The position numbers were made by a program, and so were the translations under genes. The notes under the pieces were generated by a model. The model was not told where the DNA came from and ran no database searches. It saw only the letters and a program-made list of their open reading frames with translations. A stretch of DNA of 64,000 nt. Origin: Chrysomallon squamiferum (lineage: Eukaryota; Animalia; Mollusca). This document shows, in pieces, positions 1-64,000 of this stretch (the first letter of the stretch is position 1; each line of letters begins with the position of its first letter). Where the stretch lies: positions 28,272,001 to 28,336,000 of the forward strand of contig CM022671.1 in the NCBI GenBank assembly GCA_012295275.1, in the 5' to 3' direction.

Positions 1-1355
1 TTTTATTTTTGAACAACATATTGTTATCTTTCCAGATGTTTTGTTTTACTTTGAAAGAAGTAAATAATGGTATCAAAAATGTTTACCATATAAATATGTT
101 CATACCAAATGATAATTACTATTTGTTTCCATGACAGACAATATAAATAAAATAATATTATAGTATTATATTAGTGCCATTTTCTATCTTTGGAAGATTT
201 GTTGAGTCAGTATAAAAACATTTAAAATTAAAAATGTTATAAATATTTTTAAAATAATATGTTGGACCAAAGTTTTTATATACTATACTGCTATGGCCAT
301 ATTATTTTATGTACAAAAATTTCTTAGATATATTTTTTATTATTCCACTTGGTTCTAAAAAACATTTTATTAGGTGAACATTTTAATAAGCAGTTACTTG
401 CATCTAAATAAAAAATTAAACAATGAATTAAAAACTAAATACTTTACAAAAAACAACATTTCTGTGTTGTAGATAAAAAAATTTGAAAGATAGTTTCATT
501 TAAACTATTTATGACTGTTAAAATGGTGATTAAAATATATATTAAAAAATATTAATAAAAAGTCAAAGGAAGCAGTGCCCTAATTCTGCTTCATTATATA
601 TATAATGCTATATGTGATTAATTATTATTGCTAAAATTATTTAAATGAAAAACTGAAACAATTATTACACGAGAAAACATGTAACTAAAACAAAAAATTA
701 AAGATTAAAAATTTACATAAACATTACACAAGTGAATCACAGAAATCAAAATCTGTCAGTGGGATATATACTCTGTGTGTCAAAGATTTAATTATTTTCA
801 TCTTTATTAGGTATGTTCCTTGTATTATGTCATAATTATCACTACCAACCTCTAGTGTATATTAAAGCTGTGGTTTTTGTAATCAGCAATGTCTTTTTAC
901 TTTAATATTCAGTAGCTGCAAATATTTAAATTCTGATTGAGAAATTGATTTTATTTTATTTTATCTTCTATAATTTCATTTAGGAAAAAAAAAAAAAAAA
1001 CCCAACAAACTTTTAATATAAAACACAATTTATGGAGTATATATATATCTTTTTGCGGAATGCTTGTAAAATATTTGATATAAAGCAGTCATATCACTAT
1101 TTGGGAAAAATAGTCTTTTCCATTTAATAATTTTAAAATATTTCTCGAGACAATATTATGAGGGATTTTTGGTTTGGCAGTGTATTTTTAATTTTCAGAG
1201 AAATGTAATTATCTTAAATAAGCAAAGTGTATGGTAAACAAATTCTTAACATTATTAAACTTAGTGAAATAAATTATTCTTGTATGTATAAAAATGTTCA
1301 TAATTTAGCAAATTAAATTCAGTGAAAATAGTGAAATTTATGCAGCCAGAAAATC

Positions 1356-3434
1356 TTAAATTTGTGAATTTGGTAGCAGAGCTGTTCTAGAGGAACATAG
1401 CTGTGGATTAGTAGGTTGATACAAGTTTTCCAAAGGAATCTGTGAAGCAGGATCTCCTTTTTCAATTGGAGGTTCACAGTATCCTTTTCTCTTACGAAAT
1501 CTTTTTAGAAATATGATGATGAAGCACAGCACTATGGTTGCCCCAACCACCGTACTTACACCAGCAATAATTTTTGATGTGGTGATGGTAGTAATACCTT
1601 TTTTAATGGTCATCTCATGTTCGGTGGTAATGTTTAAACAATGGACGATATATTCTTGCATGTACACTATGCATATTTCATATGTGGTGAGAGGCTTTAG
1701 TCCTCCTATGGTACATCTGTGTATGGCACTACTGAGATACAGTATTTGTGAATTGCTTTTGCTGCTTTCACGATAATGAAGCTGAAAGTCTTGTAAATGA
1801 AGCCGTGGTATTGAACCTCTCCATTCAACAGTTATAAAATTTTGTGAAATTGTAACAGGAACAATCTTAAGATCTTTTTGCATGACATGTAGTCTGGCTG
1901 AACTTACATCATAGCCCATTTGATTCCATGCTTCACAGCCGTATGTCCCTTCATCTGACTGCCTTATTCCACTCAGGAAAATTGCTGTTTCATCTAAAAG
2001 AACAACACGTTTGTTTTCCAAAGAAGAATTGAGAACCTTTCCTTTTGGTAAAAGCCAGTTCAACTGAGGCTCTGGAACACCAATAGCCTGGCACTCAAGA
2101 TAAAGATCATCACCGATGGTAAGATTAAGACTGTCAGAAAACAGTGCCAGTGTGGTTGGTGAACAGAGAGGTGGGATGTTCTCCACTGGAATTTGCCTAA
2201 GTGGTACTTGAAATTGACTTGTTGGTGTATCACACAGAAGTTTATCTGAAGACTTTATGTAGTTTTCACTAATGTTGGCTTCTGCAAACATAATAAGTTC
2301 TTGTTTAATCCAGTAGATATTGCAGTCACAATGCAAAGGATTATTGTACAAATGAAGTTCTTTTAAATGATTAAAACTGTCCTTGACAGCCATAGGTAGT
2401 GCCATAAGAGCATTGTTATGAAGAAAGAGCTCGTGAATATGAGATGTGTTTATAAATGAATTTGGATGAATGAAAATCAGTTTTTTGTTGTCATGAATTT
2501 GTAATGTCAACAATCTTGGCAAGTTAGTAAAAGCACCTTTTTCAATAACTCTAAGATATGGTTGGAAGCTCACTGATATTTCTGTAATATTAGAGTTGCT
2601 AAAAGCATTGGTTTCAATTCTTTTGAAATTGTTAAAGTCCAGCAGCAAAATGTTCAGATCTGGAATATCCATTATACTTGTTGGAACTGTTTTAAGATTA
2701 TTGTCAGATAAATTAAGGAACTTTAAGGCTTGAAGACCTTGGAAACCTTCTGAATGAATTTTTGTTATTGTGTTAGCTGATAGGTCAAGATGAACAAGAT
2801 TAGATAATGAATCAAATACTTGTTTATCAATAGAATATAGACGATTTCCTGCTAATTCAAGTCTAGAAAGAGAAGAAATGGAGAGCAGCCATATTCTTTT
2901 TAAATCCCTCAAAAAGTTGTGATTCAGATAAAGTTCTTGAAGATGGTTTAAACCTCCAAAAGCATGAATTTCAATTTTTTGTAAGGCATTGTTTGAAAGT
3001 TCCAAAACATCTAGATATTTCAGACCACTAAAACTGCCATGTAACAGAACACTTATTGCATTACCATTGAGATACAAGTGCTGAAGACTTCCAGTATTTT
3101 CATAAATTCTTTGGTTATCCAAGAAGCGAATTCTGTTGTATGACAAATCAAGAATTTTTAGGTGGGGCAAGTGTGGAAGATTTGATAAATTTTGAAACAT
3201 ATTCTGGGATAAAAGTAATGCCTCTGTATGTATTGGAATATCTGATGGAAATTCCCTTAATCCTTTGTTGCTGCAGTTAACTGTTTGCAGGTGATTGTCA
3301 AATGAGCCAAATGTTGTTTTTGAACATATGCAACTCTGTGGACATGTAGAACTGATTGGTTGATTTTGTGTTACATCAACACCACATGAGGTAGACAAGA
3401 GGAAAAAAACAAGCATAAAACCCTCTAGGCTCAT
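1356..3434 (-). CDS. LRRN1: Leucine-rich repeat neuronal protein (LRRN1/2/3 family), 692 aa, single coding exon, type I membrane protein
   Basis: Signal peptide (MSLEGFMLVFFLLSTSCG), LRRNT (CPQSCICS..VNCS), ~12 LRRs, LRRCT (NNPLHCDC..C..C), Ig domain (LECQAIGVPEPQLNW..DEGTYGCEAWN), FN3 (ITVEW..LKPLTTYEICI), TM (IIAGVSTVVGATIVLCFIIIFL). The tail motif SQIPLENLYQP resembles LRRN1 SSIPLNELYPP. The paralogue number is not resolvable. Confidence 0.88.
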   Translation of the reverse strand: MSLEGFMLVFFLLSTSCGVDVTQNQPISSTCPQSCICSKTTFGSFDNHLQTVNCSNKGLREFPSDIPIHTEALLLSQNMFQNLSNLPHLPHLKILDLSYNRIRFLDNQRIYENTGSLQHLYLNGNAISVLLHGSFSGLKYLDVLELSNNALQKIEIHAFGGLNHLQELYLNHNFLRDLKRIWLLSISSLSRLELAGNRLYSIDKQVFDSLSNLVHLDLSANTITKIHSEGFQGLQALKFLNLSDNNLKTVPTSIMDIPDLNILLLDFNNFKRIETNAFSNSNITEISVSFQPYLRVIEKGAFTNLPRLLTLQIHDNKKLIFIHPNSFINTSHIHELFLHNNALMALPMAVKDSFNHLKELHLYNNPLHCDCNIYWIKQELIMFAEANISENYIKSSDKLLCDTPTSQFQVPLRQIPVENIPPLCSPTTLALFSDSLNLTIGDDLYLECQAIGVPEPQLNWLLPKGKVLNSSLENKRVVLLDETAIFLSGIRQSDEGTYGCEAWNQMGYDVSSARLHVMQKDLKIVPVTISQNFITVEWRGSIPRLHLQDFQLHYRESSKSNSQILYLSSAIHRCTIGGLKPLTTYEICIVYMQEYIVHCLNITTEHEMTIKKGITTITTSKIIAGVSTVVGATIVLCFIIIFLKRFRKRKGYCEPPIEKGDPASQIPLENLYQPTNPQLCSSRTALLPNSQI

Positions 3435-3892
3435 GCTGTTAAAATGATCATTTTATTCTTCATCAGAATTAGTTTTGTAGCTTTCACTTTCTCTGTGTTC
3501 TTGCACACATTTTCTGGTCAGATATCAAACCATGATGATGGTTTAACTTTCAAAATAGTATTTCTTAAATATTATTTATTCATCTAGGACAATGAAAAGG
3601 TAATTTCCTTTTGGAAGATCCACAACTGCTTGTTGGATGTTCCTCTCTGTTTAAAATCTTGCCCTTCCATCTGTCACATTCACCACATTGCTGTTTCTGT
3701 TGACATGTAGTGATTTACTTTATACTGAAGTTAAGAAGTTTCAGAATACTTATTTTAATGTTCATTTACTTGACTGTTTTTGTTAAAGATATGCTTCCAA
3801 ACCAATCCTAGATAATGATGACAGAATATTCTTTTTGGTCAGTTTTTGTTTTGATTACAGATTTAACCAAGAGTTTCTTTGATGATCTTTAT
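3435..3892 (-). other. 5' UTR portion of the LRRN terminal exon (splice acceptor at 3893-3894)
   Basis: On the minus strand a long polypyrimidine tract (plus-strand A-run ~3897-3920) ends in TTCCAG|ATAAAG, 458 nt upstream of the ATG. Vertebrate LRRN genes likewise carry the whole CDS in the last exon after non-coding exons. Confidence 0.6.
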
Positions 3893-6050
3893 CTGGAAAA
3901 AAAAAAAAAGAAAAAAAAAAGATGTAAATAAAAGGCAATAAATGAACACATTTTTATTTATATAAAATACTGTAGCAGTGCAGATAAGTAAATAAAAACA
4001 GTAAAAGAACAAGCCATAAAAAAAAGTAAATAATCAAAATATATGTATAATAAAAATAAAAACAAGTGGTAAAATAAGATAATGTGATATTTAGTTCTCA
4101 CAACATTTAATAAAAACTCAAACCATAATATTTAGACATTATTCGCATCTTTATCTTTAAAAAACCCCAAACAAACAAACAAACAAAACAAACAATATAA
4201 AGAACAAAAACAAAACAAAACAAAACCCTTTAAATATGCATGAATTAATATATCCTATGAATTATAATAACCTACATAGAATAATTTGTAATTATGGTAA
4301 TACATTCTCAAATAAAAAATATTATTTTTTAAAATGATGAAAAACAGAATAGTAAATAACAATATGCAGCAGATATTATTTATGAATAATATTACATTTC
4401 ACTCACAAAGTTAAAAAGCTGTTATCCTTGGTTGTATTCATTGTTTTGTTTTACAGTTCTTATAAAGACACCATACCAATATAACTGAAATTTAGTTTGT
4501 TGTTATCATCACAGGAAAGTAGCAGGTGTTTTGTAAAACTAACTTCATGTAAACACAATTGATTGAACTTAATGGACATGTTTTCTTACAATTGTCTATC
4601 ACTGATAACTGAAATGCATATGTTATTGTTTGGCTTAAAGCAAACAGATTACAAAGTATTTAAACAGTAAGATTAATGATCTGTTGTTTTTGTCTTGATA
4701 GTAAGATTGAGTGTTATATTTATGTGATTTGTGAATGCCCCTGTAATTTCAAAGGTTTGTGAATTATTTTGTTATCACAATGACACACTTAATCTACATT
4801 TAAAGAAAAGTACCAGTAAGTTTATTTATCAGTATTCAGTTAAAATGGAAAGATAATAATTAATTAAACAACAGAGGTGCAAGGATATTCATCATGATGT
4901 CAAAAAAAAAATATAATGTTACTTAAAAATTGTCTAAAGTGCTCCTGTGATGATTTGTTATGGATTTACTTAAATAATATAATGTACAATACGGAAGTTT
5001 AATATAAATTATTTATAAAAAAAAGATGGTGTTGGTTGTAGTCTAGAACCATTTGAATCAAAACAAGACAGAAAATGATCATGTGTAGTCATTGTTTTCA
5101 GTTTACGTTATACTTCCATTAACTGATACAAGAAGACAGGCATAACATATCTGACTACTGAAGCATAAATTTTTGTTTTAAATGTCTTGATTAATACCAT
5201 TATTGATTTATTGCAACAATAAATCACAACTTACAGCAGATTGCTCTAATCAGAGGTGACATGGTGCAGATATTATTGTTCAGTTTATTTCTTATTTTAT
5301 GCACTTGGCATCTTTTATTAATTCTTCCACCTGTTATTTAATTTTTACATTATTTTATATAAATACAAATGTATTTGGTAATAGTATTAACTGTATGTTC
5401 TTTTATATTAACATTAATCGAATACCTGGCTATGTATAATACAGATTACATAACAAAAAATGTGAATATTTCATTTTGATGATCATATTCCTGTTTGTTT
5501 TTTTTAAATGAATATTTCATTTTGAATATTATATTCCTTTCTTATTTTTTTTTAAATATCTAGTTTGTAATTTTTAAGCCTATATATTCTGCTTTGCATC
5601 TGTGTAATATTCTAATAATTTTAATAGCATCTGTTTGAAGACTTGTTAAAATAATATTGTGTAACAAATTTTAGCAGCAGTTCGTTAATACTGAATGAAA
5701 TAAGTATTAAATAGATTTCAGTAGGTAAACAAATAATATAATATATAGATATTAAAAAAACTGATTTATTATTATTTCAGTTTATTGGAAATTTTACTGT
5801 CTCCCTAATATACATATTATTTTACTTTTTCTCTTTCAGTTTATAACTGCTTTACATTATTTATAGATTTTTGATTGGAGCCCTATAGCTCTGGAGAGTT
5901 ACATGCTTTGTGTACATGAACTCACACTTGAAATATTTATAACAAAATAATTAAAAACAATAAAAGAACACTCCAGGCATGTTTTATTTATTTTTTCACA
6001 TAGACTTGATCACCGAATTATTCATATTTTTAGAAAATAAATAAATTTAT

Positions 6051-6057
6051 AAATAAA

Positions 6058-6133
<76 letters not shown>
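6051..6133. repeat. Compound (AAAT)n(AAT)n microsatellite
   Basis: Directly visible. Confidence 0.95.
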
Positions 6134-6136
<3 letters not shown>

Positions 6137-6997
6137 TTAATCCACTGGAAAGAATATCTGGGCATGCATGTGGTTTTTGATAATGAAGATATTAATATAT
6201 TTCCAGACTGACTAAAATTTTGACAAACGTCATAAAAATAACATTTTTTAAAAACAAAACAGTGTGTGTGTTGTTTCAGAAGATGCATGCATAATTAGAA
6301 CTGACTGGTAAACTAAAATGTCTACTGCAGAATTTAATAAAATATTTATAAATAATCTAATGCTCACTCAGTTCAGAGTGCATATGCACGCTTTACTATC
6401 AGTTTACTATCGTAGTAAACAGCTGGTGTTAATAGCTGGTTGTGTGTAAAACTGACCTACATTCCATTATTTACTGTTAATAACAGTGTGTCAGACTGAA
6501 AACTAGAATAAGCATAAGGGATTTTAAAACATTTGTTTAGATAATTTAGTTGCTATAGTCACATTAATTGTTTTTGTATTATACAAAGATGATTTCCCCC
6601 TCCCATTATAAAAAAAAAAAAAATATGTTGGTGTAAAGCTTTAATAGTGTTCATATAAAAAATTATAATTCAGAAAACTTAAAATTAGCACACAGTGTAT
6701 ATACATGAAGAATAAATCCAAAATTCTGAGACCATCCTTTTATTAAAGCTTGGCTATTTATTTGTTTATAAACATTGGAGTATTCTTAAAATGAATTAAA
6801 AAACCATTGCACCAAATGACGTATCCACCAATTTACAACCAGTTCAGTGTGAAGCATAGTTCTTTTTAAATTGTTGGTCCAGTTTTTAGCAACATGCACT
6901 TGTCAAATGTTTAGTTACCATATTTTATAAACATTGCACTTACTTCTGGGTTTTTTGTTTATTTGTTTGGTTATTTAGTCTATAAAGATAGAGGTTA

Positions 6998-7055
<58 letters not shown>
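6998..7055. repeat. (AAT)n microsatellite
   Basis: Directly visible. Confidence 0.95.
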
Positions 7056-7056
<1 letters not shown>

Positions 7057-9203
7057 AAAACAAATAACAAATCAAATAAAAACAAATAAGATTTAAAAAA
7101 TGAGATAAAATACCATACCTTTTCGGGAAATGTTTGCCACCTTAATGATAATAATGTTTCAGTTTTCTGTTGGTTAAAGTGTTCTCTTTATATATATATA
7201 TAAAATAATGATATATTATTTAATAGTAATGAAGACTGAATATATATAACGAACTACATTTCCATTTTGTATAATATAATCTGTTTTGCTGTAGTAATGT
7301 TGTTGTTTTTTTATGTTTTTTTTAATGTATTTTTTTTAAGAATACATTTTAGGTTTAGCAGCAACATACAGATAATTAAAATAAAACATCATTTAGCATA
7401 TAGGTTGTTGTTTTCTATATATATCTGGAACAACCAGTAGCAGAACTGAATTCTTTACATTTTTGTTGTATTGTTATTCCCAGTAAATAAAGCAACAGAT
7501 TGCTTAATGCTTTAGAAATGTAACGACATTAAATTGTTGATATTTATAGTTTTAATAGTTATTTTGTAATCTGTTATATATATATATATATTTTATGATA
7601 ACAATTAATTGATAGAATATATTCATCTGTTAATTTTTATTTATTAAATATTTATTGGTTAGTAAAATAACTTGTTGATTTTTGTGAGATGAAAAATGGC
7701 CTATAGATTTACAGTGTTAGGTGGTGCAATTACTTGTCTGTCAACTAGCTGTTAATAGTAAGATGTGAAAAACAACTAAAACCACAAAAAAAAAAAAAAA
7801 AAAAAATTAAATAAATAAATAAAAATAACTAAACTAAACTAAACTAATAATTCTGTTACACAAAATAGGGGTTTTGCCATTTTCATGTTATGAATTGATC
7901 AGTTCTATAAGTTCTCATGTACAATTACAAAAAAAAAAAAAAAAAAAAAAAAAACCCAACAACATATGATCAAGGCCCTATCTACAATATGTCACATGAT
8001 CATGATGTAATATTAAAACAGTAGCTGTTTGTGAAATGCTGAATTATGCAGAAATGTTTACATTCTGTTTTATTCAAATGGTATGATTTCATGAAGGGCA
8101 GAGATTTCATGATAAGGCAGGCACATGATCTTAAAATAAACCTGTGGATTACCTGTAAAAAATGTAAACATGTTCCAGTTTTTCTTTAATAATGGTGATC
8201 CCGAAGATACCAGGGGCTTTGTTCTTTTTGTTACTAGGCAACAAAAATGGCCCTTAATTCAGACACTTTTCTGCAGTTTTTATAGTATTTTGCCAGAAGT
8301 ATTGTATTCAAATAATGTAAACAGAGGTTATTTCACATCAGACCAGCTGTGCTTTATGGAAGAAATAATCTGTCACCATAAACTGTTTGATAAACATAAT
8401 AAATTTATTATATTGCTGTGCCACATATTGTAAAAGATTTAGTTCTATCTAGGCAAGATACATTGGTTCTGTTGAAAACCGACCTAGTTAAATTGTCAGT
8501 TGTGAAATAGAATATACAATTTTAACATGAAAGAAGAATAAAATGTGATTATGTTTCATTAACAAATTTGCTTAAACTGATTTTAAAAAAAAAAAATTTA
8601 ATAGTATAAGTAAATTCATTACAAGGAATGGATGTAAACATATTTTTAATATTTTTAATTTTAGAAAATTTATGCTTAAAGCATGTTATCTTTGGCTATA
8701 TTGATCAATACTGATGTTAAAATATAAACACTGTTAAGAAACACTAATTACAATCTGTTTAAATCATGACTGAAAATTATTAACAAATTAATAGATTTTA
8801 TTATTATTATTTTTTTTTTTTATTCACTTCTCATCTGCAAAATTGTAAATACCCATCAAACAAATCAAAAACAATTCCAAAGATATAGATGAATATAAAA
8901 TTCAGTTGAGAAATTTTCAGAAATAAGTCACTAAAATAATACTGTTTATACAGGAATACAGTTTCTGTTAGTGATCACACATTATAATTTGAAATCTAAT
9001 TAGCAGTGAAATAGATTTACACAACACAGTAATCCTGAAATCATTAATTCTTTTTATATGAATCATGCAGCAATATTTTTTGAATACGTGCTTTGACATC
9101 ACAAGTAATAGCATGGTATTAAATTCATAAACTGACTGTTATCAAGATATTTACTCCTTAAATACATTAAACTTATTCAATTGTTATGTGTTTAGATACT
9201 AAC

Positions 9204-9549
9204 CTTAAGATAGTTCTAGCACTGTTCCAACAAAATGGATCAGCATTGATTGTGAACTTCTTAGATAACTTAGTTTGTGTCAGTATTAGATAAGCTGTCC
9301 GAATGACCCATACTCAATAGGGATAGACAGACATTAAAGATTTTATTAAGATTTCTCTGCCTTGTCTTTCCTATTATGAGACCTGAACGATAACAGGAAT
9401 TCTGCAAATGGTCTTCGAGCCTCTGATGCCAAATGGGAGTTAGATGATTTGTTTTCTTCATTGTCAATTACTGATATTGATTTACAAATGACATCCCAAC
9501 TTCAGTATCCAAAATCCAATTTGATGGCTTTTTAGCAGGTCGAAGCAAG
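9204..9549 (-). other. Putative non-coding 5' UTR exon of the LRRN gene
   Basis: Minus-strand acceptor TTTTATTGCAG| at 9550 and donor AAG|GTTAGT at 9203. The block is less AT-rich than its flanks. No transcript evidence. Confidence 0.35.
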
Positions 9550-10026
9550 CTGCAATAAAATGAATTTTTTCAACACAAAGAAAAAAAAAAAAGAGAAGTG
9601 AAATGGAAATTCACTTAGGGGAATATGCAGACTAGATGCATTTCCTAGGGGATGTAGCTAAATTAGTTCAAGGGACTATACTAATCTTAAAACAGATTGT
9701 GAAATGTTATGATTGAAGTTGTATCATATTGAAACACATACAAATATTGTGTTATTGTCTGTTATTTCATATTTAGACCATTGCTTTCTGACTGGTGCTT
9801 TTCTAATGAGATTTGTACCTTGCTTTCATTTGTCTACGTTCTAGAATGCTCTTCAGGAGAATATTTCTGGCTTTTTCTATCCATTCACTGTTGGTACCTA
9901 CATTGCAGTTAGTACTGTGAAGTATATATACAAAACAAAGTGAAACATAACCTTTTGAAATTAATTACATTTCAAATAGATATATAGTAAATATATTCTT
10001 AGCTTATTTTTGTGTGTGTATATATA

Positions 10027-10117
10027 ATGTCAGTAACCTAATAACTAAATTATTGTCAGATTTGTCTACATTATGCCAGTAACCTAATAACTAAACCATT
10101 GTCAGATTTGTCTACAT
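10027..10117. repeat. 46-bp tandem duplication, 2 copies
   Basis: CAGTAACCTAATAACTAAA..ATTGTCAGATTTGTCTACAT at 10031 and 10077. Confidence 0.9.
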
Positions 10118-13028
10118 ATAAACAATGTGCTTCCTTTTAGCTGTAAAAGCTTATTACAACTTTACTTAATTAGAATAAATCAATTATTGTTTGCACTTTT
10201 GCAGGTTATAGTGACATATACAGCTAGAAAATGGTATATTGTTGACCAAATCAATGGCGTTATTGAAGGAGTTTCAATTCATGAACTGATCTTTACTCAA
10301 GTGATGCTAGATCTGTTTTCACAGGCAGAAATTGAACATTTCATCACAAGAATTCTGGTCATGTATTCATCATGGTAGTGCTTTTAGAAAATTACCTTCT
10401 TTATGTAAATGCTAACAATAATGGTAATCAGTATTCAGCTGTCAGCGTTTCAGGAAGTTTTTGTTGGTCTGAACAGAAATCAATTTTTTTTTTTCATTTT
10501 ACTTTGCATTTTCAGAATGTTTCTCAGAATGTAAATATTTTGAAAATACCTGAAAAGATTTTAATTACTGATTTATTTTTAAATATTTGAATTTTGAGGT
10601 CATATTATATACTACCAAATTAATGTTATTTGATCTCTTGTTTGTCTCATCTGAATGGTCTGTTTCACAGTTTATGTGTTATGATTTCACTTACCTTTTT
10701 TTATGAGAATGTCAGTTAAAACTGTACAGTGGATTTATTTCAAATGTAGTTTTTGAATTATTAGCTTTTATGATATATTTTAATGTTAATGGAATACCAG
10801 AAATATGTTCTTATTACCTTCTTAAAATTCCAGTAAGTCTGTTTTAACTCATTGTATTATCAAGATGTATTATAACAACAAAATTATTTTGACTGTAATT
10901 TTAACTTGACCTTTTTAAAAAGTTGCAAATAACAAATTATCTAATTTATCTAAGTTCTGTAAATAGCTTCTTTACTTGACAGCTTTGAAGCAAATCAGCA
11001 GAGAAATACAGCTTCTTGAAGCTTGATTATCTAAATAGCATCACTGATCCTTTGTCAGATACCACCTGTAAATTTGAAAACTCTAAGTCATAGTTCATCT
11101 GTGATGATGATTTTGCAACAGATGCAGCCACATAGATACAATCTTACACTTTTACATGATAACATTATCACAGATATTAAAGTTACATTCCAGTTGTTTA
11201 AGTCTGGAAACTTAATATTATAGATGATTTTAATATGTTGATATATACTGAGGAATAATTAAATTTGAAGGTAAATCAGAACAATAACTACACTTTTATA
11301 AATAGCATATTTCTTTCTGGAATTATTTAAAAACATTTTCTTATTAATATTGTCATTAACTATATGAAATAAATAAATAAATAAATAAATAAATAAATAG
11401 TAGTAATTAAAACAAGTAAATAGTTAAAACTTAAATTATTTAGTTATTTTCATATTCAACATACTAAGGTTATAAAGTATCAGATTATAGCATTTTATTT
11501 ACTATTTTTTATTTTATTTAGGTTTTTGCAAGTTACACCTAGAACTAGGACAAAATGTAGTTATCTAATTATTTTGATATCTAATACTTTTGCTGTTGTT
11601 AAAATAAAAATGAGTTAAGAAACACTGACTGTTAAGTATGATCAGTTATAATGGAAGACAATTATAAAATGTTTTTTCTTCTTTTTTTTAAACTTTTTTA
11701 TTTAATACTTGAAATACATGATTCAAAATAATTTGTTGTAAAGGACAGAAAGGGAGATATATACTACTTTTTATATTTTTCTTGGGTACTTTGTATACTA
11801 ATTTTGATCAACGTTATACATTACTGCATTGATTATTCTTTGGAGCAAAATCTAATATGACCAGACAGACACTTATTCTGAAGGCTACCCCATGAAGTAA
11901 TCTACTTGACATTTGCTGTTTACAACTGACTGACTTTTCATTAACCATAAAAGTGGAGCCATCAGAATGTTCTGCTTCTGCATACTAATATGTTTGTTGG
12001 ATTCCATTATTTGCTCCTTTACTAACCATGAAATATCTCTAAAGGATGGGATTTACTTGATCAACGTATAATTATACAGGCTTAATTTGTTAATGATGCT
12101 TAATGTAAAAAAAAAATAGTTTGAAATCTATCTTGATTTCTTTGCTAACTGAAATTAAAATAGACATAAATTTTAGCATTTTTTTGTTGAGAAACAAGTA
12201 GAAAACAGAAAAATATTCATTTCTGAAGTTTGATCACATTAAATAATTTGAATACAGATCAAGATAAATAAAATTAATAAAAAAGAAAAGAAAAAAAGTC
12301 TCTTTTAACATCAATTTTCTGAATCTAAGAACTGATAAATGAAAATAATATATTTCAAGTACTGATATTTAGTATTTTTTACCATTTATTTACAAGAAAC
12401 TATTAAATAATAAATGTTTCTGTAAAATTTGCTAATTGTATGTAGCATTTCTTTGGTTCAAATTGTACTTCAGATGTTTACTACAATGTTTGTTTTGGTG
12501 CAAGAAAACTATGCAAAACATGATATTTGGCAGTGTTTCAAAAGTAGGCTTGCTCAGATGCTGCACATCCTCACTGACTCTTTGGGAATGTTTTCAACCT
12601 GTCATTCAGAGATCTAACAAAATGTCTTATATTTTTATTACTAAGAGTTGCTGCGCCTCCCTGCTAACTCTTAGATCTTGTAGTTTTGATGATTACCTTT
12701 GGCAGTAACCAAGATTCCATGAACAGTGATAGGAACTGATTGTTGTTTCAATCAGTCAAGCAGAAACCATAAAGCCTGAAGTAAAGTATGCATGACAAAT
12801 ATCATTGCAAGTGTATTGTTGAGAAAATGGATAACTCAAGTTAAAATGAATACTCAGCCTAAAGATTAGACTTCTTGGTAGAAGAATGCATATTCAGAAC
12901 ATCTGTAAAGATTGTTTAAAAAGAAAAAAAAGAAAAAAAAAGGTATTATATACAAAAATCAATGAGAATGCTTAGATCATGTATATATAGTGACTGTGGA
13001 GGAATACCGAATCTAATAATTTGAAAAA

Positions 13029-13030
<2 letters not shown>

Positions 13031-13074
<44 letters not shown>
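13031..13074. repeat. (GT)n microsatellite
   Basis: Directly visible. Confidence 0.95.
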
Positions 13075-13076
<2 letters not shown>

Positions 13077-16000
13077 ATGTGTGCGTGCTCATTCATGAAT
13101 ATACACATTCAAAAATCATCCTATATTAATGTGGATGTATAGGAATAATTACAAAATTATATTTGTTTAAAATTGATACTTTGTTATTTTGCATTATGTG
13201 TTCAGATAGTAACTGGTAACATAGTTACATCATATGTCTAAATGCTCACACAGGATTATTAAATCAAAAGAAATGTTAAAGTAACAGGGCCATTACATTA
13301 ACATAAAGTGTTTTTGTTTTTTTTGTTTGTATCAACAAATATCTCAGCTGTAGATTATGCAGTTACATTACATATTTGTCCTTCTTTATATATTTATCCA
13401 GAATATAACCTATAATCTATGTAAATAATCTACTAATTTTGTCATGTTATCTTTTATTGACTACTGCTGTTGTATCAACATCTGTTATATATGCAGCTTA
13501 TTTTAATGTTAATTTGTTTTTCCACATAATATTATATAGATACCTACATCATTGCTATTACAATATAAAGTGTAAAATTTCAGTTTTTACTGTGTGTTTT
13601 TAAGCTGAATAATAAAATCAGGAACATGAATTGCTTTATGTATTACTGGATTTATTTTATTTAGCATATTTTTAATTTTGAACAGTTGTATGTAAATGGT
13701 ACTTAAGTTTGGGATTTAAACTTTTTAAATGATTTCTTGTTTTTGATGTACTAACATAATGATGGGAAGTTCAGATATAAATGGAGGCAGAAACTATAAG
13801 CTTTATAATTATAAAAAGAACATCGGAAAGTTATAAAAAATACAGTTAGTATGTTGCATATTTAATTTAGAACTTGTTTTGAAAGGAAATGCAAAAGATA
13901 GCCAACAAAAAATAGATAAAAATGTTGTCACATATCTTTTGAAAAAGAGAAAAGAATTTTAAGGTGTAATTTAAGATGTTGTTTAATGAACTAACAACCT
14001 TTACTTAAAATTTGCTGGTGGTTTGAGATATTTCAAAAAAGTTGGATTGTTTGATATTTGAAACAGCAGTGGAATGCATGTAACTGCAGTATATTGTATT
14101 TATTGAGTTTTATTAAATTCTAAGGCTATTCAATACAGTTCAACAGTATTAGACTTGAATAGATTGAAAAGGCCTGTGCTCTTCAAAAGGAAGGAAAATA
14201 TTGAAAACTTACTACTGTAATGATATTTAAGCAGTTAATACTGTTTATCTACTTTATATTAATATATGGAATCTTTAAGATTCTGAGCTTGATATTTAAA
14301 AGTTCACCCAAAAAACTCCCCTCAAAAATTAGCTGTCTGTTACGTAATTATTGCTAAGACAATATTTTCAGTAACTCATTTGACCAGTAGGAGTGAAAAT
14401 CTTCCTGTAATTCTTTCATAAATGTTACTTTGACAACATACTTAATGTTTTTGGTTCAAGCAACATCGATCCACTATTTTCAAATGTTGATTTACTTCCA
14501 CTAAAGCAAAATTACTTCCTTCTCAGACTGCTACTTGTTAGGTTGTGTTCAGAGAAGGTAATGGAGTGGTCAGCTGAGATACAATGGTTCCAAGATAATT
14601 TCATCTCAAATTATTTAAGGGCTGTGAACTTGAGTGGTCTAAGCTCAAAGAAATAGAACATGAGTTTCAGTCATCTCATAAGATTCATCAGTATCATATA
14701 TTGTATATATTAAAAAGTTTAATATGGTTAAGTCTTTAAGTGTAGGCCTGTGTAATGTTGTAATTGACATGAATTTGGTATTTTGCTCAAATATATTTTT
14801 AATATTAAACAAGAAATATTTAAGGTAATCAGTGAAAGAGCATTTAGTGTCATCATATAATCATTAACTTTAAAAAGAAACGTTTATAAAAATATTTATT
14901 ACTTCCACATTCACTTATTAAATGCACTCATACCTACATAAATAATTATATCTATTTGTTGTTATTTTTTTATTTTGCTTTTCAAATTATAATCCTACTT
15001 AATGAATATTAATATTGATTATATAATTTTATTGTTCATTGTTTATTATCTGGTAGTCCTCCAACATCTTTTGAACATGCTCATTATCACTGGTTTGATA
15101 AACTGTCATTGTTTTCATTTATGTTTTATTTATGAATATTGCGTGCTGACTACTGTCTTTTTTACCATCATAATATGTGTATCAAGTATTGATCAGTGGT
15201 CACTTAGTACAACCATGATCATTTTGCTTTATTTTGGATGCACAGCTATAGGTTACACAGTCATTAATGTTTTATTACTTATTGTCAGCTGTTCTTAATT
15301 ACCTTTAACAAATTTTATATTTATTTTGCTTTTCTTGCTCAGTATATCTCATGTGGATTGATCGCTGATATTTATCTGCAGTCATACGGAAAAGTAATTC
15401 TTTAAAGAAATATTGTGTCAGAAATATGAAACTAAGAATTAATTTTTTAAAATAACACATTGTTTTTTTTTTAATGTGGCCTTACATTTTTTCTCCACTA
15501 AACTGTCACCTGCACCAAATACTGATGAAATAATAACATTAACAAAAAAAAAAAAAAAAAAAAAAGTTAAATGAATAAATAAATAAATAAATAAATAAAT
15601 AAAATGAAATAATTATACTAATAATAAAAGAACAACAAGAATAATAAAAAAAAGAGTATAACAAAACTTCCATTTAATGTGAACTAATATTTGTTAACCA
15701 CATATATAACTCATACTTATAAGTAAAATGTGTAAGTGTTAGTGTGTTTATAAATAGATAGATAAACAGTGGGGTATGCTGTAATGAATTTAATTTGTTC
15801 CTGAACTTTCTTTCACAATAGCATTCATTGAAATATGTTGTAATTCATTTCTTCTCCCCAAATGCAGTCACTTAACAATCAAAAATATAAGTTATAATAC
15901 AAAATTGTAAAATAAAAATATATTGTGTATTATGCATTAAATTATATTATTTATTTGTTTCAGATAGTTTTAATAGTTTTATTTTATTTGTGTATAGTGA

Positions 16001-19000
16001 TAATTGCATGCCTTTCAATCTGTAAATTATAGATGGTGCTAAAACTGTTTCAAATCATTAAAACAGCACCTGTGTAAAGGTATATTTTAAATTAATGAAT
16101 ATTCTTTCCTTATGTCGTAAATAATGGAATATATATTTAATGTTATTGAATATGATAATGTGCACAGCATCCCTGATTACTGTTTATTTATAGCTAAGGC
16201 AGACACACATTAGACAAGGAGGTTTAATTTGAAAGAATATTAGTAATGAAGGAAAATGTTTAATGATAACTGAACCCTAAAAAAATAAAAAAATACTTTT
16301 TTTTTAGTATAGACAATGAAATACTGTTATTTTTGAAAAAAGAGAAGATATTTTTATTAATGAGTAACCAGAATATCAAGGTGTTATAATTCTATAACTA
16401 TTTTGAAATAAGCCAAAACTGAATAAATACAAAATTTAATAAAATAATTAATAAATAGATAAAGATTTATAATTATTGATTTTGAGTGTTTGGTTATCAG
16501 GTAAAACCAATCAATACTTTTTTTTTTGAATTTTCCATTTTTTTTTTTTTTTTTTTTTTTCAGCGATAATTATTATAAATCAACCAAAGTGCGATTCCTA
16601 ATTTTGCTTTAGTATGATTTCATGCAGGAAAATTGAAATTATTGATTTAGCAATTTGTCACTAATAGCATGGAATTCAGTCAGGGCACTTCTGATTCTCA
16701 CTTAAACCCGCATGGTCAGAGAACTGGCCATGAAAAGGAGAATAAAAGTGAACCATTGCAAATCACATGTGAATTATCTGTTAAAATTAAACTTTTATTT
16801 CTTTCCATATGTTGCCATTATTTTGAACAATCTTTTATTGATTTTGTTTTGTGATATGTGAAATCTATGGTAATTTCTTTTTGTTCCTTTATTGTGTGAT
16901 GTATGGACCATTTTAATAATTGCATATTATTTCAAAACTGGTAAGAATAATTAATTTTCAGAAATGAATAAAGTAGGAAGATGAAACAAAACAAACAACA
17001 ACAACAAAAATATATATATATAAATATATCTATAAAAACCTAATTAAATATATTGAAGATAATGAATTATCTTTGCTTTGTAAAATAAAATTAAATACTG
17101 AAAACCGAATCTTTTGTTACAGTAAGGAAACATCAGAGTATCAGTGGGTACTTTCTGTGATGTATTAAATCAAACTTTATAAAAACATTAACCCTGACCT
17201 AAATATTGCTGATAAACATTTAAATGAACAGGCAACCTTTCAGTTGTGGAAACATATTGAATCACAAACAAGGCCATAAATCAAAATAGCATCACTTAGT
17301 CCTTCAAGTGTTACAAACACAATATTGATTTTCATGGGTGAGCTGGATATTTAACACCTCTCTTTTACCCTCAGTAATATATCGAAGGATCAGTATCAGG
17401 TATAGATTAGAGATAATTCACCCATCAGGATAAACTGACATTTGAGTAGAAAGAAGAGAAGAGAAAAAAGATAAAAAGTTTGATAGTCTCACATTTCAAA
17501 TGTGCAGCACAGCTCTGTTGTTAATGATGACGTTATTTTGCATTGTATTGCTCTATATTTTGATGAAACACATAAATGAAATTGTAAATACTGAAATAAT
17601 TTAAAAAAAAAAAAAACTAATCTGTATAAAAATAAAAATAACAACATTGAATAATATAACAGTATTTTTTGTTGTAATGTATTAGTGTGAAAGAGAGGGA
17701 GAGAGACAGAATTTTGTTTAGAGTATTATTTCATTGATTTCATGCTGATCACCAAGATAATTTTTTAAGCTTTATTATGTATGAAGATCTGTGTTTAAAA
17801 TTTAATTATTATTATTTTTAAGTTTGTTCAAAATATGTATCTGAAAAACAGTTGAACATCTGTTGGATAAATCTTTGAAATATGATAAACACAAAATGAA
17901 CCTGACATACTTTTTATTTTTTAACATGATGCCTGATTTTAATTATATATTGAAATAGTAAAATTGATAAAAATTTTAGAATAAATTTATCTTGGAATAT
18001 ACAATTAATCAGGAATAAAAAATAGGAAAATAACATGTTTTTTGCCTTGGAATCAATTATTTCCTTTTCTTTTAATCTAGATTGCTTACTTTTGTTTGTG
18101 GAAAATCTGTTTTGCTTCAAAAATTGATTTATGAAGTTTTGTGCAAACACATGTGGCACTTCTGAGTTGATCATAAATTGTTATATGATATGCAGTATGT
18201 CCTGCTGATTATGAAGATAATACTTTATCAGTGAGAACCAACTGTACCTGTTTGTGTTGCAGCTGCTTCATTTTACTTCACATTCTGTTGTGTGTCACAT
18301 ATTGAAATACACGTTATTAACTGGGGGGGGGGAACCCAATGAAAGAAGGAAAAAAAAGAAAACATTAGCAAACTACATGCAGGCATAATCTTGCATACAA
18401 ACACACACACACATGTAGAACATACAAATGCAGGTAAAATAAGTTGTACAACATCACAAAATATAATGCTAATCATCAACTTTTTTCACTTGGAAATATT
18501 ATCAGGAAAAGATATAAATTTACATATGTCCTCATGATCTTGTAATTTGTAATAGAGTTATATATTTTATTTCATTTACAAAATTTACCTTTTTATTATT
18601 TAAAGATAGTTATTAACATTAAAGTAAAACTAACATTAAATAGCATTTTTACTAATAAATTAAATAAGGTGATTATTTTTGATGTTAAGAACTTTATCCA
18701 AATGTTTAGTCTTACAGTATTACTTGAAGGTGACAGGAGACTTACTTTTAATTAAAAAGAATGAATAAGCATTTAATGACCTTTGCAGCAATCACTGCTG
18801 TTAAATAAGTTACATACTGTTGCTAACTACATTTGCTAACAGGTGAACAAATAATTAAATATTCTTTTTTTTCTAAACCAATTACAGAAATTGCTTCTGC
18901 ATGAAAAGATTAAGATCTCAAACTTTATTCCAGAAGAAATGCTTTTTCAACAGCCATTTAGTTTCTTACATATCCTTTCATCTTTTCTGGTAAATGTTCT

Positions 19001-22000
19001 GCTCAAAGAGACTTCATCATTTTTCACTTGTAAAATACTGCATTCATCAGATACGTCTGATAAGTTTATCAAAAACACACTACAACTATCTTTTACGCAT
19101 ATAACAGAATGAGTTATTAATATCTTTAGAAGTGGATGTAAATAAGCACATTCTTTTGTTAAATAGCTTTGTAAGGATTGCTGTGTTGTAGGTGGATGGG
19201 TGGATGTATATGTATGATGTATGTGTGCTTACAGGTTTGTGCAAGTTAAACAAATTTAGAACTGCACAATGATTTTATAAAGAGAAAAATGATAATTTAA
19301 AAAATAAATAAATAAAAGATAAAATAATATAAAATAAATAATTAATCATAACAAAAAAATAACAATAAAATTATTTCATAATGAAACGAGATGGATTTAG
19401 AAATTGCTTATTATAGTATTAACTTATAATCAAAAGCACAATTGTTTATCTACTTTTAAGAAAAGTGTTTTTTCAGTGTTTACTACAAACTGTTAATTTT
19501 AGTGTAGTGTAGTAATCACAGTACTAGCAGTAACAATGATTGTAGGTCATCTCAGCACAAAACAATAGAAAGAAAAATCAATGACAGAATGTCAATATAA
19601 TCAGGTAGAACAAGATTTTTATTTTATTTTTTGTTTTCTGTTTTTTAATCAGCTCAGGTTGATAGGCTAATGTCAAAACACGCAGTTGTAGTATATTGAT
19701 TGTTGATGTTCGTCACAGCTTGGATGTGAGGTAATGTGTATCCAATCAGTGTTAACTATGGCTGTAACTCAAATATTCTTACCAGGTCATAGTAACAAAC
19801 CATTCTGATTGGCCAGTACTGATCAGCCATGTACAGTATAGTTTATTCTTCTGTTTGAGTTGTAGTTGTAGTATTGTATATTGATTAACTTTTGCATAAA
19901 ATTAAATTACTTTGACAACAATAATAAAATTTACATTTAATACATTTATTTTATTTTTTATTATCTGTAAAAACAGTGAATATTCTGGTTCATTTGGTTT
20001 TTGAAAAAAAAAAATAATAATAATAATAAAAAAATAAAAAATTATATGTTTCCTGAGTTCTTATGTTTGACAGATGAATGGCAAACTGTCATAAATATAA
20101 AACTGTAGAATAGCAATAACAAAATTTTTTTTTTTTTAAAAATGAAGAAAATAAAAATGATAAAAAACCTCATTCAAATGCCAAACAAATAAAATTCAGC
20201 AAATACGTATAACATAATAAAATAAAGGTAATATTTTTATTAATTGGTTTAATAATTTTCCATTATGAATGTTTAGTTAAAGAAAAAAATGTTCATGTAT
20301 TTTTACTGAAATTATTTTCTTCTCATTTTAAAAAAAAATTAAAATCTTGTTTATGATTACTTTTAATTAAAAATATGCATTTTATCTGTTTCCTTTGTTT
20401 AATCAAAGCACAGTCTAATTATGATGATTAAGATATTAATATATCTTTCATTTGTATTTCTAAGAATGTTTTATTAATAATTCCATAAACAAATTAAAAC
20501 TGACAATCCAGAATTTTGAAGAAAAAATGATGTTCAAAGTTTATAAATTAGAAATTTTGAAAGAAATGAAAATACAAACATTTTTAAAATAAAATTATTT
20601 AAAAAGAGAAAAATAATAATGAAATGAAAGGTTTTGGTAACTTTTGTGTTTTTGATGGAATAAATATTAATAGAGAAAACTTCACATACCTTAAACAGGA
20701 TCAAGACATTCTCATCTGAATACCGTTGCAAAAACTATCAACACTTTTCTGCTTGCTTAAATACATTTCAATTTTTATTATCATTGTCCAAGCAAAGATA
20801 GTCCTGTCTGCATATGTAGAACAGAACAGATTCCTGCTGTTTCTAGCTTGAATGGTCTGTGAACAAGAAAGTGGCTTCCCAGCTCTAGACTGTTTTGAAA
20901 GGCAATCAACAATTCTTTATGTTAAAACTGGATCATTCGCAATAGCTCTTCAGTGGCTGTTCCCTTCCCATAATAAATACAGTTCTGTCATGAATGCATT
21001 AACCAGTACTAACAGAAACTGTCCTCTCTGGCTGCTGCAGTTAACCTCAGCAAATGTTGATTTATTTATTTTCTTTATAAATATTGCTTAATGCACATAC
21101 TGTACACTCCGATGTAGTGTTCAAGGTATTTAGGGCTTGTAGAACAAGTTACAGACTGCTGGTGCCACTTGCAGGGGTAAACTAAATGCAGTATTTTAAG
21201 CAAGTGCTTCATAACAGTGGACTTTTTAGCTCTGTGCAGTGGCAGTTAATCTATATGCCACAGCTGTGAACATTCCTGTTACAAGAAACACTTAAAATAC
21301 AATAGTATTACCATCCATAAGTAAATACAGATTTGTTTTTGATTTATTTTATAAAGAGTAAAAGAAAACAATTTTTTTTTTTTTGTCATTAAAATTTACC
21401 TATTATTATTATTATTATTATTATTATTTTTTTTTTTTTTATTATTATCTGAAAGAATAAGCTATAAACAGAATAAACAAAACATAGCCTTTGTGCTAGA
21501 CAAATTCCATCTGTTAAAAAGATTTTAGTAAATATTTTGCATCTATTCATTTTGCCATTGTTTTAAAACTGCTCTCCAGATATATTGTTCTTATTATTAT
21601 ACCAGTGTGGATATTAAAATTGTACTATTTTTTTTCTTCACTACTAAATATAGAACTTGAATATTTACGAAAGTATAATTCTGTTCAGGTCGAACCTGCT
21701 TGAAAATTATTTTTAAGAGAATAAAATGTTAAAAGAAATCTGATAGAAATATTATTGATTACTTTAATTAGATTTATTTGCTGTTTTCAGTGTTCCATTT
21801 TTAATTACCAGAATAATAACAGGTCAACATGACATTGTTTAATCATTTGTTCTGAATCTCTTATCTTCTCTCAAAACATTTCAATATGTTTTAAGGCTTT
21901 CAGTATTTACATTTGGTTGAGCATGTGAAATTAACTTTAACCAAATAAAAAAGAAAGAAAAAAAAAAAAAAAAAAAAGTAAATGAAATAAGTAAATAAAA

Positions 22001-24023
22001 TTATAATAAAACTAAAAAATAATAATTTTAAACTAAAATAAACACAGAATGTTAAAAAAAGATAAATATATATAAAAAAAAAGTAATAAAACAAGCATAA
22101 AAGCTAATAAATAATTAATGTAATTTATGCCTTGTTTATACTTGAAGTACAATCATTTGACAACTGTTATAAATTATTATAAATATAATGCATATTGTTT
22201 CATGTAATTTGAAAAATGTCTGCTACTCATTTTCTTCCTATTTTCATCTCCATAACTTTTGCTACCAGTTTAATTCATACTGTAACAAATGGAAATTAAA
22301 AGAGATTTCATTATACATTAATTTCTTAAACATCACTTTTATGTTATTTACGAAAGATTTCTTTCAGAAATTATTCAAAATAATATCCTGTTCATAATAA
22401 TAGTCCTGTCTGTATTAAATCTTTTAAAGAAAAGTTTTCATCTGGGCATTTTTTAGCATATAAGAACTATTCAAATATGATTGAAAAGGGCACACTTTTG
22501 ACTTAACCCAAAAAAATAATTTAGCTTTTTCCTAAAATATCCTTTACACATCTTTTTGTAATCTAATTTCGCTTATACCATGTTTTTATTATTATTTTTT
22601 TAAAATAAAATTTAGTTAGATTTGTGTTGGTGAATTTCTGAAAAATCTGAAAAATCCCTAAAGTGTTGATATAAATTACATTATGATAGTTTAATCTGCC
22701 TTTGTTAGGGGTCATGGTATGTTATTTTCACTGGGACCATGTCAGAGATAACAGCGTCTTCTATTGATTTTTGGGTGAACCATTGAATCACTGTGATGTT
22801 AATCACAACTTGCAGATAGCCCTGATTGATTGAAAGACACTTGATGATGCTGCTACAGCTCTTTTCCCTCCAGACCAGTTCCTTAGAGTGGTATTAAGGT
22901 TGAAGTGACAGAAAATTTTGCTTTAAATGTATACATAAATTTGGCATTTTCAACAGATAATTATGTAATTCCTGGAAGAATATTGTGAAGATAAATTAGT
23001 TGACAGTTTGACAAAAGTATTCAGTTTAGAGTATTAGATTTTTAACACTTTTTTCTCCACAATTTAAATTAATTTTAACAGTGGAGAAAATTGTTTACAG
23101 AAATATAACAAACTGAAGTTGAATAATAGTCTACTGTTTATTAGCTAATATATCAAAACACATAACATGTACTGTCACATTTATAGGCAAGCCTGATTTA
23201 ATCCATAACCATAATACCAGTAAATAAAGAAAACTATGAAAACTGAATTATGAAATGTCAAAAAATGAATTATAGTCTGCATTAGAGTTGTAAAACAAAT
23301 ATTAATTTCAGACACATTTTATTGGAATTGAACATTTTTCCTGATATAAAACTTGACTCATTTATTTTCATCTAATGGAATTTTCTTGAATAAACATAAA
23401 TGATGTGGTAACTGGCTGAGATTTAATTTATCAAATAAAATAATTTTGACCAAACTGATAAATGATGTCAAGACCAGGTCAGATGATTTATAACATAAAA
23501 TGTTCTAAAATGTTCATAAGAACAGAATTGCTAAAGTAACAAACAAGGTGTGATCAGATGATAAATACTTGTTTTTGTTCTCCAGTATGTTGTTGAAAAA
23601 AAAAAAAAGCTAATATAAAATGATGAACAGTATCTTGTGATTTGTAAATAATAAAACTGCAAAGTAAGCTGTCATTCAAAGATGTTGTTTTTTTTTACAC
23701 TTATAAGCAGAAAATGGTCAAAAAGGATTGTCTGTGAATGTTTTTCAGAGAAGCTTGTTTTCTTGTTTGATACTACAGTATGCTTATTTCTAAGTACCTT
23801 GCCTGATTGATTCATGATGTTAACATAATTACTTCAATGTTTGCACTGATTGCTTCATTCATAAGGTTTGGTAAATTTTAGGTGTGTAAATCATGTGTTA
23901 TTTTAAGATTGTTTACAAGTTTAATAGGTAGATGTCTCAAAGGGTTGATTAATATTAATGTTAATCAAAAATAATTTATTTTCTATATTTTTACATTTAA
24001 ATTTAATATGCACTGGTAATAAT

Positions 24024-24601
24024 GGTATGTTCCCAAAACTGGCAGTCTCCGGATTAGGTAAGCGGTGAGGTGTTCTAATCCGCTTCCAGAAATAGGAAAA
24101 CTGGTGTGAGCAATTAAGGCCAATTTAGACACATGGGGATAATGAGATGTGTGAAGAACAGAAGGGGGCGATTAACGGGATTAACCTTAATAGCAGTGAA
24201 GAGCAGAGGTGAGCCTGAATAGAGATTGCAAGAAAATTAATGTTTGAAGACATGAAACAAATGTTGTATCTCAGTAAAATTTTGAGAAGGAAATACTACC
24301 AGAAGCACAAGCTCTTCCAGCTGGGACTGCAGTACGCCACGTGTACCTGGGACATGGCTTCCTACTTGTCAACTTGTGGTGGAATGCTTTGTGGGACATT
24401 TCATGTGAATGTGCTTCAAATTGTGGACAAAATACTATTTAACAAAAGTACATCAGTTAAGGTGATTGCACACCAATTAGTAAGGGTGAACAATAAACTG
24501 CCAGAAATGGAACAACTGGCATGTCCAATTAAGATGTGTTGTAACCTCACTGCCAAATTCAGGAATGCCAGATTCAGGAATGCCAGAATCGGGAATAAAC
24601 T
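24024..24601. mobile_element. Degenerate non-autonomous DNA transposon relic (~580 bp)
   Basis: GC-richer island bounded by imperfect inverted ends (GGTATGTTCCCAAAACTGGCA..GCGGTGAGGT vs ACCTCACTGC..TGCCAGAATCGGGAATAAACT). 15-bp subterminal repeat ATTCAGGAATGCCAG. No clear TSD. Confidence 0.5.
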
Positions 24602-26171
24602 GTAGTAATCATGGATAAGATCATTTAAAAATAATGTTAATATTGAACTATTTTATTTCCATTTTTGTTAAAATTAGCATTATGTGTTTTTATTTGTAAA
24701 AAAATTAATGGAAGAATAAAAACATAAATTAAGAATAAATAAGTTTTCAGACTTGGCATATATCTCAAAAGACAAATATGGCTCTTTTTTTTTCATCATA
24801 AATGTCTGTTTATATCTGAAATTAAATTTTATTTGAAGGAATTATTTAAAGCTTAAAAATGAAATCAGGTTTAAATTTATTTAGGTATATAGGAAATTTT
24901 GGCTTTTCATCTTAAATCTGTAGCATTTAAAAATTTTAAAACACAAAATCAGTTTTCTTCTTTTCAGGAAAATTCACACCAACAATGAAATAGTGTGGCT
25001 TTATGTTACAAGTCATGAAATGTAACTTTTTACATATCCTGACATGATTTGTTTCCTTCTCTGTTTTTAATTATTTTTCCACTTTTTAATAACTATCCTT
25101 CTTACAACAGCTTTTTTAACCTTGCCTTCATGTGAACTGTATTTAGCTCAGACTGATAGTTAACCAAAACAAATAAACAAAAAAAAAAAGAAAAAGGTTG
25201 AAATACCGCTAAGTGAAATGAAAAAATAAAATGAAAAAAAAGAGTAAGAAGTGACACCTGATTTTACTTCTTTAGTTACAGAGATTTTTTGGCTAAAACC
25301 ATTTTTACCAAACAATCTGTATCACTTGTACTGAGTTTGGTTTGCCACATGCCAGTTATAAGGTAATTTAGCTCCAATTTCTGACAAGTTTACATCAGAA
25401 CAAGCATGCTTCTTTTGTTGTACTAAGTGATATTGATTAATTGCAAACACATTTAGCCTTTTTTTTTTGTTTTGTTTTTTTACACTAAAAGTCTAAATAT
25501 AGGTGATGTTCAGTGATTGTTAGGTTCCTTTAAGATTTATTTTTTTGTACTGGTATTTGATTAGTGGTAAAATAGGTTGTTCTTGCCTGTTTGCTTCAGG
25601 TGATAAGGCTTATCTTAAGCAAAATAAGACATTGGTACAGTTGACAAAAATAAAACAATTGTTAGAGCTATTAGCTTTTTGATTTTATCATTGTTTATAG
25701 TTAGGAATATTTAAAGGAATATTTGGAACAATCTAGCATAGGTGAGGACTAGATAAAAAAGCTTAAAAGTATGGTGATTATATCAAGCAATATGTAGTAT
25801 GTTCTTAGTCTTTCAAGTGCTTCTTTTAGACAGTCATCCAGTTAACAGTTTTAAATACAGATAAACAAATTAAAATACTGGAAGTTTACTTCAGTTCTTT
25901 TCACATTAAGAACTGTTTCAACTTGATAGCAACGTGGTAATTATTAGTTTGTACTTTAGTTTTGTATCTAGGTATCGAACAAACACATACATGAAACTTT
26001 GATAATTCAAACTTAAAGAGGTCAGAAAAATAATTCATGTCACAGAGAATTTGATATTTTGGAAATTCAAATATTAACCACAAAATCCTATTGCAAGAAA
26101 CATATACTCTTGCATATTTTGGAAATTAAGTAAATAACAAAATGCATATAACATGCAATTTACATGAATTT

Positions 26172-26173
<2 letters not shown>

Positions 26174-26226
<53 letters not shown>
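26174..26226. repeat. (AC)n microsatellite
   Basis: Directly visible. Confidence 0.95.
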
Positions 26227-26227
<1 letters not shown>

Positions 26228-26776
26228 CTATAAGGAAATGTATTTATTAATATATAAAACAAGATATTACATATGTTATCAGAAAAACATAAAATATATA
26301 ACTGGAAATAAACTTCAAGTTCATTTATTATCAGATTTCCAAACTTGGTAAAACATAATAAACACAATTCCATTGACAGTCATTTGAACTGTAAATGGCA
26401 AGTTTGACTAGATACACTACACTCATTTGTAATCAAAAATAAATACCAATCAGTGAACTTTAACAGAATACTGCAATAGTATTTTGAAGACTGTCTGCAA
26501 TTATGTATTATATAAAGACACCTTACTGAATGTACACACAGATGACTAAAGTGGGCATATATCCTTCTGCTTAATTAATGGGCCATTGTTTTGTAATTAT
26601 CAAGGGAAACGGTAGTATAATCATTACATTAAGAGTAAATAATAATAATAAAATAAAAACTTTAAAAAAATAAATAACCAAACAAAAGTAAAATAATGTA
26701 TAGAATTTTATTAGTATTGTTTTTTTTATTGATCTAGTAACAAAATAAAATAACTATTACAAAACTGTAATTGAAA

Positions 26777-26866
26777 ACAGTTATATTTATTTAATATTAT
26801 TAACATTTTTGTTGTATATATATATATACAACAAAAATGTTAATAATATTAAATAAATATAACTGT
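26777..26866. repeat. Perfect 90-bp AT-rich palindrome (45-bp arms, no spacer, centred on a TA run)
   Basis: Arms checked base by base: ACAGTTATATTTATTTAATATTATTAACATTTTTGTTGTATATAT and its exact reverse complement. Confidence 0.95.
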
Positions 26867-27877
26867 ATTTCAAACTGAGTCTTAAACATTTCTTTCACTT
26901 AATAGATTTTCCAGATATAATGAATGTGAACTTTCATAAAGTAATGGCAACAGATACAGATAACATATCTCAAATTCATTCATACTTACTTAAAGTTGCA
27001 ATCTTCTGTGTCTTATGCAAAGAATAGAATTTCATTTTTTTCTCCTCCTAAATAATAATAATAATAATAATAATTAAAAAAAAAAAAAAAAGAAAGAAAA
27101 GTTTTACAGATGGTCAATAGTTCACCACATAAAGTTAATGCCTTTACCTCAGACTTCCAATGTTTCCTACAACATAATGGGATCGTTTTCAAATTTGTAA
27201 AAAATACACTTGATAAAATTAGCATGTTTTATGTGTTTTCCTTGGCTGTTGAAAATGTTTAGTTAATTTAAGAGTTGTAAACAAGCTGCCGAAAAGCTGC
27301 AAGAAAAAAAAAAAAAAAAAACCAACAAAAAACATGACAAAAAAACCATCTCCTCCAAAAAACAACAAACAACTAAACAATTCCAATCAGGGTGAAATTT
27401 ATTGCTTTATTAAATACATCTTTAATTCTAATTATTAAAAAAAAAAAAAAAATTAAAATGAAAACTCCACCAGAAAGAAAAAAACAGAAAATTAAAAATT
27501 AAAAAATTATAATCAAGTGGTTCCAAAATAAATATATTATTAGAAATAAAGTCATTTTGGCGATTTTTTTTTTTTAAATGTGGTGTATATTTTATTGTGT
27601 GTGTATGTCTGTGTGTAAAGTTTATCCCTGGTGTTAATGTAAAATTTCATTATGGAACAGCACCTTTAAAAGTGATTGGTTTTGCCTAAAACGTCAAGGT
27701 TGATAGCAGTTTGGCAACTTGACTAGGACGAGGGTAACTTCATAAACACGCTTTGAGTTCAGGATGCCTCATCAACACAGATGGCTTCTTACTTCACCCA
27801 AACCTCACACAAAGGTCAGATCATGTGTCTGTGTGAAGCATAGATATTTTCTTATGAGCTGTTCCAAACATTTTCTT

Positions 27878-27924
<47 letters not shown>

Positions 27925-28625
27925 TACTGATATAGTACACTGTTTTGTTACTTACTTCTTTACGTCTTTACTTATATCTGTAAGTATGTTGAAGTGTAAA
28001 ATCTATGTATTTCCTCTTTTTGAAATCTTGCATCTGATTGTTAAAGCATTAATGCATCTTTAGAAAGCTCAATTATTAGTAAATTTAAGATTATTTTTTC
28101 AGCATCCTTTTTTAAATACCAAACACTTAATAATTTAAAAAAATGTTGATAATTCACTTTAGAAAATATGACTAAAAATATATAAACTAAATGTATTAAA
28201 TCGGAAATTTTTAATTTAAATGTTTTCAGGATGTTTGCAGTAACATCTCTTTCCAAATAATTTTGATGTCTAATTATTTAAAGATCGTATTAGTATGACT
28301 TTTTAAATTATTCTAAAAGAAAAATAAGAAGAAGGGGTGGGAAAGAATTATAGAGAATTTCATGCAACCCCCTTTATCAACAAGAAAATGTACACTAATC
28401 TTTTGAATGAATTACTGAGATTTAATGAAAAAGCTAAATAAGTTTTTACTCTTTATTTACTAAAACAGACTGTTAGTCATTTAAAGAGACAGTTGTATAT
28501 CCCATGGATCATTTGAGAACATCTGAATAGCTCCTTATAGTCTCATTAGATTTCACTTGTAGGATTAATCAATGACATCTCATATTTAGAATTTTCAAGT
28601 GCATCTGTTAAGGTAATATATTATA

Positions 28626-28721
28626 GGGTACAGAAAAAATGGCACCTGGAAGAAACAGTATTAGCACATAATGCCATTTCTTCTGGTGCCATTTTTTTCC
28701 AGTGCCATTATTTCCTCCACC
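28626..28721. mobile_element. Small foldback/MITE-like relic
   Basis: AGAAAAAATGGCACCTGGAAGAAA is inverted relative to TTTCTTCTGGTGCCATTTTTTTCC; TGCCATT sub-repeats are reiterated. Confidence 0.45.
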
Positions 28722-30371
28722 TATTAATACATATGGTGGTTGCTAGCAAATCTGTCAGTTAAATGAAAAGAAATTTTAGATCTGTTTATTTTATTATTAA
28801 ATGTTTTTATTACAGTAATTTCATAAATTTGTAACTTAAAGATTTGGTTTACATAAAAAAACTAAAATAATAATAATAAAAAAAATAAACTAATAAAAGT
28901 AAAATTACAAAAAAAACCCACAACCCCCAAAAAAAACTAAAATAAAAAGTATCTTCAGAAGTGTCAAAATGAGTAATATTTATAAACAATTTTGAATAAT
29001 ACATTTAAATAAATTAGTTTAATCTTTTTTAGTTTCTATGTTTAGAAAATAGGCTTTATTCTGCTTCTTTAGTAAAGCTGTGTGGTTTAGCTAAACTACC
29101 CTGACCACAGCATAAACTCATTATAAAACTGTAAAATGGTTTTCTCAGGAAAGCTGCTATTATTGAAGTGTTGGAATAAAGTATATTGATAAAGAAATTA
29201 AATATTTTGAAGGGATGCAAATGAGTCTGCCAGTTCTCCTAATCTAGACATTGACAGATGGACTGGTGCAGGCAAATTCTGATTAAAACTCTTGAACCAA
29301 TATTTGTCCTGTTCGCAAAATGCATGACAAAAAATGCAATAAACTGACAAACCATTAATCTAATGGAACAGGGTCTATTGATCAGCCGTTAGTGGTTGCG
29401 TGAAGGATGTGTAGTTGCCTTTAGGCAGATTACTTGCATGTATGTTCTAATTTTCAGCAGTTTATGAAAGTGTTAGATAATATTTATTAAAATAACCATC
29501 AGTTATTAAAGTTTTATAATACAAATACATATTTTCATGGACATGAAATTTGCATGTTTAAATATGAACTTTTAAAAGAGCTTTAAAATAATAATAATAA
29601 TAATTAAAAAAAAAAAAAAATAATAATAATAAAATAAAAAAATTAGCCTTTATGGTTGGAATTATTTGTATTACACCTCAGGATTCCTTTTATATGTAAA
29701 TGTGAAACAGCAATTTAGACTTGAAACTTCAGTATTGAAAACATTTATGTCAAAGGCCTTGGAACACCTTTATTAAAAATGTATTTTATTCATCAGCTCA
29801 CCAGCATCATTTGTAATGTCCTTTTTCTGTCAAACATCATGACAGTCATTTTACAAAAATGTGTTTCACAGCACGAAAAAATTTGATTAGCAACAGCTTA
29901 AAAAAAATAAAAAAATAAAGAAAGTAACTGACAGTAAAATCAATTGTGGAACTGTAATTATAACTTTTATATTAAATTAATTAAATTTAATTAAGATCCT
30001 TTTATTATTATTATTATTTAAGAAGATAAAAAGGCATCACAAATAGATTAATTGTGTTGTTTATCCTACCTACTATGAGCACCACCGGAACAATTTCACT
30101 TCCTGTCAGTGAACTTTGACTTCAGGCTGTATAAGCTGTTCTATAAATCTTTGTGTGTATGTCAGTGTGTCTTTCCTTAATATTTAAGAATAGACTAAAG
30201 GTTTCTTCATACAACAGCAGGAATGTCTCTTATTATTATATAATTATGCTGCAATGTTCTGCTTTATTTTCAGTTCTGGAAAGTTTTATTTTTTTAAATA
30301 TTTTTTTAAAATTAAGTTTATTTGAGTGTGAGAACTTTTGTTATCACAATAAGTATAATGGAGGGAGGAAC

Positions 30372-30403
<32 letters not shown>

Positions 30404-32571
30404 TTTTAAATGAACAGAAATTAATTAATTTTTAATATAAAAATGTAAGTGGGAAATTTGCGTTTGGTGATATTTCATGATATTCTTTATCGTATGTTGG
30501 ATGGCTAATAAAGGTGAAAGGAAGAATGGCAAAAAAACCTTGCAAAATTATTTTTGTGACATTATCTTTGAAAATAGCAGCTTAATCAAACAAGTAATAA
30601 CTACAACCATTGTATTTAATACTCATGTGATTGTAATTAAGCACACATAATCTAATCAGACAATAGACCACATTGTATATTCTCAGAATGCTTGATAATT
30701 GATTGTAGTCATCTCTTACTGTTGTCATTATAAATAAAAAAAGCAACATTTGAAATAAATGATTATTGCATTTCATTAATCTGATACTGTTTAGTAGTCT
30801 CACACACCCATACTGATGTGGCTTTAAACAAATTTATAAAGTGGCACTACTTCTTTTGTCTTATTGCAGCCAGAAGATTATTTCTTTCTTTCTTTCTTTA
30901 TTTATTTATTTATTTATTTATTTATTATTATTAAATTTTAAAAAAATGTCCATTCTTCCAGTGCATTCTTCTGTTAAAATTTCATTAAGAAGAAAGACAA
31001 AAATTATTGAAGTGGAATCTAATTGTCAAACTGCATACATTCTAATGGCTTTATTCAATTAACATTTGAGTAGAAAAATCTAATAGCCTGTCCAGTCTTG
31101 TTCTAATTATCTACCAGGCCCTTAAAACAGCTGTTCTAATTGAGCAGGCTGCTGTGTAATTAATTTGGCATTTGGGAGAGATGTTTCTTTTGAAGTTTTG
31201 GTAAGTGCAGTGATGGAAGAGATTTAATAATGTTTTTGTTTTTGATTTTGATTTTAGTTTTTCTTTGCAGATTGGGATATTTGATATTCCTGATGAAATG
31301 AAAATATTCTTTGTTATGATTAGTGTGCAACAATAATATTAAAAAACAAACTGGCTTCCTTTCATGTCAGTATTGTAAAAATGAAAAGCTTTGTGAAAAT
31401 GTGCCATAAGCTTACTGCAATTGATACTGCTGAAGCGTAAAGATCTGTTGTTTGATCAAGCTGTGTCCTCATCAGATTAGTTTCGTCACAGCACATTATC
31501 GATCTGTATTTACTCAGTATTAATGCATGTTTAAAGTTTACTAATTCTTTTTTTTTTTTATTCTGCTATATTATTATTGTTAATCCTGTCTTGACATAAC
31601 TACTTTGTTTTGTCAGTTCAGTATTTGATTATCAGAGAAAATATCACTTGTTTGTGATTAACGTCAACTTTCATTTAAATAGGAAAAGGCCAAAATTTAT
31701 GAATTCTAAAGCTTCTTATTGACAGATTTTATTTATTTATTTATTTATTTTTTTTTTAATTTATTAATATTTATTTTTATATTAAGAAAAATTTGTACTA
31801 TTTTTATAACGTGCATACAAAAATTGCTGTTACTAAAAAATTAATATTGCCACTTCAAGCTTCACCACTTAAATTTATTATATGTTCATTTAGTAACTTT
31901 AAAAATATTATGGTTCCTGCAAACAATTACAACCAGTACATACATACTTATTAAATGAAATACATGAAATTCATAATTAATAGTTTGGCCATACAGTTTC
32001 CCTAAATGTACACAAATTAAAAACAAAATATTTTTCAGTAAAACTGTCTTTTATTGATGTTTTAATATAATCAATCGATGGTGTTGAAATATCCTCAATG
32101 AAGAAAATTGCCTTACACCCCATTGTACCTCACTGTACTTGATGTGCTCAGATATAATGTTTACAATAAGAATAATCCAGTATGCACTCTTTTAGTTCTG
32201 ATGCTGCTGTAGATTATTTGTTGTTAATTATAGACAACAGGTTTATCATTTAGTTCACACATAAATATTTAATGATTTCAGGATTGAAAATATTTATTAG
32301 ACATATGTAATCTGAGGCCTTAGTTTCTTTGAAGTGATGATTTTAAATAAATAAAATGGAAATATTTCAAGAATTTAATCCTTTTTTTCTTTTATACTTT
32401 AAAAAAAAAAAATATTTTCTATTAAATGTTACTGAGACATAAAGAAATGCAAGTTCAGATTTATTAATCTGTTATGTAAATTTTTATAGTTAATTTTCTT
32501 TTATTTATTATTATTTTTTTTTTTTCAGTTTTCCAATGTTTTTAAAAGTTAATATATTTTTTTAATTTCAG

Positions 32572-32637
32572 GTCACCATCCAATCCAGATCAAAAGCTGA
32601 TTAAAAGAATCATTGCGCTTGAAGGTGATACAGTCAG
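32572..32637 (+). CDS. IMMP2L: Mitochondrial inner membrane peptidase subunit 2, internal exon (equivalent to human exon 4): SPSNPDQKLIKRIIALEGDTV(R)
   Basis: TTTCAG| acceptor and |GTAACA donor, 66 nt. Contains the S26 peptidase catalytic-Lys box IKR..ALEGD; matches recalled human [22 protein letters not shown]. Confidence 0.93.
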
Positions 32638-33106
32638 GTAACATTTAGACTGTTTCATAAAATATTAAAAAAAAATAATAGATAATAAATTCCAATAGCT
32701 AAATATCTTCTTCTTTTTTCTCTGTGATAAAAACAACATAAAAATTATTTGAGTTTAAAAAAAAAAATCAAAAATCAAAAAAAAAAATATTTTTCTTTTT
32801 TAAATTTTTGTTTTTTAATGTAACTCTGATGTAATGATCCCAATAAATCAGAGCTGAAAACATAGCTTGGTGCTGATGTTAATTGCCTTGCATTTGCAGT
32901 ACAAATTTAATAATGGTTTTTTGTTGTCGGTGAAATATATTTTTAATGTAATAGTTACTATTATTATTATTAATTTTTTTTTTTGTGGCTTGCATATTTG
33001 CACAGTCTTTTCCTGTCAACATCCTGATTTGGCAGGTATTAAATTATCATTAAATTGATTTTGGGTAAATTCATTTGATAATGTAATGTACTTTTGCATG
33101 TTGTAG

Positions 33107-33209
33107 AACAAGGTCTTATCGCCGTGCTTTGTTAAATGTACCAACAGGACATTGCTGGGTGGAAGGGGATCACCATGAGCATAGTATGGACAGCAACTAT
33201 TTTGGACCG
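33107..33209 (+). CDS. IMMP2L: IMMP2L internal exon (equivalent to human exon 5): TRSYRRALLNVPTGHCWVEGDHHEHSMDSNYFGP
   Basis: TTGTAG| acceptor and |GTTTGT donor, 103 nt, phase-compatible with the previous exon. Diagnostic IMP2 motif VP.GH.WVEGDH...S.DSN.FGP. Confidence 0.95.
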
Positions 33210-34563
33210 GTTTGTATGATGTGCAACAATTCAGTAGTTAACAGTTAATAACAATTTAAAAAAAAAAAAATGAATTCAATGCCTTTACACAAGAAACTAT
33301 TTTCAGTTGGCAGCAAGATATCCTTTATGTTGATCATGCTGTAAACAGGAAAGCACATACCATCATCTTTGACATTATTTTTGTTTATGCTTGAGGTCGG
33401 ATAATCTTTAATTTATTAGGCAACAGAACAAAAACTATTTTTGTTACATTCTGATTTTTAGATAAGCTTAGTCATCTCATCCATTTGGTACCATTAATTA
33501 GGTGGGGTTTTTTTTGGTCTTAGTCTGGCTGGATCAGTGAGTCATCAGATAATCTTACCACAATAGCATGTCATAGATTTGTATCTGAACCAACATGAAT
33601 CTATTGTTAAGAATGTTATTGGAATAAAGTGTATGAAGAGACTGATAACCATGATCATGTTTTACTGAATGGATTGTCAAGAGTTTATAAGTACCAAGAC
33701 GAACTGTTCCTTTGGTTTAACATGTTATTAAATTTGTTTTCTCAATGACAAATTCAGTTCAGCTCATCTGCTTGGGTCATTCTAGTGTAAATCAATAAAG
33801 TTTTTTTTTTCTCATGAGATTCTCAACTGTTTTGATTAAAAAAAATATATACCTGAAAAAAAAGAAGAAAAAAAAGGAACCAGTCAGGCAATAAAGCACT
33901 GAGTTCATCCCAGCACAGTGTCGTGGGAATTTTCAGTTTTAAGACAGATGACACATGCTGCAAGATAATGCTCATGTAAAACATGATCATATGATTGTTA
34001 CCATTTTCTTCTCTCATTAAAAACCGATAAGCATACTGTATGCTTGCTAAAGGTAAACAATTCCAAATATGACATCATTGACTCATCAATTTATTCTTTT
34101 TGGGGTGTCTTTTAGCCTGTTAAATGTATTTTTATCAGTAGTTTAAAAAAGAATTTTGTTCATTTGAAAAGTAAATTAAGAATGAACAGATGTATATTTA
34201 TTGAAATAAAATGCCATCAGGATATTTTGGCATTTCTTTTACAGCTATCAAGAAGTCAATAATCTGTATTGCATTAGGTTAGAATTGATTTTTAAAAATT
34301 CGAACATTTGCAGAAACTGACGTTAAAATAGTCAATAATTATTTTTGAAGAACAAAAATGTCAAGGATTAAAATGCTTTCTTTTACAAAATTTTTGTTTT
34401 GTAAAATGCATGTGTGGGTTGACTTTTTCATGTCATTCCTCTTTTTAGAAATCACAGGTTTAAGATTTAATCACAAAACAAGATTATGATTTAATCAAAT
34501 TTACATAAAGAATGTTTCACTGTTTCATGAATTTATCTGCATTCTTTAACTTCTTGTTTTCAG

Positions 34564-34704
34564 GTTGCTCTTGGAATCATCAGTGCCAAAGCCTCTTATA
34601 TAGTATGGCCTCCAAGGCGATGGCAAAAACTGGATGTTATTGAGAACTGTGATCGGTTGTATGATAGAGCTTTCCTAGACTCGATAGAAATTGACAGTTT
34701 CTAG
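34564..34704 (+). CDS. IMMP2L: IMMP2L last coding exon: VALGIISAKASYIVWPPRRWQKLDVIENCDRLYDRAFLDSIEIDSF*
   Basis: TTTCAG| acceptor, phase 0. WPP.RWQKL motif of IMP2; TAG at 34702-34704. Confidence 0.93.
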   Translation, partial: VALGIISAKASYIVWPPRRWQKLDVIENCDRLYDRAFLDSIEIDSF

Positions 34705-35667
34705 CATCTAGCTGTTGCATTACCACATGGATGATATTCCCTGAAATGTTTCAGACTTAAAGATTTAATTCTCAAGTATGAATGTGAATTTTGTCTGTTA
34801 TTTTTATATTAACTATTTGTGAGAATTCTGGCAAGAAAACTAAACCCACCTTCAAGTGAAAGAAGAATATAGTCAGGAATGTATAAATGCTGATAAAATT
34901 GACAGTTTGATAAAACATCTGAGTGATACAGTTGCTTCCATGAACATATTTGTTTTTAAGAGATATATTATTATTTTTTTTTTTTTTTCTGGTTCTTATT
35001 GCATTTTAGGCATGTCTGGTGTTAAAGAAAGTAAAAAAAATGAACAGTATCTTTAAATGGGACTCCAGAAATAAATGCGTTATCATTTAGTAATTATTAT
35101 CAGTTTTGGTGATAAATATTTTCTTCTTCTTCTGTTTCTTAATAATGAAGTTTATTCATTTATTCATTTATATCAGTCAGGAGGTTTGTAAAAATTTAAA
35201 ATATTTTAATAGAAATTTTAAAATTTTATCAAACTGGTCTTTACAAAGGAGAGTGATGTACCAGATCATTTTTGAAGAATTTTGTTATGATGGAAATCAT
35301 TGTAATTAATAAACAATCAATAATATTGTTTTGTATAATTTCTTTATTCTGAACTGTAGTAAAGATGTAACAAAAAGATTTTTATTACGAAATCAATATT
35401 GGGAAAGTCTAGTGACAGACTATAATTAACAATTTTAATACTGAATTTATTGCTCAAAACAATCCAACAGTTTTAATAATAAACACAGTAAAAAAATATA
35501 ATGGCAGTACACAATGATAATTCCAAAATGAACATAACTATATATAAACATGTACATGTACAACTTCTTTTACACTATGAAATTTCTTACTACTAAAGTC
35601 TGTCTTATTAATAATGATATGTTAGTAAAATAGTTTTTTTGTGCGAACAACATTAGTCACTCTATAC

Positions 35668-36000
35668 CAGGGATCACCAACACGGTAACTGCGGCCACCA
35701 GGTCACCCCCCCCAGGCCTGTTCCTAAAATATTTAAACAATTACTGAGACCAATAGAATTAAAGGTTGAATGTTGGTATTATCTTTATCCAACCTTGTTA
35801 AGTCATTGGTGATAATTATTGTGAGGAATCATTAACTTGATCAGTGTTTTCACATAGATGGGTATATTTAATAATAATGTATAACTAAAGATAAACTGAA
35901 CAAATTTGTTATTACAGAAGAGTTTAACAAACTGATAGCCCTTTGTTTGACTCAGTACCTGTGAAGTAGCTCTCATGTTCAAAATGGTTGGTGACCCCTG
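35668..36000. mobile_element. Non-autonomous hAT (Charlie-like) MITE, 333 bp
   Basis: TIRs CAGGGATCACCAAC and GTTGGTGACCCCTG (13/14 match). The 8-bp flanks CTCTATAC and ATCTATAA (6/8) resemble the Charlie NTCTAGAN target-site duplication. Confidence 0.82.
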
Positions 36001-36033
36001 ATCTATAAAATTACAGCATACCAACAATGATTC

Positions 36034-36064
<31 letters not shown>

Positions 36065-36584
36065 CAAACTTGCATAAGACAGGAGTCACTTTCTTTAAGT
36101 CATCTGACAGAAATGTTCATTATAATATGCATCAACAACATATGTTAATAACAAATAACAGAGACTCAAGCTTATAAGTATTTTGCTCTTTATGAAAAAA
36201 AGAAGATAAGGATAGCACTATTTTATTGTTATATCGACAATTAACTTCATTCATTCTTAATTAATTCAGCAGTTAAAAAAAACATAAAATACTATATAAC
36301 AATAATAATAATAAATGACACTTTCACTGATACAGCTTCAAGTAAATTGGTATTTATTATGATTTTGAAAAAATAATATTTAGTAATATCTACATATTTT
36401 ATACATTTATTCTAATCTGAAAAATGTTTTAATTTCTGAAATATAAATGCCAGCATTAAAATATAAATTAACCATACACCAAATCCTTAAAGTTATGAAA
36501 TATTAGTAAAATCCTGAAATAAACAAACAATGCTTTGTATACAGATCAGAAGATGATTTTATAATTTAATATCATTAGGATAAC

Positions 36585-36860
36585 AAAAAATAAGAAATCC
36601 AACAATTTGTCTATCTCTGATTAAAACCTGAACTGTGATTTTTTTTTAAATGAAAACTTGCACCAAACAATAAATAAGAAAATAACATTTTTTGTCTATC
36701 TCTAATTAAAACCTGAATTGCTTTTTTTTAAATGAAAACTTACACCTAACAATAAATAAGAAAATAACATTTTTTGTCTATCTCTAATCAAAACCTGAAC
36801 TTCTTTTTTTTAAATGAAAACTTACACCAAACAATAAATAAGAAAATAACATTTTTGTTT
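36585..36860. repeat. Tandem repeat, ~82-bp unit, ~3.3 copies, downstream of the SLC35B4 stop
   Basis: TAAGAAA anchors at 36591, 36675, 36757 and 36839; the unit contains TTTGTCTATCTCT..AAAACCTGAA..AAATGAAAACTT.CACC.AACAATAAA. Confidence 0.9.
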
Positions 36861-36997
36861 TCTAGAGCCAAAATAAGTACTCAAAACAATGTATGTATCT
36901 AAAAATATGGCTCTGACATTGTTCTGTTTCACTATTTCATTAGCAGTGGTTTTTATAAAATCAGGTGATAAAATAAATATGAAAGTTACTACTAACA

Positions 36998-37220
36998 TCA
37001 ATGTGCTTTCACTTTCCTCCGAAGGGGCACCACCTCTGTAAACAATAATGTGCCAGAGAAAACTAACAAAGCACCCATGGTATGGTACATTGTGAAAGGA
37101 TTTTGGAAATAAATAATTGAAAATATTAAACTGATGAATTTTCGAAGTGTGACAACGAGTGTGACAGTCAGTGACTGGCATTCTGTTGTTAAGATGAACA
37201 CTGAACGAATACAGATGTAT
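36998..37220 (-). CDS. SLC35B4: SLC35B4 (UDP-xylose/UDP-GlcNAc transporter) exon 10, last: YICIRSVFILTTECQSLTVTLVVTLRKFISLIFSIIYFQNPFT...RRKVKAH*
   Basis: Near-identical to recalled human YVCIRGVFILTTECASLTVTLVVTLRKFVSLIFSILYFQNPFT. Ends in a KxKxx ER-retrieval motif (KVKAH). Confidence 0.95.
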
Positions 37221-37593
37221 CTGAAACAAGGTTAAGGACAACATCAGCGATTTCAGATGTTAACCAACATTTACCGTACACATACAGAAGGCAATTCATA
37301 TTTTTTTTTTTTTTAATTAGATCTTTGTAAAGAATTTTTTCAAACTTTCTGGGTGAATTAGTAATCAAGCAAAAAAAAAAAAAAGAAAAAATAATAATAA
37401 ATATTTACATTACTGAAAAAATTTAAAGAATTGTAATAAAGAAAATATTTAAATAGTTTTAATTAAAAAAAGCTGCTGTCCTGTTAAGGAGGCAGGGGAA
37501 CCATTAAAATAACTAATAAAAGATGATACATCTTTCCTGAACATTTTTCTTAGGAAACAACTATAATTCAGCTTAAAATATTTAAAAGGATAC
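37221..37593 (-). other. SLC35B4: U12-type (minor spliceosome) GT-AG intron, SLC35B4 intron 9
   Basis: 5' splice site GTATCCTTT (plus strand AAAGGATAC, 37585-37593). Branch site TCCTTAAC (plus strand GTTAAGGA, 37231-37238) lies 10 nt before the intron end; no long pyrimidine tract. Confidence 0.92.
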
Positions 37594-37669
37594 TGTGTAA
37601 TATTATTGAAGATAAGATAAATCCACATCTTAGGCATGCTGAAGCCCAACACTGGTATTAACATGGGTT
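37594..37669 (-). CDS. SLC35B4: SLC35B4 exon 9: (E)PMLIPVLGFSMPKMWIYLIFNNIT(Q)
   Basis: 76 nt, AG/GT boundaries, phases fit neighbours; similar to human IPVIGVTLPIMWFYLLMNIITQ. Confidence 0.9.
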
Positions 37670-37860
37670 CTGAAATATAAAAATAAATTCTTAGTTTTAT
37701 TGGTTTTTAGATGTAATCAAAATCCGTTCAAAAAAAAAAAAAGCAACAAGTTAAAAAACAACAAAGATCAATAAGACATTTTTATTTATTAATTATTATT
37801 ATTATTATTTTTTTTTTTTAGAAATATTAATATGGAAAATGCACTTAGAAATATTCATAC

Positions 37861-37936
37861 CTGAATTGTGTAAAAGGATCACATGATTGTAAATATCTTT
37901 GGCAAGAAACAGAAACAGCGGAAGTGGTAAGCAGTG
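37861..37936 (-). CDS. SLC35B4: SLC35B4 exon 8: HCLPLPLFLFLAKDIYNHVILLHNS
   Basis: 76 nt, TTTCAG| acceptor and |GTATGA donor; similar to human HALPLPGFVFLASDIYDHAVLFNKS. Confidence 0.92.
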
Positions 37937-38439
37937 CTGAAAATAAATAAACAGTTGATTGGGAAGTTCAAAATCCACAGCTAATAACTTTCTTTACAAA
38001 TTTTGTTCACATGCACACAAGAAATAGTATTTTAAGATGTTGAATTCCCAAACTAAATAGGTAGAATTATGAAATATTTATAAAAATGTCTTTGTAATTT
38101 TAAGTTTACTGTTTAATATTATGCTTTCAGAAATAAAGATGTATATATGATTATTTCTCATTTCAAACATTTTCTAAATTTATTTCTAATATAACTGATA
38201 CAATTAATAACATTAAGTTTTATTTATTACAAATATAATTTTTCTTTAATAAAAATCTAGTACAACTAATTTCCAAACTGAAATATGTATTTATCATTGT
38301 TCATTAACTCCTGAAAAATACTATGCTTATATATATAAATAAATAATAATAATACAATTTTTATAATAATAATATAAAATACAATTAAAAATTAATTTAC
38401 AATTTAAAAAAAAAAAAATTCAGTATTCACTGTATTTAC

Positions 38440-38549
38440 ATTATAGAACAATGCTTCTCCTGGGTGTTTTCCATATTTACTATACGTTTGTTCCTGAAAT
38501 ATTCCCATCCATGCAGTCATCACCAGACAAAACACCAAAATAGCTAGAC
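38440..38549 (-). CDS. SLC35B4: SLC35B4 exon 7: (G)LAILVFCLVMTAWMGIFQEQTYSKYGKHPGEALFYN
   Basis: 110 nt, TTTCAG| acceptor and |GTAAAT donor; motif MGIFQE..Y...GKH..EALFYN. Confidence 0.94.
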
Positions 38550-38645
38550 CTGAAAAATCAACAGTTAATATTTTTAAGACATGACATACCATCTTCAAAC
38601 TGTTCCATATTATTAGCACTTTTTATAAGATAAAACTATTGTTTG

Positions 38646-38677
<32 letters not shown>

Positions 38678-39025
38678 ATAATAATAATAAAAATTCAATA
38701 AATAAATTAATAAAAAAAAAAAATTTAAAGGAACAATTTTTATTAATTATTATAAAATGTTGATTAAAAATAAATTTCACTTTAAAAATAAAAATGTTAT
38801 AATTTTGTTTTGGTTTTGATCATTCTTTTGAGGACTAATAATATCAAAAGTGACAAAAATTAAAATGTTTAATGACTCTTTATATAAAAACAATATTAAA
38901 TTACATTATGAGCATGGACCATAATTTTTACAATTTCAGAAAGTTATTTTTTTTATACTGATGTGCTCAAGAATTAGCTCCCCAACAAAATAATATAAAC
39001 AGAAAGAATCCACTGTTGAACTCAC

Positions 39026-39083
39026 CTATAAGCCATATAATAAAATCATACATCACATCTCCAGTATGATTTGGGTGAGATTC
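39026..39083 (-). CDS. SLC35B4: SLC35B4 exon 6: ESHPNHTGDVMYDFIIWLI(G)
   Basis: 58 nt, TTAAAG| acceptor and |GTGAGT donor. Phase 0 in and phase 1 out bridges exons 5 and 7; variable loop region. Confidence 0.8.
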
Positions 39084-39482
39084 CTTTAAATGAAAAATTT
39101 ATACAATATTAATTTTTGTGATTAATGCTAGAATTTTGAAGAGATAAAAGACAATTCAAAGATGCATTTATATGTAGAAAGATAATTATCATCAGAACTG
39201 CTGTTAAAACTTTTTATAAATATCCACATATATATATTAAATAACAAAACAGTTCTTTATCTTTTTCATATATATATATATATATAAAATGAATACAAAT
39301 TTCAAATTTACTTAATGTATGGACAATAACCTTCTGAAACCTATTATTAAAAGTTTATCTAGTTAAGAATGAACTGACACATTTTTCACTGTTAAGTTTA
39401 TTAAGACATTTTAAAATCTATTTATTATCAAGAATAGGAACAGAATTAAGGAGTGTAAGAAGATATATTATGAAATACAAAC

Positions 39483-39564
39483 CACTTGAGATGCAGATGA
39501 CAGTGTGCAAATGATGATTCCTAAAGTAATCAGTGCTACTGATGTGTATTTGGTTATTGGATAA
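39483..39564 (-). CDS. SLC35B4: SLC35B4 exon 5: YPITKYTSVALITLGIIICTLSSASQV
   Basis: 82 nt, TTTCAG| acceptor and |GTTTGT donor; similar to human YSIFKYTSIALVSVGIFICTFMSAKQV. Confidence 0.92.
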
Positions 39565-40074
39565 CTGAAAATTAAACAGATTAGAAAAAAAAAAAAAAAA
39601 TAAAAAAAAAAAAAAAAAATCAGATGAAATAAAATTTAAATTAGTTTTCTTAATGAACAATTTTGCCTGAAACAAAAGAGGAAAAAAAAAAAAAATTGAA
39701 AAAAATGAAATAACTATTTTAGAATACAGGTTATTTATGAACAGGGAGATAACTCTCATAAAATCCAATATCTAATGTTCATCTTAGGAAATTATGAAAG
39801 AATATAGTTTATTTATTATTATTTTTTTCACATTCTTAATGTATATTTTTGCACAAATAAATTTTAATATTTATAAAACCTGAATTCAAGAATGTTTTTA
39901 TGGAACAGCATTTGTTATTTCCAATTTTTTTTTTTTTAAATCCTTCTTTGTTACACCTTGTTTAGTGACTGATTTTTACACTGGTACTTGTATTTATGTA
40001 CAACTGCATTAATATTTAATGATAATACTGAGTGAAAAATTATAAAATTTTAACAGAGTAATTTTCACCAGTAC

Positions 40075-40124
40075 CTTCTTTTTAGAATTATCATTCCTAA
40101 AAATAAATTGGCAACAAGGGATCC
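40075..40124 (-). CDS. SLC35B4: SLC35B4 exon 4: GSLVANLFLGMIILKR
   Basis: 50 nt, poly-T-CAG| acceptor and |GTACTG donor; similar to human GSLIANMILGIIILKKR. Confidence 0.92.
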
Positions 40125-40461
40125 CTGAAAAAAAAAAAAAAATGTTTTGAATAATAAATAAGGAACACAATTTAAAAATTATAACAGACTACTCCTTTTT
40201 GGGATTTATTATTTTCTGTAAACTGGTTCTAATAACTTGTCTAATAAGTGAACAATTTAACTTCTAAATATGAACTAATCATTTTACATTTTATTATATG
40301 TTATGTTACTAGGATAACTTTAAAATCTCTGTAAAAAGAGAAATAATAATAAAAAAATATGGATAATGTTATTTTATTCATTACATTTTTTTTTTTTTAC
40401 CAGATAACAGATGGCTTAGAATTTTCTTTTAAAAAAGAAGAAAACATTTTTAGTTACTTAC

Positions 40462-40564
40462 AGAACGAAATATCATTTGCAGAGGCATTGAAATATTAAA
40501 ACTAAAAACAGCATTGGAGCCCACTTGAATTACAAAAAATAGCGTCACCATCCAGAGATAATAT
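40462..40564 (-). CDS. SLC35B4: SLC35B4 exon 3: YYLWMVTLFFVIQVGSNAVFSFNISMPLQMIFRS
   Basis: 103 nt, TTTTAG| acceptor and |GTAAGT donor; similar to human YYAIMVTMFF...NIAMPLHMIFRS. Confidence 0.93.
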
Positions 40565-41709
40565 CTAAAAAAGAAAATATATTTCTTAAATAATTTTTAT
40601 AATTTTTGTTTTGTTTTAAATGAAAAAATAAAGTAAAACAATTTAAAAAAAATTAAAGAATTAAAAATTAAATAACCACATTTAAAAACAAAACAGATAA
40701 ATTAAAAAGGAAATAGATAAAAAAGAAAACAGAACAAATTTGTATATATTTTACTTTCATTTTATCTGTTATTTAACACAATTTTTATCTGAAATTTTAA
40801 TTAATAGTTTACACTTATAATTCACTATTAACAATAACATTTAAATTTAAAAAATATTAATAGAAAATTCAATTAAAAACCCCACTATAATCTGCTATCT
40901 ATATTTTGCTATTTTATAAGAGCTTTTTAAATTTATATTAGACTCATACAGATGACCTCATCAAGACAGTTTATTTAAAAATTGTGCCTAGATGGGTTCA
41001 GACAAACAGTTAAAAAGGGTCAGCTACAAATATTAAAACACGGTTTGGATATCAAGAAAAAGGGAAGTTATTTAAAATTACAGATACTAAAATTGAAGAA
41101 TTAAACCTTTTTTATGTTTATATTTTTTAATTAATTAATTTATTTATTTATTATTATTACAGCTACAGACATATTTCTATTTTCATGCTGTTTTGAAGGT
41201 AACTGTTTAATTAAACTCATTATCATAATTTATACTGATTAGTTGTTTAAATCTTTTATCTCTTAGCATCGCTTATTTGATGTTTTTCAAATGTCACATT
41301 CAAAATGATATTAGTGCATGGTGCTTTGATCCATCTGGGGTAACCTGAATAAACCAGTTAAAAACTACATCTAATTATAAAAGACAGCAATATAAATAAA
41401 ATACTGAAATAATTCTAAGCTTTCTTATTCATTACACTGATTTTGGCTTCTCTAGCAAAAACTATCAAAACTTCAAAGGGTTATGGAAATTTTCATCCAG
41501 TAATCTTAAAATCTACTTGTAAATATTGTTGTTAAATGCAAGAATGCTTTTTGGAAGTGTTGTTCATTTGTTTCTTATTATATAGATATGAAACCTGTAT
41601 GAAAATTAAGCATGTAAATTTATGGTTAATTTTTATACGTCTTTCATATCTATATAACATGCAACAAATGAACAACAGTTCTGAAAAGCATTGATTCAAA
41701 AATAAATAC

Positions 41710-41824
41710 CTGATGGGTATTACTGGAGCTTTTGTTCCACATTTCAGTTGTAAAAATGAAACCTTCGACTGTTATAAGTAGAAACTGAGAAAATGTGATC
41801 AGATTACCACTTCCAGGAATTTCA
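41710..41824 (-). CDS. SLC35B4: SLC35B4 exon 2: EIPGSGNLITFSQFLLITVEGFIFTT / CGTKAPVIPI(R), with an apparent +1 frameshift near 41742-41747
   Basis: Poly-T-CAG| acceptor and |GTATTT donor. Length is 115 nt where 114 is needed to keep phase with exon 3; homology continues in the shifted frame. Confidence 0.88.
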
Positions 41825-41827
41825 CTG

Positions 41828-41859
<32 letters not shown>

Positions 41860-42716
41860 AAGAATTACAGATTCAGTGCATAACACAAAAAATGCTACAG
41901 CTTCTAGTATTCCCATAATTTTTAATGGAATCATAATTATCCACTGTGACCTTGTATAAGGTCATGTGATCAAATACTAACTTTTCATTGGATGTTTATT
42001 TTTATTCTAATTGAAGTACCTCAGTGGATTAAATGTTTATAATAATATCTATCTATCTATATTTAATTCATAGCTATTAGTTTTGCTAAAGTGGAATTTT
42101 AATCTCATTAAGTGAAGCTAATACCCAGTAAATTTGTTATAGTTATCATGCTTTTTAATGGAGTTGTGATAACTTAATGAACATCAATCTCAGCATTTGT
42201 TTCAATCAAACTTGAAACAATAGGCCAAAATTGAAGCAATTTTTAGACATAAAATTGAAATATTTCAAGTCAACACCAAATAAAAAGTTTTAAATTATTA
42301 AAATATGATATTGTTTTATTGTTTTTTCCATGCTCTTTCCACTGAACATGAAATCGTTTTAATTTTGGGACTTTTATAATTTGTCACATTCACATTGTTA
42401 TCATAGAATGTTATCACAGAAAATACATAATAACAGCATAAACACATTTATGTAAAATTGTTTATCTTTTGACATTATATTATATATATATAAAATTCTC
42501 AAAATGGATTTTAACTGCAATGATGTAATAATATATCAATTCTTTCAATTAAAATTTGATTGATGTTTTGCCTTTGGGAATACCCATTTAGGCATTTACC
42601 ATGATGACATTAATTGTGTAATATACGGTAACAAAAAAAAAAAAAAATAATAATAACATCGGTATGATAACCATTGCACACAGAATCAAAACAATCATTA
42701 AAAATGATAATCCTAC

Positions 42717-42793
42717 CTGATAATCAATTCCAGGAATACGACATTACTACAGCAAGCTAAAAATACCAAAGCGATCGCTATTGCTGGATTCAT
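42717..42793 (-). CDS. SLC35B4: SLC35B4 exon 1, start: MNPAIAIALVFLACCSNVVFLELII
   Basis: ATG at 42793, donor |GTAGGA, 77 nt; similar to human MRPALAVGLVFAGCCSNVIFLELLA. Confidence 0.94.
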
Positions 42794-42799
42794 TCTTTT

Positions 42800-43690
42800 T
42801 ATTTTAGTGTCACGTTTTGAGCTGAAAAGCTCTACTTTTTATGTAGACCTTTCATACAAGCCTGAACTGTCTTTAATTCTGAACCAACATTTAAATTGGA
42901 AATGGGGAAAAAACATGATGTTTGAAGAATGGAAATGTTTAAAAATCATATCAAGAATAACAAAGCAGACCATTCTACGAATAATACATTATAAACTAAT
43001 AACAATTACAGATAATTTTATATAGTATATAATGAGATCACTGTTTCAAACAAATCTATTTTCAGTGGATCCCTGATTTAATTACTTCTACAAGAAACGA
43101 ATGTCGTGTATCTCTACATTTTTATGTTTCAGTTATTTTGTCAACTAGTTTTTCTTCACTCTCTCTCTCTATTTTTAATAATTAAAAAAATATATAATTT
43201 AGTAAAATTATATCCATAAAAATTATAACCTTTCAATTGTTTCCTTAATCTTCTCTTAAGTAATTATGATAAAATAAATTATTTTAATAACATTCGCTTA
43301 ATACAGTAATAATCATCACAACCAAGATAAATAACACTTGTCAGTCCGCATTTTTAGATTCGTGTTAGTTTAAAGCAGTATTTGTATTTGAGTTTAATGT
43401 CATGATTTCGTAGTTTTCCCGGTGAGTCCTAGAGGGCAGCTTTGACTTCCGCATATCACTCACGAAAAATAATATTTGATCGTCACTTTTTTTTTTTTTT
43501 TGGTTGAACTAATCATCAGTTTCATACTAATTTTGTTTACCTCATATTTTGCATACAATCCATTTATGTTGATGTAATGGATTAATTATTTAGAACTTTG
43601 AAAAGTTAAGTTTATTACACTGAGGAAGACAGCGCACCTACTCTGTTCAACTACAGCTGGTGATGTTCCGCTTACAGCTGGTGATTTCGG
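42800..43690. promoter_or_regulatory. Putative divergent promoter region shared by SLC35B4 (-) and the PCTAIRE kinase (+), including a probable non-coding first exon ending at donor 43690|GTAAGA
   Basis: Head-to-head gene orientation; locally more CpGs than the CpG-poor background; plus-strand donors CG|GTGAGT (43421) and GG|GTAAGA (43690); CTCF-like CTAGAGGGCAGC and ETS-like ACTTCCG at 43426-43451. Confidence 0.5.
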
Positions 43691-43981
43691 GTAAGAAATA
43701 AAATATATTTTAACAAAGAAAACTCTATTATTCAATGACAGACATATTTTCTTAAATGACATTCTTTTTATTAAATACTTTAATTAGTTTTTAAGTTGAT
43801 ATTTTGGAAGAAAGGTGTTTAAGTAATTTTTAATAATTAAACACAAAACAATTATTCTTGAAGTGATGAATGGACAATGAAGTCCACATTATCATGATTA
43901 TGATTATATTTAAGTTTTTCTTATAATTATAATTTTCACATAACTAAATATTATTGGTAGATATTTACAGAGGTTTGGCCA

Positions 43982-44021
<40 letters not shown>

Positions 44022-45153
44022 TTAAATGGTTATCTCTGTTATTTATTGCTTTATATTTCACAGTAAAAATCAAACAAATATTAATCCAAATATTTCTAGC
44101 TTAGATTGGATTTTGACGGAATAAAAATGTTTTAGGAGAGATTAATCAATAATACATTTCAAAAATATGTAAATAAAATATAAATATGATTAAGCAGAAG
44201 CAGGAAAAAATATGTTTCAGTTCGCATCAACTGGCAACTAATAAACATAAAATAATTAAGCATAACATAAAAAGAAAATGTCATTGAGATATTTATTTTG
44301 TCAAATATTTAGAAATAATAATTTATAAATTAAACATCTCACTCTTAGTGGTTTGTGCTTTTTTTTATTTGCTCTCTCTCTAAATATATATATTATAAAA
44401 ATTAACAATGCTTTGATTTTATTAAATGTAAACAAAATTAAATACATTTATTCCTGTTAATCTTATATTGTTTCTTATGACATAATACTACTAGCTGTTA
44501 ACTGTATTAGGCATTCATATTTGGTAGCATTTAATAATTTAAAAAAAGCTAAAAGAAACCATAATAAATAGTAAGAAACACAACAAATTCAAATTATATA
44601 TTTTTCAGTAAAATGAAATGTATAAAGTTATTATTTAAGCAACTTTATCTTTCCTTATATTTTATATTCCTTATGTGTATATTTTTAAACATATTTAATT
44701 TGAAAATAGGCATATTAAAGAAATAATATTAAAGCTCCACTCATCAAAACCCAACATCTTTATTACAAGAAATTTGTATATAGACTAATGTGCATTAATT
44801 GTTGAAAATATAAAAATCTTAATTAGCATTAAGAATTCAGATGTGGCTTATCTGTATATTGCAAAAAAAAAAAAAAAGAAGTAATAAATTGATATATATA
44901 GTATGTTATGTTCATTTTATTATCTAGGCAAGATAAATTTGCCTTGGTCTTTTTCTTGACACTCAACAGATTTTCAAATTTCATTAAATCACGTTTAATA
45001 AATGACTAGTTTGCAATTAATTAATCCATATGAGATACTGATATGTAAATAAAAAAAACATTTCTGTATGTTTATTTCCCTGTTGGCCGATCAAGTTATT
45101 TATTTTATTTTATTTATAAATATACACAAAACACTTTAAAAGCCTGAGTCATT

Positions 45154-45184
<31 letters not shown>

Positions 45185-48100
45185 CCAGTATAAGGAATTG
45201 GAACAAACGTGCATAGTATTTTTTAGGTTAAATTCAAAAACAATATTTCGATATTTGTACATACATTTAATCAACCAAATATTTGCCATTTTGTCCACCT
45301 TTCAGAATATATATATATATATGTCATATATTTTAGTAAGATTTGAAATGAAATTATATGCTCAAATGCCTTTGAAAAAATACTGTAAAGTTTTGTTTTC
45401 AACCCAGTATTTTGTTAATTTTTGCATCTCTCATATAAATTAAACTGATTTTGAAAAAATTATGTTGTTAAAAATTATATTATTTCTTATTGAATTAAAT
45501 CGTCTATCCCACAACAGCAACATCAAAATTACCAGAGCTGAAAACTTTCACATTTATATTACAATTTGTACTAAGGGATTACAATAAATAAATAAATAAA
45601 TAAATAAATAAAATAATAGTAATAAAAAAAATACTATAAAAGTTTTGTGTATGTCATAAAGGTCACAAAGATAAGCATTTACACAAGTTTTAATTTGCAG
45701 TCTCTGATATCCGATAGAGGCATAAGCTACTGAAAATATTTTAATGAAGGATTTAACATCATTTCTTTGAAATTTATTGTTTTTGTCACATCACAAAATG
45801 GATTTAAAAAACTACAAATATTCACATATACCATTTGTTGAATAATTTTTGTTTTTAATGTAATATTTGTTAAACAATTTTATTATAACTGGGTTTATTC
45901 TTTCTTTTTTTCCCTGTCAGCATAAATCCAGGTTTATATTGTATTTTTATTTTTTTAAGTAAGTAAATGAATATGAGAAGATAGATTACACAGACCTGTA
46001 GGAGTACAAGTGTAATATTTGCTTTATCACTTTTATAGAAGTAAAATTCATAGCAATATTTTATTATTATTATTATTTTTTTATTTGGTTCTGTTAATTA
46101 TTTTCTATTATATAATAATAGATGACTTATCTACATAAAAACATATTTTACTTTAAAAAAATTAAAAAACTAATTTGTAAATCCTTTCTTATGAAAAACC
46201 CCACATAATTTTCCCTAAGAATAACATAAATATTTGGCACAGCTATGACACCATCTGATTTCTGTGTTGTAACTTTTATTTGTTCTGTTGCCACCTGTTT
46301 ACATGTTACTCCTCACCTGTCAGTAATTACCTGTTGTATATTCTGATGACTTAACATTTATCTTTTATTATAATGTATTTATCACAACAGCTAGGTTCTG
46401 GATAAAAGCTATCAACAGCGTATTGAACATGGACATTTGCTATTATTAATAATTTGATATTTTCTGGGACCATCATCTATGATAATAAATTAAAAAAAAA
46501 AAATTCAAGATCACCAGTACATCTCTGAAATCATATTAAGACCTCTGAAATTGAACTGTGCTAGGTTCAAACAGCAATCATAAATAATTCCTTAAATACT
46601 TAATAACATCACATTGACTTTTTTCTTCTGTCAAGGTGAGAGAGAAAACAAACAACAGATAAACTCAGAATTGCTTTGTTGTTGTTTTTTGTTATTGTTA
46701 TTTTTATTGTTTCTTTAAAGATGGATATAGAAATTTAAAAAAATTGCTGTTGGAAATTGACAGTTAAATGATAGGAGTAAAGAGTTTGTTGTGATTATAT
46801 TACAGAATTTCCTTTGAAGATAGGTTATGTTATACTTTACAATAAAAACAAAATAAAAAATGTTATGAAATTCAAAAAATAAAATAATACAAAATAAAAT
46901 AAAAAAATACATAAAAAAATAAAAAGCTCTGTAAATAAAGACAACTGACATGTCACTGTAACCACTGACACAGATTTTAAATTATCTTTCTTCGAAATGG
47001 GAGGAGACTGATTACTTCCATTAATAATATGTAAGAGTTTTATGTATCAGCAAAATGGAATGATACTACTAATTACCAAGTAGTTAATAATGTAAATTAA
47101 ATTACTTAAACTGACTGTTGTAATATGGACATTCATATGATTATTTTTTTTTTTCTTGTCTGAACAAGTTACCATTATTCTGTGGTGTAGAAGATGGTAA
47201 TATGATGATTTAACAAACATGTCTTTTTAAAATTTCAATGTGTAATGAAATTTTATTAAGGAATTATTAAACTGTGAGGCATTAATTAAAAAAAAAAAAC
47301 CAATTGGTGACTCTGAAAAAAGTGTTGTTGTGACAGAATTATTTAGCAATGACCATATTGTAAATGACTTGAAAGGATCTGAGCACTGAGAAGAAAGTCT
47401 TACTTCACAAAGGTTAGTTATATTTATATACACTGCTAATCTGAGTCAAACAATTTATTGGTTTGTTTTTTGGGGAAGAAAAAAAAAGCACTTGTTAAAG
47501 TAGACTTGCTGTTTAATGTTACAGAAGGTGGAGCAGTTTGATCTTCATTTTATCTCTTTGATTTCATGGCTGAAAGAGTTACTTGTCTCATACAAAAATA
47601 ATGTTTATTTATCATAATCGTAAAGTGTTTTTTTGTCGATTTGAAACATCAGCTTGTTACCTTTTATGAATAAAACCTCATTGTAGGTTAATAATGTACA
47701 TTCATTAACTGTTTTGTCGTAGACCTGCGATATTCTTTGTGATTTATGATGCAGATTAAAACAGTTACCTAGTTTATGGGAGATAACTTCCTTGTTAGTA
47801 AGTGTAATTTAGAGATCACAAGGCTAGGATGGTCTTTGAAAGAATCACATAAAAATACACTGAAAGACAAATTTTGAATTAGTTTGTGATAACCACAAGT
47901 TATACATTATCCACATGAAAACTGTGCTCTGTTTATAGAGCTATCTATAGCCCTGCATACTTGCTGCTTTATAAGAGGAAGTAATTAAAATTTGTAATGT
48001 CATAACTATATATTTATATTCCAATCGTAAATATTCATTTAATTAGTGTAGATTATTTTGACATTGTACATTTGAAAAGAGATACTAAATATTTTATCAT

Positions 48101-48533
48101 GAGGGTTTGGCTGAAGTTTGCTTTTGTGTTTGCCCATCATACTTTTAAGTGGACACTTTTGGTATTTCCTTTTAAAGAGAGTTCATAACCCAAACATGAA
48201 CACGTGTACCATGTGCACTGAAACTCACAGGATGATTAATCATTAAGGAAAACCACATGTTACATTGTTAGAAACATTTTAACAAACCCCGTTACATAAT
48301 TATATATTCCAGAACTGGATAATCTATATTAGTCATGTAGCTATCATGTACGTCCGTACCAAGACTTATTCTTGTTTTAAATTTGTAATTTATATATAAA
48401 ATGAAGCTTTGTTTTAATAAAAAAAATTATCTATGTTGATGAAATTATAAATTTAACTACGATGTTGTAAAACCTCATTTTTAAAAATACAATTTTCATC
48501 ACTTATGTGATATTTTTGGCTGATGTAAAAACT

Positions 48534-48573
<40 letters not shown>

Positions 48574-50891
48574 CAATAATACCATATTATTAATACTGTT
48601 CTTTTCATTTGCTAGTTTGCCATCTTGTGCATACATACTAGGTAACCTACTATTAAAAAATGGAATGTTTATCCTTTTTTTTTTTACACACCCTAGTTTG
48701 AGGAAATGTCAGAGAATGTCTTAATTGTGATAATTATTCATTAATATTTATTTACAGTACTATTCTATGTGTTTTAATTAATATAAAATATAATGAATAT
48801 TATTTTAGGAGAAAATTTGAAAGATTAATACCAATATATATATATGTATATACACACACACATACATACACATATACATATAGTGTTTTGTCTAAAAATT
48901 CATCATATAATGATATATTCTGTGCTTCTTCTATTGATAATGTGTGTACATTTTTCATTGAAACTCCTTGATAAATTCATTCATATGATATATGAAATAG
49001 CCGACAGAGATTTCTGTATTATTATCAGAATAGCTTGTTAGAGAAAAAAGATTCTTGGGAATGTTTTTTTTTTTTTAGAAAATATTGTATAATTGTTTTT
49101 GTTGTTAATATTGTTATCTGATAGTAAAAATAAAATAACAGTTTATAACCAAATACATAACTTGAGTACATTATTTGATTAATTTATTAATTTCTTGTCT
49201 TTATGACAAAAGCGCCTTCAAGGTAATGATGCAAACAAATGTCAACATTTAAAAATAAATTTAAATAACAAATATGAGAAGTTAATGTATATATAGAAAC
49301 AGATACATATAGATATAGATACATTTATATATATATATATATTAAAAGGAAATAAAGCTGTTTTAGATTTATGATTTAAACAGATAATGTTTATCAGAGA
49401 AGACTAAAATCAAAATTGTTATTGTTGTTGTTATTATATCAAGTATTGAATAACATTGCCACAAGAATACATTTTTATTTTTTATTTTTTATTTGAAAGA
49501 TTGTTTTACCTTGACATTAAAGCTAATAGTATTAAAATAAATCTTTAAAAATAAATCTTTAAAAAGGAAAGAACAGAAAATTAAAAATAGAAAAGAAATG
49601 GACTTTGTTTTTGGTAATGATCAATATCCGTCGAAAAGCAGACAATATTTAGCTGGCAGAAATATGCCTGTAGTATTGCGGATCATTATATGGTATATTT
49701 AAAGGTCAGAGCCACTTTGAAGTGAATAACAAGATGTTTCAGCACATTTGGCACTGCCTTCTGGCTACCCTTATGGTCAGCATTGTTATTAATGGCATTC
49801 TCTACATATTCTTTCAAAACTAATGCTGGTAATACAGCTCCAAGGACCTTTTCTGCAAATCAGATCTAGGTTGATCATGAAATTGTTCATATTTTCATAT
49901 TCAGCCTGGGAAGTAATTGCTCGGCACCAAGATCATTCAGTTTAAAATATGCAACTTCAGTGGGAGAGGGTTTCCGGATTATTCCCCCCAAGGACTTTGC
50001 GCCTAATTTGTTATCTTTATAAGGATTAATCGTTAGTTCTAATAAGCAAACATGACTTGGGACTGTTCTGTTGTACCACGTGTAGTTTTTGGTAATTTAT
50101 GTATATATTCCCGTTACTCTCTACAAGTACAAGGTAGAGTAAACTCGATATTTATACTAATGGTTATGGATTGCCAGTGAAAGATTTATATATAACATGC
50201 TTATCTGTAGATTTATTTTTATTGTTTTTGTTTAAGATTTGAATAAAGAAAAAAGAATTAAAAAAACGTTAAAAATCTAGATTTTGCTTAAAATGTTGGT
50301 GTGTATTTTTGTATTTTGTAATATTGTTACTACCACCGATAATAAATAATAATGATTTGGGAAGATTAAATATATTTTCACAAACAGGCATTAATTTCTT
50401 AAAATTATTATAAATGTATTCTTATTTGTTTTAAATAGTTGACAAAGTACAGATTTTAAAATTTAATGTGATTTTATAGTTCTTTTCAATACCAGTGTCA
50501 AATAATTTATTTAAAAAAAAAGAATGTTTTTAAATTTTATTATGTAATTAAATATTTAAACATTAAATATTTAAAAAAAAAAAAATAATAATAATAATTA
50601 TTTTTAAATGTATTTGTATTATTTGGATGAGTCATTTATATCTTTAGGTTCAGAAATAATATTATCTGACTAAAGTATTAAAACTAATAAAAGTGTCCAG
50701 TTTTTATTTTTTTTCTGTTACTGATGACAACGGCAGATGGGCAACAAAGCTTTTAATTGGATTAGAGTGGCCAAAATGTGTAAAGGTGCGTTTCAGATCC
50801 ATTTCTGTTTTCATTGCAGGCTGATGGAACACACTCTGCAGCCACACTGACACCACGCTGGTGGCAAAGGAGACTACAGCAGCTCCATAAA

Positions 50892-51021
50892 ATGATGAAA
50901 AAAATCAAACGTCGGCTTTCTCAGACAATTCGCGGAGGTCGGACAATAGATGAAAGTCTTTCAGAATTGTCAGAACAACTGACAATTGACGATTCTAACT
51001 ACTTCTCAGTGAAAGAAAATG
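50892..51021 (+). CDS. CDK17: PCTAIRE kinase (CDK16/17/18 family) first coding exon: MMKKIKRRLSQTIRGGRTIDESLSELSEQLTIDDSNYFSVKEN; the exon starts at acceptor 50820 and the kinase domain is outside the window
   Basis: Close to recalled human CDK17 MKKFKRRLSLTLRGSQTIDESLSELAEQMTIEE and CDK16 MKKIKRQLSMTLRGGR. Acceptor TTGCAG| at 50819, phase-1 donor G|GTAAAG at 51021; RRLS PKA-type site. Confidence 0.9.
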
Positions 51022-51379
51022 GTAAAGCACACTTGTTTTGTATTGTTTATAAACATAGTTAATGTGCATAGATATCTTCATACATAAAAAAAATCCATGC
51101 ATCTGTGAATACATACAATGATACATAAACATGTAAATACAGGCATACTTAACTACCTACCTTCATACACACATTCCTTCATATATATTTACACACAGAA
51201 GCATAGACACACATACACATACACACACACATACACACACATACATACATACACATGAAAAAATAATACACACAAATACAGATACTTAGCATTTTAATTT
51301 TATTTATATTGTGGGATTAAGATGTACTTTTTTCAGGATTAACCATTATAAAATCCGTCATATTTGTATACACATACAT

Positions 51380-51410
<31 letters not shown>

Positions 51411-54400
51411 TACATACAGAGACACACTTATATGTGAAAAAGATCAGAGATATGTTTTACAAACTTCAGGAATCATATTACATCAGAAGAAATTAAAGAT
51501 CACTTGAAAGCATTTTCCATTTTATGCGTACATTTTAATTCAGGACTGGTATATAGATATGCAGATGTTTATAACAAGATTATCATTTTCTTTATTTATG
51601 ACTTTATTAGTTAATATATGTGAAGTTAGTACCATTTAGAATTAAACTTGCTATTTCTTAGACTTATCTTTTATTTTTTTTCTTCTTGATTATGATACAA
51701 GACAGATATAACAATGTATGTCTATTATTTTCAAAACTATTTCCATAATTATAACTTTATATGTTTAATGTTGTTTAATTATTTTATATGTTGGTAAATA
51801 TATATATATTTATATAATGATAATTTAACTTGAAGAAAAGTATTTATTTGTATGCATAGAACAAGTTACACATTTATCATTTTGTTTTCATAATAATTTT
51901 GAATTAAAATATAAAGTTTGTGGAATTACTGTTTCAGATTCCCATCTTTCTTTTCATTATATTTTATTGTGTTACATTCTAAATTTAATAACAGTATCTG
52001 TATCTAAATCTGTAACTATATATCTATATTTATATTTACATACACATCTTCATCAATACATTGATACTATACACACACATACATATACACATGCATACAT
52101 ACATACATACATAGACATATTTATTTAATTTTATTTTTTTACCTGCTTGCCAAGCACACTGCAACTGGTGTTAATGTTAAATGTTACAGGCTGACAGGAA
52201 TCACTGAGTGCTACTGTTTCCAAAACAAAAAATATTTTGGGTAATTTTTATCGGGTCATCAGTGCTGTGATTATTTGCCTATCAGTAACTTCCTGTCCTG
52301 CAGCTGACTGTTTACTGCCAGCTGGCACTGGCAGTGTAAACTTGACTCCAGATATAACCAACCTTGCTGGTGTTTCATATCTGTGTTTGCAAGTCATCAC
52401 TGTATCTTATTTCCTGAGTTCCTTCTTTTCATTTTATAGTTACATGAGGGATCAGTGAATTGTTTATGAAATATATGTGAAGATACATATCGCCAAGTTA
52501 TTCATTAATTCATCCGCAAGGCATTTTTAATCATAATTGGCTGCACGAGGCTAATGGAATTTTAATATTTAAAAAGAAAGAAAGAATATATATGTATATA
52601 TCCTGTTTTCATTTAAGAATTATTGAATGACACTGAAGAATGATTTTTATTTTTAACCATAAAATGTCACAGTTGTATAACATCTTAGAAACTTGTTCAT
52701 TTAAGAGTATATTAATTTCTTGAATTCTAGGTTTTTGTCATTATTTAGTTACTGTGAAATACTACTAAGAACAAAATCCAGTCTGCATGACCATGTACTG
52801 ACTTTGGTTTTGGTCAGATTTATTAGCTCAGTTTCTGATAAGATATCTCCCTGCAGATGTAGTTAAGATATCATTGTCACGTTGATACGACTGAAACTGC
52901 TCTCCAAGACTGACATAAAGCTGTACAACAGTTCTAAACTGAATGAAATGATTTTCCTTCAGTAATAATCTACAAAACATAAATCAATGTACTCGTAAAA
53001 GTGGCCCTGAAGGCATGGTCAGAGATCATTTGAAAGTTGATTAAGGTTCTTATGAAATTACTGATGTTTCAGTAAAATGGTTTCCTGCACCCAGGGCATG
53101 TCCCACATCTCCCTTGACCTGATGTGATCAAGAAGACTCAGGGAAACAGCTGCTATAAAAACAGATAATGGATTTAACAAGTGCATGTAGTGAAAAAAAC
53201 AGAAGTTTTAACACATTTTTTTTTTTTTTTAACCTTAGAATATAATTTAACTAAAACACATGAGTTCAGAAGAAACTAAAACTAATTTGTGTCATGTTGT
53301 TTTGACCATGTAGTTCAATTATTATTTTATTTTATTATGATTTAATTTTCTGGCATTTTTTTAACATTATTGTTGTGTTATCATTATTATTATTATTATT
53401 ATTATATGAATTTAGACTGTGCTGGGTAATTTATTCTAGAACAAGATTTAGAAGAGTGAATTCTAGTTTAATGATTCATCACTTTGTATTGATATTAAAA
53501 GCTTCTAAGTGTCAGTCATGTGATTTCTGAACAGCAGTGTAAGAAAAGAAACGTGTTTATCTGCAGTAATCTGATTGATTATCTGTAAGCGTCTTACATA
53601 AAAACAAAAATCACATCCTTTAATATCTGATATACCATCCTCAAGGTATTGGCTGGAACAGGAAAGAGCCCTGCAGACATTGATCTTTGACCTGTTCTTC
53701 CTTGGGCAATTTCTCAGACTCCAACCTCAGGAAACAGATATTTTACTTGAGTGAATAATTAGCAAGAAACCTATTTAGCAACTTGAGTGACATTTACCAC
53801 TGACAGGCTGTTTGTTTTGAACCTGGTCTAATAATACAGATAGTGCTGAAATGAACTGTAATAGGTATTTGTTATATGGATTATTTCATGAACTTTGTAT
53901 TTAAAAGATGTTTCATCATGTTTGTTAAAACTGTTTACTGTGTAGTAAAACAGTTTTTCTCTTAAACACAAATAAAATATAAGTATTTAAAAATATGTCA
54001 TTTTATAAATTTAAAATAAATAAATAAAACACTTTATAGATGATTTTTTAAAACAATAATAATCAGATTGGATCTTATTCAAAAGTTAAATACATTTTCT
54101 AGACAAGTTTTGAATAATTTTGTTTGTTTTTTAAATTTTGAAATAAATGGTTTTTAAAAAACAAAATTTAAAATCGTTTTTTAAATACGTGGGACTTTAA
54201 ATATACACAACAGCCAAATTACAGTGTATAATTTTCCTTATGTAGATAATCAGTCATATTCCTTTCAGTCTGCTAAATAACAAGAAAAGTAACTCTTCAC
54301 TAACGAAGTGTAATTTGGGGTAACAGATCGGACGTAAACTGGTTACACTTAATTAAGATAACGATTAAAAAAAAAGTAATAGAGTCAAGGTGGTTGAAAC

Positions 54401-57400
54401 TTTTTATGATCTGTAATGATGCAAAGTGGCAAATTGCACAGTTTTATACTGTACATACAAAAAGAATCGGTGATAGGAAGTAGGCTAATTTGTGGAGGCT
54501 GTTAAGGAGTGTTTGGAATGATGGATGTGTGTGTTGTGTTGGAGATATTTCTGTTTTACAGTGTATGTATGGTAAGTATGTGTGTCATTTCTTCACTTGC
54601 TTCACTGCCTCGAGCAAGACCTACCTTCATTATTGAAATACATGCAAAATATTTTCAAAAATCTGTCAGCCATTGATTGGTAAAACGTAAGAAAAGTATG
54701 CATGGTAAAGTTTATTCTTTTTTAAAGCACAGGCATTTGATACATCACATTCCATTATTCATGTATTACAGTGTGTATAGGACATACATTTGATTTATTT
54801 GATTTTATAAGTTAGTGTTTATGACCATTTTGTTTCTTCTGTTAATATTTCTTTTTTTCCTAACTGCTACTGTTAAAATTACTACTACAACTTATTTTCA
54901 TTTGAACCTGTATTACCATTGAAATTAACTACTAATTTTTTTGTTACTACTAATGCTATCACTACTATTATCATTATTATTATCATCATTATCATCATCA
55001 TTATCATCATTGTTGTTACTGGTGTTCCTACCAGATAAGCATATTGTCATCCCTACTGCGACTGTTAGCTATATTTATTTATATTTAGAATAATAAATGA
55101 TTCATTTGGTTCCTTCCACTGCAGAAAAGAAAAACAAACAGGTTACTGGTAATTTAAAATTTTTCATTTAGACTGATAAATAATGAAAGAGTTGTCTTTG
55201 ACTATTAAGTTAAACACTACAGGGAATGGTGCACCAGAAGAAATTATACAGAGCTTTGGATATGTTAGAGAAATGTATCCTGCAGCTGACAAATAACAGA
55301 CAGGCAGTAGATACCATATCTTAGAAAGATTTGGAATGGTTGGATTGTGAAATGAGAAATATACCTCCAACAATGTGTGTGTGTGTGTGTGTATTTGTAT
55401 ATATATATATATGTGTGTGTGTGTGTACATACATGCATGTATGCATATAATTGATTGTAATAATAATGGTCTTTGTTTACAAAGCTATTTTCAAGTTTAG
55501 TCAAATAACGTTTATTTTTACACCATTAATATTAACTACAATAAGCTGGTGTCAGGTAATCCGATAAATGCAATGTTCTGTAACATGTAGATTTGTTCTT
55601 ATCTCCAGCAGAAAGAGGATTGAACAGACTGATCAAATTTAATTGAAATAAGCTGCTAAATGTAGTTCTGTTGTTTTGTTCCTTATTATTCGTATTAGAA
55701 TAATTGAAATTCAGTTGCACTTTGAAACATTCTTTTTTCCCCATTTTGTTGTTGTTGTTATTATTATCATTATTACTATTATTACATTATTTATTTATTT
55801 ATTTATTCATTATTTTTAAAATAAAAATTAAGTTTATTAATTTATTTTTATTTGTGTTTATTTTTTTTTAGTTGATGCTGTGTGTATTTTGAACGCAAAA
55901 CAAAAAGTATGTCAGTAATCAGCAAGTTCATTGCTAGACTATCTATCACTCTACACATACATCTATCAAAAAGTTTTGTGACTTTAAAAAATAACCACTA
56001 TTAGAAGACAGTATTTTGCATTTAATACTGTAACATTTATTTCTTGAATTTTTCTGGGTTTTTATTTATTTATTTATTTATTTATTTTATTTATTTATTT
56101 AATTTCTCTTTACAGTTTATTTTTAAACACTGTTTATGTATCTGTATAATTTTATCAGATTTCATTTGCTAGTAGATGTATACATCATTTTGCTCATTTA
56201 TTCCAGTAGGTATGTATATATTTGTTATCTGCACTGGAAATGTAATACAATCTGTTCAGCTTCCCTACTGGGTTTCTCAAACATACTATGAGATATTTCC
56301 TGCTGTTGACTGCTGGGGAGAATGTCAAAACTTACTTTAGCACTCTGTCAAATGTGGAAGAAAGAATTCTTTGTGCAGAAAACTATAAATTTTTTCTTCA
56401 CTTTATAGCTGTTGATATTTCATTTGATACTGTTATCTGGAGAAAAGTCAAAAGATATGAGATATATAATATTATTATAAATACGGTAATATCAAGCTGT
56501 TTTTTTCTTTTTTTTTCTTCAAGTTTTATCATTTAAAAAAATTAAAGTTTAGAATTTGTGTGTATATCTGTTTAAGTGAGGAGAGAGAGAAAGAAACTGT
56601 TGGTGTCTAATTTATTATTTTTTATCTGGAGCTAAAATTTTAATTAAATTTAAATAAACTAAAATTTTGGATAAATAATAAATGGAAAGAAAAGGCACAA
56701 ATTAACAATCTATTTTATATTTATCTTATAAAAATGTGTAAACAAAAAAAAAGAATCTGGGATATTAAGAAATGTAATAAAGGTTGTAACATTCAAGTAC
56801 ATACCACGGCTTTTATACAGGACTACCACTTCACTGTTTTGCACCTTTGCTTTGAGAAAATCATGCATTTAATCCTGTGCTGGTAAAGAAATTGGGAATT
56901 TCACCACAAAGCAGAAACTAATGATTGATCAGTTTGCATTGTATTGCTTGCATGCATGTTGAAGTCATGATACAAGAACTAATGCACATGAATGTAGCCT
57001 AATTGTATAGTGTAAGTAATGACTCACAGATGTAAGCCACAGACATTTAATCTAATTCATGAATATATTAAGTGTAATGTGTGCAGTACTTTACTTACAA
57101 AGATTAGATGCCTGGAAAGCTTATTTTATTGTTGGCTACTTCCATTAAGTGGTTTCATAATTAGAGGTTGAGTTTGGAGAAAAGGCTGGCATTAACTGTT
57201 GCAGTACATATATATATATATAAAAAAAGTCTTTTGAGATGGCCATTACTGAATGAAATCTGGCGTCCTTCAAAGGTTTTTGAAACAAGCTATAGGTGAT
57301 TGCTGGAAGATAAGGTGCTTAGAGTTTGGCTTGTTGATAAGAAGCCAGAACGGTTCTTACACCTTGGTGTGTGCAGTGTACCTCAGTTTTCTGTCAGATT

Positions 57401-57468
57401 TTGGCAATTGTACATGTATGTTGAATCAACCAACTTCTCGTCAGTTGATTACTTCAGTGTAGGCAAGT

Positions 57469-58306
57469 ATGGAGAAACCGCAAGGCCGAAATGTGCCTCG
57501 CACAGAAAAGTTTCAACACAATAATCCGGATATTCGTTCTTGTAAAGAATCTTTGTATAACAAAACACTTTCGTGGCTACGCAATTTAAAACCGTGGACT
57601 AAGAACAGATTGGGTACCACTACTCATCTGCCAGAGTCAAAGCATTCTGTAAAATATTCTTCAAGCTCCCGACTGTTTGAAATTGGACATTCTTCACATT
57701 CTTCTGCATTGGAATCAGGACATTCCAGGGATGGGACCAGGTACCCCAATGGAGAAGCTAGGTATCCAAAAGAATCGAGATACTCGTTTAGGGAAACACG
57801 ATACATTGGTCCAGAAAGCAAATACTCAAGTGATGAAGTGAGGTATTCTGATTTTAATTCAGGATGTTCAAATGGAGAAATGGGACACTCTAATTCGGAA
57901 TTCAGGTGTGCTGATGAAAACACAATATTCAATTCATCAGAATATGGATATGGTAATGGGAATGTTGAATATCATAAATCCAAATCAAGATTCTCCATGG
58001 GAGGAGAAGGAAAGAAATACCCAAGTGAATACAGACACTCATTTGTCGAACTGTCACACTCAGACATAGAATTAAGGTATTCGAAACTGGAATCAAAATA
58101 CTGCTCAGATCTGCGAAATTCAGCCAAAAAAGACTTTCGTTCTGATAAGTCAAAATCATCAGTTTCTTTGTCAGACTCGAAAAGTAAAGAAGTTAAAAAG
58201 TATTCTACTAAAGGATCACTGAATGCTGCCACAAGCAATGGCTCTTTCTATAAAGACAGTCAACCAAGATGTAGCTCTACACTGCCCAGAGATTCTAAAC
58301 TTCTTG
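57469..58306 (+). CDS. Ser/Arg/Tyr-rich ORF with heptad repeats; likely an alternative first coding exon of the CDK17-like gene (the unspliced ORF ends at 58323)
   Basis: An 855-nt ORF is unlikely by chance at this AT content. Strong start context agtATGG with an in-frame TAG just upstream; phase-1 donor G|GTGAGA at 58306 matches the phase of the canonical first exon. Confidence 0.62.
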
Positions 58307-60258
58307 GTGAGAAAAATTTGTGAAATAATTTTTCATTTATTTTTTCATTTCATTCTGTTTAAGTATTACCCAAAACAACATTTGTTCTTTTGTTATTATT
58401 GGCATATAGTACAAATTTTATGCCTTTTTGGCATGCTTGAAATGTTTTATTGATTATAAGAACCACATTCTTTGTCATGTAATTACCTTTTATTATTATT
58501 GTTTGATTTATTGATCTGTTAATTTCTGAGAAAGAGTACAGTGATTTGTTATTGCGGAAGTAATTATGATTGTAAATATTAGATTAACTTATTATTGCTT
58601 ATATTTAAAAAAAAAAAAAAAAAATATGTGCTCCAGTTATTTGAATGCAGTATTCTGCACATTCAATCAAAACAGAAATAGAGTTTTATGTTTTTGGACT
58701 ACTGATATGGATTATAGATTGTTTTGCACTTTACCGTTTGGTTCTGGACTGGGGCCAACAGTGGGATATGCATTATAAATTGTGTATCAGTTTGCTATAC
58801 GCAGATATCATTTATCTTTTTAAATTTTTTCATGGTTATTTATTGTTATGTATGCCTAGTGTTTATTTTTGGCATTTATGTTGGGAATTAATTACCTATA
58901 GAAAGTAAAACAAGAGAAGAATTTGGCACCATATCTTAGATCTTTGAGCCTTTAATGGAACATTAGCTCAGTATCTGACATCCTTCATTGTGATGGCTCA
59001 ACTACAGTCCATTCTTTGACCACAGTGTGATGGATTGACCACTGTCCAAATTTTGACCATAGTCTAATGGCTTGACCACGGGCCACAGAGGCTAATCATT
59101 TAATTTTCACTTTCCTTTGTGGTTTGTCTGTTCCTTTTCCTATAATGACAGTGTGTGTGTGAGTCTTAATGGTATCTACAGGAAATCTAATTGGATGTGA
59201 TACCATACAAGAACTGATCCAGTTATACACTATCTGTTTTGTGGTGATTATAATCCTCAGGCTTTATTAGATTATTTATCATCTGTGTTTTCGCTGTTTT
59301 ATAGTTTTCACTCAAACAGTTCACTCCCAAGGCAGCTTGTCTTTTTAAAAGTTTCTTTCATGTTTTTGTATGGTATTTTTACATTTTAATTTAAAATTGT
59401 TAAATGAATGAATGAATGAATGAATATATAGGAACTCTGAGAATTAATGAGGTCAAGTAGAAATATTATTTACTATTATTATTTAAAAAAAATATTAGTA
59501 TTACAATATTTGAAATATAATTACTTTATTAGTGATAAAAGGTTTGCTTTTAATTTGTTTATTTGATTTTCCTTATTCAGTACTCCAGATTTTTGTTATT
59601 TATTACTCAAATAAAATGTGTAAGAATAAACAATTAGTGTAAGTAATTAAAGAATATTATAACTCTCAAAAATATTGAGAAAATGACTCTTTGCAGAAGA
59701 TTTGTTTTGCTCTTTCGTATATGTTTTCATCTCGAGTGTTGTTGTGTTTTAAACAGCTGGACACTTACAGATTGTTTTTCACAAGTTGTTAAGAATTTAG
59801 CTTTTCCTGGATAGGATTGGTTTGTTTCTTGTTACAAAATTCAGTTTCTTTTTACAAAATTCAGTTTCTTTTTCTGCCACATATTAGAAGGAGAGTAACT
59901 AAAAGTACAGTTGACACTCTTGTTTCCAAAAAAACAACAACAATCATGTGTATAATTATTCAAAATCTAGACACCAGTGTTCAGTGTGTGTTGTACAGAA
60001 CAAAGAAATTTTTAGTCTGACAATTTGCTTTGTGTGAATAAGATCATAAATAAAACGGCTGGTGAAGAGGAAAAGGTGGAGACTTCATTAGGTTCATTCA
60101 CTAAGTTTGTCTGTGTTATAAGTCGCATGTAATAACTGTGAAAAGAAAATGAAAAAAAAAAAAAAAAAATCTGTGAGGTCACTTTATTAATTATTTTACA
60201 TACTGAAACTACAAGGGTGTGTCGAGATGGCAATGTTGAGAGTTGCCAGTAGACTAGA

Positions 60259-60322
60259 ATGAACTGTGATCAGCAGGATGCCGATGGCATTCTTGAAGAA
60301 CTCCAGAAATTATCAGTTGATG
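60259..60322 (+). CDS. Putative further alternative first coding exon of the CDK17-like gene: MNCDQQDADGILEELQKLSVD
   Basis: GC-richer block, ATG with A at -3, phase-1 donor G|GTAGGT followed by T-rich intron-like sequence. Confidence 0.42.
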
Positions 60323-63300
60323 GTAGGTTTTTTGTCTTCAGTTGTAGCCTTACAATATATTTTATTTGTGGTAGTTTTGTAATATCTTAATTATGGTACT
60401 GTATTATTTAGTAAATGAATATTGAAATTTTGAATATCTTATCTTTCTTTTTTGATTTGCTGTTCTAAAACTGTTACTGAATTTTCTAATGTAGTAGTAT
60501 TCATAAATAGTTTAAATTTGAATGATTAGCACATTCAGGTATTTAGGAGAGTTAGAAACATGTTTTAAGTTTTTAAAAAGAAAAACCATACCTTTACTGC
60601 CATTTTTAAAAAAAATTGTAATATTTTTATGAATTATATTCCTATAGAAAAATATGTCCTTGTAATTGTAATTGTTTTTAACAAGTTTATTATTATTTTT
60701 TTTTTTTTAAATGTCCTTTATAATCTCTTATATCTTATTCATCATAAACTCATTAAACTAAAAAAATGTTTATTTTGTAACCAGTTGTTCAAACCTCCCA
60801 CCCCCTCTAAAAGAAAAATCCTAAAAAAAATGTATATCATTGTAGACAAACATTTTCTTTCTTGGAATAGTGTCCATTATTAGCATAGTTATATTTTACA
60901 AAAAACTCAAACTATTTTACAGTAAAGTTAATGTAGCGCATTTAACATTTGCACCTAACTCCTTATAATGTGATCTTTTGATATTGGCATCATGTTGCAG
61001 TCATATTTGACACTGTTTATTTCACACTCCAGGCACCACCACAACAATAATAATAATAATAATAGTAATAAAAAAAAGTAATAATGGCCGTGGACTGACA
61101 CATTCTACTCTGTAACCACAAAGTGAGAATTCTATTGTCTGCTGGTTTGGACAGGACCAAGTTTATTAGTTCAGAAGGTGTTAGAAAAATATTTTTCCAA
61201 TTACTGTTTTTTGATTTGATGCACAAGAAGAAACACTGCAACCAGCCATTTCATTTATTTAGCAGATCATAACAATCTGAGTTAATGTTTTAAAAAAATT
61301 CTTCAGTAAATGTGTTTGGTTGGGAATGTGTGTATACTAAACATAAAATCAGTTTTCAATGGAAGTACTTCTAACAGGGTTTCTCTGACTTCTGCAAAAA
61401 GACTTAAGTGTGGAAATACCTCAGAGCACAGTTAAAAAAAAAAAAAAAAAATGTTTTCCTTTGGTACAAACTGTTTGATGTTTTGTCAGGGAATATTTGA
61501 TCTTTGCAAGAATTTCATGGATGAAAAAAAAAGAATAAAAAAAAGCTCTGTGTCTGTACATAAATATAATTATATTGTTGCTAGAAGCATGCAGCTGGAC
61601 ACATTAAATTATCACCATTGCACTTCATGTCAATCACTGTAACATAATAACAGACATTGCTATTACATTACTCTGATTTTGTTTTTTGTGGGTTTGAAAA
61701 AAAAAAAAAAATTAAGTTAGCCAGCTTTTTTTCTTAATTTTCATAAGGAAACAAAAACAATAATATTGAAAGATATTTGTCTTAAAAAAATAAAAAAATA
61801 AAACCCAGTTTAATGCATACAGATATTATGGCAGAAGCTGTTTTCACAATGAGTTTTACATATCAATATTATCAGATGTTTGGCATCTTATAGCTTATGA
61901 AAATAAAAGGATATAAATATTATGCAGTTTATGGTTCGTTAAATTCCTTTTTGTCTGACTGTATTAATCCAACAGTTAGTTATAATTTTATTAGTTAAGA
62001 CATTATGTAGCAGTTTTGAGTACATTTTTTGGTCTCACATTTCCCTAATAATATTATATAGTTCTAGTCTGTGATCTCTTGGTTTGCTGGAAGTCAAGTG
62101 TATACATTCCTGCCTAGAGAACATTTCACATAACTGTCAGTCAGTTAAAGTAGCACTTGGATAGGCAAAAATTCTTCTGTTAACTGGTTTGCAATGATGC
62201 AAATGTTTCACCCAAAATACGTCAAGCAGTCAATAAAAACACATACGTATCCATTCATTCATAATTTACTGCAGCTTCACAATGAACTTGATTAAACTTG
62301 GAATTTCCAGTGTGTTGAGACAGACCCCAAGTTGTGTGAAAATTTGGTCTGCTGATGATGGGGTGATTTGACAGCACATGAGGGTAATTGATTTTACAAG
62401 CTGATCACCTAACCAGGGCACTGTAACACTTAGGGTAAGATGAAAGACCATCATGAACGTATCAGACCTGCCTCCAACCTTTCTGTCAGAAGTGCATAGC
62501 TGCCAGAAACTTTCCAATGTTTACTTTATACACCAGAGCTTCTTCACAGCTGAAAATAGTTCATTGGATAAGCCTGTTTTTAAGTTCTCCTAATGAACCC
62601 ATTAAATTAAGTGTTGCTCCTTGTTTATGTCTGAACAATATGGCGGAGAATGTTTAGATATATGTGCTTTTATTTATTAAATTGAATAATACTGTAGTTA
62701 TTTGTTAATTATTACATGATGTTTACATTAATTTTTTGATATATATATACAGACTGTTTTCATCAGTCACTTTGAACTGATGCATATTACATCTGTGAAT
62801 TAACACATGTAAAGACAACTATATACAACATCCTATAACAACAACAACAACATTAATAATAATAATAATAATAAAATTAAGAAAATTAGTAAGAAACTAC
62901 CCACAACAAGGAAACGAGGAAAAGGAAAGAAAAATCCAACAACAAAACACATTTGTATATGAACTCGGAAGTGTATAAATAAACAATATGTGTATGGTTC
63001 TTTATTACCTTCTTCCAGAGCTGGTGTGAGTACTCTTGTGTTTCCTTGTTTTTGACAAGTCATGTCTTTATAATATTTGTTAAAATTCTTTTATAACTCT
63101 CATGTACGTTTCAATCAGATACTCAACAGAAATTCGTTTGTGGTAAATTCAGACTTGTACTAAATAAAAATAAGAATAAAAATCATAATATTCTCTTAAA
63201 TTTGTATTACTAAACTTCATATGATTAATTTTTATACCCATTAACTGTTTTTTATTTTATTATTATTTTTTTTTTATAAGTAGATTATTAAATCTTGTGT

Positions 63301-64000
63301 TGGCTTATTAATTTATACCTTATCTCAGTAATCATTTACTCATTAGCTTGGTTATTATTTATTATTTGAAAACTTATTTTGTTTAGCAGTGTTGAATTTT
63401 AATTTTGTTATAAAAGTAAAAAAAAAAGATAACTGTTCTTCCTGTTTCTTTTGTTTCTCTTTATAAAGCAGATGTTGCACATTTCATTATCACAGCTTCC
63501 AGAACCAGTTTTGCTGCAGTGCAGAATTCGTGCCAGAACACATGTATACATGTTATTTTAATCCTTAGTTTTACTTGGTTATTCACCCACAAATGAGATC
63601 ATGTCATGGCTGATAACTGTTGGCATGCTTAAAGTTAGTTTTTTTTTTTTTTTTCTTTTGCTGTCAGGATATTTCTCCTGTTTTCCTCTGTTTGATAAAG
63701 TGGGTATTTATTTCAGCTGTCCTGACTAGTGACGTAATAAGTGACCTAATTTGATAAAGGAAGAACTGAAGGTATTTTTAACATTCGTTTTTCAGCAGTA
63801 TTTATCAAGACATTACAAGACAGCCGATGTGAACTGGTGTCTTGAAGTGTTGTAGTAGTTGTCTGTTTTTATGACAAAGATTCTTCTGTTCTGTGACCGT
63901 ACGCATGACGTAATCAGAGACATCCCCGTGTTTTATATTTTCCATGATTGTCATTTCAGATAACACAATTGATATTTCCAAGAATATTCTTAGGAATTCT

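What the first reader, a model, noticed from the sequence alone, without database searches (positions are those of the whole stretch)
1..34704. LRRN gene nested antisense in the giant IMMP2L intron, matching the human LRRN3/IMMP2L arrangement in an apparent invertebrate
Seen: an intronless LRRN CDS on minus, and IMMP2L exons on plus starting only at 32572 with a phase-2 acceptor. The preceding intron is therefore >32.5 kb, whereas the next two introns are 469 and 1354 nt. Known: human LRRN3 lies antisense in the very large IMMP2L intron 3, immediately before the SPKNPEQK exon. Inference: the same intron hosts the same family here, so the nesting would predate vertebrates. It may be held in place as a genomic regulatory block, with a neural target gene inside a housekeeping bystander.
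Basis: partly seen in the sequence, partly recalled or inferred. Interest (0 to 1): 0.75.

Follow-up and report, generated by a model that had tools for sequence, protein, structure and literature searches.

The report
Ancient nerve gene inside mitochondrial gene
In this sea snail a likely nerve-cell adhesion gene (LRRN-like) lies backwards in a more than 32,000-base intron of the mitochondrial peptidase gene IMMP2L, at the matching position to human LRRN3, and the two genes appear to be neighbours in several other molluscs, so the nesting likely predates the split of molluscs and vertebrates.

Summary
Observation confirmed. The window comes from a gastropod close to Gigantopelta aegis (85% identity). 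An intronless LRR-Ig-FN3-TM gene lies at 1356-3434 (-). The last three IMMP2L exons lie at 32572-34704 (+). RNA contigs from 3 of 4 runs join them and carry an upstream exon that is absent from the window, so the host intron exceeds 32.5 kb and holds the LRR gene. A published human fusion transcript fits the same exon start and phase. Of 9 mollusc species with both genes retrieved, 6 share a contig length (5 with near-consecutive accessions, including a chiton), 2 are on different contigs, and 1 is uninformative. Vertebrate LRRN2 is the best vertebrate match, but my trees neither support nor reject an LRRN clade. Ancestral nesting is likely (about 0.8). The regulatory-block mechanism is untested, and simple entrapment explains the persistence as well. 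I found no paper on invertebrate nesting. The scan noted the same nesting earlier in an octopus-type genome (e1-8829112, unchecked AI note). Verdict: new member of a known kind.

The parts
1356..3434 (-). Intronless LRRN-like CDS, 692 aa: N-terminal hydrophobic start, LRRNT, about 12 LRRs, LRRCT, Ig, weak FN3, one TM helix, 48-aa tail ending in S-x-I
3435..3894 (-). Predicted 5' UTR part of the LRRN coding exon, behind a long polypyrimidine tract and AG at 3894-3893; upstream non-coding exon(s) not located
   Evidence: sequence only; no RNA laid here
1..32571 (+). Host intron of IMMP2L, open at the left, at least 32,571 nt, phase 2; equivalent of human intron 3
32572..32637 (+). IMMP2L exon (SPSNP...IALEGD), 66 nt; equivalent of human exon 4
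33107..33209 (+). IMMP2L exon (HCWVEGD...DSNYFGP), 103 nt, after a 469-nt intron
34564..34704 (+). Last coding exon of IMMP2L with stop, after a 1354-nt intron; an RNA contig runs on to 35181

Best explanation
An LRRN-like adhesion gene lies antisense in the more than 32-kb IMMP2L intron before the SPSNP exon, and this nesting is likely inherited from the common ancestor of molluscs and vertebrates. It likely persists for two linked reasons. First, any break between the nested gene and the flanking host exons would cut IMMP2L, so escape needs a duplication or relocation step. Second, the intron likely holds LRRN's own promoter, non-coding first exon and enhancers, which would explain why this one intron is huge. 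Shown: gene models, splice junctions, absence of the upstream exon from the window. Inferred: nesting from that absence, neighbourhood in other molluscs from accession order, orthology, common ancestry. Untested: any regulatory element. After the vertebrate genome duplications three LRRN copies were kept and only LRRN3 would have kept the host.
For: Junctions and upstream exon in RNA; upstream exon absent from the window. Human LRRN3 lies in IMMP2L intron 3 (PMC3565204; PMC4255718). In a human DOCK4-IMMP2L exon 4 fusion the out-of-frame read is Val-Ser-stop, and the exon 4 primer decodes (by hand) to VIALEGD (PMC2941017). That is what an exon starting one base before Ser-Pro gives, as here. 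All 11 other introns mapped nearby are 0.19-1.4 kb. Vertebrate LRRN2 scores 180-235 bits on the LRR+Ig part, against 94-110 for LINGO1, LRRC4, LRFN5 and LRIG1 ectodomains with the whole protein as query. LRRN1/2/3 are ohnologs (PMC7530604 Table S6). LRRN3 is the predicted GRB target with IMMP2L as bystander in human (PMC6906185 Table 1).
Against: Patella caerulea (78.4 vs 44.0 Mb contigs) and Mizuhopecten yessoensis (1.01 vs 2.01 Mb scaffolds) have the genes apart, and frog lacks the host (PMC3933685 Table 1), so the link is breakable. No non-mollusc invertebrate had both genes retrieved. ML trees do not resolve LRRN2 plus the protostome proteins as one clade (p-AU 0.375); FastTree gave 93, with two long unnamed rows included. 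On the non-repeat LRRCT+Ig part, LRRN2 leads only modestly (36-62 bits against LRIG2 49-51, LRFN5 43, LRRC4 41), and the FN3-tail part gives no significant LRRN2 match. LRRN1 and LRRN3 were not among the named sequences retrieved. Accession order shows neighbourhood, not nesting.
Confidence: 0.75

Rival explanations
1. Strict genomic regulatory block: enhancers spread through IMMP2L introns drive LRRN in the nervous system, and selection on them is the main force keeping the pair together.
For: Human GRB prediction with LRRN3 as target. Very long bystander intron, a GRB prediction (PMC3514665). Several target ohnologs with one bystander is the commonest fate of ancient GRB pairs (82 of 117, PMC7530604). 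Four or more transcript records for one LRRN protein in Haliotis suggest several 5' ends.
Against: No conserved non-coding element or enhancer was tested. Only one intron is long, the one holding LRRN itself. Apparent losses in limpet and scallop.
Confidence: 0.4
2. Passive trap only: an ancient insertion that cannot easily leave, with no regulatory dependence on host sequence beyond LRRN's own proximal promoter.
For: Geometry of nesting (inference). Losses in Patella, Mizuhopecten and frog are tolerated.
Against: The intron is at least 24 times longer than 11 of 11 neighbouring introns in an otherwise compact region, which suggests it holds functional sequence.
Confidence: 0.35
3. Convergence: LRR genes entered the same IMMP2L intron independently in molluscs and vertebrates.
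For: Intronless LRR genes are often nested, and convergent nesting is proposed for vertebrate LRR genes (PMC3565204 Box 1). The tree is unresolved.
Against: Same host gene, same intron position and phase, same antisense orientation, same domain architecture, and best vertebrate match in the same family.
Confidence: 0.07
4. Not nested here: a mis-join or unseen rearrangement places LRRN upstream of a partial IMMP2L.
For: The upstream exon was not seen on DNA (no genome held).
Against: No N in the window; spliced full transcript; neighbouring accessions in five other molluscs.
Confidence: 0.05

Closest known systems
Human IMMP2L-LRRN3 nested pair, 7q31.1 (PMC3565204, PMC4255718, PMC2941017: passages read)
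   Same: LRR-Ig-FN3-TM gene antisense in the large IMMP2L intron before the Ser-Pro exon; same phase; three host exons follow (human exon count of six is recalled).
   Different: Mollusc, with one LRRN-like gene found per species. The two downstream introns are short here (469 and 1354 nt). The intron's full length is unknown.
Ancient GRB pairs such as Isl-Scaper (PMC3514665, PMC7530604: passages read)
   Same: Developmental gene linked to a housekeeping bystander with a long intron; several target ohnologs, one bystander.
   Different: The target is an adhesion protein, not a transcription factor, and is nested. No enhancer shown. IMMP2L occurs 0 times in the PMC7530604 supplement, whose GRB list is limited to transcription factors and whose full pair list is not given.
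Timp nested in Synapsin (SYN1/TIMP1 listed in PMC3933685 Table 1; fly-to-human conservation recalled, from no call)
   Same: Antisense nested pair shared by protostomes and vertebrates.
   Different: Different families; there the host is the neural gene.
LRRTM in alpha-catenin genes (PMC3933685: passages read)
   Same: Intronless neural LRR gene nested antisense.
   Different: Arose in early vertebrates; no invertebrate lrrtm reported.

Membership tests
LRRN (NLRR) family | Signal, LRRNT, 12 LRRs, LRRCT, one Ig, one FN3, one TM, short tail (PMC2225406) | tested here: met
   Pfam LRRNT, LRR and I-set above cut-off; FN3 below cut-off (E 2.6e-4). 10 regex LRR matches plus 3 irregular repeats counted by eye; TM at 621-647. 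No signal-peptide predictor was run.
LRRN (NLRR) family | Whole ORF on one exon | tested here: met
   Single 692-aa ORF
LRRN (NLRR) family | Closest vertebrate relatives are LRRN rather than LINGO, LRRC4, LRFN or LRIG | tested here: met
   LRRN2 180-235 bits against 94-110; the margin is small on the non-repeat part; only LRRN2 was available
LRRN (NLRR) family | One clade with vertebrate LRRN1-3 | tested here: inconclusive
   FastTree 93; ML unresolved; p-AU 0.375; LRRN1/3, LINGO and tartan not in the tree
LRRN (NLRR) family | Endocytic YxxPhi and di-leucine motifs in the tail | tested here: inconclusive
   Read by eye: no clear YxxPhi; one LL without an acidic residue; C-terminal S-x-I
LRRN (NLRR) family | Neural expression and adhesion role | not testable with these tools
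   No RNA laid on the LRRN gene; contigs cannot show tissue
tartan/capricious | LRR-only ectodomain without Ig or FN3 (recalled) | tested here: not met
   Ig domain present
IMMP2L (peptidase S26) | Best match to IMP2 proteins, spliced expressed exons | tested here: met
   82-89% to G. aegis IMMP2L; RNA junctions
Nested gene pair | Nested CDS lies between two consecutive host exons | tested here: met
   By exclusion: the upstream exon is in the RNA but not in the window; its DNA position was not seen
Genomic regulatory block | Conserved linkage across distant taxa | tested here: met
   6 of 9 molluscs on a contig of the same length, 2 apart, 1 uninformative; human from papers
Genomic regulatory block | Long bystander intron | tested here: met
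   At least 32,571 nt against 0.19-1.4 kb for 11 local introns
Genomic regulatory block | Conserved non-coding elements and enhancers in bystander introns acting on the target | not testable with these tools
   No related animal genome DNA available

The most novel reading that the evidence does not exclude
IMMP2L-LRRN is a regulatory block dating from the last common ancestor of bilaterians, with a cell-adhesion gene rather than a transcription factor as target. Intronic enhancers would drive neural LRRN expression in molluscs and vertebrates alike, and human IMMP2L variants tied to Tourette syndrome, autism and schizophrenia would act through that ancient LRRN3 landscape.
Probability: 0.35. 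Interest if true: 0.7.

Novelty: new member of a known kind. Interest (0 to 1): 0.5.

Why it matters
Nested gene pairs shared by protostomes and vertebrates are rarely documented, and this one had been traced only within vertebrates in the papers I found. It dates a human neuropsychiatric locus to the bilaterian ancestor and favours LRRN3, not IMMP2L, as the gene the intron serves. Lineages that kept the nesting (abalone, periwinkle, chiton) and lineages that seem to have lost it (limpet, scallop, frog) allow a direct test of regulatory constraint against passive entrapment. It also indicates that protostomes have full Ig/FN3-bearing LRRN-like genes although flies lack one.

Tried and rejected
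Own genome: none held. Metagenome scan for LRRN loci: 21 loci of 1.6-14.7 kb, none with an IMMP2L exon in its flanks; too short to be informative. Ptychodera P0097 lies on a contig of the same length as IMMP2L but is about 2000 accessions away and did not group with LRRN; dropped. Hetaerina P0404 is a doubled LRRN model with no IMMP2L part. LRRN found without IMMP2L: Owenia, Lingula, Ischnura, Artemia, Leptotrombidium, Octopus, Mytilus, Ruditapes and others. IMMP2L found without LRRN: Lineus, Tubulanus, Sinanodonta, Glandiceps, Limulus and others. These give no linkage test. Profile search of the PDB with A1 was not used, as A1 contains LRRN2. Rfam: 0 matches in the window. Self-BLAST: no dispersed repeats in the host intron. 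Literature searches for invertebrate nesting found no such report; one search found no exon coordinates. The supplement of PMC3514665 (595 ancient pairs) could not be read, and PMC7530604 Table S5 has 74 rows and is described as pair counts, not the 1,538 pairs, so the pair may be listed there unnoticed. PMC3380635 is not held.
Full report
Observation. The window is 26-31% GC over most of its length with no N. It has two ORFs of 150 aa or more. One is a 692-aa ORF at 1356-3434 on the minus strand. Pfam gives LRRNT, LRRs, an I-set Ig domain and a weak FN3; a hydropathy scan gives one TM helix at about 621-647. Three IMMP2L exons lie on the plus strand at 32572-32637, 33107-33209 and 34564-34704.

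Source. The LRR protein is 85% identical to Gigantopelta aegis 'LRRN1-like', 58% to Haliotis and 36-48% to other named molluscs, then 30-31% to a mite and Artemia and about 30% to vertebrate LRRN2. The exons are 82-88% identical to G. aegis IMMP2L. The window is therefore from a gastropod near Gigantopelta, not a vertebrate.

Nesting. Five runs hold the exon region, four on record as RNA, from one study. In 3 of the 4 RNA runs laid, one contig joins the three exons across GT..AG introns of 469 and 1354 nt; the fourth covers none of the exons. All three contigs continue before 32572 with letters that read FKRGEIVSL plus two bases, matching G. aegis residues just before Ser-Pro. This upstream exon end has 0 matches in the window at up to 3 mismatches. 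tblastn with G. aegis IMMP2L, and an HMM from 123 IMP2 proteins, find only the three exons. The upstream exon must then lie left of position 1, which puts the LRR CDS inside an intron of at least 32,571 nt. This is by exclusion, since no genome is held. The other two IMMP2L introns and nine introns of the neighbouring SLC35B4-like gene are 0.19-1.4 kb (exon edges set by eye).

Same intron as in human. LRRN3 lies in IMMP2L intron 3 (PMC3565204 Box 1, passages; PMC4255718, passages). PMC2941017 (passages) reports a DOCK4 exon 26 to IMMP2L exon 4 fusion that reads out of frame as Val-Ser-stop, and prints an exon 4 primer that I decode by hand to VIALEGD. Vertebrate IMMP2L has Ser-Pro at the aligned place. 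An exon that starts with the last base of the codon before Ser-Pro gives Val-Ser-stop when read from its first base, given suitable third positions. Human exon 4 thus starts at the same position and phase as the exon at 32572 (inference from the paper, not a direct alignment of human DNA).

Other molluscs. I could not read other animal genomes, so I used contig lengths and accession order. Both genes were retrieved for 9 species. Uninformative: H. rufescens. Apart: Patella caerulea (78.4 and 44.0 Mb) and Mizuhopecten yessoensis (1.01 and 2.01 Mb). This shows neighbourhood rather than nesting. With a chiton included, it points to the mollusc ancestor, with later losses. No non-mollusc invertebrate had both genes in my results. 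An earlier, unchecked note of this scan reports the same nesting in an octopus-type genome and adjacency in an annelid (e1-8829112); I did not verify it and do not count it as support.

Is it an LRRN? The architecture and single coding exon match the family description (PMC2225406, passages). The two chick Lrrn1 motifs used there for degenerate PCR have counterparts at residues 369-375 (5 of 7 identical) and 454-460 (4 of 7), compared by eye. On the LRR+Ig part, six vertebrate LRRN2-type proteins (four named) score 180-235 bits in one stretch. Solved LINGO1, LRRC4, LRFN5 and LRIG1 ectodomains score 94-110 against the whole protein. Against this: on the non-repeat LRRCT+Ig part the lead is small (LRRN2 36-62, LRIG2 49-51, LRFN5 43, LRRC4 41), and the FN3-tail part gives no significant LRRN2 hit. 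The protostome proteins form a group that follows the species tree. Their union with LRRN2 has FastTree support 93 with two long unnamed rows, is unresolved in IQ-TREE with 23 rows, and is neither shown nor rejected with 20 rows (CHADL and LGR5 left out; p-AU 0.375). No named LRRN1, LRRN3, LINGO or tartan sequence was available for the trees. Membership is likely, and the shared intron is itself strong evidence for it, though that argument is partly circular.

Mechanism. A nested gene cannot be separated from its host by a single break without cutting the host, so long persistence needs no regulatory cause (inference). The size of this one intron suggests that it also carries LRRN's own regulatory territory. 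A strong acceptor lies 460 nt upstream of the ATG, as in the two-exon vertebrate Lrrn1 gene with its large first intron. In human, LRRN3 is the predicted GRB target and IMMP2L a bystander (PMC6906185 Table 1, passages). LRRN1/2/3 are ohnologs (PMC7530604 supplement), and several targets with one bystander is the usual fate of ancient GRBs (same paper, passages and methods). Lrrn2 and Lrrn3a guide retinal axons in zebrafish (PMC12829569, abstract). No enhancer or conserved element was tested here, and the apparent losses in limpet, scallop and frog (PMC3933685 Table 1, passages) show that the link can break. I commit to ancestral nesting kept by entrapment plus resident regulatory sequence (0.75).

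Novelty. Seven searches aimed at the pair or at ancient nesting found only vertebrate reports. IMMP2L occurs 0 times in the PMC7530604 supplement, but that list covers transcription-factor targets, and its mollusc was the limpet Lottia, a group where the link may be lost (inference from Patella). The 595-pair list of PMC3514665 was not readable (main text has 0 mentions), so prior listing cannot be excluded. PMC2235866 (passages) counts no fly gene in the Lrrn1-3 cluster, and PMC3084456 (search listing only) calls the family orthologous to tartan; the Ig-bearing arthropod proteins seen here suggest loss in flies instead. Ancient nested pairs are a known kind (Synapsin-Timp, recalled). Verdict: real, likely unreported, new member of a known kind; interest 0.5.

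Noticed in passing
window 37000-42792 (-): Ten-exon UAA-family nucleotide-sugar transporter gene, SLC35B4-like (name recalled), tail to tail with IMMP2L; introns 0.19-1.15 kb. Human SLC35B4 is listed at a chr7 locus in PMC6906185 Table 1, the chromosome that also bears IMMP2L.
   Followed up: partly
window 50821-51022 (+): Exon-like stretch flanked by AG and GT whose translation recalls the N-terminus of PCTAIRE kinases (CDK16/17/18); recalled resemblance, no Pfam hit above cut-off.
   Followed up: no
window 57463-58323 (+): 286-aa Ser-rich ORF, CpG-richer than its surroundings, no Pfam family.
   Followed up: partly
window 1356-32571: CpG observed/expected is 0.18-0.19 across the host intron and the LRRN CDS, which would fit germline methylation of the host gene body spreading over the nested gene.
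   Followed up: no
window 24001-24600 and 20801-21200: GC-richer islands (39-42%) in the 26% GC intron; candidate LRRN promoter, non-coding exon or regulatory elements.
   Followed up: partly
window 41543-41692 and 36606-36856: A 150-nt imperfect palindrome (83%) in an intron, and three tandem copies of an 82-nt unit.
   Followed up: no
proteins P0359, P0025, P0024 (Ischnura, Artemia, Leptotrombidium): Arthropods carry full-length LRRN-like proteins with an Ig domain, although flies are reported to have none.
   Followed up: partly
protein P0404 (Hetaerina americana): 1550-aa model made of two near-identical LRRN-like copies in tandem, probably a fused annotation or assembly duplicate.
   Followed up: yes
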